Part shown: piece by piece, positions 1 through 64,000 of the stretch
How positions within the stretch are numbered: position 1 is the stretch's first letter
Layout: each line of letters opens with the position of its first letter
Virus record (IMG/VR): IMGVR_UViG_2934384730_000002
Coordinates: 1-64,000 of that record
Source: a virus
Taxonomy: Duplodnaviria; Caudoviricetes
Length of the DNA stretch: 64,000 nt
Strand: one strand, 5' to 3'
Notes under the pieces: generated by a model
The model's input: only the letters and a program-made list of their open reading frames with translations
The model's database searches: none
What the model was told of the DNA's origin: nothing
Position numbers and translations under genes: made by a program

Positions 1-681
1 TCAGGTCCGTTGACGCGCGGCCACGTTGGCGAACTCGACCTCCAGGCGCTCCGCGCCGTACGCCGCCCACTCCGCCTCCAGGTCCGCAGGCTCGACGTCG
101 TAGAGCTCGACCACGAGCCGCGCCGCCGTCGTCCAGCGGGCTTCCCGAGTGCCGTACTCCACCATCTCCAGCGCTCGCCCCGGGACCGGCCGGCGCGTCG
201 CCGGGTCGTGGACGGTCCCCGCCACGCCCCACGCCGGCGCCGACCCGACCCATGCCGCTACCCACCGCCCGCGCTGGAGCGCGCGGCACAGCTGCACGGA
301 AATCGCGGAACATGGCACGCACACCGGCGGGCTCGCCGTCCGCTCCCCTGCCCGGATCGGCCCGCCGCTGTCCCGCATGAGGTACAGCGTCGCGCCGTCC
401 CGGGTCGCCGCCGGCCGCGTGCACACCTGGCACAGCGCGTTCGCCATCACCCGTCTCTGACGGTAAGGGTGGATCTCCTGGAGACGAGGGGTACGGCGAC
501 GCTGAGCGGGGAGCAGTCGAGGCCGCACCCACAGGGCCCCGAAGCCATCGCGGTCATAGGGTGTCTCGTCCTCGTACACCAGGCCAGCGCCGCCGGCCCG
601 AAGCGGCACCGGCAGGAGCCCTTCCTCGGCAAACGCCGTCACGTAGGGCACGACATGAGCAGGAGCGAGCGGTAACAGCAC
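1..681 (-). CDS. Hypothetical Streptomyces protein with CxxC pairs
   Basis: GGAGG RBS before GTG at 681; HPYRQRR..LCQVC and PPVCVPC motifs. Confidence 0.65.
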   Translation of the reverse strand: MLLPLAPAHVVPYVTAFAEEGLLPVPLRAGGAGLVYEDETPYDRDGFGALWVRPRLLPAQRRRTPRLQEIHPYRQRRVMANALCQVCTRPAATRDGATLYLMRDSGGPIRAGERTASPPVCVPCSAISVQLCRALQRGRWVAAWVGSAPAWGVAGTVHDPATRRPVPGRALEMVEYGTREARWTTAARLVVELYDVEPADLEAEWAAYGAERLEVEFANVAARQRT

Positions 682-821
682 GATGCCTCCAGGGCACGGA
701 GCGGGGCCCCCGGCCACGCCGGTCGAGCGCGGACGGGCGCCTACGAACGGGTAGAGAGCCCGCCCCCCTCGTCGGCGGAAGGGGGGCGGGCGGCTTAGCC
801 GGGGCCTATCAGCCGTTCCCC

Positions 822-908
822 TCACGGTGCCCGGCCGATCCCCACGACGAGGAGCACCAGGAGCAGCGCGAGCGTTCCGAGGTAGACCAGCTCTGCACGG
901 CGGACCAC
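822..908 (-). CDS. 28-aa hydrophobic membrane peptide
   Basis: AGGAG RBS, GTG start; MVRRAELVYLGTLALLLVLLVVGIGRAP; below the ORF-track cutoff. Confidence 0.5.
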   Translation of the reverse strand: MVRRAELVYLGTLALLLVLLVVGIGRAP

Positions 909-1057
909 GGGTTCACTCCTCCGTCAGGCTGTAGGTGGTGGGGCGCGCCGGCCGTCGGCGCTGCTGGTCGGGGCAGCGGGGGCGGAGCAGGACGAGGCCT
1001 CCCGCACCGGTTGCCCCGTCGACCGGGTACACCTCGGCCTCGCCGAGCGTGGGGGGG

Positions 1058-1510
1058 TTATCGCATCGAGCGCACAGCACGCGCGGCCTCCTCCCGGGCC
1101 CGCACGCGGCCCTTCACGGCCAGCCATGCGACGTCGGGCACGCGGCACCGCGACTCCGCCGACGGAGGCGTGGTGACCCAGTACGCGCCATCTCCGGGCG
1201 CCAGCTGGTGCGCGCCGGGGAGGTCCAGCTCGTCCCCCCGGTAGAGACCGACGTCGTCCAGCGGGAGCGGCGGCGCCCCTGGGGGGACGATCGCGAAGTA
1301 CCGCCCGGCCTCCCAGTAGGCCGGGCCATCGAGGCTGACGCCGAGCAGGCAGGCCACCTCGTCCGGGTTCGCCGTCCCGACGGCCGCGTGGACGATCCTC
1401 TCCGGCAGGCTGAGCGCAGCGAATCCCGGCCGGCGCGGGCCGGCCCCGGCCGCCACGGTGGCCGCCAGCCACCGCCCGACGATCTTCGTGCGCGGGGCCG
1501 TCCCTGTCAC
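1058..1510 (-). CDS. Hypothetical protein
   Basis: GTGA coupling to upstream gene; YFAIVPPG and YWVTTPP motifs. Confidence 0.6.
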   Translation of the reverse strand: MTGTAPRTKIVGRWLAATVAAGAGPRRPGFAALSLPERIVHAAVGTANPDEVACLLGVSLDGPAYWEAGRYFAIVPPGAPPLPLDDVGLYRGDELDLPGAHQLAPGDGAYWVTTPPSAESRCRVPDVAWLAVKGRVRAREEAARAVRSMR

Positions 1511-1734
1511 GACGCCCCCTCCGAAGCAAGCGCCTTGGCTGCCACCGTCGCGCAGGCGCCCGCGCACGCACGGGGAAACCAGCGGGCGTAGGGCATGTCC
1601 GGGTACGGGCGTGCACCGAGGTCCACCCCGGACGCGCAGGCGAGCGGCGTCGCGCAGCACACGCAGGCCGACCCGCTGAGCTGCCTCTCAGACAGATCCT
1701 CGACAGGGGGCAGCGCCCCCGTGGTCCCGGTCAT
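1507..1734 (-). CDS. Small Cys-rich putative Zn-binding protein
   Basis: CVCC...CAGAC; ATGA coupling. Confidence 0.65.
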   Translation of the reverse strand: MTGTTGALPPVEDLSERQLSGSACVCCATPLACASGVDLGARPYPDMPYARWFPRACAGACATVAAKALASEGAS

Positions 1735-2120
1735 CCGACGACCGCCGGAGACAGCTCAGCCTCGTGGAGAGCCGCAGCAAGCTCCGTAGCGGCCACCGCC
1801 AGCACGCCGCGCCGCGGGGCGATAAGCCAGTACGGGCCGGGCGGCGTCTGACGGCCCCTCGGGGGCAACGGCATCAACCGGTCCACGGTGACCATCGACG
1901 GTGGCAGCACGCGCAGAGGCGCGGCATCGGCCACGAAGAAGGCCAGCTCGGCTCGCTCCGGGTCCACGATCACGCTCCCCGGCCGGCCGAGGCGAGCGAG
2001 CGCCTGGAGGCCCGCGAAGCGCGGCACCACCACAACATGCATTGCCATCATCGTCACGAGCGTGCGCCCAGCCATACGGTCCTCGTCTCGTCGGGTGACG
2101 GGAACCGTAGGAGCGCGCAC
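1731..2120 (-). CDS. Hypothetical protein
   Basis: Coupled operon; PPGPYWLIAP motif similar to 1058..1510. Confidence 0.55.
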   Translation of the reverse strand: MRAPTVPVTRRDEDRMAGRTLVTMMAMHVVVVPRFAGLQALARLGRPGSVIVDPERAELAFFVADAAPLRVLPPSMVTVDRLMPLPPRGRQTPPGPYWLIAPRRGVLAVAATELAAALHEAELSPAVVG

Positions 2121-2163
2121 CGGCCGCCACCCGAACTCCTTGTTCGGGGTGCCGCAGCCGGGG

Positions 2164-3354
2164 TCAGATCACGCCCAACCGCTGCGCGAGAGCCTCGACC
2201 TGCGGCCGGTAGGTGGGCCGCGCCCGGTCCAGAAGGCCGGTGACCACGGTGGTTGCGGGGGCGCTGCGGACCATGTCCTCCGGGCTGATGCGTTCCAGCT
2301 CCAGTAGGTGCACGAGGACGGCCGCGTCCTCACGACGCAGGTGGTAGCCGCGCGCCATATCGAGTACGAAGGTGAACTGCCGCTCCCGTGACGGCAGCGC
2401 GCTCACGTGCACCTTGTCCGCGAGCCGCAGCCCCCGAGACCCCTCGCCGGCCAGAATCTCCAGGCTGAGGGCGTGCAGGTAAGCGTTCGTCGGGCCGAAC
2501 ACGGTACGCATCACGTTGCCCTCCCCAACCGCACCGGCCAGCCGGAAAACGCGATCCTCAAGACGGGCTCGGGCTTCCCACCACCGCCGTTGCTGGGCGT
2601 CTGCGGTGACGTGGACCAGCTCCAGCGCGCCCACCATCGCTGTCCGTTCCGCTCCGGACGGGGCGCCGTCCAGAGCGCGCACACCCTCACGCGCCACCTC
2701 GGCAGCCGCCGCCGCGCCGTCCTCCTGTGAAAGGAGGCAGTGTCCGAAGTTCCACGCCGCAGCGGCCATGCGAATCGGATCGTCGGCGTCCTCAGCAGCC
2801 CGGCGGGACCGGTCCGCTACGAGGAGCGCCAGGTCGAGGCGCCCCGCCCGCCGGCAGTAGGACCGCAGAAGCCCGTACAGGTCTGCTGCGGACCGCAGGA
2901 CCTCACGCCGGTCCGCAGCGTCACCCGTCCCCCGGACCGTCGCCTCCACATCGAGCACCAGCCCGCCCAGCAGTGGTTCAGCCTCGGTGAACCGCGCCGC
3001 GCTGCTCTGCCAGATCCGCCAAGCCGACTCCACGCGATCACGCAGCTCCCCCGGCGACCGCACCCGTCCTCCCGTAGCGCCCCCGAGGAGAGCGCGCACT
3101 ACGTCGCGGTCAGCGGTCAGCGTTGTCGGGCGGGACCGGGGCGCCTCGTCGGACAGGAGCGCGGCCACAGACACGGCCAGTTCCTCGGCCAGCTGCACCA
3201 GCAAGTCCGGCGACGGCGTTCGATGGCCGTTCTCGATCAGCGAGAGGTACCGCTCCGTCACACCGCAGAGCCCTGCCACAACGGCCTGACTCCGTCCGGT
3301 CATCCTTCGGTATCGGCGGATGCGCGCGCCGACCCCGGGCAAAGGTGTTCCCAT
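2164..3354 (-). CDS. XRE-family HTH regulator with helical (TPR-like) C-terminus
   Basis: RIRRYRRMTGRSQAVVAGLCGVTERYLSLIENGHRTPS. Confidence 0.85.
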   Translation of the reverse strand: MGTPLPGVGARIRRYRRMTGRSQAVVAGLCGVTERYLSLIENGHRTPSPDLLVQLAEELAVSVAALLSDEAPRSRPTTLTADRDVVRALLGGATGGRVRSPGELRDRVESAWRIWQSSAARFTEAEPLLGGLVLDVEATVRGTGDAADRREVLRSAADLYGLLRSYCRRAGRLDLALLVADRSRRAAEDADDPIRMAAAAWNFGHCLLSQEDGAAAAAEVAREGVRALDGAPSGAERTAMVGALELVHVTADAQQRRWWEARARLEDRVFRLAGAVGEGNVMRTVFGPTNAYLHALSLEILAGEGSRGLRLADKVHVSALPSRERQFTFVLDMARGYHLRREDAAVLVHLLELERISPEDMVRSAPATTVVTGLLDRARPTYRPQVEALAQRLGVI

Positions 3355-3433
3355 CGCCCCTTTCCCTCCCTACGGGGCCACTAGCGTAGAGCGACGCACG
3401 TCACACCGAGGGCGAACCGCCGAAGGAGGCGAC

Positions 3434-4105
3434 ATGACCCTGGTCCTGTGGGACATCGACCACACCCTGATTGACACGCGGGGCGTCGGCCGCGAACTCT
3501 CCGCCCGCGCTTTCAGGGAAACGACCGGCCTGGAGATGCAGGACCAGGCAGCCATCGACGGCATCACCGAGGCCGTGATCTTCCGCGAGACTGCACAGCT
3601 TCACGGCCTCAACCCGAGCCGACCCGACTTTGAACGGTTCGCTACCGCGCTGGAGGAGCAGCACATCGAGCACGCCGCCCACCTACGCGAACGCGGGCAC
3701 GCCCTGCCCGGCGCCGCAGCCCTCCTCGACGCACTCGCCGACATCGGCGTACGACAGACCGCAGTCACGGGCAACGTCCGCGCCGTCGCACGCATCAAAC
3801 TGGAGGTCTTCGGCCTGGACCGGCACATCGAATGGGACCACGGAGCCTACGGAGAAGACGCCGACCTCCGCCCCGATCTGGTGGCCATGGCTCTGCGCAG
3901 GGCCGGAGCAGCCGCCCATGAAACCGTGCTCATCGGCGACACCCCCGCCGACGTGGAAGGTGGCCTCGCCCACGGTGTGCACGTCATCGCTGTGGCCACC
4001 GGCCGGTCAACGGCCGCAGAACTGCGCGCGGTCGGCGCTCACGTCGTCTTCACGGACCTGACGGACACGGAGGCGGTCCGAACCGCGGTGCAGGCGGTCG
4101 GCTGA
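3434..4105 (+). CDS. HAD-superfamily hydrolase
   Basis: LVLWDIDHTL motif I, VTGN, IGDTPADV; AGGAGG RBS. Confidence 0.9.
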   Translation: MTLVLWDIDHTLIDTRGVGRELSARAFRETTGLEMQDQAAIDGITEAVIFRETAQLHGLNPSRPDFERFATALEEQHIEHAAHLRERGHALPGAAALLDALADIGVRQTAVTGNVRAVARIKLEVFGLDRHIEWDHGAYGEDADLRPDLVAMALRRAGAAAHETVLIGDTPADVEGGLAHGVHVIAVATGRSTAAELRAVGAHVVFTDLTDTEAVRTAVQAVG

Positions 4106-4135
4106 GGCCGCAGGCCGTCCGGCCGTACCGAGCAC

Positions 4136-4169
4136 GAGTGCCCCGCCTGCCGAAGCAGGCGGGGCACTC
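4136..4169 (+). terminator. Stem-loop terminator after HAD gene
   Basis: 15-bp inverted repeat GAGTGCCCCGCCTGC with CGAA loop. Confidence 0.7.
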
Positions 4170-4384
4170 ACCCACCAACGCGCTCCGAGTAGCAACCGAA
4201 GCAAGGGACACCCACAACGGTAGACCACCGAAGGGAGTGCAAAGCGGTCATCGGCCGCCGGCCTCCGGCACACCACGAAGGGCGGTTCTGGCCTCATCGA
4301 CCGCACGCCACCACCCTCGACTGCTACACCAGGAAGCCCACCACCCCGACGGCCAACCGTCCCGAACCAGTTGGAGAGCAACCC

Positions 4385-4729
4385 GTGACGAAGTTCCCCG
4401 AGGGCATCCTCGGCACGATCAAGATGGCGCTGGCGTTCGACCTGCACCAGCGGTACCGGACTTCCCGCCCCGGCCACTTCAGCGGGACAGAACTCGCCGT
4501 CGATGTCGTAAAGGCCCTCAAGTGGGTCCACGCTGAAGACCCCGACCGGGCCGACATCATCGTCAGGAACGCCTTTCAACTTGCCTCCGAGCTCAAGCCC
4601 CACCCCGTGCCCTTTGCGGCCTCAGCGGAGTGCGTCGTGACCTCACTGACCCAGAGCAGCCACCCATACGGGCGATGGTCGTGGGACCAGAGCCGAGAGT
4701 TCGTGGAGCGGTGCCTCAACGGCATGTAG
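4385..4729 (+). CDS. Hypothetical protein
   Basis: GGAG RBS, globular-looking 114-aa ORF. Confidence 0.55.
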   Translation: MTKFPEGILGTIKMALAFDLHQRYRTSRPGHFSGTELAVDVVKALKWVHAEDPDRADIIVRNAFQLASELKPHPVPFAASAECVVTSLTQSSHPYGRWSWDQSREFVERCLNGM

Positions 4730-4817
4730 AGGCAGGCCCTTCAAGTGGGCCGCCGCGTAGCGACCGGCGGGTGGAGTTGGTGATCTGCCTTGGTCCACCG
4801 CCCCGCCCGCCCCGGGG

Positions 4818-5432
4818 CTACTCGTTGACCACCCCGGGATGCGGTGCCGCCCCCTCACCCTCCAGGCGCTCCCTCTCGATCGCGGCGAGTGCCATGCCGA
4901 ACGGCACACCGTAGAAGTACTCCCGGAACTCTCTGTCCACCCAACCCTCTTTCCTTAGGGGGTTGAGCCGGGCCAAGACGCGGTGCTCCCACTGCTTGGT
5001 CGCCATTCTCGTCGCGCAGGGCTCCGACGCCCAGGCATCGACCAGGAAGCAGCGGTGCACCGCGGCAGCATGCAAATGCCGGGTAACCCGCTCGTGTAGC
5101 GCGGATGGTTTGCGGCCTTCGACCATGCCGACCTTGATGTACGGGGCTGTCCCTTCGAACGCCAGCAAGTACAGCCGCCCGCCGGTCTCCTCGGGCTGCT
5201 CGTCGCCGATCCCGTCCAACCGCAGATCACTCAAGGCCCCCAGCCTGACCACCTTGATGTCGTGCCTCTTGTACTCGGGCACGGTGTTCTTCTCGGCGGC
5301 GTCGATACGTGCGCGGGTGATCACGCCCTGAGAGTGCTCACGCTCGGCGAGCGTAGGGGGGTTGGACAGGTCGAGGCCGGCGCACGCCTCGCAGTCGCAC
5401 TCTCCGAAAGGTCCGCTCATGGGGGCCAGCAT
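4818..5432 (-). CDS. GIY-YIG/T5orf172-like nuclease-domain protein
   Basis: GRLYLL..YIKVG..R..R..E..REYF pattern. Confidence 0.6.
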   Translation of the reverse strand: MLAPMSGPFGECDCEACAGLDLSNPPTLAEREHSQGVITRARIDAAEKNTVPEYKRHDIKVVRLGALSDLRLDGIGDEQPEETGGRLYLLAFEGTAPYIKVGMVEGRKPSALHERVTRHLHAAAVHRCFLVDAWASEPCATRMATKQWEHRVLARLNPLRKEGWVDREFREYFYGVPFGMALAAIERERLEGEGAAPHPGVVNE

Positions 5433-5532
5433 GCCCGGGGAACACTGCGGCGTGAAGGAGCGCCCGCTCCCCGGGGCAGGTGGGGAGCGGGCGCTCGGTC
5501 GGGAGGAGGGACAGCGGGGACACCCGCCGGGG

Positions 5533-6042
5533 TCAGCCGCCCTCGTGACTGTCTCCGGCGCTGTCTCTGGTGTCCCCGCTGGTCAGGTCGGACGTGTCTC
5601 CGGGGGCGGTGGGGCCGTCCCCGGGGTTGTCCTGCTCGGTGTCGCCGGGGACAGAGTGCCTGTCTCCCCGCGCGTCCCCACCGGGGACAACCGTCCCCGG
5701 GCAGAGCAGCGCCAGGCGCTCGTTCGCCCGGTCGACTGCGTCCCGCAGGCTCCCCCCGGAGTTGGGGTACAGCTCGTGCTTGATCCTCTGGAGGTCGGCC
5801 TCGACCCCGCCCATCCGGTCCTCCAGGCCGCCCATGCGCTCCATCACGCCGGGCCGCGCCGGGACGCCCGCGCGGGAAGGCTCGCCCTGCCAGTCGTCTA
5901 TGAACTGGTCGACACGGCGGCCGAGACGGACCCCGCCGCGGATGCCGCGCCACGCGATGGTGACCAGCCCCAGCGTGAGGGAGACCGCCCCGCCCCACAC
6001 GAGGACCGTGTCCACGGCAGGGATGCCCGTCTCAGCCGCCAC
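5533..6042 (-). CDS. Lysis-module membrane protein (DUF2746-like)
   Basis: N-terminal TM, coiled coil, PNSGGSLRDAVDR. Confidence 0.7.
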   Translation of the reverse strand: MAAETGIPAVDTVLVWGGAVSLTLGLVTIAWRGIRGGVRLGRRVDQFIDDWQGEPSRAGVPARPGVMERMGGLEDRMGGVEADLQRIKHELYPNSGGSLRDAVDRANERLALLCPGTVVPGGDARGDRHSVPGDTEQDNPGDGPTAPGDTSDLTSGDTRDSAGDSHEGG

Positions 6043-6045
6043 CCG

Positions 6046-6303
6046 TCACCCCTCCTGGCCGGAGCCGAGCTCCGGGCGCGGGGTGTGCGGGGCCATCCAT
6101 CCGCCGATGGCGGCGCCGGCCGCCGGAAGGATCGCGAGGACGAACGGCTCCAGCCAGTCCGCGAGCGCGTCGAGGAGGACGGGCTCGCCCTGGACGGCGT
6201 TGACGATCGAGAGGCCGGCGACGCCGACGAGGTACGTGAGCGCGGACGACGCCTTCACCTTCTTCTCGACGGGCCCGGCCGGGGTCGTGGTGGTGTGTGC
6301 CAT
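6046..6303 (-). CDS. Holin
   Basis: Two TM helices, PVEKKV..GWMAPHTPR, directly after endolysin. Confidence 0.8.
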   Translation of the reverse strand: MAHTTTTPAGPVEKKVKASSALTYLVGVAGLSIVNAVQGEPVLLDALADWLEPFVLAILPAAGAAIGGWMAPHTPRPELGSGQEG

Positions 6304-6317
6304 GGGGGTCTCCTTCA

Positions 6318-7241
6318 TCAGTCGATCACGTCGAATCCGTGCTTCGCGCCGAGGCGCTTGAGGGAGTCGCGGCCGGGGATGCCGTCCGCCGCCTGCCCGG
6401 GCCTCCGCCCCCGGTAGCCGAGCCGTTCCTGCCACAGGCTCGTCGCCTCGACGGTGGTGGTGCCGTAGTGGCCGTCGCAGTAGCGCTTCGCGAGCAGCCC
6501 TTCATCGACTAGGGCGGCCTCGTACGTGCGGACGCCGTCGTAGGTGACCGGCTGGCCCTGCGCCTTCGGGTTGGAGCGGGCGGCGGCCACGAGCCGCGAC
6601 AGCGACACCTTCGGCCGCGTCGGCGCCGGCAGCGGCTTGCCCGGCGCGGGCCCACCGAGACGGCCGCCGACACGGGCGCGCATCGAGTCCATGGTGAACC
6701 CGCGCGGGTCCACCTTCCCGGGCTGCCACTCCAGGTGGCCGATCACCGAGCGCTCGTTCCACCCGTGGTGCATGCAGATCGCCGCAGACACCCGCTCGAT
6801 CGCCTCCAACTGGGCGTCCGTCCACGGGTCCTTGCCGTCGCCCAGGTTCTCGCACTCGAACCCGTAGAAGCGGGCGTTGCCATCCACGTCCGCCGCCCGG
6901 TCCGCGGGGAGGTCCCGCTCCGCGATGACCGCGGCCAGGACGTTGCTGTCCCCCAGCCCGGCATGGTTGGCGCGGCCGTAGCCCACGAGGTGGACCCGGC
7001 CGTCCTTCGTGATCACCCCGTGGCACAGCGGCCCCGGCAGCCCGGTGTACCCGTCCCTGCACAGCTCGACCGTGCGGGCCGAGCCCGAGGTGACGGTGTG
7101 GTGGATCATCACCCCGTTGACCGGCCCCCACGGGCCCTTGCCGTTGCGGTTGCGGGTGCGCCAGCCGGGCACCTCTACGACCTCGACGCCCTCCGCGACG
7201 AGACGGGCGAGGAGTTGAGCAGCAGTCATGGGCGGTGCCAT
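6318..7241 (-). CDS. Endolysin, N-acetylmuramoyl-L-alanine amidase with peptidoglycan-binding C-terminus
   Basis: VMIHHT, ANHAG, GFECEN, IGHLEW..KVDP; DGHYG/ADGIPG. Confidence 0.92.
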   Translation of the reverse strand: MAPPMTAAQLLARLVAEGVEVVEVPGWRTRNRNGKGPWGPVNGVMIHHTVTSGSARTVELCRDGYTGLPGPLCHGVITKDGRVHLVGYGRANHAGLGDSNVLAAVIAERDLPADRAADVDGNARFYGFECENLGDGKDPWTDAQLEAIERVSAAICMHHGWNERSVIGHLEWQPGKVDPRGFTMDSMRARVGGRLGGPAPGKPLPAPTRPKVSLSRLVAAARSNPKAQGQPVTYDGVRTYEAALVDEGLLAKRYCDGHYGTTTVEATSLWQERLGYRGRRPGQAADGIPGRDSLKRLGAKHGFDVID

Positions 7242-7311
7242 GCGAACCTCCGTGGGAAGGCAGGGGCGGAAGGGGCAGCGGTGGCCGGGCATGCGCTCGG
7301 CGGCCGACGGG

Positions 7312-7830
7312 TCATGCCGCGGACTGGTGGATGACGAGCTTGAACTCCGCCAGGACCACCGCCGTCGGGTTGGGGGCGTCGTGAGCGACGCGGAGCGCGA
7401 GCGGGGTGTCCGGCCGGACGAAGATGCCGTGCCCGCCCTTGACCCAGCACTGCATGCCGATGGACGGGGGCCGGTGCTCCGTCGCCGTGGTGTCCACGGG
7501 CGTCGGGGAGCCGAGGGACAGCGGGTCACGCACGTACTGGTCCCGCAGCTCGACGTAGTCCCCCGACTCCCACTGCACCATCGCGTGCAGCTCGCCCCAC
7601 CCGCCCATGGCGGGCCAGATCAGGCCGGACCGCTGGTCCGTGTCCCACGAGGTGATCGTGTACCCGTCCGGCTGCTGTACCTGGTGCATCTCCCACCGGT
7701 CGTACGACTCCCGGGTTCCGAAGGGAAACCGCACGATGTGGTAGCCGCCCGAGGGGATGACCTGCGGGGTGTCCCGCTTGAGCGAGCACACAAGAACGCC
7801 GCTGGTGTGCAAGTGGGCATCGGTGGCCAA
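7312..7830 (-). CDS. Minor tail/fibre-associated protein, paralog of 9434..10039
   Basis: GGGAG RBS then TTG; shares YHIVRFP..ESYD..RSGLIWP..LAEFKL. Confidence 0.7.
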   Translation of the reverse strand: MATDAHLHTSGVLVCSLKRDTPQVIPSGGYHIVRFPFGTRESYDRWEMHQVQQPDGYTITSWDTDQRSGLIWPAMGGWGELHAMVQWESGDYVELRDQYVRDPLSLGSPTPVDTTATEHRPPSIGMQCWVKGGHGIFVRPDTPLALRVAHDAPNPTAVVLAEFKLVIHQSAA

Positions 7831-7858
7831 GACAACTCCCGTAAGGGGTAGTTCCTCG

Positions 7859-7893
7859 GCCCGGCCCACAACCAGCGGCGTCCCCAGAGTGTA
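7859..7893 (-). promoter_or_regulatory. Late leader motif copy 1 (7859-7876) with -10 TACACT
   Basis: GCTGGTTGTGGGCCGGGC 11 nt after TACACT. Confidence 0.8.
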
Positions 7894-7899
7894 GGGCCT

Positions 7900-8262
7900 C
7901 TACTGCGGCCCGGCGTCGGACTCGGGTTCGACGTCCGGCCCGGTGTAGCCCGACATGCGGCGCGCGGTGTCCTCCGGCACCCCCGCCGCCCTCAGCGCCA
8001 GGTAGTCCGTGCGCGTCCGCTCCTCGTCGGCGGCGGCCCGCTCCGCCCGCTTCCGCTCCCGCTCGGCCTCCAGCTCCGCCAGGCGCTCGGCGTACTCCTC
8101 TTCCGACACCAGCCGGCCCGGCTTACCGAGGACCGGCTCCTCCCCGTTCGTCACCACGATCCGGCCCGTCGACCCGTCGTCGTAAATAGCCCAGTAGGCC
8201 ACCGGCTCCCCGGCCACCTCGGCCCCGCTCACCGTCACGCCACCCATCTCGTTCTCCTTCAC
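7900..8262 (-). CDS. Tail fibre assembly-like small protein
   Basis: Coupled to fibre gene, coiled coil. Confidence 0.65.
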   Translation of the reverse strand: MKENEMGGVTVSGAEVAGEPVAYWAIYDDGSTGRIVVTNGEEPVLGKPGRLVSEEEYAERLAELEAERERKRAERAAADEERTRTDYLALRAAGVPEDTARRMSGYTGPDVEPESDAGPQ

Positions 8263-9383
8263 TGGCTGATCAGCAGGGCTCGGATGAACACCTGAATCCT
8301 GTTGTAGGTCGCCCCGCCGACGCCCCGGGAGAGGCGGACGGGAAAGTTCACAGTGGCCGTGGCGCCCGGCGCGAGCGCCAACGTGTGCTGGTAGAGCTTC
8401 GTGGTCTGGACGTGCGTGTCCTGAATCGCCGTCGTCCCGGTGTTGCGGAGGTACATCATTTCGTCGGTGTCCTGCGCGTACCCGGCGCCGGCCCCCACCG
8501 GGAGGTCAAAGTCGACGTCGGCCTCGCGCTCGACCAGGACCAGGGCGGGGAGGCACGGGTCCGGGTTGGTGACCTCCAGCGTGAACGGGGTATCCACGTC
8601 GGTCGGCGTGGTACCGGTCGGCACCTCCAGGTCCGGGTAGTCCCGGGTCTCGCTGTACGACACGAACGACACCTGGCCGCGCGGCTCGCCCCTCAGGACC
8701 CCGTCCGCGTCACACGTCACCACGGTCCCGGCATCCTCCGGCGGGCAGGCGTACGGCCACGCCGCCGTCGCCACCGCCAGCGGCGCCCCGGCCGTACCGT
8801 CCCCCGTCAGGCCGCACCCGGTCACGGGCGGCTCCGCGCTCACCACGTACGGGTCCGCGGCGGTCCCGGCCCCGGTCACCGAGACCCCGTCGCCGCCCTC
8901 CACCGACGTCGCGACGCCTTCGCCGCCGGCGGAGTTCACCACGTACGGGTCGGCGGCCGTACCGTCGCCGGTCACCGTGACGTTCGTGCCCGCCTCGACC
9001 ACGGTCCGTTCCGCGCCGATCACCCCGGTGTCCGGGTCGTACGTCGCCCCCGGGCCGGCGGAGAGGCACGGCCGGACGTCGTCGCAGGACACCGGGGCCG
9101 CGGCGACCACGTACGGGTCGGCGGGCGTGCCGTCGCCGGTGACGGTGACCCGGTCCCCGGCCTCGACCACGGTCGGCTCCGCGCCGATCACGCCGGTGGC
9201 CGGGTCGTACGTCGCCCCCGGCCCGGCGGACAGGCAGGGGCGGACGTCATCGCAGGAGACGGGCACCACGCCCGCCTCCACCACGTAGGGGGCGCCCGCC
9301 GAACCGTTGCCCGTGACGGTGACGCCCGGGCCGGCGGTGACGAGACAGGTGCAGCGGGAGCCGCCGCAGCCGAATTGAGCCAT
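8259..9383 (-). CDS. Tail fibre-like protein with internal repeats
   Basis: VTVTGDGTxADPYVV repeats; duplicated block starting VSCDDVRPCLSAGPGATYDP. Confidence 0.75.
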   Translation of the reverse strand: MAQFGCGGSRCTCLVTAGPGVTVTGNGSAGAPYVVEAGVVPVSCDDVRPCLSAGPGATYDPATGVIGAEPTVVEAGDRVTVTGDGTPADPYVVAAAPVSCDDVRPCLSAGPGATYDPDTGVIGAERTVVEAGTNVTVTGDGTAADPYVVNSAGGEGVATSVEGGDGVSVTGAGTAADPYVVSAEPPVTGCGLTGDGTAGAPLAVATAAWPYACPPEDAGTVVTCDADGVLRGEPRGQVSFVSYSETRDYPDLEVPTGTTPTDVDTPFTLEVTNPDPCLPALVLVEREADVDFDLPVGAGAGYAQDTDEMMYLRNTGTTAIQDTHVQTTKLYQHTLALAPGATATVNFPVRLSRGVGGATYNRIQVFIRALLISQ

Positions 9384-9433
9384 GAGATCGCTCCAGGTGA
9401 GGAGGAGCCAGGCGCACGCCCGGCCCGAAGAGG

Positions 9434-10039
9434 TCAGGGGAGGATGGCGAGCTTGAACTCCGCCAGCGTCAGCCGGCGCGCGGTGCTGTCCGTGTGTCCC
9501 ACCCGCAGCGCCAGCGGCATGTCCGGGCTGACGAAGATCTCGTGATGCTTCGTGAAGAACTGCGCCCCGGGGGACGGCGCGCGGTGGTCGGTGGCCGTGG
9601 TGTCCGGCGCGGTGAACGGCGCCCGCACGAACTGGTCCCGCAGCTCCCCGTACCCGCCCGCCTCCCAGTGGATGAGCGCGGTGAGCAGGCCCCACCCGGT
9701 GACGTTCGGCCAGATGAGCCCTGAGCGGTCGTTGGTCGCCCAGTCCACGACCTGGTAGCCGTCAGGCTGTACCGCGTCGTGCATGTCGTACGGGTCGTAC
9801 GACTCGCCGGCGTACGGAAACCGCACGATGTGGTAAGAGCCGTCCGCCGGGATCATCTGCGGCGTGTCGACCTTGAGCGACACGACCTTGGTCACGAACT
9901 CCGGCACCGGCGGGTCGATGAGGTCTTCACGCGACACCACATAGGGGGCGCTGCTGGTGCCGCTGCCCTCCACCACCATCCCGGGCCCTGCCGTGATCAG
10001 GCAGGAGCACCGCTCACCGCCACACCCTGTCCGGGCCAT
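9434..10039 (-). CDS. Minor tail/fibre-associated protein
   Basis: N-terminus like 8259..9383, C-terminus paralogous to 7312..7830; GGAGG RBS. Confidence 0.75.
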   Translation of the reverse strand: MARTGCGGERCSCLITAGPGMVVEGSGTSSAPYVVSREDLIDPPVPEFVTKVVSLKVDTPQMIPADGSYHIVRFPYAGESYDPYDMHDAVQPDGYQVVDWATNDRSGLIWPNVTGWGLLTALIHWEAGGYGELRDQFVRAPFTAPDTTATDHRAPSPGAQFFTKHHEIFVSPDMPLALRVGHTDSTARRLTLAEFKLAILP

Positions 10040-10066
10040 GGGCCACCTCCGCGTTGACGCGTCAAG

Positions 10067-10099
10067 GCCCGGCCCACAACCAGCAGCGCTACCAGTCTA
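10067..10099 (-). promoter_or_regulatory. Late leader motif copy 2 (10067-10084) with -10 TAGACT
   Basis: Exact motif 9 nt after TAGACT. Confidence 0.8.
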
Positions 10100-10112
10100 T
10101 GGCGACGATCGC

Positions 10113-10832
10113 TCACCCGTAGAGCTCGACCATCACCATGCCCTCGCCGCCCTCCATCCCCGTCTCGGGCTGGCCCATGGACAGGGCGCCGCCGGCGCCG
10201 CCGCCGTACCCTCGCGGAGCCGTCCCCGGCCCCGCCGTGCTCCGCCCGAACCCCCCATGGCCGAGGTGCGACTCACCGCCTACTCCAGAGAGTCCCTGCG
10301 TGCCGGACAGGCGCAGCGCGCCGCCACCGGCGCCGCCGCCGGACGCCCAGTCACCGGACCCGGCGTTGGGCGCCGGGATACCGTTCGCGGTCAGGGCAGT
10401 GGTGCCGCTGGTCATGTTGGCCGATCCGCCCTCGCCGCCGGGTGCGACGACGAACCCGCCGAAGGACGACGTACCGCCGGTCCCGCCGGCGCCGGTCGCG
10501 GACCCAGCCGCACCGCCGGCACCCACCACGACGCTCTCCACCGCGCCGAGGTCGGCGGCATCGATGAGCCGTTCCCCGTAGCTGCCCCCTGCAGCACCCG
10601 GCCGCGCCACCAGCTCATTGTTCGCGGCGTTCGCCCCGGCCGAGCCGCCACCGGCACCCTGCACCCGCACCCTGACCCGCGCCAGCCACGGATAGTCGGC
10701 CTTCCGGAACTGGTAGCTGCCGGCGTTCTTGAACTCCAGCACGTCCCGTAGACCCTGCTGCCCGGGGATGAGGTCCAACTCCCCGTCGCCGTTGACCGTG
10801 AAGTAACTCCCGCTTGCGCAGACCGACGCCAC
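10113..10832 (-). CDS. Glycine-rich minor tail/fibre protein
   Basis: VRVQGAGGG..GGTSSFG..YGGGAGGA; AAGGAG RBS. Confidence 0.8.
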   Translation of the reverse strand: MASVCASGSYFTVNGDGELDLIPGQQGLRDVLEFKNAGSYQFRKADYPWLARVRVRVQGAGGGSAGANAANNELVARPGAAGGSYGERLIDAADLGAVESVVVGAGGAAGSATGAGGTGGTSSFGGFVVAPGGEGGSANMTSGTTALTANGIPAPNAGSGDWASGGGAGGGALRLSGTQGLSGVGGESHLGHGGFGRSTAGPGTAPRGYGGGAGGALSMGQPETGMEGGEGMVMVELYG

Positions 10833-10858
10833 AACGCACTCCTTGACCCGTGTTCTCG

Positions 10859-10895
10859 GCCCGGCCCACAACCAGCGGCATCAAGCCCCAGGTTA
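10859..10895 (-). promoter_or_regulatory. Late leader motif copy 3 (10859-10876) with -10 TAACCT
   Basis: Exact motif 13 nt after TAACCT. Confidence 0.8.
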
Positions 10896-11351
10896 GACGG
10901 CCCCGGGGGGTGCCTCGCCGGGCCGGGAGCCGGTGACGTGGACGCTCGTGCCCTCCGGCGCCTCCACCCACCGCGTACCGCGCCCGTGCCGCACCAGCGC
11001 CCACACCCGCAGCACCACCCGGCCAGGCGTAGCCTCCTCGACCGCCACCGTGTACGGGCCCTCGGCCCCGGCGGCGACGGCGGAGACGACCAGCGAACCC
11101 AGGGACGGGTCCGGGCACCACACGGCCCGCCCACCGTCGCCCTCGACGGCCACGACCTCGGCCGCGACGGTCCGCCCCGGCGCCCCGGGCGGCCCCTCCG
11201 GGCCCTCCTCCCCACGCGGCCCCTCCGGGCCCGCCTCGGGCGCGGCCCGACGCCGGTTACTCATCCGCCGCGTGCGCTGGTCCAGATCCCGCAGCACCCC
11301 GGACAGCGGGCTCCCCGTCGACCGCCGCGCCGACGACCCTCGTACCGCCAC
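10893..11351 (-). CDS. Minor tail protein with short collagen-like stretch
   Basis: GPEGPRGEEGPEGPPG; position. Confidence 0.65.
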   Translation of the reverse strand: MAVRGSSARRSTGSPLSGVLRDLDQRTRRMSNRRRAAPEAGPEGPRGEEGPEGPPGAPGRTVAAEVVAVEGDGGRAVWCPDPSLGSLVVSAVAAGAEGPYTVAVEEATPGRVVLRVWALVRHGRGTRWVEAPEGTSVHVTGSRPGEAPPGAV

Positions 11352-11352
11352 C

Positions 11353-12366
11353 TCACACCCCCGCCGGGACCAGCTGCACGCGGACGCTCTCGCCCTGCCC
11401 GCTCTCCGTCACCTTCACGCCGTACACCTTGAGGCTCTGCGACACCGTCCGGCACGTGGTCGTCGTCATCACGTCCACGCAGTACCCCGGGACCAGCGAG
11501 GGCACGTCCACCGAAGCGTCCGGCGACAAGGTGGTCTCGTTGCTGGTGTCGATGAACGTCGGCGCGGGGAACGCGCCTCGCAGCCGGGAGCGGGCGCCGG
11601 CGGCCGCGCTGCCGTTGTCGAGGACGCTCGTCTCCTCCGATACCCGCTCCAGCAGCCCGTAGTACGGGTCGATGCCGCCGGCCTCGCCCTTGATGTCGCC
11701 CTCCTCCGCGCCGTGGAGGACCCACCGGGTGGCGAGGGACGCCCCGTCCTCGGACACCTCCAGCCCGGCCGGGAAGTCCGCGTCCGTGAGGGAGCCGACG
11801 CGCTCGCAGTGGTCCTCGCCCATGAGCAGGATGCGGCGGCCCACCGCCGTGTAGTCGAGGCCGGTGTCCGCGAGCGCTCGCAGGTGGTCACCGGTCTGCC
11901 CCACGTCCCGCTCGTACCGGCGCAGGCCCCGGACTCCGGACTCGTCGAGGATCTGCACCAGGTGCCCGGGGTCGTGCGGGGCGAACCCGTCTCGGATCAG
12001 CGCCGCCGCGACGTGGACGAGGTCGGTGTCCGGGAACACCATGTCGTCGTGGGGCACGCGCCGGTCGAGCCAGCCGAGGACGTCCACCGCCTGGAGCTCG
12101 ACGGCGCCGAGGCGCCACGTCGGGGTCACGATCGGCCCCTCCCACACGCCCTGGCCGTCCCGGAAGATCTGGAGGTCGTGGCGCCACGACCGGACCCGGG
12201 ACAGAGCCTCGCAGCAGTCCCCCTCCGGCTGGATGACCACGCTCGCCGTCGAGGTGTCGTCCAGTACGCGGGTCCACTCCACGGAGGTGAGGACGTCGGC
12301 CTGAGCGACGAGCGCACCGTTCCGGTCGACCACCCGGGCCGTGTGCCGGCCGCAACCAACAGGCAT
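11353..12366 (-). CDS. Minor tail (baseplate hub-like) protein
   Basis: VEWTRVLDDTS..VWEGPI; second gene after tape measure. Confidence 0.8.
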   Translation of the reverse strand: MPVGCGRHTARVVDRNGALVAQADVLTSVEWTRVLDDTSTASVVIQPEGDCCEALSRVRSWRHDLQIFRDGQGVWEGPIVTPTWRLGAVELQAVDVLGWLDRRVPHDDMVFPDTDLVHVAAALIRDGFAPHDPGHLVQILDESGVRGLRRYERDVGQTGDHLRALADTGLDYTAVGRRILLMGEDHCERVGSLTDADFPAGLEVSEDGASLATRWVLHGAEEGDIKGEAGGIDPYYGLLERVSEETSVLDNGSAAAGARSRLRGAFPAPTFIDTSNETTLSPDASVDVPSLVPGYCVDVMTTTTCRTVSQSLKVYGVKVTESGQGESVRVQLVPAGV

Positions 12367-12390
12367 GGGGCTCCCCTTCTATGTGACGGC

Positions 12391-12423
12391 GCCCGGCCCA
12401 CAACCAGCAGCCGGGCCAGAGTA
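12391..12423 (-). promoter_or_regulatory. Late leader motif copy 4 (12391-12408) with -10 TACTCT
   Basis: Exact motif 9 nt after TACTCT. Confidence 0.8.
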
Positions 12424-12430
12424 GCGGGGG

Positions 12431-13873
12431 TCAGTAGGTGCGGCCGGAGAGGCTGATGGCCACCGTGGCGTCGTCGGCCGGGGTGAAGATCGCGTCAGCT
12501 GAAATTTCGACGCAGTAGCGGGCGCAGGTCAACAGCGGGAAGTCCAAGGGACCGCCGTCGCGACCGAATGCATCCGGGGTGAGGCTCGCGCCGCCGGGGC
12601 AGTCGACCGTGGCCCGGCCCACCTGCCCGTCCAGCGTCATCACCCCGCCGCGCGGCACATAGCCGACCTCGTACACCGCCGCCGGGTCGCACCGCTCCTG
12701 CTGGACGACCTCCTCGCACGTCATGCCCTCGTGGGCCGCCGTCCGCTCGTAGAACGTGATGGTGACCCGGCGGAGGGTCTGCGACCCCGCCCGCACCTCG
12801 ATGACCGGCACCGACCCGAACCAACGCGGCCAGTCACTCAAGTCCAGCTCGTACACCTCAGCGTTGACCGCCAGTGCCCGGCACCAGCACGTCTCCGGCG
12901 GTGGCGGCACCGGTGGCGTGGGTGTCTGGCACCGGTCGTCGGTGCACAGTTCCTCCGCGCTCGGGCACGGCGCCAGACGGCACGTCTCGCACGGCGGCTC
13001 CACCGGCTCGTCCGACCACACCACCCCGCACGTCGCGTCGCCCTCGGTGAACTCCACCGGTACCGCGCCCGGCGGGCACGCCTCGTCACTCGGCTCCAGG
13101 CACACCGGCTTCGGGGGGCGGGGCGCGCCCGGGGTGTGCACGCACCACACGATGCACTCGGTGTCGTCGTCCGTGGGCACCGCCACGTCGAGGACCGGCA
13201 CCGGGTCCCGCCACAGCCACGGCGTGCCGGCGGTGAGGATGAACTCCACCTCCAGGATGTCCGCGCCGATCTGGCAGCCGCCCGACCCCGAGCAGCCGTC
13301 ACCGTGCCGGGCCGTCACCCTCGGCCCGTCGACCAGCGCCACCCGGCGCAGCGTCCGCCGGTGCGCGGCCGCGAAGTCCTCCGGGTCCTGCGCCGCCGAC
13401 GGGCAGCAGTCGTAGACGGTCAGGCAGTCGCCGCTACAGCCGCTTCCCGCGCACCCGGCCAGCGCCTCCCCGAGCCACCGCAGGCCGTACGCGACGCCGC
13501 AGCACGTCGACCCCAGCAGCACGGCGGAGACGGTGAGGGTGCGTGGCTGTTCCCGGGCCGGGCCGATCGCGGCCCCGCCCAGCACGCCCGTGGTCACCTC
13601 CCGCGCCACCGGGTGGTCGTCCAGGCCCTCGACGTCGAGGACCAGGAGCCCGGCGAACTCTCCGGAGGCGGGGGTGTCGGGGTCGTACCAGGGCGCGTCA
13701 TCGGCCGCCGGCGTCGTGTACGGCTCGTCCCCCACCAACGCGGCGTCGAAGGTGGGGCAGCCGCAGACGGACGGGGAGTCCAGCGGGCTCCCGATGGATT
13801 CGAGGTACGCCTGTAGGCGGGCGTGGTTGGCGATCTCCGTCCCCGCCAGGTTGAGGTAGCCGTCCAGGGCCAT
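12431..13873 (-). CDS. Distal tail/minor tail protein, Cys-rich
   Basis: MALDGYLNLAGTEIANHAR..; immediately after tape measure. Confidence 0.8.
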   Translation of the reverse strand: MALDGYLNLAGTEIANHARLQAYLESIGSPLDSPSVCGCPTFDAALVGDEPYTTPAADDAPWYDPDTPASGEFAGLLVLDVEGLDDHPVAREVTTGVLGGAAIGPAREQPRTLTVSAVLLGSTCCGVAYGLRWLGEALAGCAGSGCSGDCLTVYDCCPSAAQDPEDFAAAHRRTLRRVALVDGPRVTARHGDGCSGSGGCQIGADILEVEFILTAGTPWLWRDPVPVLDVAVPTDDDTECIVWCVHTPGAPRPPKPVCLEPSDEACPPGAVPVEFTEGDATCGVVWSDEPVEPPCETCRLAPCPSAEELCTDDRCQTPTPPVPPPPETCWCRALAVNAEVYELDLSDWPRWFGSVPVIEVRAGSQTLRRVTITFYERTAAHEGMTCEEVVQQERCDPAAVYEVGYVPRGGVMTLDGQVGRATVDCPGGASLTPDAFGRDGGPLDFPLLTCARYCVEISADAIFTPADDATVAISLSGRTY

Positions 13874-13875
13874 GG

Positions 13876-16800
13876 TCAGACCACCGCCGCCGAGGTGAGC
13901 CGGTGAATGACCCGGTGTGCCGTCATGTGCGCGTCTCCAACCTCGTTGATGTTCCAGGTGTGGTGGTGGACCGCCTTCGGGCCGCCGGTGCCGGGCGCTC
14001 CGGCGTCGGCGCCGAGGACACCGGCGCGGGTGAGCATGTCGACCAGCCCGGACTGTTGCGCGAGCTGCTGGGCACGGCGGGGCCGGGTCAGGGGGATGAC
14101 GACCTCGGGGCCGGCCTCGCCGATGAGGGCGGGCGTGGCGCTCGTGACGATCCCGCCGTCCGCGAACGGCAGCAGCTTGCGGACGCCGCTCGGGAGACCG
14201 GATTTGATCTTGCCCATGATCTGGCTGCCGATGTTGCCGACGGCGGAGATGATCTTGCCGGGCAGGCCGCGGAAGAGGTCCACGATGCCGCCGATGAGGC
14301 CGGACACGGCGCGGCGCGCGGCCCCGGCGGCGCGGCTGAACACGCCCGCGATCCGCGATCCGAGCGAGCTGAGGGCGTCGGCCGCGCGGCCGGGCAGGGT
14401 GCGGAAGAACCCGACCGTGTCCGACAGCCACGACGTCACCCGGGCCCGGGCAGCGGTGAACCCGGACGCCAGGGCGGAGAGCAGCATCGAACCGAACGCG
14501 GAGAGGGCGGAGTACACCCGGCCCGGCAGCGCCGAGAACCACGACGCCGCCTGAGAGATCCACGAGGAGATCCGGGCCGAGGCGGAGGCGAACGCGGCCG
14601 ACAGCGCGGACAGCAGGTACGTGCCCAGGCTGCCCAGGGCGGCCCAGATCCGGCCCGGCAGCGCAGCGAACCACGCCACGACCGTGGCGCCGGCCGACGC
14701 CAGCCAGCCCGTCACCGACGCCCACCCGGTCTGGAAGGCGGACACCAGGGTGGAGCCCAAGCTACTTAGAGCGGCCCAGATCTTGAGCGGCAGCTCCGTG
14801 AAGATGTAGACGAGCCCGGCCACCGCGGTGAGCAGCCCAATCGCGACGTAGGCCACGGCCGAGGTGAAGGCGTCGAGGAGGAGACCCGGCAGCGCGGCCA
14901 GACCGGCGACGATCTGCCCGGGGAGCTGGACGAAGAAGTCCAGCACCGCGGAGGCCCCGGACGCTACGGCCTCGCGGGCCGACACGAACAGGCCGGAGAA
15001 GAACCCGCCCACGGCCGAGCCGAGTCCGGACAGGGCCTCCAGCGCCCGCCCTGGCAGGCCGGCGAAGAAGGCGACGACGGCGTCGACACCGGACGATGCG
15101 GCGCCGGTGGCGGCCTCCCAGGCGGAGGCGAGGGCGTCGAGGATGGCGCCGCCCAGCTCCGCGCCCCACCGGGGGATGGTGTCGGTGAAGAAGCCGGCGA
15201 CGGCGTCCCAGGCGGTCTCCAGGTACGGGAGCAGCTTGGCGCCGATGCCGGTCAAGGCGCCTGCCACGGCGGTGAGGAGGAGACCGCCGATCACCAGCGG
15301 CAGCGCCGCCGCCCCCGCGATGATCTTGAGGATCAGCGGGCCCCAGATGTCGACCCGCTGACCGATCTCCGACGCCAGCCGGAACACGGCGGCGAACACC
15401 TTCGGGCCGTACTCGACAATGCCGTCCTGGATGGACGTGGCGATCTTGACGCCGGTCGCCTTGAGGTCGGGGAGTGCGTCCTCGATGGCCCGGCCGACGT
15501 CGGCAAACTGGCTGAAGTCCCCGGTGAACAGCCCCTGGAACGCCTGCTTCAGCTCGCGGCCGATCGTGCCCAGCTTCGCGCCGAGGTTGTCCCGCAGAGC
15601 GTCCCCGGCCCGGTCTGCGGCCCCACCGAATCCGTCCAGCTCCTTCGCCGCGGTGTCGAGGTCGAGCGCGGAGAGCGCGGACGCCATGTCCTCGGCCTTC
15701 GTGCCGAACAACCCTACGGCGGCTTGGTTGCGCTCTAGGGGGTCCTCGATGTCCTGGAGGGCGTTGAAGATCTCGGTGAGCGCGGCCCGGGCCTCGGGCC
15801 CGCCCTTGGCGAACGCCGAGGAGAGCTTGTCCGCGTCCAGGCTCATCGCCTTGAACGCGTCCACCACCCGCTCGCCGCCCTGCGCGGCCTCGATGGAGAA
15901 CTCCTTGAGGGAATCGGCGATCACGTCGGAGTCCCGGGCGCCGGCCTTGAGCCCCTGCTGAATGAGGCCCAGCGACTCCTGGGCCGACAGCCCGAGCTGC
16001 TTGAACTGGACCGGATACTCGGTGTACGTGTCCAACAGGTCTTCGGCGACGTTGCCGCCCTGCTGAACGCTCTTGGTGAGGAGGTCGATCCCCTCCGCCG
16101 CCGAGTCGACCAACCCGGCCTTCACCATCGTGCCGACCGCACGGGCGGTCTTCCCGATGTCCTCCTCCATGAGGCGGCTCAGGTCCGCCACCTGCGTGGA
16201 GACCGCCTCCAGAGCGGGGATGTCGCCCGGGGCGGCCAGGCCGTTGCGGACGGCGGCCTGGACCGCCGCCGTGCCCTCCTCGATCGTCTCTACGACACCC
16301 CGGGCGTAGAGCTGCCCGACGACCCGGCCAGCCTGCGCCGCGACACCGTCGGACACCCCGAGCGCGGCCCGGAGCTGCCCCTCGATCTGCTGGTGCTCAA
16401 TGACCCCCTCGATACCGGTCATCAGGGCCTTACCGATCACCGCCCCGAACCCCGCCACGGCGGCGACGATGGCGCCCCACGGCCCGGCCGCCGTGAGCGC
16501 GCCGGTGAGCCCGCCGAGGACGGCCGAGCCCGCCGCCCCGCCGGCGGCGGCCGCGGCCCCGCCCGCGCCGACCGTCACCGGGACGTTCACCTCGGTGCCG
16601 GCAAGGTCGGCGATCTGCTGCCGTACCCCGCCGTCGTCAAGGGTGAGCTGTACCTCGACCCGGGGAGCGTCCAGCGAGGCGAGCTGGGAGCGGACGCGGG
16701 AGAGGTCGGCCTCCACCTCCACCGGGATCGTCGGCGGCGCCACCGACCGGAGCGCCGCCTCGATCTCCCGCACCAGGGCCCGGGCGTCGGCCCGGACCTG

Positions 16801-17205
16801 GATCTCCGCCTCTACCCCGCGCAGCCGGTCCCGGAGCGACCGCAGGAACCCGCCCGTGTCCGGCGCGACCGGCGTCTCCACCGTGCCACTACCGCCACGG
16901 CGTAGCTCCCGCTGGAAGTCGTCCATATCGGCCGACACCCGCACGTCGACCGCGCGCAGGCCCCGCACCCGGTCCCGGATCTCCCGCTCGAAGCCACGGA
17001 GGTCGGGCTCGATGTCGACGGACGCGGAGAGCCCGCGCAGACCGCGGGCGAGGTTGCGGCGGAGGTTGCGGCCGATGTTCCGGGTGGAGCGGGTGAGGGC
17101 CCGCTCGATGTCCGCCCCGACGCTTCGGGCTTCCCGCTCCGCGCCGCTGTCGTCCAGCTCCAGCGTGATCCTGGCTGAGCCGTAGTCGACCTCTTCGCCG
17201 GCCAT
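13876..17205 (-). CDS. Tape measure protein
   Basis: About 1109 aa, GARDSDVIADSLKEF core, periodic W/F repeats, FADGGIV..GEAGPEVVIPL. Confidence 0.93.
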   Translation of the reverse strand: MAGEEVDYGSARITLELDDSGAEREARSVGADIERALTRSTRNIGRNLRRNLARGLRGLSASVDIEPDLRGFEREIRDRVRGLRAVDVRVSADMDDFQRELRRGGSGTVETPVAPDTGGFLRSLRDRLRGVEAEIQVRADARALVREIEAALRSVAPPTIPVEVEADLSRVRSQLASLDAPRVEVQLTLDDGGVRQQIADLAGTEVNVPVTVGAGGAAAAAGGAAGSAVLGGLTGALTAAGPWGAIVAAVAGFGAVIGKALMTGIEGVIEHQQIEGQLRAALGVSDGVAAQAGRVVGQLYARGVVETIEEGTAAVQAAVRNGLAAPGDIPALEAVSTQVADLSRLMEEDIGKTARAVGTMVKAGLVDSAAEGIDLLTKSVQQGGNVAEDLLDTYTEYPVQFKQLGLSAQESLGLIQQGLKAGARDSDVIADSLKEFSIEAAQGGERVVDAFKAMSLDADKLSSAFAKGGPEARAALTEIFNALQDIEDPLERNQAAVGLFGTKAEDMASALSALDLDTAAKELDGFGGAADRAGDALRDNLGAKLGTIGRELKQAFQGLFTGDFSQFADVGRAIEDALPDLKATGVKIATSIQDGIVEYGPKVFAAVFRLASEIGQRVDIWGPLILKIIAGAAALPLVIGGLLLTAVAGALTGIGAKLLPYLETAWDAVAGFFTDTIPRWGAELGGAILDALASAWEAATGAASSGVDAVVAFFAGLPGRALEALSGLGSAVGGFFSGLFVSAREAVASGASAVLDFFVQLPGQIVAGLAALPGLLLDAFTSAVAYVAIGLLTAVAGLVYIFTELPLKIWAALSSLGSTLVSAFQTGWASVTGWLASAGATVVAWFAALPGRIWAALGSLGTYLLSALSAAFASASARISSWISQAASWFSALPGRVYSALSAFGSMLLSALASGFTAARARVTSWLSDTVGFFRTLPGRAADALSSLGSRIAGVFSRAAGAARRAVSGLIGGIVDLFRGLPGKIISAVGNIGSQIMGKIKSGLPSGVRKLLPFADGGIVTSATPALIGEAGPEVVIPLTRPRRAQQLAQQSGLVDMLTRAGVLGADAGAPGTGGPKAVHHHTWNINEVGDAHMTAHRVIHRLTSAAVV

Positions 17206-17233
17206 GGGCAACCTCACGGAACTCGTGATGGTC

Positions 17234-17288
17234 GCCCGGCCCAGAACCAGCGGCGTGACCGGCACGACGGCCGGTCACGCCCAGGTTA
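17234..17288 (-). promoter_or_regulatory. Late leader motif copy 5 (17234-17251) with -10 TAACCT and interposed hairpin
   Basis: GCTGGTTCTGGGCCGGGC; 31-nt gap is almost all hairpin. Confidence 0.8.
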
Positions 17289-17301
17289 TCCGGTGGACGG
17301 G

Positions 17302-17712
17302 TCACCGCCGCGGGCCCGCGAACCGCTCCTCCTCGGCCGCGAGCTGCGCCACGAGGGCCTGCGCCTGGCCCAGCGCCATCCCGCCGCCCGGCCCCGCCGG
17401 CGCCCGCCGCTCCGCCGCTACCCCGGCCACTGGCCCGCCGTCGGCGTCCTTACGGGCCGGGCGGGTCGCCCCGACCCGGCGGCGCCCCGTGCCGCCCGCA
17501 GGCGCGTACAGGTCCGCTCGGATGCGTTCCTGGGCCGCCTCGTCCTCGGCCGACGCGAGGATGTGTGCCTCAGCCGCGTTCAGGAGGCGGCGGAGCGGCC
17601 AGCCGTGCGGGTCGACCCCTTGGAGCGCGAGGTGCCCGTCCCACGCGTCCCACCCTTGCGCGAGGCCGTCGAGGAGCCGCCAGACGACGTAGGAGGGCGG
17701 CGGCCCCCCGTG
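17302..17712 (-). CDS. Tail assembly chaperone C-terminal frame (GT, via -1 frameshift)
   Basis: Overlapping -1 frame without own start, before tape measure. Confidence 0.7.
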   Translation of the reverse strand, partial: HGGPPPSYVVWRLLDGLAQGWDAWDGHLALQGVDPHGWPLRRLLNAAEAHILASAEDEAAQERIRADLYAPAGGTGRRRVGATRPARKDADGGPVAGVAAERRAPAGPGGGMALGQAQALVAQLAAEEERFAGPRR

Positions 17713-18143
17713 TAGAGCTCCACGGTCCACTCCAGGAGCTCGACCAGGACGCGGTCCGGTAGGCGTAGCGCCCACACCGGCCGGGCGCCGCCTCCCTTGA
17801 CCCTCTCCGCGTGCGCCTTCGCTTCGTCCCACGACGGGAAGGAGTTCACGGTCTTCCCGCCGCGTACGACGTCCACGCGCGTGATGAGCTCCGCCGACTC
17901 CGGCAGCATGAGGCGCGACAGGAACACCCGGAGCCCGCTGCTCGCCGCCTTGACCTTCTCCACGTCGGCGCCCTCCAGGTCATCGACGTCCACACCGGTC
18001 TCCGCCTTCTGCATGTCGCGCATCTCGGCGTAGGCGTCCAGGTACTCGTCCCCCATCACCTCGGCCAGGAACTGGAGCTCCAGGCCGAGCGACGGCAGTT
18101 CAGCTACGTGCGGCTCGGTGGCGAGCGCGAAACTCTTCCTCAC
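17580..18143 (-). CDS. Tail assembly chaperone (G)
   Basis: Position; Ser/Gly-rich tail after GGRRPPT. Confidence 0.75.
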   Translation of the reverse strand: MRKSFALATEPHVAELPSLGLELQFLAEVMGDEYLDAYAEMRDMQKAETGVDVDDLEGADVEKVKAASSGLRVFLSRLMLPESAELITRVDVVRGGKTVNSFPSWDEAKAHAERVKGGGARPVWALRLPDRVLVELLEWTVELYTGGRRPPTSSGGSSTASRKGGTRGTGTSRSKGSTRTAGRSAAS

Positions 18144-18171
18144 GGGTCTGCCCCTCGTGCGGCCGCTCCTC

Positions 18172-18212
18172 GCCCGGCCCACAACCAGCAGCGCGGCGGC
18201 CCCAGCAGGGTA
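18172..18212 (-). promoter_or_regulatory. Late leader motif copy 6 (18172-18189) with -10 TACCCT
   Basis: Exact motif 17 nt after TACCCT. Confidence 0.8.
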
Positions 18213-18380
18213 GCCGCCCCCACGGCCCCCGCAACGGCACGAAGGCCGCTCCCGCCCTCCCGGCATGAGGGGCCCCCGGGAAACCCGGGGCGAGGGGGAG
18301 CGGCCTCCGCCGCTGCACTGATCAGCTCGGAGCAGCGTGGCACGACCGGCCCCGGCGGTCAAACACCCGCCTGGGCCGGC

Positions 18381-18758
18381 CTACCGCCCCTGCTCCAGGG
18401 CTCGTTTCATGAAGTCGTTGGCCTTGGTGCCAGGGTGCCTAACGAGCTTGGAGTAGACGACTCGTCCGCCGATCTGGAACCGCAGCACGTTCCGCCGGCG
18501 CGGCCGAATGAGGTGCGGCCTCGTGCCGTCGAGCACGAAGCGGACGGCATGGTGGTTGCACACGACGACGCCCCGGAGCCCGCCCGGGCCGTTCTCCACC
18601 CGCCAGTCCACGTAGTCCCCCATCGACCCGGGCGCCTCCCGCGCGGCGATGTCCGCCACCCTCCGGGTCCGCTCCCGTAGACGCCGCTCCACGGGCCCGT
18701 TGCGGAGCCGCAGAAGCCGCGCGACGGCGCCGGGGCGGACGGTCACCTGGACGCTCAC
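18381..18758 (-). CDS. Neck/tail-completion protein (HK97 gp10-like)
   Basis: FVLDGTRPHLIRP..VRHPGTKANDFMKRAL. Confidence 0.75.
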   Translation of the reverse strand: MSVQVTVRPGAVARLLRLRNGPVERRLRERTRRVADIAAREAPGSMGDYVDWRVENGPGGLRGVVVCNHHAVRFVLDGTRPHLIRPRRRNVLRFQIGGRVVYSKLVRHPGTKANDFMKRALEQGR

Positions 18759-19357
18759 GGGGACTCCTCTCCGGGGCACTGCCCGCAGCCGGGAAGCGCG
18801 ACGGTGACCCGCTGCTCCAGGCCGGCGCACCCGCCCTGAGGGCCGATGATCGTCTGTGCGCCGAGGACGAACCGGCGCGGGCGGCGCGGGTTGGGGCTGA
18901 GGCCGGGCAGGCAGCACCAGAGCGCGGAGTAGACGGTGGCCGCGTCCACGTGGATCGTCCGCGCCGCCTCGTTCAGCTCCTCGCAGGTGGGCGCGCAGCC
19001 GCTCTCGTCCACGGTGGGGACGCACCGCAGGAGGGTCACGACCAGCTCCACGGCGGTGATGTGCGGCGGGGTGCACCCCCGCACGCCCTGCACACTGACG
19101 TCCTGAGCCGGGAACCGATCCGGGCTGGACGGGAAGACGCGGGCGATGTTGACGGTGAGCTGTCCGGGCGGGCCGCCGGCGCAGCCGCCGAGGGCGTCGC
19201 ACTCGTCCCACGCGGGCGTGCCGGGGACCACGCAGGCCCGGCAGGGGCATCCGGCCGCGCCGTCCACACCGTCCGCCACGGCGGCGTCCAAGGCAGCGCA
19301 CACGCAGCCGAGGACGGCCTCCGCGAGGTCGTGCACCGCGAGCGGGGAGAGCGGCAT
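18755..19357 (-). CDS. Tail terminator-like protein
   Basis: WDEC..GQL..GPQGGCAG; position. Confidence 0.65.
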   Translation of the reverse strand: MPLSPLAVHDLAEAVLGCVCAALDAAVADGVDGAAGCPCRACVVPGTPAWDECDALGGCAGGPPGQLTVNIARVFPSSPDRFPAQDVSVQGVRGCTPPHITAVELVVTLLRCVPTVDESGCAPTCEELNEAARTIHVDAATVYSALWCCLPGLSPNPRRPRRFVLGAQTIIGPQGGCAGLEQRVTVALPGCGQCPGEESP

Positions 19358-19368
19358 CAGGGGGCCTC

Positions 19369-20187
19369 CTACGGCCAGACGGTGAAGCGGGGGCGGCGGT
19401 AGTCCGGGGAGTAGACCCGGGACGCCGAGCGGAGCGCGTACGGGTTGACGGCCTTGATCCAGGCGTCCGCGACGGGGAGACCGGTCAGGCCCTCCGCGTA
19501 CATGAGCGTCACGTCCTGCCGCTCGATCTCGACGCCTTGCCGGGAGACGCGGGTGGCGCGGGGGTTGGCCTTGCAGCCGCACGACCCGCCGCCGGCGCCG
19601 CAGCCGCGCAGGAGGTGGCAGGTGAGTTCCGAGACGGCGGCCACCGCCGCGTCGTCCAGCTCCAGACCCCACCGGTAGGTGACCGTAAGGGTGCCCGGCG
19701 CGCCCTCGGGCTCCGCCATCTCCTGACACGTCGGCCAGCGGGCGCCGCCGAGCCGCACCAGCCGCCCCGGGGCGTCGAGCCGGTACTCCAGCCCGGGCGC
19801 GAGGACCTGGCCGCCGTCGTTGACCTCCACGACGTCGTAGACCGGGCCGGGGAGGTAGATCTCGGACAGCTCCCCGCAGGAGCACGACGACTTGCAGCCG
19901 CACAGGGAGGCGTTCCGCCAGATGCCGGCGCCGTCGATGTACGGCACCCACCCGCCCGTAGACGCCCCCGGCATCGCCTGGAACGACAGCGGCGCGCCGC
20001 CGTCGAGGCAGGAACGGGAGCAAGGCCGGACGGTCACCGGGCACGGCCCGTACCGCATCCCCGTGAGGTGCCACAGGATGATGGAGGCGACGCGGGTCCA
20101 CCGCTCGACCTCCTCCGGCGGGTATTCGTCGGTGTCGCAGCAGAGCACCGTGGGCCACGGGGAGCAGGGCCCGACGCGCAGGCTCAT
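19369..20187 (-). CDS. Head-to-tail adaptor
   Basis: ASIILWHLTG..VSRQGV..TGLPVADAWIKAVNP. Confidence 0.75.
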   Translation of the reverse strand: MSLRVGPCSPWPTVLCCDTDEYPPEEVERWTRVASIILWHLTGMRYGPCPVTVRPCSRSCLDGGAPLSFQAMPGASTGGWVPYIDGAGIWRNASLCGCKSSCSCGELSEIYLPGPVYDVVEVNDGGQVLAPGLEYRLDAPGRLVRLGGARWPTCQEMAEPEGAPGTLTVTYRWGLELDDAAVAAVSELTCHLLRGCGAGGGSCGCKANPRATRVSRQGVEIERQDVTLMYAEGLTGLPVADAWIKAVNPYALRSASRVYSPDYRRPRFTVWP

Positions 20188-20888
20188 CCGCGCCCCCTCT
20201 CGTACCGGGACGGCTTCCAAAACGCCTGACGCAGGTAGTTGCCGACGGCGCCCCGGGCGAAGGTGTCCGGCATGGTCGACAGGAACCCGCTGGCGGTGTC
20301 GAAGCCCGGGGCCCGGTGGATCACCTTCACGTCCGCCATCCGCTCCCCGCCGATCCCGGCAGGGACGCCGTACGCCGTCCGCTTGTGGAGGACGTCGAGG
20401 TGGCGGCCGGCCTCCAGCGCGGCGAGCATCCCGCCCTTGTCGACAGGGAGGGGGACGTGGAGCTCGTACGAGAGCGGGTCGGGGTGGCCGAGGTCGGCCA
20501 GGAGGTCCCGGGTCTCCCGCAGGCCGCGCAGGTACAGGCCGTTGCCACGTGACGCGTAGTACGCCTCGACCTCGGCGACCGGCCCCCGGTGGTAGACGGG
20601 CATGGCGGCCAGGCGGCGGAGGACGAAGAAGTCGTCATTGCAGTAGACGAACTGGTCGGACACGTCCGGGTGGAGGCACGCCGCCTCCATGGCCGTGGTG
20701 GTGTTCGCGTACTTGGTGCCGCCCTGGCGGGTGCGGATGTGCTCGACGTTGGCGGCCCACGACGGCCGGGCGCCGACCAGCCACACCCGCCGGTGCGGGA
20801 GGTTCGCCGCCCACGAGCGGAGCGCATAGCGCAGCTGCTCGTGGACGACGCCCTCCCGCACCGGCACCACAATGTCCGGCGCGGCCAT
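20184..20888 (-). CDS. Stealth-family-like sugar-1-phosphate transferase
   Basis: QLRYALRS, SDQFVYCNDDFF, HVPLP, FWKPSRYE resemble Stealth conserved regions 2-4. Confidence 0.75.
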   Translation of the reverse strand: MAAPDIVVPVREGVVHEQLRYALRSWAANLPHRRVWLVGARPSWAANVEHIRTRQGGTKYANTTTAMEAACLHPDVSDQFVYCNDDFFVLRRLAAMPVYHRGPVAEVEAYYASRGNGLYLRGLRETRDLLADLGHPDPLSYELHVPLPVDKGGMLAALEAGRHLDVLHKRTAYGVPAGIGGERMADVKVIHRAPGFDTASGFLSTMPDTFARGAVGNYLRQAFWKPSRYERGRG

Positions 20889-20890
20889 GG

Positions 20891-21592
20891 TCAGGACGCC
20901 ACGCAGAAGTCGCCGGCGACCGGGATGTAGGTGTTGGAGGTCTCCGGCGGGGCGACCGAGGTGATGAACATCCGCCGGTGGCAGGTGGAGCCGAGCGGGG
21001 CGAGCATCGGGCCGGGCGTGCCGCCGGCGTCGATGGCCTGGACGTCGTACGGACCGGTGCCCCACTTGCCGCCCGCGCGGGTCGCGCCGGTCAGCTCCAG
21101 GTTCACGGCCTCGTTGGCGAGCTCGACGTCCCCGAGGATGCCGTTGGTGACCCACGGGAGGAGGAAGTACACCCACGCGCCCTCGGCGGCCTCGTCCTCG
21201 CAGACGTCCGCGCCGAGCACGTCCGTCCACACCTCCAGCGCGAAACCGGAGTTGCAGGGGATCGAGCACGAGTCGAAGCCGATCGGGCGGCCGTCGTAGT
21301 CGAAGTAGACCGGGCTGCCGGTCATGATCTCGATGAGCTCCGGCGACGCCTCGAAGAACCCGAACGTCAAGTCGTAGCCGTTGAGGGTGGGGCAGCCGCG
21401 CTTGAACCCGCACTGGCGGCCGTTGGCGGCGGTGAACGTGATGTCCTCCCCCTCCTCGATGTTCGCCGCCATCGAGACGGAGGCGAAACAGTCGGTGACG
21501 AACGACGAGTCCTCACCGCAGACGGGGCGACCACAGCCGTCCACGCGCGTGACGCGCACCGTGGCGGCATTGGAAATGAGGGGTGCTGGCAC
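20891..21592 (-). CDS. Major tail protein
   Basis: VRVTRVDGCGRP..FALEVW..YFLLPW..WGTGPYDV; GGAGG RBS. Confidence 0.85.
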   Translation of the reverse strand: MPAPLISNAATVRVTRVDGCGRPVCGEDSSFVTDCFASVSMAANIEEGEDITFTAANGRQCGFKRGCPTLNGYDLTFGFFEASPELIEIMTGSPVYFDYDGRPIGFDSCSIPCNSGFALEVWTDVLGADVCEDEAAEGAWVYFLLPWVTNGILGDVELANEAVNLELTGATRAGGKWGTGPYDVQAIDAGGTPGPMLAPLGSTCHRRMFITSVAPPETSNTYIPVAGDFCVAS

Positions 21593-21621
21593 TGGGGCCC
21601 TCCAACAAACGAGGAGTTGGA

Positions 21622-21690
21622 GCTCGGCCCACAACCAGCAGCGAGGCGGAGCCCGGCCCAGAACCAGCGGCTACCACTACCAGGAGTCTA
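21622..21690 (-). promoter_or_regulatory. Late leader motif copies 7 (21622-21639) and 8 (21651-21668) with -10 TAGACT
   Basis: Tandem copies upstream of major tail gene. Confidence 0.8.
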
Positions 21691-21738
21691 GCCGGGCTCA
21701 CCCGGCCCCAAGCGGGTCAGCACCCGCCCTGGGGCCGG

Positions 21739-21900
21739 TCACAGCGCAGCGACCGCCTGAGCGTGCACGGTGACACCGGCTGCCGCCCCGCCCACAGCGA
21801 GGACCCCGATGCCCAGGAGCGTCACGCCGGTGGACTGCGCGACGTTCACCGTGGTGGCCGCTGCGGAGTTCGCGGTGATGGCGGGCGAACCGAACGCGCT
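21739..21900 (-). pseudogene. Probable 3' remnant of a virion protein gene
   Basis: Coding-like AITANSAAATTVNVAQSTGVTLLGIGVLAVG.. with no credible RBS/start. Confidence 0.35.
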
Positions 21901-21913
21901 CCCTCGCTTCCGG

Positions 21914-22381
21914 TCAGACTTCCCTGGTCGAAGTGACGATGAAGTCATGGCCCGCCGCCCCGGTGAAAGCGAACTCGTCTTGCAGCGTCTCGCCGTTGTC
22001 GCCTCCGTGGTCCACGGACCAGGACAGCGACGTCCCGGCAGGGAGCGCCACGGCCGCGCCGCCGCCGACGCTCACCGCAGGGGCGCCCGCGTACACGATG
22101 ACGGTCACCGACCGGGCCCCGGCCGCGATGGTCACGGCACCCGCACCGGTCTGTCGCTGGATCGTGGAGGAGACTCCCGGGTTAACGGAGGACGTCTCCT
22201 CACAGCGGTGGACGACGCCGGTCGGCACGTAGACCGTGGTGCCATCGAGCTCGGTGTCCGTGGTGACCGGGACACCATCCTCCGTGGTGTACCGGCGCAG
22301 GAACTGCTGCACGTCGTCACAGAGGAGCTCGTACTCGTTGTCGGGGCGGGCGACGGCCACGCTGCCGTTCGTACCGGACAT
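21914..22381 (-). CDS. Short member of the repeat fibre family
   Basis: One LCD..FLRR..LDG..YVPTG..C repeat plus shared C-terminal domain. Confidence 0.75.
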   Translation of the reverse strand: MSGTNGSVAVARPDNEYELLCDDVQQFLRRYTTEDGVPVTTDTELDGTTVYVPTGVVHRCEETSSVNPGVSSTIQRQTGAGAVTIAAGARSVTVIVYAGAPAVSVGGGAAVALPAGTSLSWSVDHGGDNGETLQDEFAFTGAAGHDFIVTSTREV

Positions 22382-22432
22382 CAGCAATTCTCCCTCGGGT
22401 CGGTTGAGCAGGACGACCAGGCGGCCGGGGCG

Positions 22433-23101
22433 CTAGTCGCTGATCTTCTTGAACGCGAGGCGGGTGTTGCCGGCCTGGAGACCGGTCGTCGCGACGGGCG
22501 TGCCGTTGGCTCCGACGAGAGCGACCTCCAGGCGGATCACCGTGAGCCCCGGCACCGTCAGGAACCGGTGGAACGTCGACAGGTCGGCGTCGGACTTGGA
22601 GGTCGACGGGTTGTTGTCCTTGTTGTGCTGCGCCGTGTACTGGGTACGGAAAACCGCACCGCCTACGGTGACGTTGAACAGCCGGCCGAGGATCGCGATG
22701 CCGTAGTTCCCGCTCGACGGGTTGGTCGAGATCACCGTTTGCAGCGTGGCGCTGATCTCGTAGACACCGGCCTCCGGCAGCGCGATCGTCAGGGGAGTCG
22801 CGACCCATTCCCCGCTCGGCGAGGCCGCGAGATCTACGAACGTTTCGAGGTACTGCTCGTCGAACACGGGCGTGAGGCGTGCCCCGACCTGCCACTCCTG
22901 CGGGCAGTCGGTGCCGGCCGGGGCGACGACGTCCACGTTCACAGACCGCCCGGTGCCCACCTCCGTGCCCGGGGCGACGCCTTCCAGGGCCGTGGCAGGG
23001 ACGAGGAGACCGCCCGGCCCCTCGGTCAGGGAGTTGCACGGGTCAGGGTCCACGGTGACCGCAGCGGCGGCCACACCGATTCCGGCGTTTGTTCCACTCA
23101 T
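22433..23101 (-). CDS. Putative virion fibre/decoration protein
   Basis: Coupled gene; beta-rich C-terminus LPEAGVYEISA. Confidence 0.7.
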   Translation of the reverse strand: MSGTNAGIGVAAAAVTVDPDPCNSLTEGPGGLLVPATALEGVAPGTEVGTGRSVNVDVVAPAGTDCPQEWQVGARLTPVFDEQYLETFVDLAASPSGEWVATPLTIALPEAGVYEISATLQTVISTNPSSGNYGIAILGRLFNVTVGGAVFRTQYTAQHNKDNNPSTSKSDADLSTFHRFLTVPGLTVIRLEVALVGANGTPVATTGLQAGNTRLAFKKISD

Positions 23102-25668
23102 GGCGTGTACGTCCAGTTCAGGAGGAAGGTGGTGGTGGCGTCGGCCCCGGCGAACGAGGCCGCACTGAGGGCGGTGTCGGTGTCCTTGGTGACGGACCAG
23201 GTGAGCGTCACCCCGGCAGGGATCGACACGGCACTGCCGTCCGTCATCGTCGCCTCGACCGCCCCGGCGAGGGCGGAGAGGCTGACGGACTGGAGGCCGG
23301 GGAACTCGGCGGCGAGGTCCTGTGTCGCAGTGCCCGTCACGGCCCGCACCCCGGTGTCGACGGCCTGCCCGCTGTCCGGGTCCGTCGGGCTGATACCGCC
23401 GTCGCACGCCGTCAGGTCACCCTCGGGCTCCTCGATCTCCACACCGTCCGCGTCCAGCCAGCTGACGGTGGTGGAGCCGTCGCACTCCTGAGTGAACCGC
23501 TTCGTGAACACGGTCTCCGTGCGGCTGGTCGCCGGGGTGAGCGTGTAGACCTGCGTCGGCGCCTCAGTGCGGAACATGACCATCTGCCCGTACACACGGT
23601 TCGGGTCGACGCTGGCCGTCCGGATGAAGAACAGGCACGAGCCGTTGTAAGCCGCCTCCCACGACGAGGACGGGTCGATCACGCCCAGCGCGGCAGCCCA
23701 CGCCCCGTGGAACTGGTCCGCGTTGCCGCCACAGCCGGTCGCCACGAACTCGGCCGGACCGCCGGTGATCTGCTCCGTCCCGTCGATGATCCACGACGTG
23801 ATCCGCCAGTTCCCGGCACACGCCGCCATCGAGGCGGGATCGACCTGCCCACACGTCCCGCCCCGCGTGTTGTCGTACGACGCCTGAGCGGTCACCAGGG
23901 ACCAGCACTCCGTGCTGTACGACGACGGACAGTCCCCGACCGAAGCACAGTCCGTGACCGTCCCGGCCGGCACGTATGCGGTGACGCCGTCCAGCATGGT
24001 GTCGGTGACGGCGACGGTCCCGCCGGTGCAGTCGTGACACACCGTCCGCAGGAACGGCACGGGGGCGCTGCCGGGGACGACGTCGCACAGGACCAGCGGG
24101 GCGCACTGCTCGCAGGTCGAGGCGTCGCCTGACTGACCGCCGCCCCCGCACGTGCTGTGTGCGGTGCAGGAGGCGACCTCGCCGACCGGGGTGTACGGCA
24201 GCCCGTCGTAGCCGGTGTCCAGGACGTCGACCAGGTCGCCGGTCACGCAGTCCCGGCGGATCGTCCGCAGGAACGGAGTCCCGCATCCGGCCTGCGGAAA
24301 CGTGAGGCTGACCGTGAAGCCGTCGGCGGTCCACGCCTTGAGGCCCTGGTGCTTGGTCTCCAGGTCCATCTCGATGGCGATCGTGCCCGCGAGAAGGTCC
24401 GCGCGGGAGACGTCAGCGGTCACGGTGAACTGGGCGGTGCCCCCGACCGGCGTAGCGGTGATCTGGTTGGCGTCGAGGATCGTGGTCCCGTTGTAGAGGG
24501 TGAACCGGCCGGTGACTCCCTGGCCGACTGCCGGCCCCGTGTTCGTCACCGTGGCGGCGACGGTCAGCGTCATGGTGTCCGGCCAGTCCCCGCACGGCGG
24601 GCACGTGCCCTCGGGCAGGGTCAGGACGGCGGCCGTGTACCGGTGGGTCGGGTCTGCGGTCGTCTCACCGCCGGGCGGCCCGTCCACGGTGATCGGCCCG
24701 CCGTCGAAGAACGGTTGCGGGTCGGCCAGCACGACCAGCTTGGTGACGCCGTCGCCGGTCTGGAAGTACGGCGTCGGGTCCGTCGCCGTCGCCGCCACCA
24801 GGCCCCCGGTGTCGACCGGGGTGGTGTCGCAGAGGGTCAGCGTGGTCGAGGAGCGGCACGGGTCAGGGTCCGCCGGGTAGCAGACCCCGACGGCCCCGGC
24901 CGGTGTGTACGGGGTGCCGTCCAGGGTGTAGTCCGAGAAGCCTACGAGGGCCCCGTTCTCGTCCCGGGCGTAGTCCCGGACGAACGCGGTCACCGTGCCG
25001 TCGGTGGCGGTGTCGCACAGCTGGAGGATGTCCCGCTCCGGCTGCTCGACCCCGGCCGGGCAGACCGTGACAGTCCCCGCCGGCACGTAGGTGCCGCCGG
25101 TGATGGCGTCGACCAGGCGCACGGAGTCAATCGTGCCGTCAACGGCGTAGCTGTACTCGACGAGGACCAGGCCGACGACGTCACCGGCGCCGTCGATGTC
25201 GCAGAACGTGCCGCTTACGGTGATGCTGCGCGATTCCCCGCACGCGACAGCCCCGGCCGGGACCGTACCGGCAGACCACGCCCCTGTGGTGAGGTTGATC
25301 CACCCCTCCGACGTGACGACACCGTCGCAGTCCCGCACGACGGTGACCGCGATCGGAGTGCCGTCGGCGAGGCACAGGCCGACCGTCGCCGTCGGCGTGG
25401 TCAGCGCCGCACAGTCCGAAGACGCCGACCCCGACGCGCACGGCTGGAGCGTGCCCGTCGGAACGTACACAGCGCCGGTGACCGGGTCCACGGTGCGAGT
25501 ACCCAGCCGGACCCCGCTGCTCGTGTCGTACACGGCTTCGACCAGTACAGCCGCGGCGACCGTGCCGTCCGGCAGCACATCGCACAGGAGAGTCCCCTCC
25601 GCGTCCACGCGGGGCGTTGCCGCCGCCCCGGAGACGATCACGGGCCCCTGCCCGCAGCATCCACTCAC
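23098..25668 (-). CDS. Large Cys-rich repeat fibre/decoration protein
   Basis: 856 aa, LCD..PFLR..DG.Y.P.G.V..C repeats. Confidence 0.8.
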   Translation of the reverse strand: MSGCCGQGPVIVSGAAATPRVDAEGTLLCDVLPDGTVAAAVLVEAVYDTSSGVRLGTRTVDPVTGAVYVPTGTLQPCASGSASSDCAALTTPTATVGLCLADGTPIAVTVVRDCDGVVTSEGWINLTTGAWSAGTVPAGAVACGESRSITVSGTFCDIDGAGDVVGLVLVEYSYAVDGTIDSVRLVDAITGGTYVPAGTVTVCPAGVEQPERDILQLCDTATDGTVTAFVRDYARDENGALVGFSDYTLDGTPYTPAGAVGVCYPADPDPCRSSTTLTLCDTTPVDTGGLVAATATDPTPYFQTGDGVTKLVVLADPQPFFDGGPITVDGPPGGETTADPTHRYTAAVLTLPEGTCPPCGDWPDTMTLTVAATVTNTGPAVGQGVTGRFTLYNGTTILDANQITATPVGGTAQFTVTADVSRADLLAGTIAIEMDLETKHQGLKAWTADGFTVSLTFPQAGCGTPFLRTIRRDCVTGDLVDVLDTGYDGLPYTPVGEVASCTAHSTCGGGGQSGDASTCEQCAPLVLCDVVPGSAPVPFLRTVCHDCTGGTVAVTDTMLDGVTAYVPAGTVTDCASVGDCPSSYSTECWSLVTAQASYDNTRGGTCGQVDPASMAACAGNWRITSWIIDGTEQITGGPAEFVATGCGGNADQFHGAWAAALGVIDPSSSWEAAYNGSCLFFIRTASVDPNRVYGQMVMFRTEAPTQVYTLTPATSRTETVFTKRFTQECDGSTTVSWLDADGVEIEEPEGDLTACDGGISPTDPDSGQAVDTGVRAVTGTATQDLAAEFPGLQSVSLSALAGAVEATMTDGSAVSIPAGVTLTWSVTKDTDTALSAASFAGADATTTFLLNWTYTP

Positions 25669-28166
25669 AGCGTTACTCCTTGAGTCCAGGTGATCGTGAC
25701 GGTTCCGCTGGTCGCGGTGATGGCGAGCGGGCCGGTCAGGGCCGCATCGATGTCCCGGGCGACAGACCAGGTAACGGCCTCGCCCGGGTGGAGGGTGCTC
25801 GTCCCGTCCAGGGTGGTGACCGTGCCGCTACCGCCATGGGCGACGGCGGTCACCGACTGGAGGGTGGGGAACACGGACGCATCCCACGGCCCCGCACCGG
25901 GGGCGAGCTCGACGCGGCGGGCCTGGACGCCGATCGCAGGCTCGGCGCCCTCGTCGGTCTCCGCGCAGTCGATCGGGGCGACCGGCGCGTACGGGGCATC
26001 CAGCTCGGCCGTGTAGGTGCCCAGGCTCGTGAGGGTGCCTTCACAGTCGACGGCCAGGAACTCGACGTAATCCGTGTCCGCGATGCCGTCGCCGTCCGCG
26101 TCGTCACAGCGGCAGACCTGGAACACGGTGTTCGCCGGACAGTCCTCGGCAGTCGCGCACAGACCGGCCGTGCCGGTGACTACGTACGGCGTGGTGCCGT
26201 CCAGGGCGGTATCCGCGACAACCGGGGTACCGCCTCCGGCCGGGAATGTGAGGCGGCGGAGGAACGGCGTGACGGCTCCGCCTGTGGTGACGTCGCATAG
26301 GGAGATGACCTCGGTGTCCGGCTCCACCGGCTCCGCGTCCTCGGCGGAGGGCTGGCAGACGCCGACGAGCCCGGTGGGCGTGTACGGCGTCTCTCCGTCC
26401 AGGAGGGTGTCTGTCGTGGAGACGACGACCCCGGTGCAGTCCCGGCACACGGTGCGCAGGAACGGGCCGCCTACGGAGACGTCCAGCGCACCGAACTCCC
26501 AGTTGCCGTAGCGCCGGCACTCCACGCTGAGCACCCGGGGGCCGAGGTACTTGAGCGTGAAGGTGGACACCCCGGTCACACGGAACCGGGCGGAGGCCGC
26601 GCGGGTGGGGGCGTTGAGGGTGCAGCCAGCACCGGTGAGGGAGGGGCCCCCGGTCAGGACGCTGGTGGTCTGGCTGTAACTGTACCCGGGCGGCAGGCTG
26701 AGCGGCACAGCGCCCGGCGGGAGCTGAACCGTGTTCTCTCCTGGCGCGGTGCCGGTCGAGTAGGTCAGGGCAACACTGAAATCGACGTTCACCGGCTGGT
26801 CGAACGTCCAGCGGGTGGTGGGCACGTTTGGGTTGGGGAAGAGTGCGACGCCCCACCAGGAAGCGCCGTCGCTCTGCCGGCCCGGGACAAACGGGTTCGG
26901 GGCGGTGACGGCGTACGTGACGCCGTTGGAGAGCGTCCCGGTGGAGGTGGCCCCGGCAATGGTCGCCGGGGGGAGGCCGTTGGTGTCGCAGAGGACGGCC
27001 GCCTCACAGCTCTGGCACGGAGCGGCGGCGCAGCGCCCCACGGTGCCGGTCGGCCCGTAGGGGGCGCCGTCCAGGAGGTAGTCCGTGTGCCCGGTGATCG
27101 CGCCGTTCTCGTCGCGCCGGTAGTCCCGGACGAACGGCGTGCTCGTGCCGTCAGGGGCGACGTCGCAGAGCTGGAGGAGGTCCTGCTCCGGCTGGGCGAC
27201 CCCGGCCGGGCACGTCGTCACCTCACCCTGCGGGACGTAGGTCGTGCCGGTAGTGGCGTCGACCAGACGGACGGCGGTGACCGCGCCCTCCGCGCCGTAG
27301 GTGTACTCGATCAAAACCAGGCCGAGGACGTCACCGGTGACCGTGTCGACGTCACAGAACGTCCCGGTGGTCGAGATCGACCGGGGGTTGCCGCATGCCA
27401 TCGTGCCGACGGGCGGCTCCCCGGAACTGTAGGCGCCCGAGGTGAGGTTCAGCCACCCGTCCTGAGCGACGGCGCCGGAGCAGTCCCGGGTGACGAGGAC
27501 AGCGATCGGGGTTCCGTCAGCGAGACACAGGCCGAGCGTCGCGGCCGGCGTCGTCTGCGCCTCACACCCGCCGGCCGCCGAGCACACGCCGACGGTGCCG
27601 GTGATGACGTACGGGGTGATGCCGTCGAGGGCGACGTCCTCGAAAGCGGCGGTGTCACCGATCCAGGTGTACCGGCGCAGGAACGGCCCGACCTCGTCGC
27701 ACAGCGTCAGGACCTCGCCGGACGTCTCGGCGTACTCACAGTCCACCGGGGCGACGGGCGCGTACGGGACGGACGGGTCGTCCTGGTAGGTCAGGACGAG
27801 GTCTGCGGTGCCGTCCGCGCGGACGCACCACAGCTCCGAGTACGTGGCGTTCGCCGCGCCGTCGCCGTCCGTGTCGTCACAGAGCTGCCGACAGACGGTG
27901 TCCAGGCACCCGGCGTCGCAGGGGCCGACGTCGGCCGGGAGTACCCCGGGGGTGAACGCCCCTGTGGCCGTGTCGATCCAGCCGACGGCCTCCGGGTCGC
28001 CGGGGGCCTCCCCGCACTCGACGCAGCCGGAGCGGACAACGAGGAGCACCGTGGAGCTGTCCTGACGGCACAGCGGTGCGGCGGCGATCGACGGGGCGCA
28101 GCATGTTGTCACCTCGACGGGTGTTGTGCCGCCGCCGTCGGCGCACGGGATGGGCTCGACCGGCAT
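25665..28166 (-). CDS. Large Cys-rich repeat fibre/decoration protein, paralog of 23098..25668
   Basis: 833 aa, same repeats and shared block. Confidence 0.8.
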   Translation of the reverse strand: MPVEPIPCADGGGTTPVEVTTCCAPSIAAAPLCRQDSSTVLLVVRSGCVECGEAPGDPEAVGWIDTATGAFTPGVLPADVGPCDAGCLDTVCRQLCDDTDGDGAANATYSELWCVRADGTADLVLTYQDDPSVPYAPVAPVDCEYAETSGEVLTLCDEVGPFLRRYTWIGDTAAFEDVALDGITPYVITGTVGVCSAAGGCEAQTTPAATLGLCLADGTPIAVLVTRDCSGAVAQDGWLNLTSGAYSSGEPPVGTMACGNPRSISTTGTFCDVDTVTGDVLGLVLIEYTYGAEGAVTAVRLVDATTGTTYVPQGEVTTCPAGVAQPEQDLLQLCDVAPDGTSTPFVRDYRRDENGAITGHTDYLLDGAPYGPTGTVGRCAAAPCQSCEAAVLCDTNGLPPATIAGATSTGTLSNGVTYAVTAPNPFVPGRQSDGASWWGVALFPNPNVPTTRWTFDQPVNVDFSVALTYSTGTAPGENTVQLPPGAVPLSLPPGYSYSQTTSVLTGGPSLTGAGCTLNAPTRAASARFRVTGVSTFTLKYLGPRVLSVECRRYGNWEFGALDVSVGGPFLRTVCRDCTGVVVSTTDTLLDGETPYTPTGLVGVCQPSAEDAEPVEPDTEVISLCDVTTGGAVTPFLRRLTFPAGGGTPVVADTALDGTTPYVVTGTAGLCATAEDCPANTVFQVCRCDDADGDGIADTDYVEFLAVDCEGTLTSLGTYTAELDAPYAPVAPIDCAETDEGAEPAIGVQARRVELAPGAGPWDASVFPTLQSVTAVAHGGSGTVTTLDGTSTLHPGEAVTWSVARDIDAALTGPLAITATSGTVTITWTQGVTL

Positions 28167-28169
28167 TGC

Positions 28170-28649
28170 TCACGCCTCCGTGTGCTTGTGGCGGCGGTGG
28201 GTGTCCCGGCCGCGCTCGGTGGTGAACTCCCGGTCACACCTGGAGCAGGGGAAGACGCCGTCCACGTGTTCGGCCGGCGGGTCATCAGGGGTCGGCGGGG
28301 GGAGCGGCGTCGAGTCGGGCCCGTACGCCTCCTCCGGGACGTCAGGGAGCGGCTCCCCGGGGATCGCGGTCAGCTCCGGGGAGGAGAACCCCTCCGCGGT
28401 AGCGACGCCGAGGAGCTCCCCGGGGGGCGCCGTTCCCTCCGCGGCATCTTCCTCCGGGGAGACGTAGCGGCGGCCGTCGACCAGGGCCCCGATGAGGACG
28501 TCCTCCGGGGCCTGGACGAACAGCTCCGCCGGGACGGCGAACGTGTTGATACCGACGGTGCGCAACTTCGGCGTCTGGGCGGTCGCCCACCGGGCGAACG
28601 CGGTCCGCCGGCCCCGGGTGGGCTGGATGTGGATCATCTCGCTACTCAC
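28170..28649 (-). CDS. Head-module protein with C-terminal C2H2 finger
   Basis: CSRC..THRRHKH; GGAGG RBS. Confidence 0.7.
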   Translation of the reverse strand: MSSEMIHIQPTRGRRTAFARWATAQTPKLRTVGINTFAVPAELFVQAPEDVLIGALVDGRRYVSPEEDAAEGTAPPGELLGVATAEGFSSPELTAIPGEPLPDVPEEAYGPDSTPLPPPTPDDPPAEHVDGVFPCSRCDREFTTERGRDTHRRHKHTEA

Positions 28650-28695
28650 TGGGCAAGACCTCCGTAACGGCTCTGACCAGGCATTTCTCCGATAG

Positions 28696-28887
28696 AATGA
28701 GGGCGCAAGGCACCCCGGCTCCGGTAGTGCTCGCGCGCTCGCCGAGGAGTTCGGCGTGACGCCGGGCTACGTGTCGATGCTCGCTACGGAAGAACGGTGG
28801 GCGTGGCTGGACGCCGAGGACGCAACTCATGTCGAACACACCTCGACGTTCACGGCGCAGATGGTGCACGTCGTGCCGACCACGTAG
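28696..28887 (+). pseudogene. Remnant of HNH endonuclease C-terminal HTH
   Basis: GARHPGS..ARALAEEFGVTPGYVSMLATEERWAWL, no start, antisense to operon. Confidence 0.5.
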
Positions 28888-29669
28888 GACCGCTCCAGGA
28901 GGACCCGGCGGTCGTTGGTGCGGATGTTCACCGACGCGGAGCGGTCGGGGATGGTGTCGAGGGGGCCGCGCCGGATGTGGACCGGGCCGGTGATGTAGAG
29001 CCACGTCGTGCCGGGCTCGGCGGGCAGCCCGCCCGGGCCCACGTTGAGCGCGGAGTAGCCGGCGCCGATCACCGCGCAGTTCCCGGCGAGGGTCTGAAGG
29101 GACCCAGTTTCGGAATCCTCGCGCAGGATGTTGCAGCAGCCGAGGAGCGCCGCGACGCCGGCAGGGACGTGCAGGACGCCTACGCCGCCGTAGGACTCCG
29201 CGAGGCAGCCCTCCAGCGCGGCGACGCCCTGAGCGACCGACACGGGCCCTTCGGCCGGGGTGAGGTCGACGGCGTCCCTGGAGAGGTGGGAGGCCATGAA
29301 CGCGGCCTCCAGGCCGTGCTGCTCGCCGAGGTCCATCGTGGCCCGGGCGTGCTCCACGGCCTCGTCGTACGACCAGCCGAGGGCGCCGCACTCGGCGCCG
29401 GCGTACAGGGTGATCGGGTCCGCGCCCTCGATCTCGGGCCGGTCGAAGATCTTCACGGCGGGTTCCCCGGGCGACTCGCCGGGGGACTCGTCGGTGAGGC
29501 AGGGGTCCACCCAGTGGCGGACCGGGGAGCAGCCGAGGCCCAGCCACTCCACGCCCATCAGCTCGTGGACGTCGGTGACGTCCACGACGGTGGTACAGGC
29601 GTTGAGGATGCCGTGCGGCAGCGGCGTCCCGGTGATGGGCTCGACGGCCTTACGCATGCCTGACGGCAT
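28827..29669 (-). CDS. Second capsid protein (pentamer-type)
   Basis: Follows MCP; LEGCLAESYGGVGVLH..WLYITGPV..ERSYVV; cluster B-like arrangement. Confidence 0.7.
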   Translation of the reverse strand: MPSGMRKAVEPITGTPLPHGILNACTTVVDVTDVHELMGVEWLGLGCSPVRHWVDPCLTDESPGESPGEPAVKIFDRPEIEGADPITLYAGAECGALGWSYDEAVEHARATMDLGEQHGLEAAFMASHLSRDAVDLTPAEGPVSVAQGVAALEGCLAESYGGVGVLHVPAGVAALLGCCNILREDSETGSLQTLAGNCAVIGAGYSALNVGPGGLPAEPGTTWLYITGPVHIRRGPLDTIPDRSASVNIRTNDRRVLLERSYVVGTTCTICAVNVEVCST

Positions 29670-29695
29670 CGTGCACCTCCGGTGCGTTCAGGGGA

Positions 29696-29730
29696 CGCCG
29701 GGCCCTCGGCTCACGCTCAAGGGCCCGGCG
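29696..29730 (-). terminator. Stem-loop after major capsid gene
   Basis: CGCCGGGCCCT/AGGGCCCGGCG. Confidence 0.5.
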
Positions 29731-29753
29731 CGTCCGGGTCGGGGAGGTACGGG

Positions 29754-31433
29754 TCAGCAGGCGAGGAGCGTCTGCGCGCCGGTCTCACCGGAGGGGCAGA
29801 CCGGGACGGTGACGAGGCGGGTGTCCACCGACCGGTTGACCAGCGCGGCGCACTCCTCCGCGAAGAGCGCGGTGTAGTCGTTCACGCGGAACTTCGTGCT
29901 GTCGTGGATGACGCCGAGGTTGACCTCCTCGCCACGGCCGATGACGAGGCCGCCGGCGGGGTAGATCAGGAACTTGACCTCGCCGGGGAACGCCACGGCC
30001 GGGTCGGGGCCGCCGATCTCGTCGGGAACGGCCGGGTTCAGGCCCCGCGCGAACTGCACGCGGACACCGAGCTTGCCGAACGTGTCCTGAATGCAGTTGG
30101 GGTCGAGGTCGCAGATGTTGACGCCGTTCTGCCGCGCGAGGTCGGCGAGGAACAGCTGCCGCGACCAGTACGGGAACACCACCTCAAGGGCGGTGCTCTC
30201 GCAGAGGCTGTGCCGCTCGATCATGTCGGCCGCCTGGAGACCCACCGCCGCGAACACGCTGGAGAGCGCGCCGAACGACGCCGCGATGTCCACGGGTGTG
30301 GCCGTGTTGAGCGCCTGCTGGAAGAGCTGCTGCTTGATACGGATCTCGTGCGCGACCATTGAGTTGCGCAGGTACCAGGAGACGAGCTCCGGGAAGTGCC
30401 GCTGGGTGAGGATGCCGGCCTCCAGGCACACGCCGATGGCGTCACAGCGCACCTCGACCGGCTCCGGGCAGGGAATGCGGAAGCAGGGCTTCTCAGCACC
30501 GCTGATGTCGTCGGCCTCGGTGTGCACCCACGTCATGGCGGCGACGTCGAGGGAGAGCGGCATGTAGTAGCGCAGGCCGCCCCGGGCGAGCTGGATCTCC
30601 GGCGCGTCCCACAGGAGGTCGGGGCACGCCGTGTCGGTCAGCTCGTAGACGGTCTCCGACGGGGCGCACCAGCCGCCCGACGCGACGAGCTCACGCTCCG
30701 GCAGGCGGCTCTGGCTGGAGGCGGTCAGGGCGACGCTGGTGCCCTCCGGCGCCGACGAGGAGTCGGTGACGATGAGTTCCTGCGGGTACGGGTGCCGGTA
30801 CGAGATGACCTGACCGACGCCGCCGCCCGCCGTCTTGAGGGCGTTGGCGCGGCTGATGATGCCGGCCGTGATGTCGCCGAAGTCGAGGGCCGCGCCGGGG
30901 GTGTAGCCGGGGACGTCGACCGCCGCGGTGATGGTGGTTCCCGGGGCCGGGGCCTCGGGCAGGACGCGGGGCTGGACCCGGCGCACGGCGCTGAGGTTGA
31001 GGGCGGGCCGGGCGACGGCGGACGCGGTGGCGGTCGCGGGCGCGGCCGGAGCGGGCGCGGCCGGAGCGGGGGCGGGCTGCTCCGGGGCCGGGTCGGCGGC
31101 TGCGGTGGTCTCCTCCGCCGCGGGCGGCTCCTCCACGGCGGGCGCGGTCTGCGCCTCGTCGCCGCGGATCTGCGCGGCGAGCTGGTCGATCTCGCTCACG
31201 GCGGCCTCGGCGGCCTCGCGGCGGGACCGCTGCTCCGAGCGGATCGCCTCGGTGCCGGCGGCGAGCGCCCGCATCTGGGCGAGGGAGTCCTCCGTGATCT
31301 CGTCCCGAGCGGACAGCGCGGCGAAGGTCTGCGCGGTGGTCTCCGTCGCCGCGCTCAGGTCCTCGTCCGTGAGGGAGGAGAGGTAGGCGCCGTCGGAGAG
31401 CTGGTTGAGGTCCTGCGGGAGCTCGAAGGCCAT
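29754..31433 (-). CDS. Major capsid (hexamer-type) protein with scaffold-like N-terminus
   Basis: ASGGWCAPSETVY, LTQRHFPEL, HDSTKFRVNDYTALFAEE. Confidence 0.88.
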   Translation of the reverse strand: MAFELPQDLNQLSDGAYLSSLTDEDLSAATETTAQTFAALSARDEITEDSLAQMRALAAGTEAIRSEQRSRREAAEAAVSEIDQLAAQIRGDEAQTAPAVEEPPAAEETTAAADPAPEQPAPAPAAPAPAAPATATASAVARPALNLSAVRRVQPRVLPEAPAPGTTITAAVDVPGYTPGAALDFGDITAGIISRANALKTAGGGVGQVISYRHPYPQELIVTDSSSAPEGTSVALTASSQSRLPERELVASGGWCAPSETVYELTDTACPDLLWDAPEIQLARGGLRYYMPLSLDVAAMTWVHTEADDISGAEKPCFRIPCPEPVEVRCDAIGVCLEAGILTQRHFPELVSWYLRNSMVAHEIRIKQQLFQQALNTATPVDIAASFGALSSVFAAVGLQAADMIERHSLCESTALEVVFPYWSRQLFLADLARQNGVNICDLDPNCIQDTFGKLGVRVQFARGLNPAVPDEIGGPDPAVAFPGEVKFLIYPAGGLVIGRGEEVNLGVIHDSTKFRVNDYTALFAEECAALVNRSVDTRLVTVPVCPSGETGAQTLLAC

Positions 31434-31462
31434 GGGTCGGGTCTCCAGGTTTGATCCTGATG

Positions 31463-31500
31463 ACCCGGCCCATAACCAGCGGTACTAGTGGAACAGCATA
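31463..31500 (-). promoter_or_regulatory. Late leader motif copy 9 (31463-31480) with -10 TATGCT
   Basis: GCTGGTTATGGGCCGGGT 14 nt after TATGCT. Confidence 0.8.
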
Positions 31501-31540
31501 GCCACCCCGGAGGGCAGGTAAGCGGTGATGTGAGGGGTGG

Positions 31541-31945
31541 TCAGGCCGGGGTGGGGGCCTGCTCGGCGGTGAGGGTGGCGCCCGAGGCGGTGAGCGCGGC
31601 CGGGAGCGGGTAGACCACGGCCCCGCTGTCCACGGCGCGGACCACGGCGCCGTCGGCCGCCCGCTCGTCCGCGGCGGCCCGCAGCGGGGCCTTGTCGGCG
31701 TCGTTGCGGACCTTGTGGGCGGGGAGGATCACCGTGTCTCCGGCGACGACCTCGTACGCGCCCTTGGGCCAGGCGTGGTAGACGGCGTCGCCGGTCTTCT
31801 TGTCCCGGACGACGCTGGTGGGGTACCGGTCCGCGACGGCCTCGGCGGTGCCGCGGCTGGAGCTGGTGAACGCGGGCCGGTTCGCGCGGCCGGCGTTCGG
31901 GACGACCTCGTACGTCTGGCGCTTGTTCTTGCACGCGCATGCCAT
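31541..31945 (-). CDS. Small head-module protein
   Basis: MACACKNK start, AGGAG RBS. Confidence 0.7.
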   Translation of the reverse strand: MACACKNKRQTYEVVPNAGRANRPAFTSSSRGTAEAVADRYPTSVVRDKKTGDAVYHAWPKGAYEVVAGDTVILPAHKVRNDADKAPLRAAADERAADGAVVRAVDSGAVVYPLPAALTASGATLTAEQAPTPA

Positions 31946-31971
31946 GGCGGTGCTCCTCTCGGGTGGGTGGG

Positions 31972-34900
31972 TTAGGCGGCGGCGGAGACGGTGGCGGCCA
32001 GGCGCTCCACCTCCGCGCGTCGTTCGTCGGCCCGCTGCTGCTGCCGGCGGGACAGGGCGTCCAAGAGGGTGTCGAGGACGTCGGGGCTGTCGAGCGCGGC
32101 AGTCAGGGCCGGGGTCGGCACGGGTGCCGTGGCCGGGGCACCAGCGGCGGGAGCGGGGGCGGGGGTGGGCATGCCGCTCGCGGCGGACGCGGCGGACGCG
32201 GCCAGGGCGAGGTTCGAGCGCTCCACGGCGGCCGCGAGGAGCGGCGAGGAGTGCCCGGGCACGGGCACGGACAGGACCGCGCGGAGCTGCCACCGGCCGT
32301 CGGCGCCCTGCCGCATGTGGTAGCTCGGCTGGCACGCCGTGAAGACGGTCCGGTCCCACGGGCTCAGCCAGGGAGCGGCTGCGCCGGAGAACCACAGCCC
32401 GCGCTCGTTCATGCCGGTGGTGATGACCGCAGCGACAGTCCGACTGTCGTCAAACTGGCACGACGCGGTGTCGCACTCGGCGCCGTCCTTGCTGTGGGGC
32501 ACGTTCATGGTGAAGGCGCCGGCCTTGACGAACGTGCCGTCATCGAGCTTGAACCTCGCCCTCAGGAAGTGGGTCATGTCCAGCTCGCCCAGCGACTCCA
32601 CAGTGAGGTTCCGGCCCGGGTACCCGGCGTGGGGTACCCCGGCCTGCGCCACCCACCCGTAGACCCGGCCGTCGGCGTAGTGCACGCCCCCGGAGCCGGG
32701 CGGGAGTTCGGCCTCGGTGGGCTCGCGGAACCAGGCGGCGGGCATGGGGTCGGCGTCGCGCATGGCGGTCCAGGCCGACGCGGCGAGGTCGGTGAGGACG
32801 TCGTCCGGCACCGGGTGGAGGCGCAGCGAGGCCGGGACGTCGGCGGGGGCGCCGGGCACGGTCCCGGCCGCCGCAGCCACCGAGGCCGACGCCTCGGTGC
32901 CGGGGCCGGCCGTCGCGCCGACGTACAGGCCGGGGCGGAGACGGACGAGGTCGCCGGCCTTGACCGCCGCGCCGAGGTGCTTCCGGGCGGTCGACACGGA
33001 GATGCCGAGGGCCTTGGCGACGTGCGCCGCGCCGACGGGGGCGGGCGCCGTACGGACGTAGGTGACGACGCGGCGGCGGGTGGCCTCGCTGCTGGCCGTG
33101 ACGTCGTCCAGGAGCGGGGGGCGGGCGGACGCTTCCCGCTCGGCCTCGTCGTCGTCCAGCGGGTCCAGGACGATCCGGGCCGCCGCGAACGCGGGGACGG
33201 CCACCAGGGTGGCGCCGCGGAGGCGGGCGCGGGTGATGCGGACGAGGAAGTCCCCGGAGTTCTCGGAGTGGACGACCACGCCGGTGTCGGGGTCGTCGGC
33301 GTCGCCGGCGGCGGCGGTGATCGCGTCGGGGAGCAGCCCCGTGCCGGCGAACGCCGAGGTGAGTGCGGAGGCGTTGACCTGTCCGCCGGGCCCGGTGATG
33401 AGCTGCACGGTGCGCCGGGTGCGGGAGAGGACCCCGGCGGAAGCAGCCCACTCGGCGGTGGGCTGGGCGGTGATGAGCCAGCCGCCGTCTTCCAGGGGCA
33501 GGAGCGACGCGGAGGCGAGGGACGCGGCCAGGACCAGGTTCCCGGCCTCGTCCTCGGCGAGGGTCTTGTCCACGAACTCCACGTCGACGTCGTCCAGGTC
33601 GACGGACACGCCGAGCGGGGCCTCTTCCTCCAGGAGGAGGGCGGCCTCGGCGCCGGAGCGCTGGGTGAGGTACAGGACGCCGCTGCCGGTGATGCGGTCC
33701 CCGTCCCGGCCCACGCTGGTGATCGCTCCGGCCAGCTCAGCGCCCTGGTGGCCGGACAGCATTTCGTCGGCGTACTGGAGGGGCCAGGGGCCGGCGCCGT
33801 CCCAGGAGAGCGCGCCCGGCCGGAAGACCCTCCCGTCGCCGGTGGTCTGGTTCTCGAAGGCGAGCGCCGTGCCGTCCGGCGTGCTCCACGCGCGGGTCGG
33901 CAGGCCGGCCGCCGTGGTCTCCTCAGTGGGCATGGGGGACCCTTCCTTTCTGAGGCCCCCGGAGGGCCTCACTCCATGGGCTGTTGCTCCTGTGCCGCCT
34001 TCAACCGGGCGCGCCGCTCCCGCTGTGCGGCAGCGGCCCTCGCCCGGTACTCCGGCGTGCTGCGGTGGGCCTTCGCTGAGGCCCGGCGCTTCGCCTTCGT
34101 CTCGTCGCTGCACTGGCGGTTCCGCAACTTGTCCGGGTTGGCCGCCGCCCACCGGCGCGTAGCCTCCCGCTGGCACTCCACGCACACGCCCCACCCCCGG
34201 CTGTCCCGCCGGTCGTACGGCCTCCTGTGCACGGAGCAAGTGGCCTGTTCCAGGCTCTCCGCGTGGTGGTCGCTGTGCTCCTGGACCGGAAGGACCACCA
34301 GGTGGTTTTCCTCCACGCACCGGGGCGTTTCGCACGTGTGGTGTACGTCCTCCTCCGGCTCGATAGGCCTCCCAAGTGCCGTGGCCGAGACGACCCGGAT
34401 GGCGCTCACCTGGCGCTCCCGACCGTCGTTGATCCACACCCACGGGCGATCCTTCGACGGGGTGAGCGCCGTCAGCCGACAGCCGTTCGGCATGACCTTC
34501 GCCGCAGCCACCAGCCGGGCGGCCACTTCCGGGAGTACCGGGACCCTCGTTCCATGTCGCGTTGCCATGCGCCCCATGGTCCCGCACGTGTGCGGCGCGC
34601 ACATCACCCTGACGGGTGGCCTCGCCTGCGGATTCGTTGAGCAGGACGTCGATATGGTCCCCGCCGAACGCTAGACGGATGCGGTCGAACACGATGGGGC
34701 CGAGGCGCGCCTCCAGCTCCTCCAGCGGCCATGTCTTCCCGGTATAGATCGCACACACATGCGGAATCCACGGGGAGTGTTGGGTGGGCAGCTCGGGGCG
34801 GTTGTGGGTGCCCTCCAGGGCGTCCGTGGCGAGGGCGTGGGCCTGGACGAGGGTGGGGGCGTCGTCGGGGGCGTCGCGGTCCCCGCCGACCGACCACACC

Positions 34901-36054
34901 CACGACGGGGAGTCGCTGCCGGCGTTCCAGTGGGCGGCGCCGAACGCCCGCGCGGTGATGGGGCCGCCGAGGTCCTGGACGCGGGAGCGGACGAGGTCCG
35001 CGAGCTCCTGGCGCTGCTCCTCGGTCCAGTCGCCGCCCTGGTCACCGAGGAAGTACAGGGTGAGGTGGAGCTCATCGGCCGCTTCGCCGCCGTCGAGGGC
35101 GAGGCGGGCGGCGTCGTCCTCGGTGGGGATGAGCGCGATCATGCCGCCCATGAGGTGGCTCCCGTCCGCCGCAGCCACGAGCGGCCCGGCATTCGAAGGT
35201 GTGGTGCCGTGGTGCGCCGACGATTCGTAAGAAGCCGTCCGTCCGGCGTCTTCGGAAGTGGGGGCGGCGGCGGAGGTGCGGCGTTCGGCGTGGGCGAGCC
35301 TCAGCACGCACCGGCAGTTCACGACGAGGGAGGCGGGGGCGGAGGGGTCGCCGGGTGCGTCCATGTCGTACCCGCCGACCCGGAACGGCTCATCGATCAG
35401 CCGGAGTTGGCCGTCCGCCTCGTCGTGGGCGTGCCGCACGCGCCGGTCGCCTCGGGTACGCCACTGCTTCACCAGGGGCCGGTCCGGGCCGGACAGCGCC
35501 CGGGCGGCCTCCAGGGTGGCGGTGTTCCAGGCGCGGGACGCCTCGGTGGCTGCGGTGCGCTCCTGGCGGCCCGCGCCGAGCTGCGGCCCGTCCTCCCGGA
35601 ACCGGGTCAGGAGCCGCGCCCGGAGCTGGTCGACGTCCTCCCCGGCCTCCAGGCCCTCCGCGAGTTCCTGGCGGGCGACGTCCGCGAGGCGGTCCCCCAC
35701 GGCGCGGAGCAGGTGCTCGGTGGTCTCCACGTACTGGCCGATGCCGGCGGGGAGTTCCCGGCCGTCCTCGTACCGGCCGGGGAGGTCGTCCCACGTGCCG
35801 TCGAGGTCGGCGTCCACGGAGTCGGCGGCCTGGTGCGCGGCGGTCTCCGCGACGCCGAGGAGCCGGGCGACGACCCGGGGCATGCGTGATGCCCACATGC
35901 GGGCGATGCGGCCGACGGAGAATCGGGCGGCGACCAGCTCGTCCGCGCCGGACACGGCGTCCGCGAACTCCTCGGCCACCTCGGCGAGGACGTCCGCGAC
36001 AACGCGGCTCACCTCCTCCTCTGCCTGCTGGAGCGTGGCCTCCTCATCGGCCAT
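31972..36054 (-). CDS. MuF-like + 2H phosphoesterase + capsid maturation protease fusion (internal start possible at 33933)
   Basis: KQWRTRGDRRVRHAH..NCRC; HLTL/HVCA; TGDGRVF..GVSVDLD..GATLVAVPAF. Confidence 0.8.
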   Translation of the reverse strand: MADEEATLQQAEEEVSRVVADVLAEVAEEFADAVSGADELVAARFSVGRIARMWASRMPRVVARLLGVAETAAHQAADSVDADLDGTWDDLPGRYEDGRELPAGIGQYVETTEHLLRAVGDRLADVARQELAEGLEAGEDVDQLRARLLTRFREDGPQLGAGRQERTAATEASRAWNTATLEAARALSGPDRPLVKQWRTRGDRRVRHAHDEADGQLRLIDEPFRVGGYDMDAPGDPSAPASLVVNCRCVLRLAHAERRTSAAAPTSEDAGRTASYESSAHHGTTPSNAGPLVAAADGSHLMGGMIALIPTEDDAARLALDGGEAADELHLTLYFLGDQGGDWTEEQRQELADLVRSRVQDLGGPITARAFGAAHWNAGSDSPSWVWSVGGDRDAPDDAPTLVQAHALATDALEGTHNRPELPTQHSPWIPHVCAIYTGKTWPLEELEARLGPIVFDRIRLAFGGDHIDVLLNESAGEATRQGDVRAAHVRDHGAHGNATWNEGPGTPGSGRPAGGCGEGHAERLSADGAHPVEGSPVGVDQRRSGAPGERHPGRLGHGTWEAYRAGGGRTPHVRNAPVRGGKPPGGPSGPGAQRPPRGEPGTGHLLRAQEAVRPAGQPGVGRVRGVPAGGYAPVGGGQPGQVAEPPVQRRDEGEAPGLSEGPPQHAGVPGEGRCRTAGAARPVEGGTGATAHGVRPSGGLRKEGSPMPTEETTAAGLPTRAWSTPDGTALAFENQTTGDGRVFRPGALSWDGAGPWPLQYADEMLSGHQGAELAGAITSVGRDGDRITGSGVLYLTQRSGAEAALLLEEEAPLGVSVDLDDVDVEFVDKTLAEDEAGNLVLAASLASASLLPLEDGGWLITAQPTAEWAASAGVLSRTRRTVQLITGPGGQVNASALTSAFAGTGLLPDAITAAAGDADDPDTGVVVHSENSGDFLVRITRARLRGATLVAVPAFAAARIVLDPLDDDEAEREASARPPLLDDVTASSEATRRRVVTYVRTAPAPVGAAHVAKALGISVSTARKHLGAAVKAGDLVRLRPGLYVGATAGPGTEASASVAAAAGTVPGAPADVPASLRLHPVPDDVLTDLAASAWTAMRDADPMPAAWFREPTEAELPPGSGGVHYADGRVYGWVAQAGVPHAGYPGRNLTVESLGELDMTHFLRARFKLDDGTFVKAGAFTMNVPHSKDGAECDTASCQFDDSRTVAAVITTGMNERGLWFSGAAAPWLSPWDRTVFTACQPSYHMRQGADGRWQLRAVLSVPVPGHSSPLLAAAVERSNLALAASAASAASGMPTPAPAPAAGAPATAPVPTPALTAALDSPDVLDTLLDALSRRQQQRADERRAEVERLAATVSAAA
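33969..34568 (-). CDS. HNH homing endonuclease nested in an alternative frame
   Basis: DVHHTCETPRCVEENHL, second Zn site CSVH..CVEC. Confidence 0.8.
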   Translation of the reverse strand: MATRHGTRVPVLPEVAARLVAAAKVMPNGCRLTALTPSKDRPWVWINDGRERQVSAIRVVSATALGRPIEPEEDVHHTCETPRCVEENHLVVLPVQEHSDHHAESLEQATCSVHRRPYDRRDSRGWGVCVECQREATRRWAAANPDKLRNRQCSDETKAKRRASAKAHRSTPEYRARAAAAQRERRARLKAAQEQQPME

Positions 36055-36286
36055 GGGTCACCTCTTCCGCCCGGGGGCCCGGGCACGAGTCGGGGTCGTG
36101 TGCTTGGGCCGGGCCGGCGGCGTGGAGGGCGTTGTCCCGTGCCCGCCACGCCACCAGCTCCGTGTCCGGCTCGATGCCGGGGCAGGCAGCGCACCAGCCG
36201 TGGGCGCGGTGCGCGGCGGCGGAGTGCCCGACCCGCGCTGTGTGGTCCAGGGGCCGGCCGTTCGGGGCTGTCGGCTGGTCAGCCAC
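36044..36286 (-). CDS. Small hypothetical protein (H..H..WC..C)
   Basis: Overlap-coupled; HRAHGWCAAC. Confidence 0.55.
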   Translation of the reverse strand: MADQPTAPNGRPLDHTARVGHSAAAHRAHGWCAACPGIEPDTELVAWRARDNALHAAGPAQAHDPDSCPGPRAEEVTHGR

Positions 36287-36482
36287 GGGAGGCCTCCCCG
36301 GGGCGGTGGAACGTCATCGGTTCCAGCTCCACCCGGTGGTCCTCGAAGAGGAGAACCGGGGTGATGATTACGCCCGCCTCCTGGCCGGGAGGGGCGTCCT
36401 CAAGGGCCCGGGCGGCATCCGCGTAGATCTGGCGCCTGAAGTCGGCGAGGAAGTCCGCGAGCATGGTGGTGAGGTCAGCCAC
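36279..36482 (-). CDS. Small hypothetical protein
   Basis: GGAGG RBS, coupled. Confidence 0.5.
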   Translation of the reverse strand: MADLTTMLADFLADFRRQIYADAARALEDAPPGQEAGVIITPVLLFEDHRVELEPMTFHRPGEASRG

Positions 36483-36696
36483 GGTCGGCCTCCCGGTCGT
36501 CGGGCTCGTCGCAGACCTCGCACCCGGCGTACGAGCCGACGACGGACACGCCGCCCCGGTCGAGGTAGAGGACTTCGCCGGTGAACCGGGTCCACGCCTT
36601 GCAGACGTGGCACCAGGCGGTGCGGGGCTCGCTGGCGGTCACGTAGACGGTGGCGGAGGCCAGAGGGGGCGGTACGGGCTGCTGGCGGGGCGTCAC
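36475..36696 (-). CDS. Small Zn-ribbon protein
   Basis: WCHVC..GCEVC; GTGA coupling to portal. Confidence 0.6.
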   Translation of the reverse strand: MTPRQQPVPPPLASATVYVTASEPRTAWCHVCKAWTRFTGEVLYLDRGGVSVVGSYAGCEVCDEPDDREADRG

Positions 36697-38435
36697 GCGG
36701 CGACCGCCAGGCACGAGGCGCGGAGCGCGCCGGGGGTGAGGTCGTAGGCGTGGGGGATGCCTGCCGCGATCAGCTCGCGGCAGTAGGTGTCGAGGGTGTC
36801 GGCGAGGCAGTCGGGGTCGAGGCCGTGGCGGGCGGCGACGTCGGGCAGGCGCGGCCACGCCCCCTCCAGCAGGCCCCACTGCTCGACCTGTACGGCCTCG
36901 ACGCGGAGCGCGGTGTGGAGGGCGGCGGGCTCGATCTCCCGGGCCCGGGCCCGTTCCGAGCGGGGGCACGCCGGGGTCTTGCGTAGCTTCTCCCCGGCGG
37001 AGGCGAGGGCGGCCCAGATCAGGGCGTCGGCGGCTTCCAGGACGGCTGTGGACGGCGCGGCGGAGGCGGGGAGGGTGTCCGGGGCGGGCAGGGTGTCCGG
37101 CTCGCTCTCGGACTCGTCCACGGGCAGGTCCGCCGGGCCCGGCTGGTCGTCGGCGGGGTCGGGTTGCGGGGCGCGCCTCTGCTCCTCCTCGGCGGTGGGG
37201 GCGTCGCTCTCGTCGAAGCCGGTCTCGCGGCGGAGCGCGGCGGCGCTGATGACGCCGCCGGCCTTGTAGACGTCCAGCGCGGTCTGGGAGCGGTTGCCGC
37301 GGACGCGGAGGCCGGAGGTGTCGGAGGCGACGACGTACCGGTGGGCGTCCTCGACGCCGTCGGCCTGGAGGATCGGGCGGAGCCACTGCGTGGTCAGGGC
37401 GTGGGTGACGGTGTCCAGGCGCGGCTGTACGCCGAGGGTGATCGCTTCTTCCTTCATGGCCCATACGCCCCAGTGATTGAGGCCGGTGGAGCCGAGGAGG
37501 ACTTCCGCGGGGACATCCATACCGGTCGCGAACCGGCGGATTGCCTCGTCCCGGAGCTTGAGCGCCAGCTCATCGAAGTCGGACTCGAACGTGAGGCGCT
37601 TGATGGCGGCGATGTGCTCCGGGGGCACCTCCAAGATCAGCGGGACCGTGGCCGCCGCCGACTCCGGCTCACGGATGGCGGTCTCCGCCACCTGCATGAA
37701 CACCTCGATCAGGTCGTCTTCGGCGTCGCCCTGCACCGGAGTGGAGGGGAAGCGCGTGCCCTGGGGCACCAGGAGGACGCCGCGTCCGATGAGGCGGGAC
37801 CGCGCGATCGCGGCCACGGCGGCGTTGAGGAGTTGCAGCTCCTCCAGGAGCACGAGGGACGCCCGTACAGGGCTGTCGGCCTCCATGAACGTGCGGGGGT
37901 GGGGTTGCCAGACGCGAAGCGCGATGGGGTCGGTGTCCTCGCCGCCGCCGTCGGGGTCGGCCGGGGGGACCTCGACCGGCTCCCCCTCGATGTCCGTCAC
38001 GAGCTTCTGCCCCTGCTTGCGGACCTCCTGGACGGACAGGACATGCCAGTCCTGCGTCCCGTCCTCCCGGGGCAGGACGACGATCCAGCCTTCACCGGGG
38101 ACGACGAGGTGGGGACCGAACCGGCCGAGCAGCTGCGACTGGCCTTCGGGGCCGCCGGCGATGCCCGCGACGATCTCGGCGGCGCGGTCACCGGGCGGCA
38201 CGGGCTCGATCGTCTTGCCGTCGTCGGCGAGGCGCCCGGCGTAGAGGGTGGCGGCGCTCATCGCGCCGGAGATCCACTGTGCGGCGAAGCGGACCTCGGG
38301 GGTGGTGTCGTAGAAGCTCCAGGCGCGGGACTGCCACCCGCTGTCGGTGCCCTTCGACTGCGTCTTGGTCTTGCGGGCGGTGTAGCGGGAGGCTGCGGCG
38401 GTGATGACGCGGCGCGGCGCTGCGGGGGCGGTCAC
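36693..38435 (-). CDS. Portal protein
   Basis: WQSRAWSFYDTTPEVRF..RVWQPHP..ADSPVR..NHWGVW. Confidence 0.88.
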   Translation of the reverse strand: MTAPAAPRRVITAAASRYTARKTKTQSKGTDSGWQSRAWSFYDTTPEVRFAAQWISGAMSAATLYAGRLADDGKTIEPVPPGDRAAEIVAGIAGGPEGQSQLLGRFGPHLVVPGEGWIVVLPREDGTQDWHVLSVQEVRKQGQKLVTDIEGEPVEVPPADPDGGGEDTDPIALRVWQPHPRTFMEADSPVRASLVLLEELQLLNAAVAAIARSRLIGRGVLLVPQGTRFPSTPVQGDAEDDLIEVFMQVAETAIREPESAAATVPLILEVPPEHIAAIKRLTFESDFDELALKLRDEAIRRFATGMDVPAEVLLGSTGLNHWGVWAMKEEAITLGVQPRLDTVTHALTTQWLRPILQADGVEDAHRYVVASDTSGLRVRGNRSQTALDVYKAGGVISAAALRRETGFDESDAPTAEEEQRRAPQPDPADDQPGPADLPVDESESEPDTLPAPDTLPASAAPSTAVLEAADALIWAALASAGEKLRKTPACPRSERARAREIEPAALHTALRVEAVQVEQWGLLEGAWPRLPDVAARHGLDPDCLADTLDTYCRELIAAGIPHAYDLTPGALRASCLAVAA

Positions 38436-38758
38436 GAGGCGGCCTTGCGGGAGTCGTCCCAGCGGTTCAGGAGCGCGGCGGCGCCGGCGACCGCGAACCA
38501 CAACAGGCCGACCTGGACCACGCGGTTGTCGGGCCACAGGAGCCAGGCGGCGAGGACGGCGCCGGTCAGCCACCAGCCGAGGCAGTAGATGCAGGAGATG
38601 AGGGTGACGACGAACGCCCGGGCGCTGGACTCGGGGCGGCGGGTCTGCCAGTCGAACACCTTGTCCCGGGCGGGGTCGAGGATGGCGTCATGTACGCCGA
38701 GTTGGGTGAGTCGATATCCGGCGAGCGCCAGGATTACGAGTTCCGGGATTGTGATCAT
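38432..38758 (-). CDS. DUF1360-like membrane protein
   Basis: LAGYRLTQL..D..LISCIYCLGWW. Confidence 0.8.
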   Translation of the reverse strand: MITIPELVILALAGYRLTQLGVHDAILDPARDKVFDWQTRRPESSARAFVVTLISCIYCLGWWLTGAVLAAWLLWPDNRVVQVGLLWFAVAGAAALLNRWDDSRKAAS

Positions 38759-39076
38759 CGCTGCCCCTTGGTGATCGCCGTCATTCGGCGGAGCATCATA
38801 GGCCAGCCGGAAAGGGCTCTCGCGGGCCGTTTCCGCTCGTCAGGAGGGGCGCGGGGCGGGAAAGTACGCGTTTAGTGCGCAGTAATTCTGATCAATTCCG
38901 GGGGTAATTCCCAGGTGAATTGGGGTACGGAGCTGGCGCCGGGGGGCGACGGTTACGCAGATACAGCGTCCGGACTGCGCGGAAGTACGCTCCCCGCACC
39001 CGCCCGCCCCTTCCAGCACTCGGCCCCCGGGCCCCCTTGCGCGAGGGAGGCCGGGGGCCGAGGTGTTGCGGTACGG

Positions 39077-39283
39077 CTAGGCGGGCTTGTTCGTCGGCCG
39101 GCCGGTGTCGGGGCGCCGCGCCCACTCCCGGGGCCCGGAGGCCGGGCCGTTGAGGAGGGCGAGGCGCCGGGCGCGGGCGGCGACGGCCGGGCCGTAGCCG
39201 AGCGGGATGAACACCACCGGCGCGGTCGCCCTCGCTTGGTTCGGGGCGGGCGGTACCGCGCCGCCGGGCTGGGAGCTGGTCAC
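39077..39283 (-). CDS. Small hypothetical protein
   Basis: GTGA coupling, GGAGG RBS. Confidence 0.4.
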   Translation of the reverse strand: MTSSQPGGAVPPAPNQARATAPVVFIPLGYGPAVAARARRLALLNGPASGPREWARRPDTGRPTNKPA

Positions 39284-39654
39284 CGGTCGCCCTCCGCCGT
39301 GGTGGTGCGCCCGCGCGGGGTGGCGTCGAGGGCGGTCTCCTCGTCGCTCGAGGTCTCCTCGCCGGCGGGCGCGGCGGTCTCGGGCGCAGCGGGGCGGGGG
39401 TGGCCGTAGCGCTCTCGGGCGGCGACGATGAGCGGCGGCCCGTAGGTGCTGACGAGGGCGGCGGCGTAGCAAGCGCCGGCCACCGCGACGGCCCCGCCGA
39501 TGCCCTGCGCCCGCCCACGGGCCACGCCCGTCTTCAGGCCGTGGGCCACGCCCGCTTTGCGGCCCTGGTCGGCGTAGAACTGGAGGAGGCGGGCGGGGCC
39601 GCCACGCTGGGCGGCCTCCCGGGTGAGGACGGCGTACGGCCACGATGCGGCCAT
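39280..39654 (-). CDS. Hypothetical membrane protein
   Basis: AAGGAG RBS, one TM. Confidence 0.6.
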   Translation of the reverse strand: MAASWPYAVLTREAAQRGGPARLLQFYADQGRKAGVAHGLKTGVARGRAQGIGGAVAVAGACYAAALVSTYGPPLIVAARERYGHPRPAAPETAAPAGEETSSDEETALDATPRGRTTTAEGDR

Positions 39655-39945
39655 GGGGCTCCTTCGGTGAGCTCTCGGGCTGGCGGGGGTGGGTGGCGTG
39701 ATTCTTCCAGGAGCGGAGCGCGGTCGGCGCCGGAATGTGTCCCTCCGGGCCGGTGTGTCCCGGGGCGGGTGGGTCAGCGGTTGGCGCAGGCGGCCGCCCA
39801 CTCGGTGATGAGCTGCGCCCGGACGCTCTTGCCGCCCTCCGTCTACCCGGTGCGGGGGCCGGCCTCCATAGCTGCGTGCCCTCGATTGGCTGGGCAGGCT
39901 GCCGGGCTGACGGCCCGAGCGAACAGAACCGGTTCCACAGTGACG

Positions 39946-39987
39946 CGTGCAGAGTTAGTTACCTCCAGGTGTAACTAACTCTGCACG
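39946..39987. repeat. 17-bp perfect inverted repeat with 8-bp spacer
   Basis: CGTGCAGAGTTAGTTAC-CTCCAGGT-GTAACTAACTCTGCACG. Confidence 0.9.
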
Positions 39988-40023
39988 GCCCCGCCCTCTG
40001 GGAGAGTTCCAGGGCGGGGCCGT
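39985..40023. terminator. GC-rich stem-loop
   Basis: ACGGCCCCGCCCT/AGGGCGGGGCCGT. Confidence 0.55.
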
Positions 40024-40359
40024 ACGTGGTGGTGGCGGTTTCGGCCGGTCGGCATCTTGGCTACCCGATCTCGTGTCGGACCTCATCCGCCAGCGGCTGA
40101 CCCCTGCACCGTCGAGCGCCGCACCCCGAGAGGAGTGAGTCGGGGAGTGGGTGCCGTTCTGCCCTTGGTCCCGATCGCGGCCGCAGGTACGCCCAGCCAG
40201 GCAGGGACAGCGTAGCGGCGGCCGCGGGGACTGCGGGAGGGAGTGCGAGAGCTCGTTCGGGGCGTGCAGGAGGCGCGGCGGGCACTTCCCTGGTTCACGC
40301 CACCAGGGGTGATCAGAATGGCTACGGTGTGCCCTTCCGACGTCGCAGGGGAGGTCGTG

Positions 40360-41001
40360 GTGGACGAAGCCTCGTGGAGGGTCGTCACGTTCGTGCTCGG
40401 TGCGGTCCCGATACTCGGTGCGGTATGGCTCGTGGCGCGTTACGTCCTGCTCCTCAAACGGGAAGGAGCAGCGAGCAGCGTCCCCCGGTACCGCCCCATC
40501 ACGACCATCCACGATCGCGAACACCTCATAGTGGTCAGGGGGGAGATGACCAACGTGCTGATGAGGCTCGCCGACTCCACCGCCAGCACTGCGGGCGAGT
40601 GGGTGCGCTACGAACGGGACACGGGCACAAGGGGTGGCGGGCCCAGGGGCCTAGGGGACGCGGGGGAGGCATCCGCGGAAGCTCTGGACCGGCTCTTCTT
40701 GGCATTCACGCACGGCGACCCGTTGACCGATGACGCGCTTGACGACTACCCCCGCGAGAGGTCGCGGCGCCTTATCCATGAGGCGCGCCTCCTGCCCGGC
40801 CACTCGGTTTCACTGGGGCGGGGCGAGGGCGACCCGCTGTCGGGCCTGTCGGCGGAGGAGCTGGTCCGGGCTGCGGAGGCGAGCCACCGGAGCGTCGACC
40901 GGGCGTTGGCGGAGCTGATGGTTCGTCTTGGGCCGCCTCCACACCCGGTCGAGCGTGCCCTCCAGCCCACGGGCACCGGCGATGGCGGGGCGCAGTCATG
41001 A
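40360..41001 (+). CDS. Accessory membrane-anchored protein
   Basis: GGAGG RBS, N-terminal TM. Confidence 0.65.
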   Translation: MDEASWRVVTFVLGAVPILGAVWLVARYVLLLKREGAASSVPRYRPITTIHDREHLIVVRGEMTNVLMRLADSTASTAGEWVRYERDTGTRGGGPRGLGDAGEASAEALDRLFLAFTHGDPLTDDALDDYPRERSRRLIHEARLLPGHSVSLGRGEGDPLSGLSAEELVRAAEASHRSVDRALAELMVRLGPPPHPVERALQPTGTGDGGAQS

Positions 41002-41468
41002 CCGAACAGCTGCCAACCTCCGGTGGTGAGTCGCCCGTGTTCGAGCACGGGTTGCGTGTGGCTCGTGAGTGGGGAGCGCTCGGGGCGGAGGGGCTGGAGG
41101 TTGCCCTCAAGGCGCTGGATGCCCAGTTGGCCCGGGAGCACGCCATCACGGTGTTGAAGCTCAAGGGGATGGAACGGGATGCCGAGCGGGCCGCGGCCAA
41201 GGAGAAGGAGGACGCGGACCGGCGCCTGGCCGTGACGCGGCTCGTCGTCGGGTGCGTAATGGGTCTGGTGATGATGGGGGCCGGCATCGCCCTCGCTACC
41301 TACGCGTGGTGGCTGTCGGCTCTGCTGTGCGGACCGAGCCTCCTCGCTCTGGTGCACGTGCTGGTGCTGGGGCGGGGCGATCCGGGGGCGCTGCGGTACA
41401 TCACGGGCGCGTCCCGGCAAGCGACGGACGCGGCCGCGGCCCACCAAGCGGGACCGCCGGCGGTGTGA
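40998..41468 (+). CDS. Accessory two-TM protein (DUF2335-like layout)
   Basis: ATGA coupling; coiled coil then two TMs. Confidence 0.7.
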   Translation: MTEQLPTSGGESPVFEHGLRVAREWGALGAEGLEVALKALDAQLAREHAITVLKLKGMERDAERAAAKEKEDADRRLAVTRLVVGCVMGLVMMGAGIALATYAWWLSALLCGPSLLALVHVLVLGRGDPGALRYITGASRQATDAAAAHQAGPPAV

Positions 41469-41560
41469 CCGCCCCTCGTCGGCGAAGAGCAAACGGGCAA
41501 CGGCAGGGAGGCAACAGGCAACCCCTGCCGGGGCGGGCCCGGGCGGGGGAGGGTTGAGGC

Positions 41561-42019
41561 ATGACCTCACCCCTCCCTCCCTTGGTCCGCGTCGTCAGCT
41601 TCGGCTACGGCCACACCGGTACGCCCGACAGCGACGGGGCACCGCTGGAGCCGCCCACGGCGGACATCACGCTCGACCTCCGTCGGTCCCTCCGCAACCC
41701 CCACCACGACCCCGCCATGCGGGACTTGACCGGGTTGGACGACCGAGTCCACGACCACGTCATGGCGACGCCCGGGGCGCGGCTCCTCGCGCACAACACG
41801 GCGCTTGCGGCGCACGTGCTGATGGACGAGGCACGGCCGGAGCTGCTGACGGTGGCGACGGGGTGCGTCGGCGGCCGGCACCGCGCGGTGTCAATGGCCC
41901 GCGCGGTGACCTGCCTGCTGAGGGAGTATTCCCGGGCCGGGGGGTACGGGGTGGAGCTGGTCCACCGGGACGTTGAGCGGCCGGTGTTGTCCTCCCGGAC
42001 GCACGTGCAGCCCGAGTGA
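41561..42019 (+). CDS. Stand-alone RapZ C-terminal-domain protein
   Basis: SFGYGH..LDLR..LRNPH..LTGLD..GCVGGRHRAV..HRDV. Confidence 0.85.
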   Translation: MTSPLPPLVRVVSFGYGHTGTPDSDGAPLEPPTADITLDLRRSLRNPHHDPAMRDLTGLDDRVHDHVMATPGARLLAHNTALAAHVLMDEARPELLTVATGCVGGRHRAVSMARAVTCLLREYSRAGGYGVELVHRDVERPVLSSRTHVQPE

Positions 42020-42022
42020 TGC

Positions 42023-42226
42023 CTATGCGCAGCAGGCACCCACGGAGTGGCCGAGCCGTGTCCGGTAGGCCAAGGGGCCGTCCGTCCGGCAGAAGACGCA
42101 CCGCCCGCGCGTGCCGGCCGGGAGCGGTGCGCGCAGCGGGAGTCCGGGCGGCGGGGCCATGACGAGGGTGCCGCAAGGAGCGCACGCGCAGTCAGGGTCG
42201 TGCTCGGTGTCGTGGTGGCCGCTCAC
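42023..42226 (-). CDS. Small Cys/His-rich protein
   Basis: HDPDCACAPC..CVFC..CC; GTGA coupling. Confidence 0.5.
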   Translation of the reverse strand: MSGHHDTEHDPDCACAPCGTLVMAPPPGLPLRAPLPAGTRGRCVFCRTDGPLAYRTRLGHSVGACCA

Positions 42227-42702
42227 GTGGCTACCGGGGCCTGCGCCCGTTCGTCGTCGCAGACTCGGCACCAGGGCTTGAGGGCGGCGTGGGTGATGTT
42301 GGCCGTGTAGAAGACCAGCAGGACGGCCAGCAGGCCGCAGCGAACGGTGAACAGCGTCACCGGGTCGGACGTGAGCCACCGAGCGCCGAAGACGATGCCC
42401 AGGTAGACGCCGAGGGTGACGACGGCGCCCACCAGCCCGGTAGGCAGGAGGTGCGCGGCGCGGAGGAGGCTCCGGTGGCGGACGGCCTGCTCCCGCCCTT
42501 CAGCGGGCGTGTAGCGGCACCGCTGGCACTCGCCGCGGGCGTGGCGCTCGATGATCCCTCCGGCGCAGATGACGAGGCCGGCGAGGAGGATGAACTGAAT
42601 CCAGGTCACCCACGCCGGGTACGGCCGTGCGAGGGAAAGGGGGAGGTCGCCGAGTACCACGAGCGGGGGGACGACGAGGGCGGGGTGTCGGAAAGGCTTC
42701 AC
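42223..42702 (-). CDS. Multi-pass membrane protein with HxxxxCxxC motifs
   Basis: Several TMs, HARGECQRC and HAALKPWCRVC. Confidence 0.7.
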   Translation of the reverse strand: MKPFRHPALVVPPLVVLGDLPLSLARPYPAWVTWIQFILLAGLVICAGGIIERHARGECQRCRYTPAEGREQAVRHRSLLRAAHLLPTGLVGAVVTLGVYLGIVFGARWLTSDPVTLFTVRCGLLAVLLVFYTANITHAALKPWCRVCDDERAQAPVAT

Positions 42703-42763
42703 AGTTCCTCCGGACTAGGGGGCCGGGGATCATAGAGCAGCCGGGCCGTCCCCGGGGGGGGTG

Positions 42764-44422
42764 TCACCGGCCGCGCCCGCCGCTGCCGCTCCCTCCGCCG
42801 CCGCCGATGGGGCGGGCGTACCGGGACGCGGCCCGGGCTGCTGTCCCTCCGCCGCCGGCCCCGGGGCGGGCTGGGGAGTGCACGGCGCCGGCCCGCATCC
42901 ACTCCCCCGCGAACGCCATGACGACGGCGTCGCCCTTGTCCGGGGAGCGCCCCATCCGCTTCACAAGGTCCTCTTTGGTCTCCACGCGGATCTTCGGGGG
43001 GACGCCGGTGGTGGTGTCCCACGTCGGCGCGGTGAGGTCGGCCAGCAGCTCGTCATCGGGCGGGAGCATCACCTCCGACTCGTAGGCCGGGTCCAGGAGC
43101 TCGCGCATCCTCCAGTACGCCTGCGACCTGACGTTGCGGAAGCCCCACTCTCCGTCGCGGGTCCTGCCCGTGGCCTTGGCCGCTCCGGTGTAGGCAAGGA
43201 CCGGTACGTCGAGCTCTCGGAGGCGGTCTACGACGCCGCCGCCGACGCCGATGGAGTCGACCACCGGCGTCGTCTTTCCGTCCGCTCCTGCGGCTGCCTG
43301 GACCCGCGCCACCGTGCGCATCGTGTCTTCCTTGTCGTGGGTCTCCAGGGCGGTGACGGCCACGCCGTGGCGGTGGGCGAGGACGGTGGAGTCGCCGCCG
43401 GTCCGGGCGACGTCGACACCGAGGAACCGGCGGCCGGCCAGCGGGGGGCGGCCGGCCTGGTCCCACTCGTGCCAGCGCTCCACGGCCGCCTCCACCCACG
43501 CCAGCGGGATGACGGAGTCCTCGTCCGACGCGTGGAACTCCCCCAGCACGCGGTTGGCGTACATGGCGGAGTCGCGGCCCCACTGCCGCGCCCGCTGCTC
43601 CGCCCACCCCTGGGAGATCCGGCCCGCCGCGATCGCTTCGTCCAGGGTGACGTGGCGGACCCACCAGTCCTCCAGGCCGGGGGCGCGGCGGTGGATGTCG
43701 TAGAACCGGCCGGCCGGGGGGCCGGGCGTGCTGATGGCGAACGCGAACGCCTCCGGGAGCTGCCCGGGCGGGCCCTCGGTATGGCCGCCGGAGAAGGCGC
43801 CTTCGATCGCGTCCCACGTGCCGTCGGGCACGATCTTCGCTTCGTCCACGAGGTAGAGGAGGGAGTCTGCGTGGGCGCCCTCGATCAGCTCCGGCTTGTT
43901 GGACGCCACCGGGGTGGCCGCGCCGCTCTCCAGTTTCAAGTTCAGCGCGAGGAGTTCCGTCCGCTCCGAGAACGCAGGCCGGCCCACCTGGTCCCAGCGG
44001 ATGCGCTTGGACCACTTCCGCAGCTCGGGCACGAGGTACACCGACAGGTGCCGCCACGCCGAGGCGGTCATGATGACTTTCCAGTCGATGCCCGCGGCCT
44101 CCCGGGTCGTCGCGAACCACAGGACACCGATGGCGGACATGCCGGTCTTGCCGAGCCCGTGGGGGCCTCGTACGGCCACGCGCCGCCGGGTGGGGATCGC
44201 GCCGAGGGCGTCCTCCTGGTAGGCGGTCAGGCCCTCGCCGGGCTGCCAGGCGATGCAGTCGCGGGCCCACCCGACGGGGTCGTACATGTAGCGCATGACG
44301 CGGCGGGAGTTCTTCCGCGCCCGGGCCCGGCGGACGGCATCGCGGACCTCCCGGAGCGCGGTCACGTCGCCGGCCTGGACGAGCGCGAGGACCTGGCGCT
44401 CCACGTCCTCACGGGACCTCAC
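42764..44422 (-). CDS. terL: Terminase large subunit
   Basis: GPHGLGKT Walker A, LYLVDEA Walker B, LGVDVARTGGD, SPDKGDA. Confidence 0.93.
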   Translation of the reverse strand: MRSREDVERQVLALVQAGDVTALREVRDAVRRARARKNSRRVMRYMYDPVGWARDCIAWQPGEGLTAYQEDALGAIPTRRRVAVRGPHGLGKTGMSAIGVLWFATTREAAGIDWKVIMTASAWRHLSVYLVPELRKWSKRIRWDQVGRPAFSERTELLALNLKLESGAATPVASNKPELIEGAHADSLLYLVDEAKIVPDGTWDAIEGAFSGGHTEGPPGQLPEAFAFAISTPGPPAGRFYDIHRRAPGLEDWWVRHVTLDEAIAAGRISQGWAEQRARQWGRDSAMYANRVLGEFHASDEDSVIPLAWVEAAVERWHEWDQAGRPPLAGRRFLGVDVARTGGDSTVLAHRHGVAVTALETHDKEDTMRTVARVQAAAGADGKTTPVVDSIGVGGGVVDRLRELDVPVLAYTGAAKATGRTRDGEWGFRNVRSQAYWRMRELLDPAYESEVMLPPDDELLADLTAPTWDTTTGVPPKIRVETKEDLVKRMGRSPDKGDAVVMAFAGEWMRAGAVHSPARPGAGGGGTAARAASRYARPIGGGGGSGSGGRGR

Positions 44423-44847
44423 GGCCCGTCCCCCGGCCCGTCGTCGTCGCTGCTCTCCAGCATGGCCATGATCTCGTCGCCGAGCTTCTGTGCCTCCACG
44501 TTGAGGCGGGTCGGGGCCTTGGTGCCCTCGACGTCCGCGCGGCCCGCCAGGCAGCGGAGCACGACGTCCGCGGCCTTCTTGTCCTTCTCCTGGATGGCGA
44601 GCGGCCAGAACGCGGCCTGGAGCCGGTCGTAGCGCGCGACGGTGAGGGCGCGCAGCTCGTCCACGTTGTCGTGCTGCTCGCGGAGGTTCGCTTTCAGGGC
44701 CTCGCTCACGGCGGTGCAGGCGGCGCCGGGTGAGGCGTAGCCGACGCGGTCCGCGATCGTCGCCCAGTCGACGCCGGCGACGCGTAGCGCGGTCGCCTGC
44801 GCGCGCTTCTTCGCCGCGGCGGCCCGCTGTGCTTTCGATGCGCCCAC
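44419..44847 (-). CDS. terS: Terminase small subunit
   Basis: N-terminal HTH, coupled to terL. Confidence 0.8.
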   Translation of the reverse strand: MGASKAQRAAAAKKRAQATALRVAGVDWATIADRVGYASPGAACTAVSEALKANLREQHDNVDELRALTVARYDRLQAAFWPLAIQEKDKKAADVVLRCLAGRADVEGTKAPTRLNVEAQKLGDEIMAMLESSDDDGPGDGP

Positions 44848-44939
44848 GGGGCCCTCACTTTCCAGAGTCTTATGGGTTCCAGGGACGCCCCGGTGCCCGG
44901 TGGGCGGTGCGGGGGCGGTCGCCGGGGGGGGTGGGGTGG

Positions 44940-45551
44940 TCAGGTGGTCATGAGGTGGTGGAGGTCTGCGCGCGCCTGGGGAGAGGCGTGGAAGTGCCCG
45001 GTGTAGGAGGCGGTGACCATGACGGAGCCGGGCTTGCGGGCGCCTCGGTGGGTGAGGCAGCCGTGGGCGGAGCGGATGATGCAGGCGGCGCCGAGGGTGT
45101 CGAGGTGGGTGTCCAGGGCGGTGGTGACCTGCTGGGTGAGCTGTTCCTGTGTCTGGAGGCGTCGGGCGTAGACGTCGAGGACTCGGGGGAGTTTGGACAG
45201 GCCGGCGACGGGGGCGCCGGGGGCGGGCTGGTAGGCGATGTCTGCGTGGCCGGTGAAGGGGAGGAGGTGGTGTTCGCAGAGGGAGGTGAAGGGGACGCCG
45301 GTGACGAGGATGGGGCCGCCGTCGTGGTCGACGGGGAAGGTGCGGGCGAGGTGGTCGGCGGGGTCTTCGTCGTATCCGGCGGTCATCTCGGTGAGGGCGC
45401 GGAGGACGCGGGCGGGGGTGTCAGTGAGGGCGGGGCTCGTGGGGTCGAGGCCGCGGGCGGTGAGCCAGGAGCGGAGGCCGGCGGTGTAGGCGTCGGCGGC
45501 GGTCTCCTGGGCGGTGGGGAGGCTGGTGTGGGGCGGGGTGGTGGTGGTCAT
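44940..45551 (-). CDS. folE: GTP cyclohydrolase I
   Basis: TPARV, SLCEHHLLPF, GLSKL, RRLQTQE, HGCLTHRG. Confidence 0.95.
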   Translation of the reverse strand: MTTTTPPHTSLPTAQETAADAYTAGLRSWLTARGLDPTSPALTDTPARVLRALTEMTAGYDEDPADHLARTFPVDHDGGPILVTGVPFTSLCEHHLLPFTGHADIAYQPAPGAPVAGLSKLPRVLDVYARRLQTQEQLTQQVTTALDTHLDTLGAACIIRSAHGCLTHRGARKPGSVMVTASYTGHFHASPQARADLHHLMTT

Positions 45552-45553
45552 GG

Positions 45554-46282
45554 TCAGCGGGCCCTTTCGTCGCCCCACGCGTGGACGTGGAGGCGGGTAG
45601 TGAGGTTGAACCCGGCCGTGATGGCGGGGTCTGCGATGGCGGCCAGGTGGGCGTTCAGGGCGGCGGGGGTGGTGCCTTCGGGCATGACCCACACCCGGGC
45701 CGGGGGTACGCCCCACGCCGCCGTGTAGGTGGCTACCTGGGCGACGTCGGCGGGGGTGCGGCACACGAACTTGAACGCGGCGCGGCCGGTGGCGTTGAGC
45801 GCGGCGAGCTGGGCGGGGCGGATACGGGCCCGCTCGGGGTCGCCGGCGTGGGGGAGCTTCGGGGAGACGTTGAAGCGTGCGACGGCGGCCGTCGTGGTGG
45901 GGGTGGGGGCGATGGTGCCGTTGGTCTCCACCTCGATCTCCGCGCCGCCCGCGGTGAGGAGGTCGAGGAGCGTCGTCCAGCTGGGCTGGTGCTGGTGGAG
46001 GAGAGGTTCGCCGCCGGTGATGACGACGACGCCGGGGGCGCCCTGGAGCGCGCGGGCGGCGATGTCGGCCACGGGGGTGCGGGTGAGTTCGGCGCGCAGG
46101 TCGTACCGGTCCCCGTCCCAGGTGTAAGGGGTGTCGCACCACGTACAGGACAGGTTGCAGCCGCCGAGGCGAACGAACGAGGCGCGGCGGCCGAGGGAGG
46201 GGCCTTCGCCTTGCACGGTCGGGCCGAACGTCTCGGCGACGACGAGGGTGGCCGGGGTGGGGGTGGGTGGGGTGGTGGTCAT
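45554..46282 (-). CDS. queE: 7-carboxy-7-deazaguanine synthase (radical SAM)
   Basis: QGEG, GCNLSCTWCDT, TGGEP, ETNG, VSPK. Confidence 0.95.
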   Translation of the reverse strand: MTTTPPTPTPATLVVAETFGPTVQGEGPSLGRRASFVRLGGCNLSCTWCDTPYTWDGDRYDLRAELTRTPVADIAARALQGAPGVVVITGGEPLLHQHQPSWTTLLDLLTAGGAEIEVETNGTIAPTPTTTAAVARFNVSPKLPHAGDPERARIRPAQLAALNATGRAAFKFVCRTPADVAQVATYTAAWGVPPARVWVMPEGTTPAALNAHLAAIADPAITAGFNLTTRLHVHAWGDERAR

Positions 46283-46722
46283 GCGGCTGTCCTCGTGCTG
46301 GGTGCGTGCCAGGTGGCGGCGTTGACGTGGGTCTCCTGGACGTGGACGCGGGTGATGGCGGCGCCGGGGGCGCGGCGGAGGTCGAGGAGGGCGGTGTGGG
46401 CGACGTCGGCGAGGAGCGCGGCGACGTTCTCCACGGTCGGCCAGCCGGGCACCTGGTGGACCTTGGTGGTGTGGGCGCGGAGCAGGGGGACGAGCGGGTC
46501 TTGGGGGCCGAGCATGACGCCGTGGTCCAGGTGCTCATCGATCCACCGGCGGATGCGCTGTTTGAACGGGCCGAACTCGACCACGAGGCTGTCGGCGAGC
46601 TGGGGGGCGGTGACGGTGATCTCGGCCCACCAGGAGTGGCCGTGCAGGGACTCGCACTTGCCGGGCAGGTGCGGTAGGCGGTGGGCGGTCTCGAAGTTGT
46701 GGCGGACGGTCACGGAGTGCAC
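46279..46722 (-). CDS. queD: 6-carboxytetrahydropterin synthase
   Basis: FETAHRL..CESLHGHSW..LDH..PTVEN..ET. Confidence 0.95.
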   Translation of the reverse strand: MHSVTVRHNFETAHRLPHLPGKCESLHGHSWWAEITVTAPQLADSLVVEFGPFKQRIRRWIDEHLDHGVMLGPQDPLVPLLRAHTTKVHQVPGWPTVENVAALLADVAHTALLDLRRAPGAAITRVHVQETHVNAATWHAPSTRTAA

Positions 46723-46723
46723 G

Positions 46724-47413
46724 TCAGATCCTCTCGTTGGCGTAGGTGGTGGGGTCGGGCACGCCGGCGTCGGTGAACGCCTCGCGGCGCTCCACGCAGG
46801 TGCCGCAGCGTCCGCAGTGGGCGGTGCCGCCCTGGTAGCAGGACCAGGACAGGGCGAGGGGGGCGTCCAGGGTGGCGGCCAGGCGGGCAATGTCGGTTTT
46901 GGTGCGGTTGATGAACGGGGCGTCCACGTAGGGGGTGTGGAAGCCGTCGAGGGCGGCCGTGGTGGACGCTTGGAGGGCGGTGAGGAAGGCGGGCCGGCAG
47001 TCTGGGTAGACGTGGTGGTCGCCGGCGTGGATACCGAGGGCGACGACGCGTGCGCCGCGGGCGGAGCCGATACCGACGGCGATGTTCGCCATGATCGCGT
47101 TGCGGTTGGGGACGACGGTGGCGCGCATGGACTCGGCGGCGTAGTGGCCTTCGGGGACGTCCACGGTGGGGTCGGTGAGCGCGGAGCCGGGCATGAGCGC
47201 GCCGACGGTGGTGAGGTCCACGATGTGGTGTTCGGCGGCGTAGTGGGCGGCGACCTCTCGGGCGGCTTCCAGTTCGCGGGTGTGGCGCTGGCCGTAGTCG
47301 ACGGTCAGGAGCAGCAGGCGGTAGCCGCGGCGGTGGTAGTAGGCGGCGAGGGTGGTGGAGTCCATGCCGCCGGAGAACGCGAGGACAGCGAGCGGCTGGT
47401 GAGTGGTAGTCAT
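46724..47413 (-). CDS. queC: 7-cyano-7-deazaguanine synthase
   Basis: SGGMDS, YGQRH, VPNRN, YPDCR, SCY..HCGRCGTC. Confidence 0.95.
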   Translation of the reverse strand: MTTTHQPLAVLAFSGGMDSTTLAAYYHRRGYRLLLLTVDYGQRHTRELEAAREVAAHYAAEHHIVDLTTVGALMPGSALTDPTVDVPEGHYAAESMRATVVPNRNAIMANIAVGIGSARGARVVALGIHAGDHHVYPDCRPAFLTALQASTTAALDGFHTPYVDAPFINRTKTDIARLAATLDAPLALSWSCYQGGTAHCGRCGTCVERREAFTDAGVPDPTTYANERI

Positions 47414-48324
47414 GCGGGGACTTCCTTACGCATACGGAGGTAGTGGGCGGCGTGGAGAAAATTGCGGGTTTTGACGTCCGCCAGGTAGAGGACGGTCCCG
47501 GGGGCCTGCCACCCCCGGGGGGGCTGCACTTGGTGGCGGGCCTGGAGCATCGAGCCGTAGTGGCGCCATGCCTCGGCGGCGGCACCGAGCAGCATCCTTT
47601 GCTCTGCTACGTACGTGTCCCGCTCGCGGGCGGCTCGCTGACCGAATCCCGTCCGGGCGACCGCGGTGGGGTCCAGGCCGTGCGCTTGTAGCAGACGTGC
47701 GTGGCTGTGTACGTCAGCAGGCTGGTTCAAGGGGACGACTCGGATCTTGTGGGCACGGTCGTCCCACAGTGGGAGTCGGCCGTACCGCGTACTGGCAGTC
47801 CAAGAGGAGGAGTCGACGGAGTAGAACGGCAGGTTTACGTTCGCGGTATGGGCGGTCTGGCCGAATCCGTGGAAGCGGGTGCCGTGATGACGGGCGATGG
47901 CGAAGGCGCGCACCAGCCACCGCATGACCGGCTTGGGGGAGGCGGAGTGCGGCACCATGCCGCCGAGAGCGATGTAGGGGTGGCGGGCACACAGGTCCTC
48001 CAGAACGGACCAAGGGGTGCCAACGTGGAACGTGGGCAGTACAGGGTGGCCCGCGTCGTGGAGCGCTGCGGTGTTCGCAGCGGTGGCTTTGGGGTCGCCA
48101 ATGACGTCGAGGGTCGCCGCGGTGGTGATCAGGGGGCCCCACTCCCGGAGCCACGCGGCGTAGTCGGCAAGTCGAATGGGCGTTCCGAGCGTGGCGGCGG
48201 AGTAGGCGCCGGAGTCCGCGAACAGTTCTACAGGGCCGTCGTAAGCGGAGCGCAGGTCTGCGAGCAGGTCCGCCATGTCGGTGCGGGGGTAGTAGTGGAA
48301 GGAGGCCAGCACACGGAGAGTCAT
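47410..48324 (-). CDS. dpdA: DNA 7-deazaguanine transglycosylase, copy B
   Basis: FADSGAYS, LDVIGD, PTFH, ALGGM, HGFG, PFYSVDSSSW. Confidence 0.85.
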   Translation of the reverse strand: MTLRVLASFHYYPRTDMADLLADLRSAYDGPVELFADSGAYSAATLGTPIRLADYAAWLREWGPLITTAATLDVIGDPKATAANTAALHDAGHPVLPTFHVGTPWSVLEDLCARHPYIALGGMVPHSASPKPVMRWLVRAFAIARHHGTRFHGFGQTAHTANVNLPFYSVDSSSWTASTRYGRLPLWDDRAHKIRVVPLNQPADVHSHARLLQAHGLDPTAVARTGFGQRAARERDTYVAEQRMLLGAAAEAWRHYGSMLQARHQVQPPRGWQAPGTVLYLADVKTRNFLHAAHYLRMRKEVPA

Positions 48325-48328
48325 CGTC

Positions 48329-49237
48329 TTACCTCGGGGGCGGGGTCTGGCGGATGAGGCGGCGCAGCGGTTCGCGGTCCTTCTCGCCAGCACCGCCGAG
48401 TGCCAGGTAGACCTTGGTGCCGGTGTCCGCCTTGCGTGGGAGTGGCGGCGGGGGGACCTGGTGGCGGCGGGCGAGGGAGGTTTCCATGAGGCCGTAGGCG
48501 CGGGCTGCGGCGGCGGTGACGGCTGCCCGGTCGTCTGCGACGTCGCCCCGGCCGGGGCGCATGAAGTCGGGGTGGATGACCCGGGCCGGGTCGAGACCAT
48601 GGCGGCGGAACAGCTGTGCGTGGGGGCGGACCTCTTCGGGGTTGCGGAAGAGGACCGCCTCCATGCGCCAGGCCGCCGGGTTCCACAGGTAGGACAGGCC
48701 CCAGCGCTCCCCGAACACGTAGCTGGAGCTGTCGATGGAGTAGAACGGCAGGTGCTTGACGATCTGTGCCGAGGTGAGGCCGAAGCCGTGGAAGCGGGTG
48801 CCGTGGTCGCGGGCGATGGTGAAGCAGCGCACGAGCCACGCCATGAGCGGGCGTTGCTTCGCGGAGCCGACGGCGTGAAGGGCCATGCCGCCCAGGGCGA
48901 CGTACTCGTGGCTGGCGCACAGCTGCTCCAGGACCGGCCAGGGCGAGCCGAGATGGAACGTGGGCAGCACGGGCAGCCCGGCGTCTTGGAGAGCGGTGGT
49001 GTTGGCGGCGGTGGCCTCGTGGTCGCCGATGACGTCGAGGCCGGCCCGTACGGTCCACAGCGGTTCCCAGTCGCGGAGCCATGCGGCGTAGTCGGCGAGG
49101 TTGATGGTGGCGCCGGTGGTGGCGGCGGAGTATGCGCCGGAGTCCGCGAACAGGTCGACGTCCCCGCCCAGCTCGGCGACGAGGCCGGCGAGGTCGGTGT
49201 TCCGGTGGTAGTGGTAGGAGACGAGGAGCCGCATCAC
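48329..49237 (-). CDS. dpdA: DNA 7-deazaguanine transglycosylase, copy A
   Basis: FADSGAYS, LDVIGD, PTFH, ALGGM, HGFG, PFYSIDSSSY. Confidence 0.85.
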   Translation of the reverse strand: MMRLLVSYHYHRNTDLAGLVAELGGDVDLFADSGAYSAATTGATINLADYAAWLRDWEPLWTVRAGLDVIGDHEATAANTTALQDAGLPVLPTFHLGSPWPVLEQLCASHEYVALGGMALHAVGSAKQRPLMAWLVRCFTIARDHGTRFHGFGLTSAQIVKHLPFYSIDSSSYVFGERWGLSYLWNPAAWRMEAVLFRNPEEVRPHAQLFRRHGLDPARVIHPDFMRPGRGDVADDRAAVTAAAARAYGLMETSLARRHQVPPPPLPRKADTGTKVYLALGGAGEKDREPLRRLIRQTPPPR

Positions 49238-49926
49238 GCGGTCTCCGGGTCGGGGGCGGTGCGGGCGCGTTCCAGGAGGTAGCGGAAGCGCTCGGCGTCG
49301 TCGTTGGGGTTGGGGCAGTTGATCGTGAGGCCGTAGAAGGCGTCCCGGAGTTCCGGGGACACGCGGAACTTGAGGACGGGCCAGAAGTCGTCTGCTTCGG
49401 GGTCGCCGTAGGTGTCGGCCAGTTCCTCGAGGGAGGGGGGCGGGGCCACGAGGAGGTTGATGTCGGTGTCGGTGTAGCCGGTGCCCTCGTACCCGTCGTC
49501 ATCGAGGTACGACAGGAGTTCGGCGAGGGCGTCGCGGTCGTAGGTGCCGTCGTCGCTCGCCTTGTTGTCCACGAGGTTGATGCGGCGGGCGGTGTCGTCG
49601 TCGCAGATGATCACCTCGCAGCGGGCGGAGGGCGTCCAGTCCTCGCCGTAGCAGACGCCGCACGGCCGCTCCTTCCCCTGGTGGGTGGTGCGGTAGGTGC
49701 AGGCGCCGGGGCCATGGAGGGCGAGGGCCTGCATGGTGTGGTTGCCGGCGAGGACGACGAGCGGGCCGTCCGGCTGTACGTCGCGGACGACCAGGCCGCG
49801 GTACTGGCCGTTGCGCTTGAGGCTGTTGAGGATGAGCTCGACGTCCCCGCGGCGGGCGTTGCCGGGGAAGTGCTGGAGCTGGTTGAGGAGCAGGGTGTCC
49901 GTGCGTACGTGGGTGGCGGGTGGCAT
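49234..49926 (-). CDS. ParB-like N-terminal-domain protein
   Basis: PGNARRGD..SL..NGQY..VLAGNHT..INLVDNK. Confidence 0.85.
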   Translation of the reverse strand: MPPATHVRTDTLLLNQLQHFPGNARRGDVELILNSLKRNGQYRGLVVRDVQPDGPLVVLAGNHTMQALALHGPGACTYRTTHQGKERPCGVCYGEDWTPSARCEVIICDDDTARRINLVDNKASDDGTYDRDALAELLSYLDDDGYEGTGYTDTDINLLVAPPPSLEELADTYGDPEADDFWPVLKFRVSPELRDAFYGLTINCPNPNDDAERFRYLLERARTAPDPETA

Positions 49927-50005
49927 GGGCGGCTGCTCCTGGTCGGGTCGGGGTCGGCGGCCCAGGAGGATAAGCGCCCGCCTTGATCACATTCGGGGAC
50001 GCGGG

Positions 50006-50038
50006 AGGGCCCGCCCGGGCGGGTGCCGGGCGGGCCCT
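50006..50038 (-). terminator. Stem-loop terminator
   Basis: AGGGCCCGCCCGG/CCGGGCGGGCCCT. Confidence 0.6.
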
Positions 50039-50094
50039 GTGGTCAACGGGGTGTCAGGTGGTGCGGGTGGCGGGGTCGGGGCGGTTGCGGAGGG

Positions 50095-50784
50095 TCAGCC
50101 GCGGTGGCGGCGGGTGTAGGGCGGGAGGTCGCTGGTGATGGTGGCGGCGAGGTCGGCGGGGCGGCGCTGGCCGGGGATGTGCGCGCGGCTGGTGAGGTGG
50201 TTGGTGAGCCGGTCGGCCGGGACGATGAGGATGCCGCGGAACTCAAGCTGGGTGGCGGGGCGTCCGTGGGGTCCGATGAGCTGGGGGCCGTCCATGACGA
50301 CGAGCGGGGTGACGCGGACGCCGAGGACGCGGGCGACGGTGGCGGTCTCGTGGCGGAGGCCGTTGAGGCGGTCGGTGACGTCCTCGTTCCCGTGGAGAAG
50401 GCGGCCGGCGCAGATGAGGACCGGGCGGGCGGCCGACCACTTCTTGGTGTCGGGGAGGAAGACGGTCCCGGCCGGGCTGATGGCGAGGTGGTCGACGTTG
50501 GCGCGGCCGGTGGGTAGGGCGCGGTCGTGGAAGATCCTCCAGCCCGCGTGGGTGAGAGGGGCGAGGCGGGCGGCGGTGCGGCGTTCCCCGGCGGCGCCGG
50601 CGTCACTGCGGTCCGCGAGCGCGGCGGCGCGGGTGCGGATACCGAGGGCCGTGGCGAGGCGGACCAGGGGGGTACGCAGAGCACGGGCCCGGGCGGCGGC
50701 CGAGGCGCCGGCGCCGCGGCGGGGGCGGTGGGTGTGCCACCACCACGCGGCGGCGGCGATGGCGAGGAGGGCGGTTAACGTCAC
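50095..50784 (-). CDS. NERD-domain nuclease with N-terminal anchor
   Basis: GERRTA..IFHD..ANVDHL..DTKKW. Confidence 0.85.
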   Translation of the reverse strand: MTLTALLAIAAAAWWWHTHRPRRGAGASAAARARALRTPLVRLATALGIRTRAAALADRSDAGAAGERRTAARLAPLTHAGWRIFHDRALPTGRANVDHLAISPAGTVFLPDTKKWSAARPVLICAGRLLHGNEDVTDRLNGLRHETATVARVLGVRVTPLVVMDGPQLIGPHGRPATQLEFRGILIVPADRLTNHLTSRAHIPGQRRPADLAATITSDLPPYTRRHRG

Positions 50785-50814
50785 GGGTTCGGTTCCTTCG
50801 GGGTGTGGGTGGGC

Positions 50815-51125
50815 TCGGGGACATGGCCGGGGACGGGCTCCGGGCGGTGTGTCCTCGCACCGGGGGAGGTGTCCTCGCGGGTGTCCGGCGGGGCGCTCGG
50901 GGGCAGTCCCGGGGGCGGTTGTCTCCGTCGGTGGGCACGGGTGTCTCCGCAGGTGGCTACGGGTGTCCGCGCCAGGGGGACACGGTCCGAGCGGGGTGTC
51001 TCCCGACCCGGTGGCGGCCTGTCCCTCGACCTGGGGACGGGCGGGCAGTGGGGTGGGGCTGGTGGAGCGCGCGAGGGGCGGGGGACGCGTCCGGGGACAG
51101 GTGTCTCCCGGGTGGTGTCCCCCGC
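50815..51125. repeat. Intergenic array of GG(G/A)GAC(A) / TGTC(C/T)C short repeats
   Basis: More than ten copies in both orientations. Confidence 0.65.
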
Positions 51126-51146
51126 CCCTCGCGGAGGTGGCGGCGG

Positions 51147-51355
51147 TCAGGCCCCCGTGAACTCGTGGGGGTCCAGGGCGACGGGCAGGCCGTCCGGGTC
51201 ACCGTCGAGGACCACGCCGTACCCGCAGCCCTGGCCGACCGGGAGGCCGGTCACGGTGCCAGGGTGCCGGCGGGGGCGCCCCACGCTCCCTCCCACCCGG
51301 GGGCGAGGTCGATGGTGGTGCGGACGCGCTGCCCGATCGTGTACGTGGTGCTCAT
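51147..51355 (-). pseudogene. Frameshifted small SH3-like protein gene
   Basis: 209 nt; MSTTYTIGQRVRT..GTL continues as GTVTGLP..YGVVLD..DPHEFTGA after a 1-nt loss near 51260. Confidence 0.65.
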
Positions 51356-51419
51356 GCTGGTTGCTCCTTCTGTGCGGTGGCGGGGCGGCGGCCGTTCCGC
51401 CGCCCCGGGGGATGGGTGG

Positions 51420-52148
51420 TCAGTAGTGGGTGCCGCGGTAGAGGTCCGCGAGGAGCGCGGTCGCGTTGTCGGCCCGCTTCCCGTCGGCCTCGACGGCGGA
51501 CTCCACGACGGTGCGGGCGGCCTTCTCCAGGTCCCCGTAGAGGAAGTCGGAGAGCGGCACAAACGCGTCCTCCATCGGCTCGTAGGCGCCGTCGCTGGCG
51601 AGCCAGAGCCGCGCCCACTCGTCGCCGGGGGTGTGGGTGGTCTCCTCGACCGCGGGGTGGCCGTGGAGGGCCTGGAGCCCGGCGTCCGTGCTCTGTGCGC
51701 CGAGGGCGGAGGTCAGAATGTTCCGCGCACCGTACGGGGGGTAGACGCGGCGGTCGTTGTGGTCGTCGGTGAGCTGGACCGCGTCGAAATCCGACCAGAG
51801 GTAGGCGCGGGCGTCGCCGCACCACGCCACGGTGAGGGGCCGGCCGGGGACGGTGACGACGACAACGGCGGCGGCGTGCGGGAGGTTGACCCACGGGTTG
51901 TCGTGGCCGGGGCGGGCGGCGTACTTGGCGTAGGCGGCGCGCAGGCCGGCCCCGGCGTTCTGGTGGCGGGCGGCGAGCGCGGCGACCTGGTGGGCGGCGC
52001 CGCGGGTCCAGCGGGCCACTTCCTCGGTCGAGCCGACGCCGTCGAGGAGGGCGAAGGCGCGGACGCCGCCGGGGGCGGCGACGACGGTTGCGGTGTCGCA
52101 CTGCCGGGAGCGGGCACCGGTGTGCTTCGCGATGGCGTAGGTACGCAT
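51420..52148 (-). CDS. PP2C/PPM-family phosphatase-like protein
   Basis: LLDGVG, WCGDARAY, QLTDDH, LASDG, ADNAT. Confidence 0.85.
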   Translation of the reverse strand: MRTYAIAKHTGARSRQCDTATVVAAPGGVRAFALLDGVGSTEEVARWTRGAAHQVAALAARHQNAGAGLRAAYAKYAARPGHDNPWVNLPHAAAVVVVTVPGRPLTVAWCGDARAYLWSDFDAVQLTDDHNDRRVYPPYGARNILTSALGAQSTDAGLQALHGHPAVEETTHTPGDEWARLWLASDGAYEPMEDAFVPLSDFLYGDLEKAARTVVESAVEADGKRADNATALLADLYRGTHY

Positions 52149-52225
52149 GCGGGGCTCTCCTTGCTCACGCCGAGGGCGTGAGGGTAGAGGGCGGGCCGCG
52201 GTGGTGGCGGCCCGCTCCGGGTGGG

Positions 52226-52747
52226 TCAGGCGGGGACGGCGGCCGGGGCCGGGAGGAACACGGCGGCCAGGGCGTCGCGGTCGGCGCCGTGGGCGGCGAG
52301 GAGCGCGATCGTGGCGGTGAGCGTGAGGCGGACCCTGCCGCGCTCCTCGGTGACGAGGCGGCACCCGTAGAGGCGGGAGGTGGTGCGGACGTCGACCGGC
52401 TCGGCGTCGGCGCTGGTGCGGATGCGGAGGCGGGGGCGGTCCCGGTCCTGCTTGTCGAGGTAGGCGTGTGCGTCGGCCGACCGGGCGATGGCGTGGAGGG
52501 CGGCGAGGACGCTGGCGTGGAGGTGTCCGGCGGGGGTGTGGGGGGTGAGGACGACGGAGCGGGGCTCCTCAATCAGGCTGCCGCTGCCCAGGCGCCGGGC
52601 GGTCCAGGTGATGCAGGCGCCGCCGTCGGGGGTGGGGGTGACGGTGTAGCCGCGGTGGAGCGCGCGACGGATGAGGTGGGCGGCGTGGGCCTCGCTGGCG
52701 TGGCCCTCAGTGATGCCCCCGGAGTGGAGCACGGTCTCGGCGAACAC
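52226..52747 (-). CDS. Hypothetical protein
   Basis: AAGGAGG RBS. Confidence 0.7.
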   Translation of the reverse strand: MFAETVLHSGGITEGHASEAHAAHLIRRALHRGYTVTPTPDGGACITWTARRLGSGSLIEEPRSVVLTPHTPAGHLHASVLAALHAIARSADAHAYLDKQDRDRPRLRIRTSADAEPVDVRTTSRLYGCRLVTEERGRVRLTLTATIALLAAHGADRDALAAVFLPAPAAVPA

Positions 52748-52796
52748 GGGTCCTCCTTCGGGCCGGGCACCGCGGCGGGTGCCCGGCGGGTCGTTC

Positions 52797-53066
52797 TCAG
52801 GCGTCGGTGGGGATGCGGGCGGCGTTGCAGTAGTGGGCGATGAGGGCTTGTCCGGTGCGGGTGAAGGCTTCGCGGACGGTCATGCCCTCGCCGAGGCGGC
52901 GGAGGTAGGCGCGGCGGATGGTGTCCAGGACCTCGTCCGAGGTGATCCGCGCGCCGACGGCCTCCAGGTCGTGACCCTCGTGGCCGTCCTCGGCGATGAC
53001 CTTGGTGGCCATGGCCGCGATGTGGGCCACGGCGTCCTCGGTGGTGCGGATGCGGATGGTGGTCAT
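52797..53066 (-). CDS. Hypothetical protein
   Basis: RBS, directly behind predicted promoter. Confidence 0.7.
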   Translation of the reverse strand: MTTIRIRTTEDAVAHIAAMATKVIAEDGHEGHDLEAVGARITSDEVLDTIRRAYLRRLGEGMTVREAFTRTGQALIAHYCNAARIPTDA

Positions 53067-53113
53067 GGCGTACGCCCCTTCCCTGGCTGGCCGTTCGGCC
53101 TGCCCAACACCCC

Positions 53114-53150
53114 GATACTCGCACGGTGACTTTGCAAAGTCAACTTGCCT
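53114..53150 (-). promoter_or_regulatory. Early promoter with palindromic operator TGACTTTGCAAAGTCA (53127-53142)
   Basis: TTGACT-17-GAGTAT. Confidence 0.75.
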
Positions 53151-53250
53151 TTGGGGTGTTGCTGCGCAGCATGCTGCGGCGGGAGCGGCAGCCCTTCGGG
53201 GACAGCGTGGGGACACGCGGGGAGACGGTGTGTCCCCGCAGGTCACACGG

Positions 53251-53994
53251 TCAGGCCTGGTGGTCGGCCTCACCGGCCGGGAGCGCGCGCCGGTCCCCGG
53301 CGGTGAGCTGGTCCCCGGTGGCGCGCGCCCGTTCGTCGGCGACGATCCCGGCGTGGGCGGCGAGCATGGCGTCCGCGACCGTGACCCGGCCGTGGTTGCC
53401 GGCGTGCTGCGCCTCGGCGCGCTTGCGCTCCAGGCGCATACGGATCTGGTCGTGGGTGAGGCCCTGGCCGCGCATGTCGCGAACGGCCTTGGCCGTGATG
53501 GCGGCGGTCAGGGCGGGCAGCGTCCCGGTGAGCCCGTCCCGCTTGATCCGGCCGGCCTCCACCTTCGCGCCGATGGCGGAGGTGGCTGCGGCTGCCGCGT
53601 TCGCGCCGATGCCGGGGGCGTCCTGGATGTACTCCCGGACGTCACCGAGGACGCGCTCCTCAGCGGCGGTGCGGGCCGGGGAGGGGGCGGTGCGGCGAGC
53701 GGGGGTGCTCGCCGTGGCGGGGCGGACCGGAGCCGGGGCGGCCGGCCTGCGGGGCGGGGTGGGCTCCTCGGTGGTGAGCACGTAAAAGGAGTTCGAGTGG
53801 ACGTGGACGGTCCACTTGGCGCCGGGGGTGTTCTCGATGAGGACGGCGCGGCGGTTGGCCTCCCAGACCTCGAAGGCGCGGGCCGGGTCGACGGGGACGA
53901 GGTGGCCGGTGCTGGAGTCGTAGGCGCGGCAGTAGCGGGCGGCGTCGCGGACGGCGGTGACGCGCTTGGTCCAGTTGCGGCGGATGGTGGTCAT
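53251..53994 (-). CDS. Hypothetical protein
   Basis: GAGG RBS. Confidence 0.7.
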   Translation of the reverse strand: MTTIRRNWTKRVTAVRDAARYCRAYDSSTGHLVPVDPARAFEVWEANRRAVLIENTPGAKWTVHVHSNSFYVLTTEEPTPPRRPAAPAPVRPATASTPARRTAPSPARTAAEERVLGDVREYIQDAPGIGANAAAAATSAIGAKVEAGRIKRDGLTGTLPALTAAITAKAVRDMRGQGLTHDQIRMRLERKRAEAQHAGNHGRVTVADAMLAAHAGIVADERARATGDQLTAGDRRALPAGEADHQA

Positions 53995-54064
53995 GGGTCC
54001 TCGGCTTCCTGTGTGCAGGGTCGGGGGCCGGGCGCCGGTGGGGCGCCCGGCCGGTGGGGCGAGG

Positions 54065-54832
54065 TCAGGCGGTGAGGGTGAGGGTGTCCGTGTCGGGGGT
54101 GGCCAGGGCCTCCATGAGGGCGGTGGCGTCGCACTTGAAGGTGGTGCGGGTGGCCTTGCGCGGGGGGACCTCTCCACGGGCGGCGTAAGCCAGGGCCACA
54201 GCGGCGCCGTCCAGCACGGACCGCCCCGGGTTGCGCATGATCACGACGCGGCCGTACGTGCCGTTGGGGAGCTGCCGCAGCCAAGTGCGCTCCGCCTCCG
54301 CGAGCTTGGCGAGGTCCTTCGCCTGGCGGTCCAGGGCTGCGTACTGAGCCGCGTGAGCCTCCACGATCTCCACGGCGGGGAGCTCGTCGGCGGGGAGGAC
54401 CGGGTCGGCCTGGGGGGCCGGGGTGAGGGTGGTCTCTCCGAGGCGGGTTGCGATCTTCTCCACGGCGCGGGTGGCGGCGAGGGCGGCGCGGCGGGCGATG
54501 CGCTCCATGCGGCGCTCGGCGGTGCGGCGGGCGCGGCGGGCGGTGGCGGCCTCGGCCTTGCGGGCGCGGGCGGCGTCGGCCAGCTCGGCGAGGCGGGCTT
54601 CGCGGGTGGCGAGGCGGCGGGTGGCGGCGGCGATGCCCTTGCCGGTGCGCTCGGCGGCGCGGGCGGCCTTGCGGGCCTCGGTGCGGAGGGTGCGGGCCTT
54701 GAGGACGCGGGCGGTGGCGCGGGTGGCGGCGCGGGTGGCGCGGGCTTCCTCGCGGGTGGCGGTGGTGAGGGCGTCCTCGGCGTTGAGGAGGTTGGCGAGG
54801 TGGCGGGCGGCGGCGGCGGTGGTCTTGCTCAT
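54065..54832 (-). CDS. Ala/Arg-rich coiled-coil protein
   Basis: GGGAG RBS, behind predicted promoter. Confidence 0.75.
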   Translation of the reverse strand: MSKTTAAAARHLANLLNAEDALTTATREEARATRAATRATARVLKARTLRTEARKAARAAERTGKGIAAATRRLATREARLAELADAARARKAEAATARRARRTAERRMERIARRAALAATRAVEKIATRLGETTLTPAPQADPVLPADELPAVEIVEAHAAQYAALDRQAKDLAKLAEAERTWLRQLPNGTYGRVVIMRNPGRSVLDGAAVALAYAARGEVPPRKATRTTFKCDATALMEALATPDTDTLTLTA

Positions 54833-54881
54833 GGTGTGCTCCCGTCGTCTGCGGCCGGGCCCCTCGCCCTGCCTGCACCCC

Positions 54882-54920
54882 CATCTTGACACAGTGACTT
54901 TGCAATCTCAACTTGCTTTG
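54882..54920 (-). promoter_or_regulatory. Early promoter with operator TGACTTTGCAATCTCA (54895-54910)
   Basis: TTGAGA-17-CAAGAT. Confidence 0.7.
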
Positions 54921-54978
54921 TCTCTTTGCTTGGCGTGTTGCCTGACCGTGACGGTGACTCGGCAGCCCCCCAGGCACG

Positions 54979-55015
54979 GACGAGCCCCCGCCGGGCGTCC
55001 CGGCGGGGGCTCGTC
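54979..55015 (-). terminator. Stem-loop terminator
   Basis: 17-bp perfect stem GACGAGCCCCCGCCGGG. Confidence 0.7.
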
Positions 55016-55025
55016 TCAGCGCGTG

Positions 55026-55226
55026 TCAGTACGCGCGGCCGTCGGTCCTGACGCGGGAGCCGACGACCTTCCCGGGCAGCTCGGCGAGGGCGGCCCGCGC
55101 CGCGCGGGCGTGCACCTCGACGTCCGAGAGGCCGGCGGGACCGGTGAAGTCCCAGTAGATGGTGGAGAGGTCGGCACCGGGTGCGGTGCGGATCTGGACT
55201 TCGGTGGAGTAGTCCTGGCGCTTCAC
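55026..55226 (-). CDS. Small hypothetical protein
   Basis: AGGAGG RBS. Confidence 0.65.
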   Translation of the reverse strand: MKRQDYSTEVQIRTAPGADLSTIYWDFTGPAGLSDVEVHARAARAALAELPGKVVGSRVRTDGRAY

Positions 55227-55266
55227 GTGTCCTCCTGGTGACGGTCGGCGGGTCTGGTCGGTGGGG

Positions 55267-56388
55267 TCAGGCGGTGGGCCGGTAGGCGCTCACCGTGCGG
55301 ACGGTCCCGGGCGCGGTCTCCCATCCGGCGGCCTGGAGCTTGTGGCGGATGTCACGGAGTTGCGCCGTGTGCGGGTGCCCGGCCGGCGTGACGTACCTGC
55401 CGCGCTCCACCCAGTAGGCGATCACGCCTCCGCCGGCCGCCGGCTCGACCACCAGGCCGGTGACCGTCGGGTCGTGCCCGGCCGCGCCCTCATCGGCGGC
55501 CGGGTCGAAGGTCTGGGGGACCTCTGCGAAGTGGGCGGAGGCGAGCACCTTGAGGGCCGCTGCCACGCCTTGGTCAAGGACGTGGCGCGGGGAGGTGCCG
55601 CGGGTGCGCGCGGCGCAGTCCTGGAGCCGGTCCAGGGCCTCCTGGAGCTCGCCCAGGGAGACGTGGGCCAGGGCGTCCACGATGGGGGTGTCACCCTCCC
55701 CCCGGGCGGCGAGGGTCAGAATGCTGGACGCGGCGTCCTCCTCCGCCTGCCACCGGTAGATCGCTACGGCGTGCTCCGTGCGGAGCCGACCTCCGGCCAA
55801 GACCCACCCGTACCGAACGGCGTGGCCGTAGCCGGTGCGGTACGTCCACGCGACGGGGCTGTCCTCGCCGCGAGCGTGGACGGCCTGGAAGCTGTTCGCC
55901 CGGCCGTCGTGGGAGAGGACCACGAAGTGGGCGGCGACCTCCGCCCGGAGGGCCTGCTCCTCCTGGTCCTGGGCCGGTGCCGCAGCGTTCTTCCGCTTCT
56001 CGATCTCGGCCTGGGTTCGGGCGGCGGATACTTCACCCTCGGCCAGGGCGGCGCGGAACCGCGGGTCCGGGTCGGCGGCCTTGAGGTAGTCCTGCGCGGC
56101 GGTGAGGTCGGCGAGGGCGGCGCGCCACTGGGGAGCGTCCGGGTCGGCCTGGCGGACGCGGGCAGCGGATGCGGACATGAGGAGGCGGGCGGCGGCCAGG
56201 TCCTCCGGGTTGGCGCGCCGGCAGTTGAGCGCGGCCCACTCCGTGCCGTCCTCCACGACGACGCGGACGGGCTCGCCGTTGACGAGCGGGGCCATGACAC
56301 GGACGGTGCGGGCGACGCCGTCCGAGCAGAGGATTCGGTCACCGGCCTGGAAGGTGGCCGGGGTGGTCCGGGTGGTCTGGATGGTCAC
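55267..56388 (-). CDS. Hypothetical multidomain protein
   Basis: GGAGG RBS before GTG 56388. Confidence 0.7.
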   Translation of the reverse strand: MTIQTTRTTPATFQAGDRILCSDGVARTVRVMAPLVNGEPVRVVVEDGTEWAALNCRRANPEDLAAARLLMSASAARVRQADPDAPQWRAALADLTAAQDYLKAADPDPRFRAALAEGEVSAARTQAEIEKRKNAAAPAQDQEEQALRAEVAAHFVVLSHDGRANSFQAVHARGEDSPVAWTYRTGYGHAVRYGWVLAGGRLRTEHAVAIYRWQAEEDAASSILTLAARGEGDTPIVDALAHVSLGELQEALDRLQDCAARTRGTSPRHVLDQGVAAALKVLASAHFAEVPQTFDPAADEGAAGHDPTVTGLVVEPAAGGGVIAYWVERGRYVTPAGHPHTAQLRDIRHKLQAAGWETAPGTVRTVSAYRPTA

Positions 56389-56479
56389 GGTTTCCTCCGT
56401 GGTCGAGGCGCGGACATGGTGTCCGGGCACCCTCCGGGCCGTCCGCCGTGGCGGGCGGCCCGGGGCATGTCCGGGCGGG

Positions 56480-57010
56480 TCAGTAGGTGAAGACGGCCGG
56501 GTCCATGCGGGACACGCGGGTGACCTCGGCGGCATAGCGGTCGTAGCAGGCGAGGACAGCGGCCAGGCCTCCGACGGTGAAGGCGTCGCGGGCCTCAGCC
56601 TCGGCCCGCGCCCGGCGGGCGGGGTTGTAGCGCCAGATGGCCGTGCCGAGCCGCTTGGCGGAGCTCTCCGCGACGGTGGCGGGGTCCTCGTAGGCCGTCA
56701 TGCGGGTCGCCAGGAGGTCCCGGTACCGCTGGAGGAGGGGGAGGGCCCAGGCGGCGCGGTCGCGGAGCTCGGCGCGGGCCTCCATGGCGGCCTGGAGGTC
56801 GGCGGCGCGGGCGGCGCGGCGGACGGAGTAGGAGGACCGGCCGAGGGCGGTGGCGGCGCACTTGGTGCCGTAGTAGGTGACCTCCCCGTCCGCCGCGCCG
56901 TCCTGGTCGAGCGGCTGGAGGGCGACGGTCCGGCGGAGGCCTCGGCGGTTGCAGCAGTCGCAGGAGGTGACGTCCCCGGTGGTGCCCATGATCTTGAAGT
57001 CCGCGCTCAT
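56480..57010 (-). CDS. Phage Zn-binding hypothetical protein
   Basis: CDCC..LRRTV..YYGTKCA; GGAGGAG RBS. Confidence 0.75.
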   Translation of the reverse strand: MSADFKIMGTTGDVTSCDCCNRRGLRRTVALQPLDQDGAADGEVTYYGTKCAATALGRSSYSVRRAARAADLQAAMEARAELRDRAAWALPLLQRYRDLLATRMTAYEDPATVAESSAKRLGTAIWRYNPARRARAEAEARDAFTVGGLAAVLACYDRYAAEVTRVSRMDPAVFTY

Positions 57011-57053
57011 GTCGTGCTCCTCCCTCGGGGACCTGGTGCCCCCTTCGGAGCAC

Positions 57054-57085
57054 CATCTAAGCAGGGTAGCTTTGCAATGTCAACG
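57054..57085 (-). promoter_or_regulatory. Early promoter with operator TAGCTTTGCAATGTCA (57067-57082)
   Basis: TTGACA-17-TTAGAT. Confidence 0.7.
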
Positions 57086-57157
57086 CGCTAGACGTTGGAT
57101 GGCTCGCCACACCCTTAGCCTTGCCGCTTTGTAAACCCGGATGGCATAGTGCTCGCC

Positions 57158-57658
57158 ATGACCCCCACCCGCCCCCGGCCCTTCACCCGGCTGAAGAAGC
57201 TTGCCGCGGCCCTCGAAAAGGCCGAGGCCGACCAGGCCACCGCCCGCGATGCCCTGCACGACGCGATCCTCAAGCACCTCCGGGCCCGCAGCGCCCCGCC
57301 CGGGAAGATCGCCGCGCACACCCCCTATGACCGGAACTGGGTCGGTGAGCTCGGGCGCCGCGCCGGCATCCCGGCCCTGCGGGGCCCCCGCGCCGTCGGG
57401 CCGCCGCCCAAGTACGAGCCGGAGGTGCAGGCCGCCGCCCTGGCCGAGCTCGACCAGCTCACCGCCGCCTGGGAGAAGGCGGAAGACACTATCGAGCGAA
57501 CCCGCCCGCTGGTGCACAAGGAGATCGTGGCCGAATACGAGGGCGGCGCCACTCCAGAAGAAATGTCGTCCCACGTACCCTATGACCGGAACTGGATCGG
57601 TGAGATTGCCCGCAACGCCTCCACGAAGAGGCACCGGGAAAGCCGCTCCTCCGCCTGA
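57158..57658 (+). CDS. Internally duplicated HTH regulator (candidate repressor)
   Basis: IAAHTPYDRNWVGEL and MSSHVPYDRNWIGEI; divergent; probably leaderless. Confidence 0.75.
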   Translation: MTPTRPRPFTRLKKLAAALEKAEADQATARDALHDAILKHLRARSAPPGKIAAHTPYDRNWVGELGRRAGIPALRGPRAVGPPPKYEPEVQAAALAELDQLTAAWEKAEDTIERTRPLVHKEIVAEYEGGATPEEMSSHVPYDRNWIGEIARNASTKRHRESRSSA

Positions 57659-57671
57659 TATCCCCGCCCCG

Positions 57672-57722
57672 GGAATGCCGAAAGGCCGCACAGTGACGCA
57701 CTGTGCGGCCTTTCGGCATTCC
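57672..57722. terminator. Bidirectional terminator
   Basis: 24-bp perfect stem between convergent genes. Confidence 0.8.
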
Positions 57723-57728
57723 GGGCGC

Positions 57729-57971
57729 CTACAGCATTCCCGTGGCCCACGCGAAGACGATGAATCCGAGGAGGACCACGCACGCGATCTTCTGCGGCCT
57801 GGGCATGTCGACCAGCCGGACGCGGGGCTCCTCGATCACCTGCTCCCCGTCCGGGATGAGGCCCCCGTGCGCCACCCGGCGGTGCCGGGCTCGGATGCGG
57901 TCGAGCTCCTGCCGGCCGACCGGCGGGGAGGTCTCGCGGCACTTGGTGCACCGGTACTGGGACAGGGGCAT
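57729..57971 (-). CDS. Small Zn-finger plus TM protein
   Basis: YRCTKC..HRRVAH, C-terminal TM. Confidence 0.65.
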   Translation of the reverse strand: MPLSQYRCTKCRETSPPVGRQELDRIRARHRRVAHGGLIPDGEQVIEEPRVRLVDMPRPQKIACVVLLGFIVFAWATGML

Positions 57972-58058
57972 CGCGTCCTCCGGGGAGCGGCCGTGCGGGG
58001 CGGTGCGGCGTGAGGGCCGCGCCGTGGCGGGGTACCGACGATAGCCCGCCCGGGGGCG

Positions 58059-59387
58059 TCAGGGGTGCCGAATCACCTTCCAGGCAGAGGGGCCGCGCTC
58101 GGCGTCGGGGACCACTTCGAAGGGGAGATCAGTGCCCTGTGCACCCAACCCCTTCTCGGGGGCCTCTCCTGGTGTTGTTGGCGTTGGCGTTGGCTCCTGA
58201 CCTGCGGCAACAACACCTACAGGGGACCCCTCTCGGGAGGTCGGCAGCGGGGGGATGTCCTCCAGGTGCACGCCGGGCCCGTTCTTCCTCTTCACCTGGC
58301 CCCCGTCGAGGACCGCCGCGCGGACCCCCTCCCGGTGCCGGATGCCGGCCCCGTCGAGGGCCGCTTTCACGGCCTTGGTGGAGGGGAGGTTGTGGGCCTC
58401 CTGGAGGGTGGTGAGGAGGACCCCGCGGGCGCCCCGCAGGTGAGCGTGGAGGGAGCGCGCGAGGTCGTCCCGGGAGGGCGGGGCCGGGGCCTCCTGCGGG
58501 GGCTCCTGCGGGGCCTCACCCGAGGGCTCGGCGGGGGCCTGCGGGGAGGGCCCGGCGGGGGAGTCGGAGGCGGGTCGGGCGAGGGCGCTTTCCAGGGCCC
58601 CCGCGAGGGACCAGGCTGGCCGCGCCTTCTTCCCGCCCTTGAGGGTCCGCTTTCCCTTTCCGGCGGCCTTCTTCTCGGCCTTTCCTGTGCCCTCCTCTTC
58701 GGTCTTCTCGGTGGACTTCTCCGCGCCCTTAACCGGCTCCTCCTCGGGCTTGGCATTCGCCTTCCGGGATACGGCCATCGCCGTAAGGACGACGACGGCG
58801 GACGCGACGATTAGTGCGCCGATCTGGACGTCACGAGGGGACTGGATAAGCGCGTATACGGTGCCGCCCGGAATGGCGATAAGACGCACGAGGGGGTGGA
58901 AGCGCTGGCCGACCTTTCCGGTACACCAGGCGGCGGCGGCGATGCAGAGAACGGTGGCGCAGCCGTGGAGGAGCCGGAGGCCGCGCCGGGTGAGGTAGGC
59001 GGTGGCCCGTACGGCGAGCCGTCCGGCGCGCCGTGCACGGTGCGCGCTGCGGGCAGTGGCGACGGCTTCCCGGGCGAGGACACGTGGGGTGGTCCGGTCG
59101 GGCAGGTAGGGGCGGAGCGCCGGCATCGCCAGAGCACGTCGGGGGGCGGCCTCCTGGTCCGCCTCCAGCTCGACGTCCTCCGCGCCGTCGGCCTCGTCCG
59201 CTTCTGGGGCCGGGAGAGGCCGCTTCCCTGCAGGCATGCCCGCCTCCGCAGGGGCGTTGAGCGGCCCGTGGGGGCGGGAGAGGCCCGCCCCGGCCGGGGC
59301 GGGGGCCTCGACCGGGGCGGGGGCCGCAGGGCGCTTTGTGGGGGCCGGGAGGGCGGTCCCCTCCCCCAGCTGCTCGACGGTGGTCAC
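58059..59387 (-). CDS. Membrane protein with possible C-terminal winged helix
   Basis: GTGA coupling, TMs, GVLLTTL..AGIRHREGVR..GVH. Confidence 0.7.
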   Translation of the reverse strand: MTTVEQLGEGTALPAPTKRPAAPAPVEAPAPAGAGLSRPHGPLNAPAEAGMPAGKRPLPAPEADEADGAEDVELEADQEAAPRRALAMPALRPYLPDRTTPRVLAREAVATARSAHRARRAGRLAVRATAYLTRRGLRLLHGCATVLCIAAAAWCTGKVGQRFHPLVRLIAIPGGTVYALIQSPRDVQIGALIVASAVVVLTAMAVSRKANAKPEEEPVKGAEKSTEKTEEEGTGKAEKKAAGKGKRTLKGGKKARPAWSLAGALESALARPASDSPAGPSPQAPAEPSGEAPQEPPQEAPAPPSRDDLARSLHAHLRGARGVLLTTLQEAHNLPSTKAVKAALDGAGIRHREGVRAAVLDGGQVKRKNGPGVHLEDIPPLPTSREGSPVGVVAAGQEPTPTPTTPGEAPEKGLGAQGTDLPFEVVPDAERGPSAWKVIRHP

Positions 59388-59791
59388 GCGGCCAGCCTCT
59401 CCGCGGCGTCGGCCAGTGCGGCAGCGAACCGGGCGTACGGTCCGCCGGCCCCGGTGGCGACGTGGACGAAGACGATACAGAGGACGCTGATGCCCCGTTT
59501 CGAGAACTTCTTGAACAGCGCGAGCGCGATCATGAGCGCTGCGAGTGCGGGCATCTTGAGCTCGGGCGCGACGGCCCCGATCACGCCCATGACGTCCTGG
59601 ATGAGGGCGCCGATGATGTCGAAGGGAAAGCCCGCGGCGGAGTAGGCGACGCCGGCGAGGAGGCTGAGGCCGAGGCACCAGCCCCACGACAGCTTGACCT
59701 TTCCCCCCTCGTTCTCCTTGCCTCCGAACCAGAGGACAACAGTCAGGATGGCGGCGAGACCAAAGAGGCCGATGCCAGCGAGGAAGCTCAT
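59384..59791 (-). CDS. Multi-TM membrane protein (Spd-like)
   Basis: Hydrophobic, coupled. Confidence 0.75.
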   Translation of the reverse strand: MSFLAGIGLFGLAAILTVVLWFGGKENEGGKVKLSWGWCLGLSLLAGVAYSAAGFPFDIIGALIQDVMGVIGAVAPELKMPALAALMIALALFKKFSKRGISVLCIVFVHVATGAGGPYARFAAALADAAERLAA

Positions 59792-60906
59792 GCGCTTGTC
59801 CGTTCAGGGGTGACCATGTCGGAGATCGGGGTGGGGTCGCCCCACAGCAGGAAGCCGAGGACGAGGGAGGCGGTGGGGATACGGGCGGCCCACGCGAGCG
59901 GGTAGAACCACCGCCGGGTCGCGACGTCGGCCGCGAGGACGCCGGCCGCGAGGGCGTAGCAGGTGAGGCAGTAGGTGCTGGTCCACGACGTCTGGGTGGT
60001 CTCCAGGTAGCGGAGGGCGTCGCTCACCCACTGGGGCCATCCGAAATGCCAGCCGACGGCGCCTGCGCTGCCGGAGTAGAGCAGCCACCAGAAATGTCTG
60101 GGGGTGGAGCGGAGGATGTCGAGGACGGAGCGGCGGTCCTCCTGGTGGAGGCCGGGGGCGGCGAACGTGGGGCGGCGTCCGCTGCCCCACGAGGGCCAGA
60201 ACCGTGCCGCTCCCCCTCCCCCGCTCGTGGCTGGGGCCTTCTTGGCGGCCGGGGCGGGGTCCTCGTCTCCCGCGTCGTCGCCGGCCGTGTCGTCGTCTCC
60301 CCCGCCGTTGCCTCCCGGGCCGGGCGTGGGCTCGGTGCCGGCGGGGGGCTCCACCCCGGCTTTGCGCTCCAGGCGCCCGGCGGTGCGCTGCCACCAGGGG
60401 AGGCCCGCCTCCGGGTCGCCCTCGGCGTCCTGGCCCTGCTCGTCGGCGTCGTCGTCCTGGTCGTCGTCCTCGGCGGCGGCGTCCGCTCCCCCGCCGCCGG
60501 ACGCCTTCGCCGGGGCCTCGTCGTCCGGCTGGGGCTTGGTGAGGTCGATGTGGGCGCCGGTGCGCCAGTCCGGCAGCCGGTTCGCTCCGGCCGCCGGGGC
60601 GGCCTCGTCCTCGTCGCCCGGGCCCTCGTCACCCTTGTCGTCGTGGTCCTCGTCGGCGTCGGCCGGGGTGGGCGGAGACACGCCGGCCCTCTCCTCGATG
60701 CGCTCGGTGAGGCGGAGGAGGCGGGCGCGCCAGTCGGTCTCGGTCTCGTCGCCGCCCGGCTCGTCGCCTTGCCCCGCGCTGTTCGGCGCCGGGTCGGCGT
60801 CCGCGGTGGTGTCGGGGGCGGTGGGGTGGTCCGCGAGCGGGCCGACGCCGGCCGCGATGAGGAGCGACCGGATACGGGCCTCGTCGGCCTCGGGGTGGGT
60901 GGTCAT
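59788..60906 (-). CDS. Acidic N-terminus, C-terminal multi-TM protein
   Basis: Coupled operon. Confidence 0.7.
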   Translation of the reverse strand: MTTHPEADEARIRSLLIAAGVGPLADHPTAPDTTADADPAPNSAGQGDEPGGDETETDWRARLLRLTERIEERAGVSPPTPADADEDHDDKGDEGPGDEDEAAPAAGANRLPDWRTGAHIDLTKPQPDDEAPAKASGGGGADAAAEDDDQDDDADEQGQDAEGDPEAGLPWWQRTAGRLERKAGVEPPAGTEPTPGPGGNGGGDDDTAGDDAGDEDPAPAAKKAPATSGGGGAARFWPSWGSGRRPTFAAPGLHQEDRRSVLDILRSTPRHFWWLLYSGSAGAVGWHFGWPQWVSDALRYLETTQTSWTSTYCLTCYALAAGVLAADVATRRWFYPLAWAARIPTASLVLGFLLWGDPTPISDMVTPERTSA

Positions 60907-60958
60907 GTGCCGTACTCCCGGCAGTCAAGGGGGGGCGGTGGAAGAGGAGGTGGGGTGG

Positions 60959-62071
60959 TCAGGAGGCGCGGCCCTCGATGCGGGACCGCAGCCGCCGCAC
61001 GTCCTTACGGAGGTCGGGCTTGTCCCCGAACCGCTTCCGGACCTTGGCGGTGAGGTCGTCCAGGTCGATGCCCGGGGTCTCCGCGAGGACGGCTCGGATG
61101 AACGCCGTTTTGCCGACCGGGGGGCCGCCCACGGCGTGGAGCGGTGCCGCCGGCGCCGACTGGGCCTCGGGCGCCGGGGGAACCGGGGCCGGGGGCGGGG
61201 GGACTGCGGGGACGGCCGGGGACAGCGGGGCGGGGGCGACAGAGACAGGGGGCGACACCGGGGCGGCCGGAGCCAAGGGGACAGCGGGGACGGCCGGGGA
61301 GACAGGGGCGGCCGGAGCCGGGAGGGCCGGGGCGGCAGCCCGGTTGGAGACAGCCGGGGACAGCGGCGCCCCCGGCTCGCGCTCCACGTCGACCTCCGGA
61401 GCCTGCTGCCCGTACAGCAGTCCCTCGTACGCCTCCATCGCCGCCAGCTCTCGGCGCTCCCGGCTGACCGCGAGCTTGACCGCGATCCGCCGGCGGCGGG
61501 TCAGGAGGTGGTGGGCCATGCCCGGGTCGAGCGGTACCGCGTAGTAGCCGAGGGCATTGATCCACATGCCCTTCGCCAGGGCGGAGACGGCCGCGCCGAC
61601 GAGCCCGGACGCCAGCTCGCCCTCTACGTGCCCGTGCACGCCGATCGCGACCATGGTCACGACGAGGGCGATGTAGCCGAGTCGGCGGGGGATCTTGGCC
61701 CGCTCGGGGTCGCGGCGGTCCAGCCATTCCCGGGCCTGGCACGACAGCCATGCGATGTCGAAGATGACCGCGGCGCCGTACGCGGCGAAGGCGTCCGCCT
61801 TCCGGTCGAGGAGGCTGCCGATGCTGTCGGTGGACCACACCAGGGACAGCGCCGTCACCAGGAGAGCACCGCCGATGAGGCCGCGGACCAGCACGAGGTC
61901 CCAGTCCCTCGGCGGGGCCGGCACGCGCACGGTCCGCTCTACCTCGCGGTAGGTCGTCTCCCCGTCCAGCGTGGTCGCCTCCAGGTCGACAACCTTCCGC
62001 TTGACGTAGCGCACGCCCGGGAGGTCCATGGGCGGAACGCCCTGCTGGTGCTGGTGGTGGTCGGTGCTCAC
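60959..62071 (-). CDS. DUF2637/Spd-like membrane protein with Pro-rich linker and C-terminal HTH-like region
   Basis: About four TMs, coiled coil, PVSP repeats, KTAFIRAVL..VRKRFG. Confidence 0.7.
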   Translation of the reverse strand: MSTDHHQHQQGVPPMDLPGVRYVKRKVVDLEATTLDGETTYREVERTVRVPAPPRDWDLVLVRGLIGGALLVTALSLVWSTDSIGSLLDRKADAFAAYGAAVIFDIAWLSCQAREWLDRRDPERAKIPRRLGYIALVVTMVAIGVHGHVEGELASGLVGAAVSALAKGMWINALGYYAVPLDPGMAHHLLTRRRRIAVKLAVSRERRELAAMEAYEGLLYGQQAPEVDVEREPGAPLSPAVSNRAAAPALPAPAAPVSPAVPAVPLAPAAPVSPPVSVAPAPLSPAVPAVPPPPAPVPPAPEAQSAPAAPLHAVGGPPVGKTAFIRAVLAETPGIDLDDLTAKVRKRFGDKPDLRKDVRRLRSRIEGRAS

Positions 62072-62145
62072 GGTCTGCCTCTCCTGTTCAGGCCGCGTCA
62101 GGACCGGACCCGCGTGCACGGGCCCGGTCCTGACGGGGTTGGGGG

Positions 62146-62334
62146 TCAGCCGAGGCGGGGCAGGCCGCGCTTGTGGCGGCGCATGCGTGCCTCGGTCTCC
62201 TGCTCGCGCTTCCGCGCCTTGTCGGCGTCGGCCTGGCGCTGCCGCTCCTGCGCACTCGCGCGGAGCTGGTCGGCCAACGCGTGGTCGTCGCCGGGCTTGA
62301 GGGAGCGGAAGAAGTCACGGGTACGACTGGCCAT
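62146..62334 (-). CDS. Small hypothetical protein
   Basis: TGATG coupling. Confidence 0.6.
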   Translation of the reverse strand: MASRTRDFFRSLKPGDDHALADQLRASAQERQRQADADKARKREQETEARMRRHKRGLPRLG

Positions 62335-62441
62335 CACGCACCCCGCTTCCGGCTGGTGGTGGACGACTGGTACGAGCTGCCGCACTTGCCGCAGACCAGG
62401 ACGCCGTTCTCGTTGCGCATCTCGCGCCCGCAGCACTTCAC
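62334..62441 (-). CDS. 35-aa Zn-ribbon peptide
   Basis: MKCCGREM..VCGKCG; coupled at both ends. Confidence 0.6.
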   Translation of the reverse strand: MKCCGREMRNENGVLVCGKCGSSYQSSTTSRKRGA

Positions 62442-62617
62442 CGCGAACCACGCCCCTTCGGGGCCTCGGCCGCGGCCTTGGCGTGCCACCGGGTGTTCTC
62501 CTGCTGCACGGCGGCGTCCTCGGCCCGGGCCGCGCGCTCGGCCGCGGTGCCCCGGTCCTGCTGGCACGCCTCCACCGTCGCGGGCTCGGCGAAGATCTTG
62601 TTCGGCTTGAGCTTCAC
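62438..62617 (-). CDS. Small hypothetical protein
   Basis: GGAGG RBS, GTGA coupling. Confidence 0.6.
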   Translation of the reverse strand: MKLKPNKIFAEPATVEACQQDRGTAAERAARAEDAAVQQENTRWHAKAAAEAPKGRGSR

Positions 62618-63021
62618 TGGCTGGCCCTCCCAGTGCTCGGGCGCGGCCGGGGGATGCCCGGGTTGACGGGCTTGTCGTCGTCCGGGCCCCAGCCGTACGC
62701 CGCGGCGGTGTGCTCCAGCCGGGCCGCGTACCGGCCGCGGGTGCCGGAGAGGTCCGCCTCGGGGAGCGCGTCCACCACGGCCTTCGAGAGGGCCTTGCCG
62801 CTGCTGCGGCAGGTGCGCCCACGGAGGTTGTAGACGGTCCCGGCGGTGCACGCCTGGACGGAGAGGGGAGTGATGCGGTCCCCCGGCCGATGGCTGGCGA
62901 AGTGGCCGGCCATCGCGGCCAGCACCTCCCCGACCTCGCTCCGGGAGGCCACGGCCGCGGCGGCGCGCTGGGCGCCCCCGGCCGTAGAGGTCACGGGGAC
63001 ACGCCCCGTAAAGTGCTGCAT
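62614..63021 (-). CDS. Hypothetical protein, first gene of operon
   Basis: AGGAG RBS. Confidence 0.65.
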   Translation of the reverse strand: MQHFTGRVPVTSTAGGAQRAAAAVASRSEVGEVLAAMAGHFASHRPGDRITPLSVQACTAGTVYNLRGRTCRSSGKALSKAVVDALPEADLSGTRGRYAARLEHTAAAYGWGPDDDKPVNPGIPRPRPSTGRASQ

Positions 63022-63055
63022 TGCGTCATCTCCTGTTAGTGGCAGGGGGTGGCGG

Positions 63056-63173
63056 CCCGGACCTCGTGTGCGACCACGAGCCGGGGTTGAGGCGGTGCCC
63101 GGTATGCGACTACCGGGCACCGCCGCTTTTTCAGCAGCCCCGACCACCGTGTGCGACCACAGCGGCCGGGGCT
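63056..63173 (-). ncRNA. Structured leader RNA: three hairpins with identical GUCGCA loops
   Basis: Loops at 63069-74, 63105-10, 63152-57; G-U pairs form only on the minus strand. Confidence 0.6.
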
Positions 63174-63189
63174 TCGTGCTGAGATTGCG

Positions 63190-63233
63190 AGACTAGCGCG
63201 GCGTTTGCGCTAACGCAAATAAGTTGGAAGGAT
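63190..63233. promoter_or_regulatory. Overlapping divergent promoters with operator TTTGCG-N4-CGCAAA (63204-63219)
   Basis: Minus TTGCGT-17-TAGTCT; plus TTGCGC-17-AAGGAT, 6 nt before ATG. Confidence 0.7.
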
Positions 63234-63239
63234 GGCGGC

Positions 63240-63521
63240 ATGTCTCACTCCCCCCAGGGGGCGGAGCGGCAGAAGGGCCAGCCCGATCTGGTGTCGATCC
63301 CGGCCATGCCGGACCGCCTGGTGGCGGCCGGCGTCAAGCGCGTGGGGGCACCCCGCATTCGGCAACTTGTCGCGACCGACCCCGACTTCCCGGCGACGGT
63401 GTACGAGCACGGCCGGATTCGGCTGTGGAACTGGCCGGAGGTCCTGGCGTACTTCCGTGCGCGCGTCACCCGCCAAGGGGAGAGGACGGACCTGAACGAG
63501 AAACACCCCCCGGCGGAGTGA
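63240..63521 (+). CDS. AlpA/Xis-like small DNA-binding protein
   Basis: RIRQLVATDPDFP..RLWNWPEVLAYF. Confidence 0.75.
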   Translation: MSHSPQGAERQKGQPDLVSIPAMPDRLVAAGVKRVGAPRIRQLVATDPDFPATVYEHGRIRLWNWPEVLAYFRARVTRQGERTDLNEKHPPAE

Positions 63522-63670
63522 CGCCCCCGGGACGCCCTGAAAAGGAAGCGCTGTTGGGCACCCCCCCTTGCCCACTGCCGACCTCGTGCCGGACGTCCCG
63601 GGCGGACCGACCGTGGCGCCAGGGGGCCCGTACAGGCCTCCAGCATCGGACCCGCCCTGAGGTGAACGTG

Positions 63671-63709
63671 CTTCGGCCCCCGCACCGGTGCGTAGTGCGG
63701 GGGCCGAAG
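63671..63709. terminator. Stem-loop terminator
   Basis: CTTCGGCCCCCGCAC/GTGCGGGGGCCGAAG. Confidence 0.65.
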
Positions 63710-63725
63710 TGGCGTGGAGGACGGA

Positions 63726-63818
63726 TCACTCCTTGCCGGTGCGTCGGTTGGCGTCTCTGACCTTGTCCTTGAGTTCCTTCCGCTCCTCCGGCTTGCTGAG
63801 GTCGTGCTCCACGGTCAT
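63726..63818 (-). CDS. 30-aa charged peptide
   Basis: GGAGG RBS; MTVEHDLSKPEERKELKDKVRDANRRTGKE. Confidence 0.5.
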   Translation of the reverse strand: MTVEHDLSKPEERKELKDKVRDANRRTGKE

Positions 63819-64000
63819 GACTTCCTCCGATTCCACCCTGTGGGGGGTGCGACGTGGGGTCGGCGGTGGCTCTTCGCGGGTGTGCGACCACCCGGGCCGG
63901 TGCGGGGTGTTCGTGCGGGCGGTTAGTGGCCGGTCCGCGCGAACGCTGGATCCCCGTGGGCTTTCGAGGAGCCTCGGTGCGCTCTAAGGTGTACTAAGGC

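What the first reader, a model, noticed from the sequence alone, without database searches (positions are those of the whole stretch)
7821..31500. Shared cis-repressed leader switch in eight virion-gene leaders: a near-invariant 18-mer hides each RBS/start codon
Seen: sense motif GCTGGTT(G/C/A)TGGGCCG(G/A)G(C/T) occurs 9 times (7859, 10067, 10859, 12391, 17234, 18172, 21622, 21651, 31463). All copies are intergenic, co-oriented and just upstream of late genes (capsid, major tail, chaperone, tape measure, hub, fibres). By hand-pairing, the motif or its 3' end is the 5' arm of a hairpin whose 3' arm is that gene's own RBS/start. Capsid: GGUUAUGGG/CCCAUGGCC + CGGGUC/GACCCG + UCAGG/CCUGG. Tape measure: GGGCGACC/GGUUGCCC + UCACG/CGUGA. 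Major tail: UGCUGGU/GCCAGCA + GGGCC/GGCCC + CUCCAAC/GUUGGAG. Gene 10039: UGUGGGCC/GGCCCAUG + CCUU/GAGG. Gene 7830: GGCCGAGG/UCUUGGCC. Pairing is weaker for copies 4 and 6. Inference: the 3' arms differ while the 5' arm is conserved, so one trans factor likely recognises the 5' arm and unmasks all late mRNAs together, like a natural toehold-switch regulon. I do not recognise this as a described phage late-control mechanism.
Basis: partly seen in the sequence, partly recalled or inferred. Interest (0 to 1): 0.92.

Follow-up and report, generated by a model that had tools for sequence, protein, structure and literature searches.

The report
Late-gene leader RNA hairpin, Streptomyces phage
Eight virion-gene units of this Streptomyces prophage each begin with a minimal promoter, the same small 21-base RNA hairpin and then a second hairpin that covers the ribosome-binding site, an apparently undescribed control tag shared by many related actinomycete phages whose reader is still unknown.

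Summary
The motif is real. There are 9 exact copies, all on the minus strand, against 0 expected, and no others in the 87.9-kb provirus.

It is not a free 5' arm. With 3 more bases upstream it forms a 21-nt bulged RNA hairpin, HP1. The support is RNA-type covariation: -3/+17 is G-C, A-U, U-A or C-G; -1/+15 is C-G, U-G or U-A and almost never C-A.

HP1 sits 6-14 nt after a -10-only TAnnCT box in 7 of 8 units, so it should head the mRNA. It ends 24-29 nt before each start codon.

A second, variable hairpin (HP2) covers the Shine-Dalgarno more than chance allows: z = -1.5 against about 0 in controls.

Pairing of the motif with its own start region is no better than with control starts. Forcing HP1 closed barely frees the SD.

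The same unit occurs in phage TurkishDelight, with variants in lytic cluster BG and in Gordonia phages. It is therefore not a lysogeny operator.

No Rfam family, paper or Com-like protein was found. No regulator was shared in a comparison with TurkishDelight, TP1604 and Mischief19.

This scan found the same element earlier on four other genomes. The function is inferred: a shared recognition tag on late mRNAs.

The parts
31431..31500 (-). Unit head for the major capsid gene: -10-like TATGCT (31495-31500), HP1, HP2 with the SD, ATG (31431-31433)
31463..31483 (-). HP1 copy 9 (ACC GC UGGUU AUG GGCCG GGU). Its outer pair is A-U instead of G-C.
   Evidence: 34.0 bits
29754..31433 (-). Major capsid protein gene
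   Evidence: phrog_777, E 1.6e-165; the best tblastn place is 84.6% identical to TurkishDelight gp17
21590..21690 (-). Unit head for the major tail gene: -10-like TAGACT (21685-21690), two tandem HP1 copies, HP2 (CUCCAAC/GUUGGAG) holding the SD, GTG (21590-21592)
21651..21671 (-). HP1 copy 8 (first of the tandem pair)
   Evidence: 39.5 bits
21622..21642 (-). HP1 copy 7 (second of the tandem pair). A at +15 is matched by U at -1.
   Evidence: 36.0 bits
20891..21592 (-). Major tail protein gene
   Evidence: phrog_792, E 1.1e-95
18141..18212 (-). Unit head for the chaperone-like gene: -10-like TACCCT (18207-18212), HP1, leader, GTG (18141-18143)
18172..18192 (-). HP1 copy 6
   Evidence: 37.5 bits
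17580..18143 (-). Gene of phrog_12617. It matches the TurkishDelight stretch annotated as tail assembly chaperone gp26.
17203..17254 (-). Leader of the tape measure gene: HP1, then HP2 (GGGCGACC/GGUUGCCC around UCACG/CGUGA, -23.1 kcal/mol), ATG (17203-17205). The nearest TAnnnT (17283-17288) lies 28 nt upstream, so this unit may lack its own promoter.
17234..17254 (-). HP1 copy 5
   Evidence: 40.8 bits
13876..17205 (-). Tape measure protein gene
   Evidence: phrog_305, E 9.8e-57; PF10145
12364..12423 (-). Unit head for a minor tail gene: -10-like TACTCT (12418-12423), HP1, HP2, ATG (12364-12366)
12391..12411 (-). HP1 copy 4
   Evidence: 36.3 bits
11353..12366 (-). Minor tail protein gene
   Evidence: phrog_837, E 3.4e-84
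10830..10895 (-). Unit head: -10-like TAACCT (10890-10895, whose TAA is also the stop of the upstream ORF), HP1, weakly structured leader with a free SD, GTG (10830-10832)
10859..10879 (-). HP1 copy 3
   Evidence: 39.0 bits
10113..10832 (-). Late gene that matches the TurkishDelight gp32 stretch
10037..10099 (-). Unit head: -10-like TAGACT (10094-10099), HP1, HP2 (-18.7 kcal/mol) covering the SD, ATG (10037-10039)
10067..10087 (-). HP1 copy 2
   Evidence: 37.6 bits
9434..10039 (-). The orthologous leaders form the largest group (35 leaders listed).
7828..7893 (-). Unit head: -10-like TACACT (7888-7893), HP1, HP2 covering the SD, TTG (7828-7830)
7859..7879 (-). HP1 copy 1
   Evidence: 40.8 bits
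7312..7830 (-). Unnamed late ORF just upstream of the endolysin-like gene (ORF 6318-7619 matches the TP1604 endolysin region)

Best explanation
Each copy is the head of a compact late transcription and translation unit with three parts.

(1) A minimal promoter made only of a -10 box, TAnnCT, with no -35 signal.

(2) HP1, a 21-nt RNA hairpin that starts within a few bases of the predicted transcript 5' end. Its form is GCC-GC-UGGUU-NUG-GGCCG-GGC: a 3-bp outer helix, a 2-nt GC bulge, a 5-bp inner helix rich in G.U, and a 3-nt loop.

(3) HP2, a gene-specific hairpin that starts at or inside the last bases of HP1. Its 3' arm holds the Shine-Dalgarno sequence, and the start codon follows a few bases later.

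Shown: the three parts, their order and spacing, the RNA-type covariation of HP1, the excess structure over the SD, and the spread of the unit over temperate and lytic Streptomyces phages and Gordonia phages.

Inferred: HP1 is a common recognition tag on late mRNAs. It would be read by one unidentified factor, either a host protein or machine or a protein of the virion module. That factor would set the translation and/or stability of the masked late messages together. In layout this resembles the phage Mu Com protein, which binds a small hairpin next to the mom translation-inhibition stem.
For: HP1 structure:
- Among 178 unique instances, -3/+17 is G-C 148, A-U 15, G-U 4, U-A 2, C-G 2 and other 7. 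-1/+15 is C-G 120, U-G 33, U-A 19 and other 6, with C-A only once.
- On 150 of 176 distinct 29-mers, 97.8% of cells pair. There are 27 double-change cells against 7.0 +/- 2.2 in shuffles (0 of 500 reach the observed value), and pairing collapses when the partner is slid.
- RNAalifold finds HP1 unaided in the capsid and major-tail ortholog sets.
- Class variants turn the U5.G11 and U6.G10 wobbles into C-G in Gordonia phages.
- U-G is tolerated and C-A is not. This fits RNA of the sense strand, not a DNA dyad.

Promoter: 139 of 178 instances have TAnnnT starting 15-23 nt before G0, with a peak at -19 to -15 (118 instances). Position 5 is C in 118 of 139. No -35 is conserved.

Spacing: the motif ends 22-34 nt before the start codon in 152 of the 165 leaders with a callable start.

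HP2: mean z = -1.52 and SD pairing 0.71, against -0.01 and 0.48 in 200 controls and -0.34 and 0.55 in 14 promoter-like controls. The stems differ between genes and between orthologs, for example CCAAC/GUUGG versus CUCC/GGAG.

Specificity: of 128 core matches in bacterial genomes, 30 of the 38 with -10 or SD context have all 3 outer pairs, against 6 of the 90 without context.

Orthologous positions in TurkishDelight. Tandem copies recur before major-tail genes.
Against: - No transcript data. No RNA run was listed, so the TSS and the RNA itself are predictions.
- Nearest-neighbour folding does not favour HP1 in the full leader. The predicted probability of the outer helix is 0.11. Enforcing HP1 costs 6.5 kcal/mol on average, and it equals or beats the free fold in only 7% of 152 leaders.
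- Enforcing HP1 hardly opens the SD, 0.28 to 0.34. A Com-like melting step is therefore not predicted by the folds.
- No candidate reader was found. The window phage shares only the virion module, an endolysin, an HNH and a RuvC with TurkishDelight, TP1604 and Mischief19. There is no Com zinc ribbon in 5 phage records.
- Five of the eight base pairs never vary within the Streptomyces class, so the inner helix rests on class comparisons that I picked by hand.
- Many A-U outer pairs come from orthologous capsid leaders, so cell counts overstate the number of independent events.
Confidence: 0.55

Rival explanations
1. 5'-terminal stabiliser only. HP1 is a protective stem-loop at the extreme 5' end of late mRNAs. 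It blocks 5'-end-dependent decay (RNase J, RNase E, RppH-type entry) and needs no specific reader. HP2 is a second protective or insulating fold.
For: HP1 begins 6-14 nt after the -10 box in 7 of 8 window units. That places it about +1 to +8 of the predicted transcript, which is the position known from my own knowledge for 5' stabilisers such as the ompA leader. No phage-encoded reader was found. The units head the most abundant virion proteins.
Against: A stabiliser needs a stable helix, not a fixed sequence. Yet the bulge, the loop U8 G9 and the 3' arm are invariant in 178 instances whose flanks are unrelated. HP1 alone is weak, at -5.3 kcal/mol. The fixed 22-34 nt distance to the start codon and the SD masking are not explained.
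Confidence: 0.18
2. The motif is the conserved 5' arm of a long hairpin that pairs directly with each gene's RBS and start codon. A trans factor binds that arm and releases all late mRNAs, as in a toehold switch.
For: MFE folds of the window leaders do pair the motif with the RBS and start region. Across 152 leaders, positions +13..+17 pair with the RBS side with probability 0.52-0.63. The free fold is 6.5 kcal/mol better than the HP1 state. GGGY pairing downstream is enriched, 0.59 against 0.48.
Against: Motif-to-start duplex energy equals that with 735 control starts and that of the reversed motif. Pair mass between motif and RBS is the same for the true and the reversed motif, 5.08 against 5.07. 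Covariation links the motif's two flanks to each other. The long outer pairings are not kept among orthologous capsid leaders.
Confidence: 0.1
3. Promoter-proximal RNA that acts on RNA polymerase, like HK022 put or lambda nut/boxB. The nascent HP1, with or without a factor, would make the elongation complex resistant to terminators within the late region.
For: HP1 lies directly after the promoters. It spans phages of two host genera, which would fit a conserved host target such as RNA polymerase. No regulator was shared in the comparison with TurkishDelight, TP1604 and Mischief19. Hairpin-rich stretches follow the capsid and major-tail genes in TP1604 (sequence seen).
Against: Eight units in 24 kb leave little need for long-range read-through. 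The tight link to the start codon and the SD masking point to translation. No boxA-like second element is conserved next to HP1. The terminator scan found nothing useful.
Confidence: 0.1
4. DNA operator. The 18-21 bp stretch is an asymmetric repressor site over +1..+21 of each late promoter, like the stoperators of cluster A mycobacteriophages, and keeps late genes silent in the lysogen.
For: The site is asymmetric, co-oriented, intergenic and multi-copy, and it overlaps the predicted start of transcription. The window phage and TurkishDelight are temperate.
Against: The covariation follows RNA rules: U-G 33 against C-A 1. No copy lies in the TurkishDelight immunity region or the rest of its right 45 kb. 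Variants head the same genes in cluster BG phages whose records show no integrase or repressor. The distance to the start codon is tighter than an operator needs.
Confidence: 0.04
5. The variable positions would be those tolerated in a duplex with one partner RNA.
For: The variable positions are Y/Y and R, as that note says.
Against: Those same positions co-vary with each other inside the motif (-3 with +17, -1 with +15). That explains them without a partner RNA. No antisense copy of the motif with up to 3 mismatches lies in the window or in TurkishDelight.
Confidence: 0.03

Closest known systems
Phage Mu Com protein and the mom mRNA translation-inhibition structure (PMC6483171; passages read)
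   Same: A small hairpin lies directly upstream of a second hairpin that holds the translation start signals. In Mu, the protein binds the first hairpin and the second is opened. The order HP1 then HP2 with the SD is the same here.
   Different: Mu has one site for one gene, whereas this phage has 8 units and related phages carry many more copies. No Com-type zinc ribbon was found in 5 phage records. HP1 has no sequence likeness to the Com site motif quoted in that paper. Here the SD rather than the start codon is the main masked element. Folding does not predict that HP1 formation opens HP2.
Start-associated sequences (SAS/ESAS) of cluster K mycobacteriophages (PMC3203893; passages read)
   Same: A short, asymmetric, one-orientation repeat in an actinophage that is tied to gene starts, conserved across subclusters, rare in the host genome, and of unknown reader and function.
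   Different: SAS is 13 bp, contains the SD itself, lies 3-7 bp from the start codon and is confined to the non-structural half of the genome. ESAS repeats showed no RNA-type compensation. Here the element lies 22-34 nt upstream, does not contain the SD, heads virion genes, follows a -10 box and shows RNA covariation.
Lambda nut (boxA/boxB with N) and HK022 put RNAs (from my own knowledge, not read here)
   Same: Small promoter-proximal RNA hairpins in phage transcripts that are read as RNA and control expression of the genes downstream.
   Different: Those occur at one or two sites per genome, act on termination and are not tied to start codons. No boxA-like partner element, N-like protein or terminator dependence was shown here.
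Stoperators of cluster A mycobacteriophages and R4-like Streptomyces phages (named in PMC3203893; details from my own knowledge)
   Same: A multi-copy asymmetric site in short intergenic gaps, in one orientation relative to transcription.
   Different: Stoperators are DNA sites of the immunity repressor spread over the whole genome. This element is RNA-like in its covariation, confined to the virion genes, and also present in lytic phages.

Membership tests
Any Rfam family | Match to a curated covariance model | tested here: not met
   cmscan of window 6000-33000, both strands, E up to 1: 0 matches
   The segment folds on itself with covariation. Its pairing with its own start region equals that of controls.
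   SD pairing probability is 0.71 against 0.48 and 0.55 in controls; z = -1.52. The masking is done by HP2, not by the 18-mer.
   No antisense copy with up to 3 mismatches in the window or in TurkishDelight. Shorter or host-encoded partners were not searched.
Mu Com / mom TIS | A small hairpin immediately upstream of a stem that holds the start signals | tested here: met
   HP1 is followed at once by HP2 with the SD.
Mu Com / mom TIS | A Com-type zinc-ribbon activator encoded by the phage | tested here: not met
   PF10122 gave no match at E up to 1 in G000, TurkishDelight, TP1604, Mischief19 or Bakery.
Mu Com / mom TIS | Binding to the first hairpin opens the second | not testable with these tools
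   Enforcing HP1 in silico raises SD accessibility only from 0.28 to 0.34. A protein effect cannot be computed.
Cluster K SAS/ESAS | A 13-bp repeat that contains AGGAG, lies 3-7 bp from the start codon and sits in the non-structural half of the genome | tested here: not met
   Here the motif lies 22-34 nt upstream, lacks the SD and is confined to virion genes. SAS features were taken from PMC3203893.
Stoperator / repressor operator | A DNA site of the immunity repressor, also present at the early lytic promoter and across the genome | tested here: not met
   No copy outside the virion genes in G000 or in TurkishDelight. Variants occur in BG phages with no annotated repressor or integrase. The covariation is RNA-type.
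Lambda nut / HK022 put antitermination RNAs | Promoter-proximal RNA structure | tested here: met
   HP1 starts 6-14 nt after the -10 box in 7 of 8 units.
Lambda nut / HK022 put antitermination RNAs | Confers read-through of downstream terminators; boxA partner or two conserved stems | not testable with these tools
   No second conserved element lies beside HP1. The terminator scan was uninformative.

The most novel reading that the evidence does not exclude
HP1 is the address tag of a late-gene regulon that spans temperate and lytic phages of Streptomyces and Gordonia. One still unknown protein would recognise the bulged hairpin at the 5' end of every major virion mRNA. This could be a conserved actinobacterial factor such as the ribosome, RNA polymerase or an RNase, or a protein hidden in the virion module. 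It would couple that recognition to opening, protection or timing of the SD-masking hairpin. In effect this would be a many-gene, many-phage counterpart of Mu Com/mom.

The competition of the GGGY end of HP1 between its own outer helix and HP2 would then be the moving part of a two-state switch.
Probability: 0.3. Interest if true: 0.8.

Novelty: new variant of a known kind. Interest (0 to 1): 0.62.

Why it matters
Late-gene control in actinomycete phages is poorly understood. Here a single small RNA structure marks the messages for capsid, tail tube, tape measure and tail-tip proteins, and it does so in phages with very different lifestyles and hosts.

If it is read by one factor, it gives a direct handle on how these phages time or boost virion synthesis. 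It would also be a new RNA-protein (or RNA-machine) recognition pair in Actinobacteria.

It could also serve as a compact, portable expression module for Streptomyces engineering: a -10 box, the hairpin and a masked RBS.

The cultured phage TurkishDelight carries the same nine sites, so the question is testable at the bench.

Tried and rejected
- Repressor operator or stoperator reading. I held this early and dropped it after finding the RNA-type covariation, variants in BG phages and no copies outside the virion genes.
- Motif as the -35 element or as a phage-RNA-polymerase promoter. No conserved -10 lies downstream of it, and no RNA polymerase gene is annotated in TurkishDelight.
- Sigma-70-type promoter and terminator scan of 7000-26900: 0 promoters and 1 terminator-like site inside a gene. 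Uninformative.
- RNA evidence. No RNA holder was listed for window 21600-31590.
- Phage-encoded reader by shared gene content: none found. The RapZ_C-domain ORF at 41558-42019 matched only TP1604 at E below 1e-4, not TurkishDelight or Mischief19. Pfam found nothing in the small reverse-strand genes of BG phages.
- The genes annotated 'Rnase E' before the terminase in BG and Gordonia phages gave no nuclease family in Pfam.
- Host use of the element. In 5 Streptomyces genomes the strong model hits lie clustered: 7 in G004:C5 and 5 in G005:C926. G001 and G002 have one each, and G003 has none above 21 bits. I did not inspect the genes around the two single hits.
- HP2 by alignment. RNAalifold on the capsid and major-tail ortholog sets did not recover HP2, because the stems differ in sequence and length. 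On the tape-measure set it did, with one compensatory pair. HP2 therefore rests mainly on z-scores.
- Mycobacteriophage cluster B, Microbacterium and Saccharomonospora relatives of the capsid gene. Pipefish has a CTGGCTGCGGGCCGG stretch without the outer helix. Puhltonio, RobsFeet and PIS 136 show no clear HP1. I did not pursue these.
- Literature searches found no description of the element.

Full report
OBSERVATION

None of 100 dinucleotide-preserving shuffles had a match. The window is the first 64 kb of an 87,866-bp IMG/VR provirus, and with one mismatch allowed the whole record still holds only these nine. A covariance model built later scores them at 34-41 bits, and the next best hit in the window scores 15 bits.

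The genes downstream are late genes: major capsid (phrog_777), major tail (phrog_792), tape measure and a minor tail protein. By tblastn the others are the counterparts of the TurkishDelight chaperone and tail-tip genes. The 18-mer ends 24-29 nt before each start codon.

RELATIVES

- The closest cultured phage is Streptomyces phage TurkishDelight. The best tblastn place of its capsid gene is 84.6% identical. It has the motif at the nine orthologous places, with tandem pairs before the major tail and tape measure genes, and nowhere in its other 45 kb.
- From these loci, TurkishDelight and the window I collected 178 distinct instances.

WHAT SURROUNDS THE MOTIF

- Conservation extends 3 bases upstream, giving GC(C/T)GCTGGTTNTGGGCCG(G/A)G(C/T). 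Everything else is unconserved except an A/T-rich patch about 10-18 nt upstream and a G-rich SD patch about 16-20 nt downstream.
- The A/T patch is a -10-like hexamer. 152 of 178 instances have TAnnnT within 50 nt upstream. In 118 the nearest one starts 15-19 nt before the first G of the motif, and in 139 it starts at -23 to -15. Position 5 is C in 118 of those 139. No -35 signal appears when the set is anchored on the hexamer.
- In the window, 7 of 8 units have such a box 6-14 nt before the hairpin base. The tape-measure unit has none nearer than 28 nt.
- From what is known of sigma-70-type promoters, transcription would start about 7 nt after the hexamer. The motif would then be the first structured element of the mRNA. 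This is a prediction, since no RNA run was listed for the stretch.
- The motif ends 22-34 nt before the start codon in 152 of the 165 leaders with a callable start. Thirteen had none by my rule.

THE MOTIF IS A HAIRPIN

RNAalifold, run on 22 orthologous capsid leaders, predicted a hairpin inside the motif rather than between the motif and the RBS. It did the same on 17 major-tail leaders.

The pairs are -3:+17, -2:+16 and -1:+15; then a GC bulge; then U2-G14, G3-C13, G4-C12, U5-G11 and U6-G10; then the loop N7 U8 G9.

- Position -3/+17 was free in my search pattern. Over all 178 instances it is G-C 148, A-U 15, G-U 4, U-A 2, C-G 2 and unpaired 7.
- Position -1/+15 is C-G 120, U-G 33, U-A 19 and unpaired 6. 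When +15 is A, -1 is U in 19 of 24 cases, whereas C-A occurs once.
- The counting tool, given 150 of the 176 distinct 29-mers, found 97.8% of cells paired. It found 27 double-change cells against 7.0 +/- 2.2 in shuffles, with 0 of 500 shuffles reaching the observed value. Pairing falls to 56-61% when partners are slid by one column.
- The shuffle count is not a probability, and many A-U cases are inherited together in capsid leaders. However, the U-A pair at -1/+15 occurs in at least four different gene families.

A natural control supports this. Of 128 matches to the core in bacterial genomes, 90 had neither a -10 box nor an SD and start downstream. These came from many phyla and sat in coding-like context, and only 6 had all three outer pairs. 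The other 38 had such context, all seen in Streptomyces records, and 30 had all three.

VARIANTS IN OTHER PHAGE GROUPS

- Lytic-looking cluster BG phages (TP1604, Xkcd426, phiSAJS1, Mischief19) carry GC(T/C)GCTGGCG(T/G)TAGGCCGGG(T/C) before the capsid gene. All but Mischief19 carry it before the major tail gene too. They carry a related form before the tape measure gene. Each follows a TAnnCT or TATCAT box.
- Gordonia phages Bakery and Jambalaya carry GCCGCTGGCCGAGGGCCGGGC before the capsid, major tail and tape measure genes. Lennon carries GCTGGCTAGGGGCCGG.
- In these classes U5 and U6 become C, so the two wobble pairs become C-G.
- On 14 representatives that I chose by hand, 92.9% of cells pair and all three outer pairs show double changes.
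- Presence in phages whose records show no integrase or repressor argues against a lysogeny operator.

THE RBS-MASKING CLAIM

- The duplex energy of the 21-mer with its own start region (-18 to +18) is -19.7 kcal/mol. With 735 starts of other genes from the same loci it is -19.9, and with the reversed motif -19.3.
- The pair mass between motif and RBS is 5.08 for the true motif and 5.07 for the reversed one.

A local structure is real nonetheless.
- The stretch from the last four motif bases to the start codon folds with mean z = -1.52 against dinucleotide shuffles (n = 152; 43% are below -2). The SD is paired with probability 0.71.
- In 200 control leaders the values are -0.01 and 0.48. In the 14 controls that have a TAnnCT box they are -0.34 and 0.55.
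- The stems differ from gene to gene and among orthologs: major tail CCAAC/GUUGG or CUCC/GGAG; capsid GUCUCC/GGAGAC; tape measure GGGCAACC/GGUUGCCC with a GGGCACCC/GGGGUGCCC variant.
- In the window the local folds range from -6.0 kcal/mol (copy 3, SD free) to -23.1 kcal/mol (tape measure).

DO THE TWO HAIRPINS COMPETE?

- The last bases of HP1 (GGGY) pair downstream with probability 0.59 in real leaders and 0.48 when the downstream part is shuffled.
- With U at +17, the MFE partner is a downstream A in 12 of 17 leaders.
- The energy model gives HP1's outer helix only 0.11 probability. It rates the HP1-closed state 6.5 kcal/mol worse on average than the free fold.
- Enforcing HP1 changes SD accessibility from 0.28 to 0.34 and start-codon accessibility from 0.38 to 0.53.
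- So covariation says HP1 forms, while the energy model says it needs help: co-transcriptional folding, or a bound factor. HP1 by itself does not unmask the SD. A two-state switch is possible but not shown.

WHO READS IT?

- ORFs of the provirus shared with TurkishDelight, TP1604 and Mischief19 are the virion module, an endolysin, an HNH and a RuvC. No regulator is shared.
- No Com-type zinc ribbon was found in five phage records.
- In five Streptomyces genomes the strong model hits lie in clusters that look like prophage virion modules. I saw no use by host genes, though two single hits were not examined.

COMPARISON WITH KNOWN SYSTEMS

- Rfam has no match. Six full-text searches found no description. 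Supplements were closed.
- The layout is closest to Mu Com/mom, where Com binds a short hairpin next to the translation-inhibition stem that holds the start codon (PMC6483171, passages read). There is no Com here, and there are many sites instead of one.
- SAS/ESAS of cluster K mycobacteriophages (PMC3203893, passages read) share the idea of a start-linked repeat with an unknown reader. They differ in place, content, gene class and lack of RNA compensation.
- Nut, put and stoperators are discussed under the rival explanations.

EARLIER FINDINGS OF THIS SCAN

After I had reached the hairpin reading, a look-up showed that follow-up agents had reported the same element on four other genomes with the same conclusion. 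One of those notes mentioned Gordonia, which led me. A note on this window proposing a small-RNA partner is answered by the internal covariation.

VERDICT

The function remains inferred.

Noticed in passing
window 41558-42019 (+): A 153-aa ORF with a RapZ C-terminal domain (PF22740, E 8.7e-23) on the opposite strand in the terminase-portal island. By tblastn it matches TP1604 46581-46943, annotated 'ATPase' (37% identity). It does not match TurkishDelight or Mischief19. RapZ's C-terminal domain binds RNA in E. coli (from my own knowledge).
   Followed up: partly
L128 (TP1604), L129, L130, L131: leaders of gp09, gp14, gp20, gp27 and their counterparts: Cluster BG phages have further TAnnCT boxes (TAGACTGG, TAAGCTGG, TAAACTGG) 25-35 nt before late genes without HP1. 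The -10-only promoter class is therefore wider than the hairpin class.
   Followed up: no
L126 (TurkishDelight) 30550-30567 against the annotated CDS start at 30557: The annotated start of gp33 (tailspike) lies inside an HP1 copy. By analogy with the other units, the true start is probably about 25-30 nt downstream of the motif.
   Followed up: no
window 17255-17288: Between the nearest TAnnnT and the tape-measure HP1 lies a 9-bp inverted repeat (GTGACCGGC...GCCGGTCAC). This unit may be fed by the chaperone promoter at 18207-18212 rather than by its own.
   Followed up: no
window 10890-10895: The -10-like TAACCT of unit 3 uses the TAA stop codon of the upstream ORF (10893-11351). This is an example of how tightly the units are packed.
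   Followed up: no
L269 (Mycobacterium phage Pipefish) 1700-1728; L268 (Puhltonio) capsid leader: Cluster B mycobacteriophage capsid leaders share a GGGGAGCGATC block. Pipefish also has CTGGCTGCGGGCCGG, which resembles the inner part of HP1 without the outer helix and may be a distant relative of the element.
   Followed up: partly
L254, L255 (Gordonia phages) gene 18/17; window 31972-36054: A gene annotated 'RNA ligase' sits just upstream of the capsid unit in Gordonia Wizardviruses. Whether an RNA-end enzyme travels with the HP1 module was not tested.
   Followed up: no
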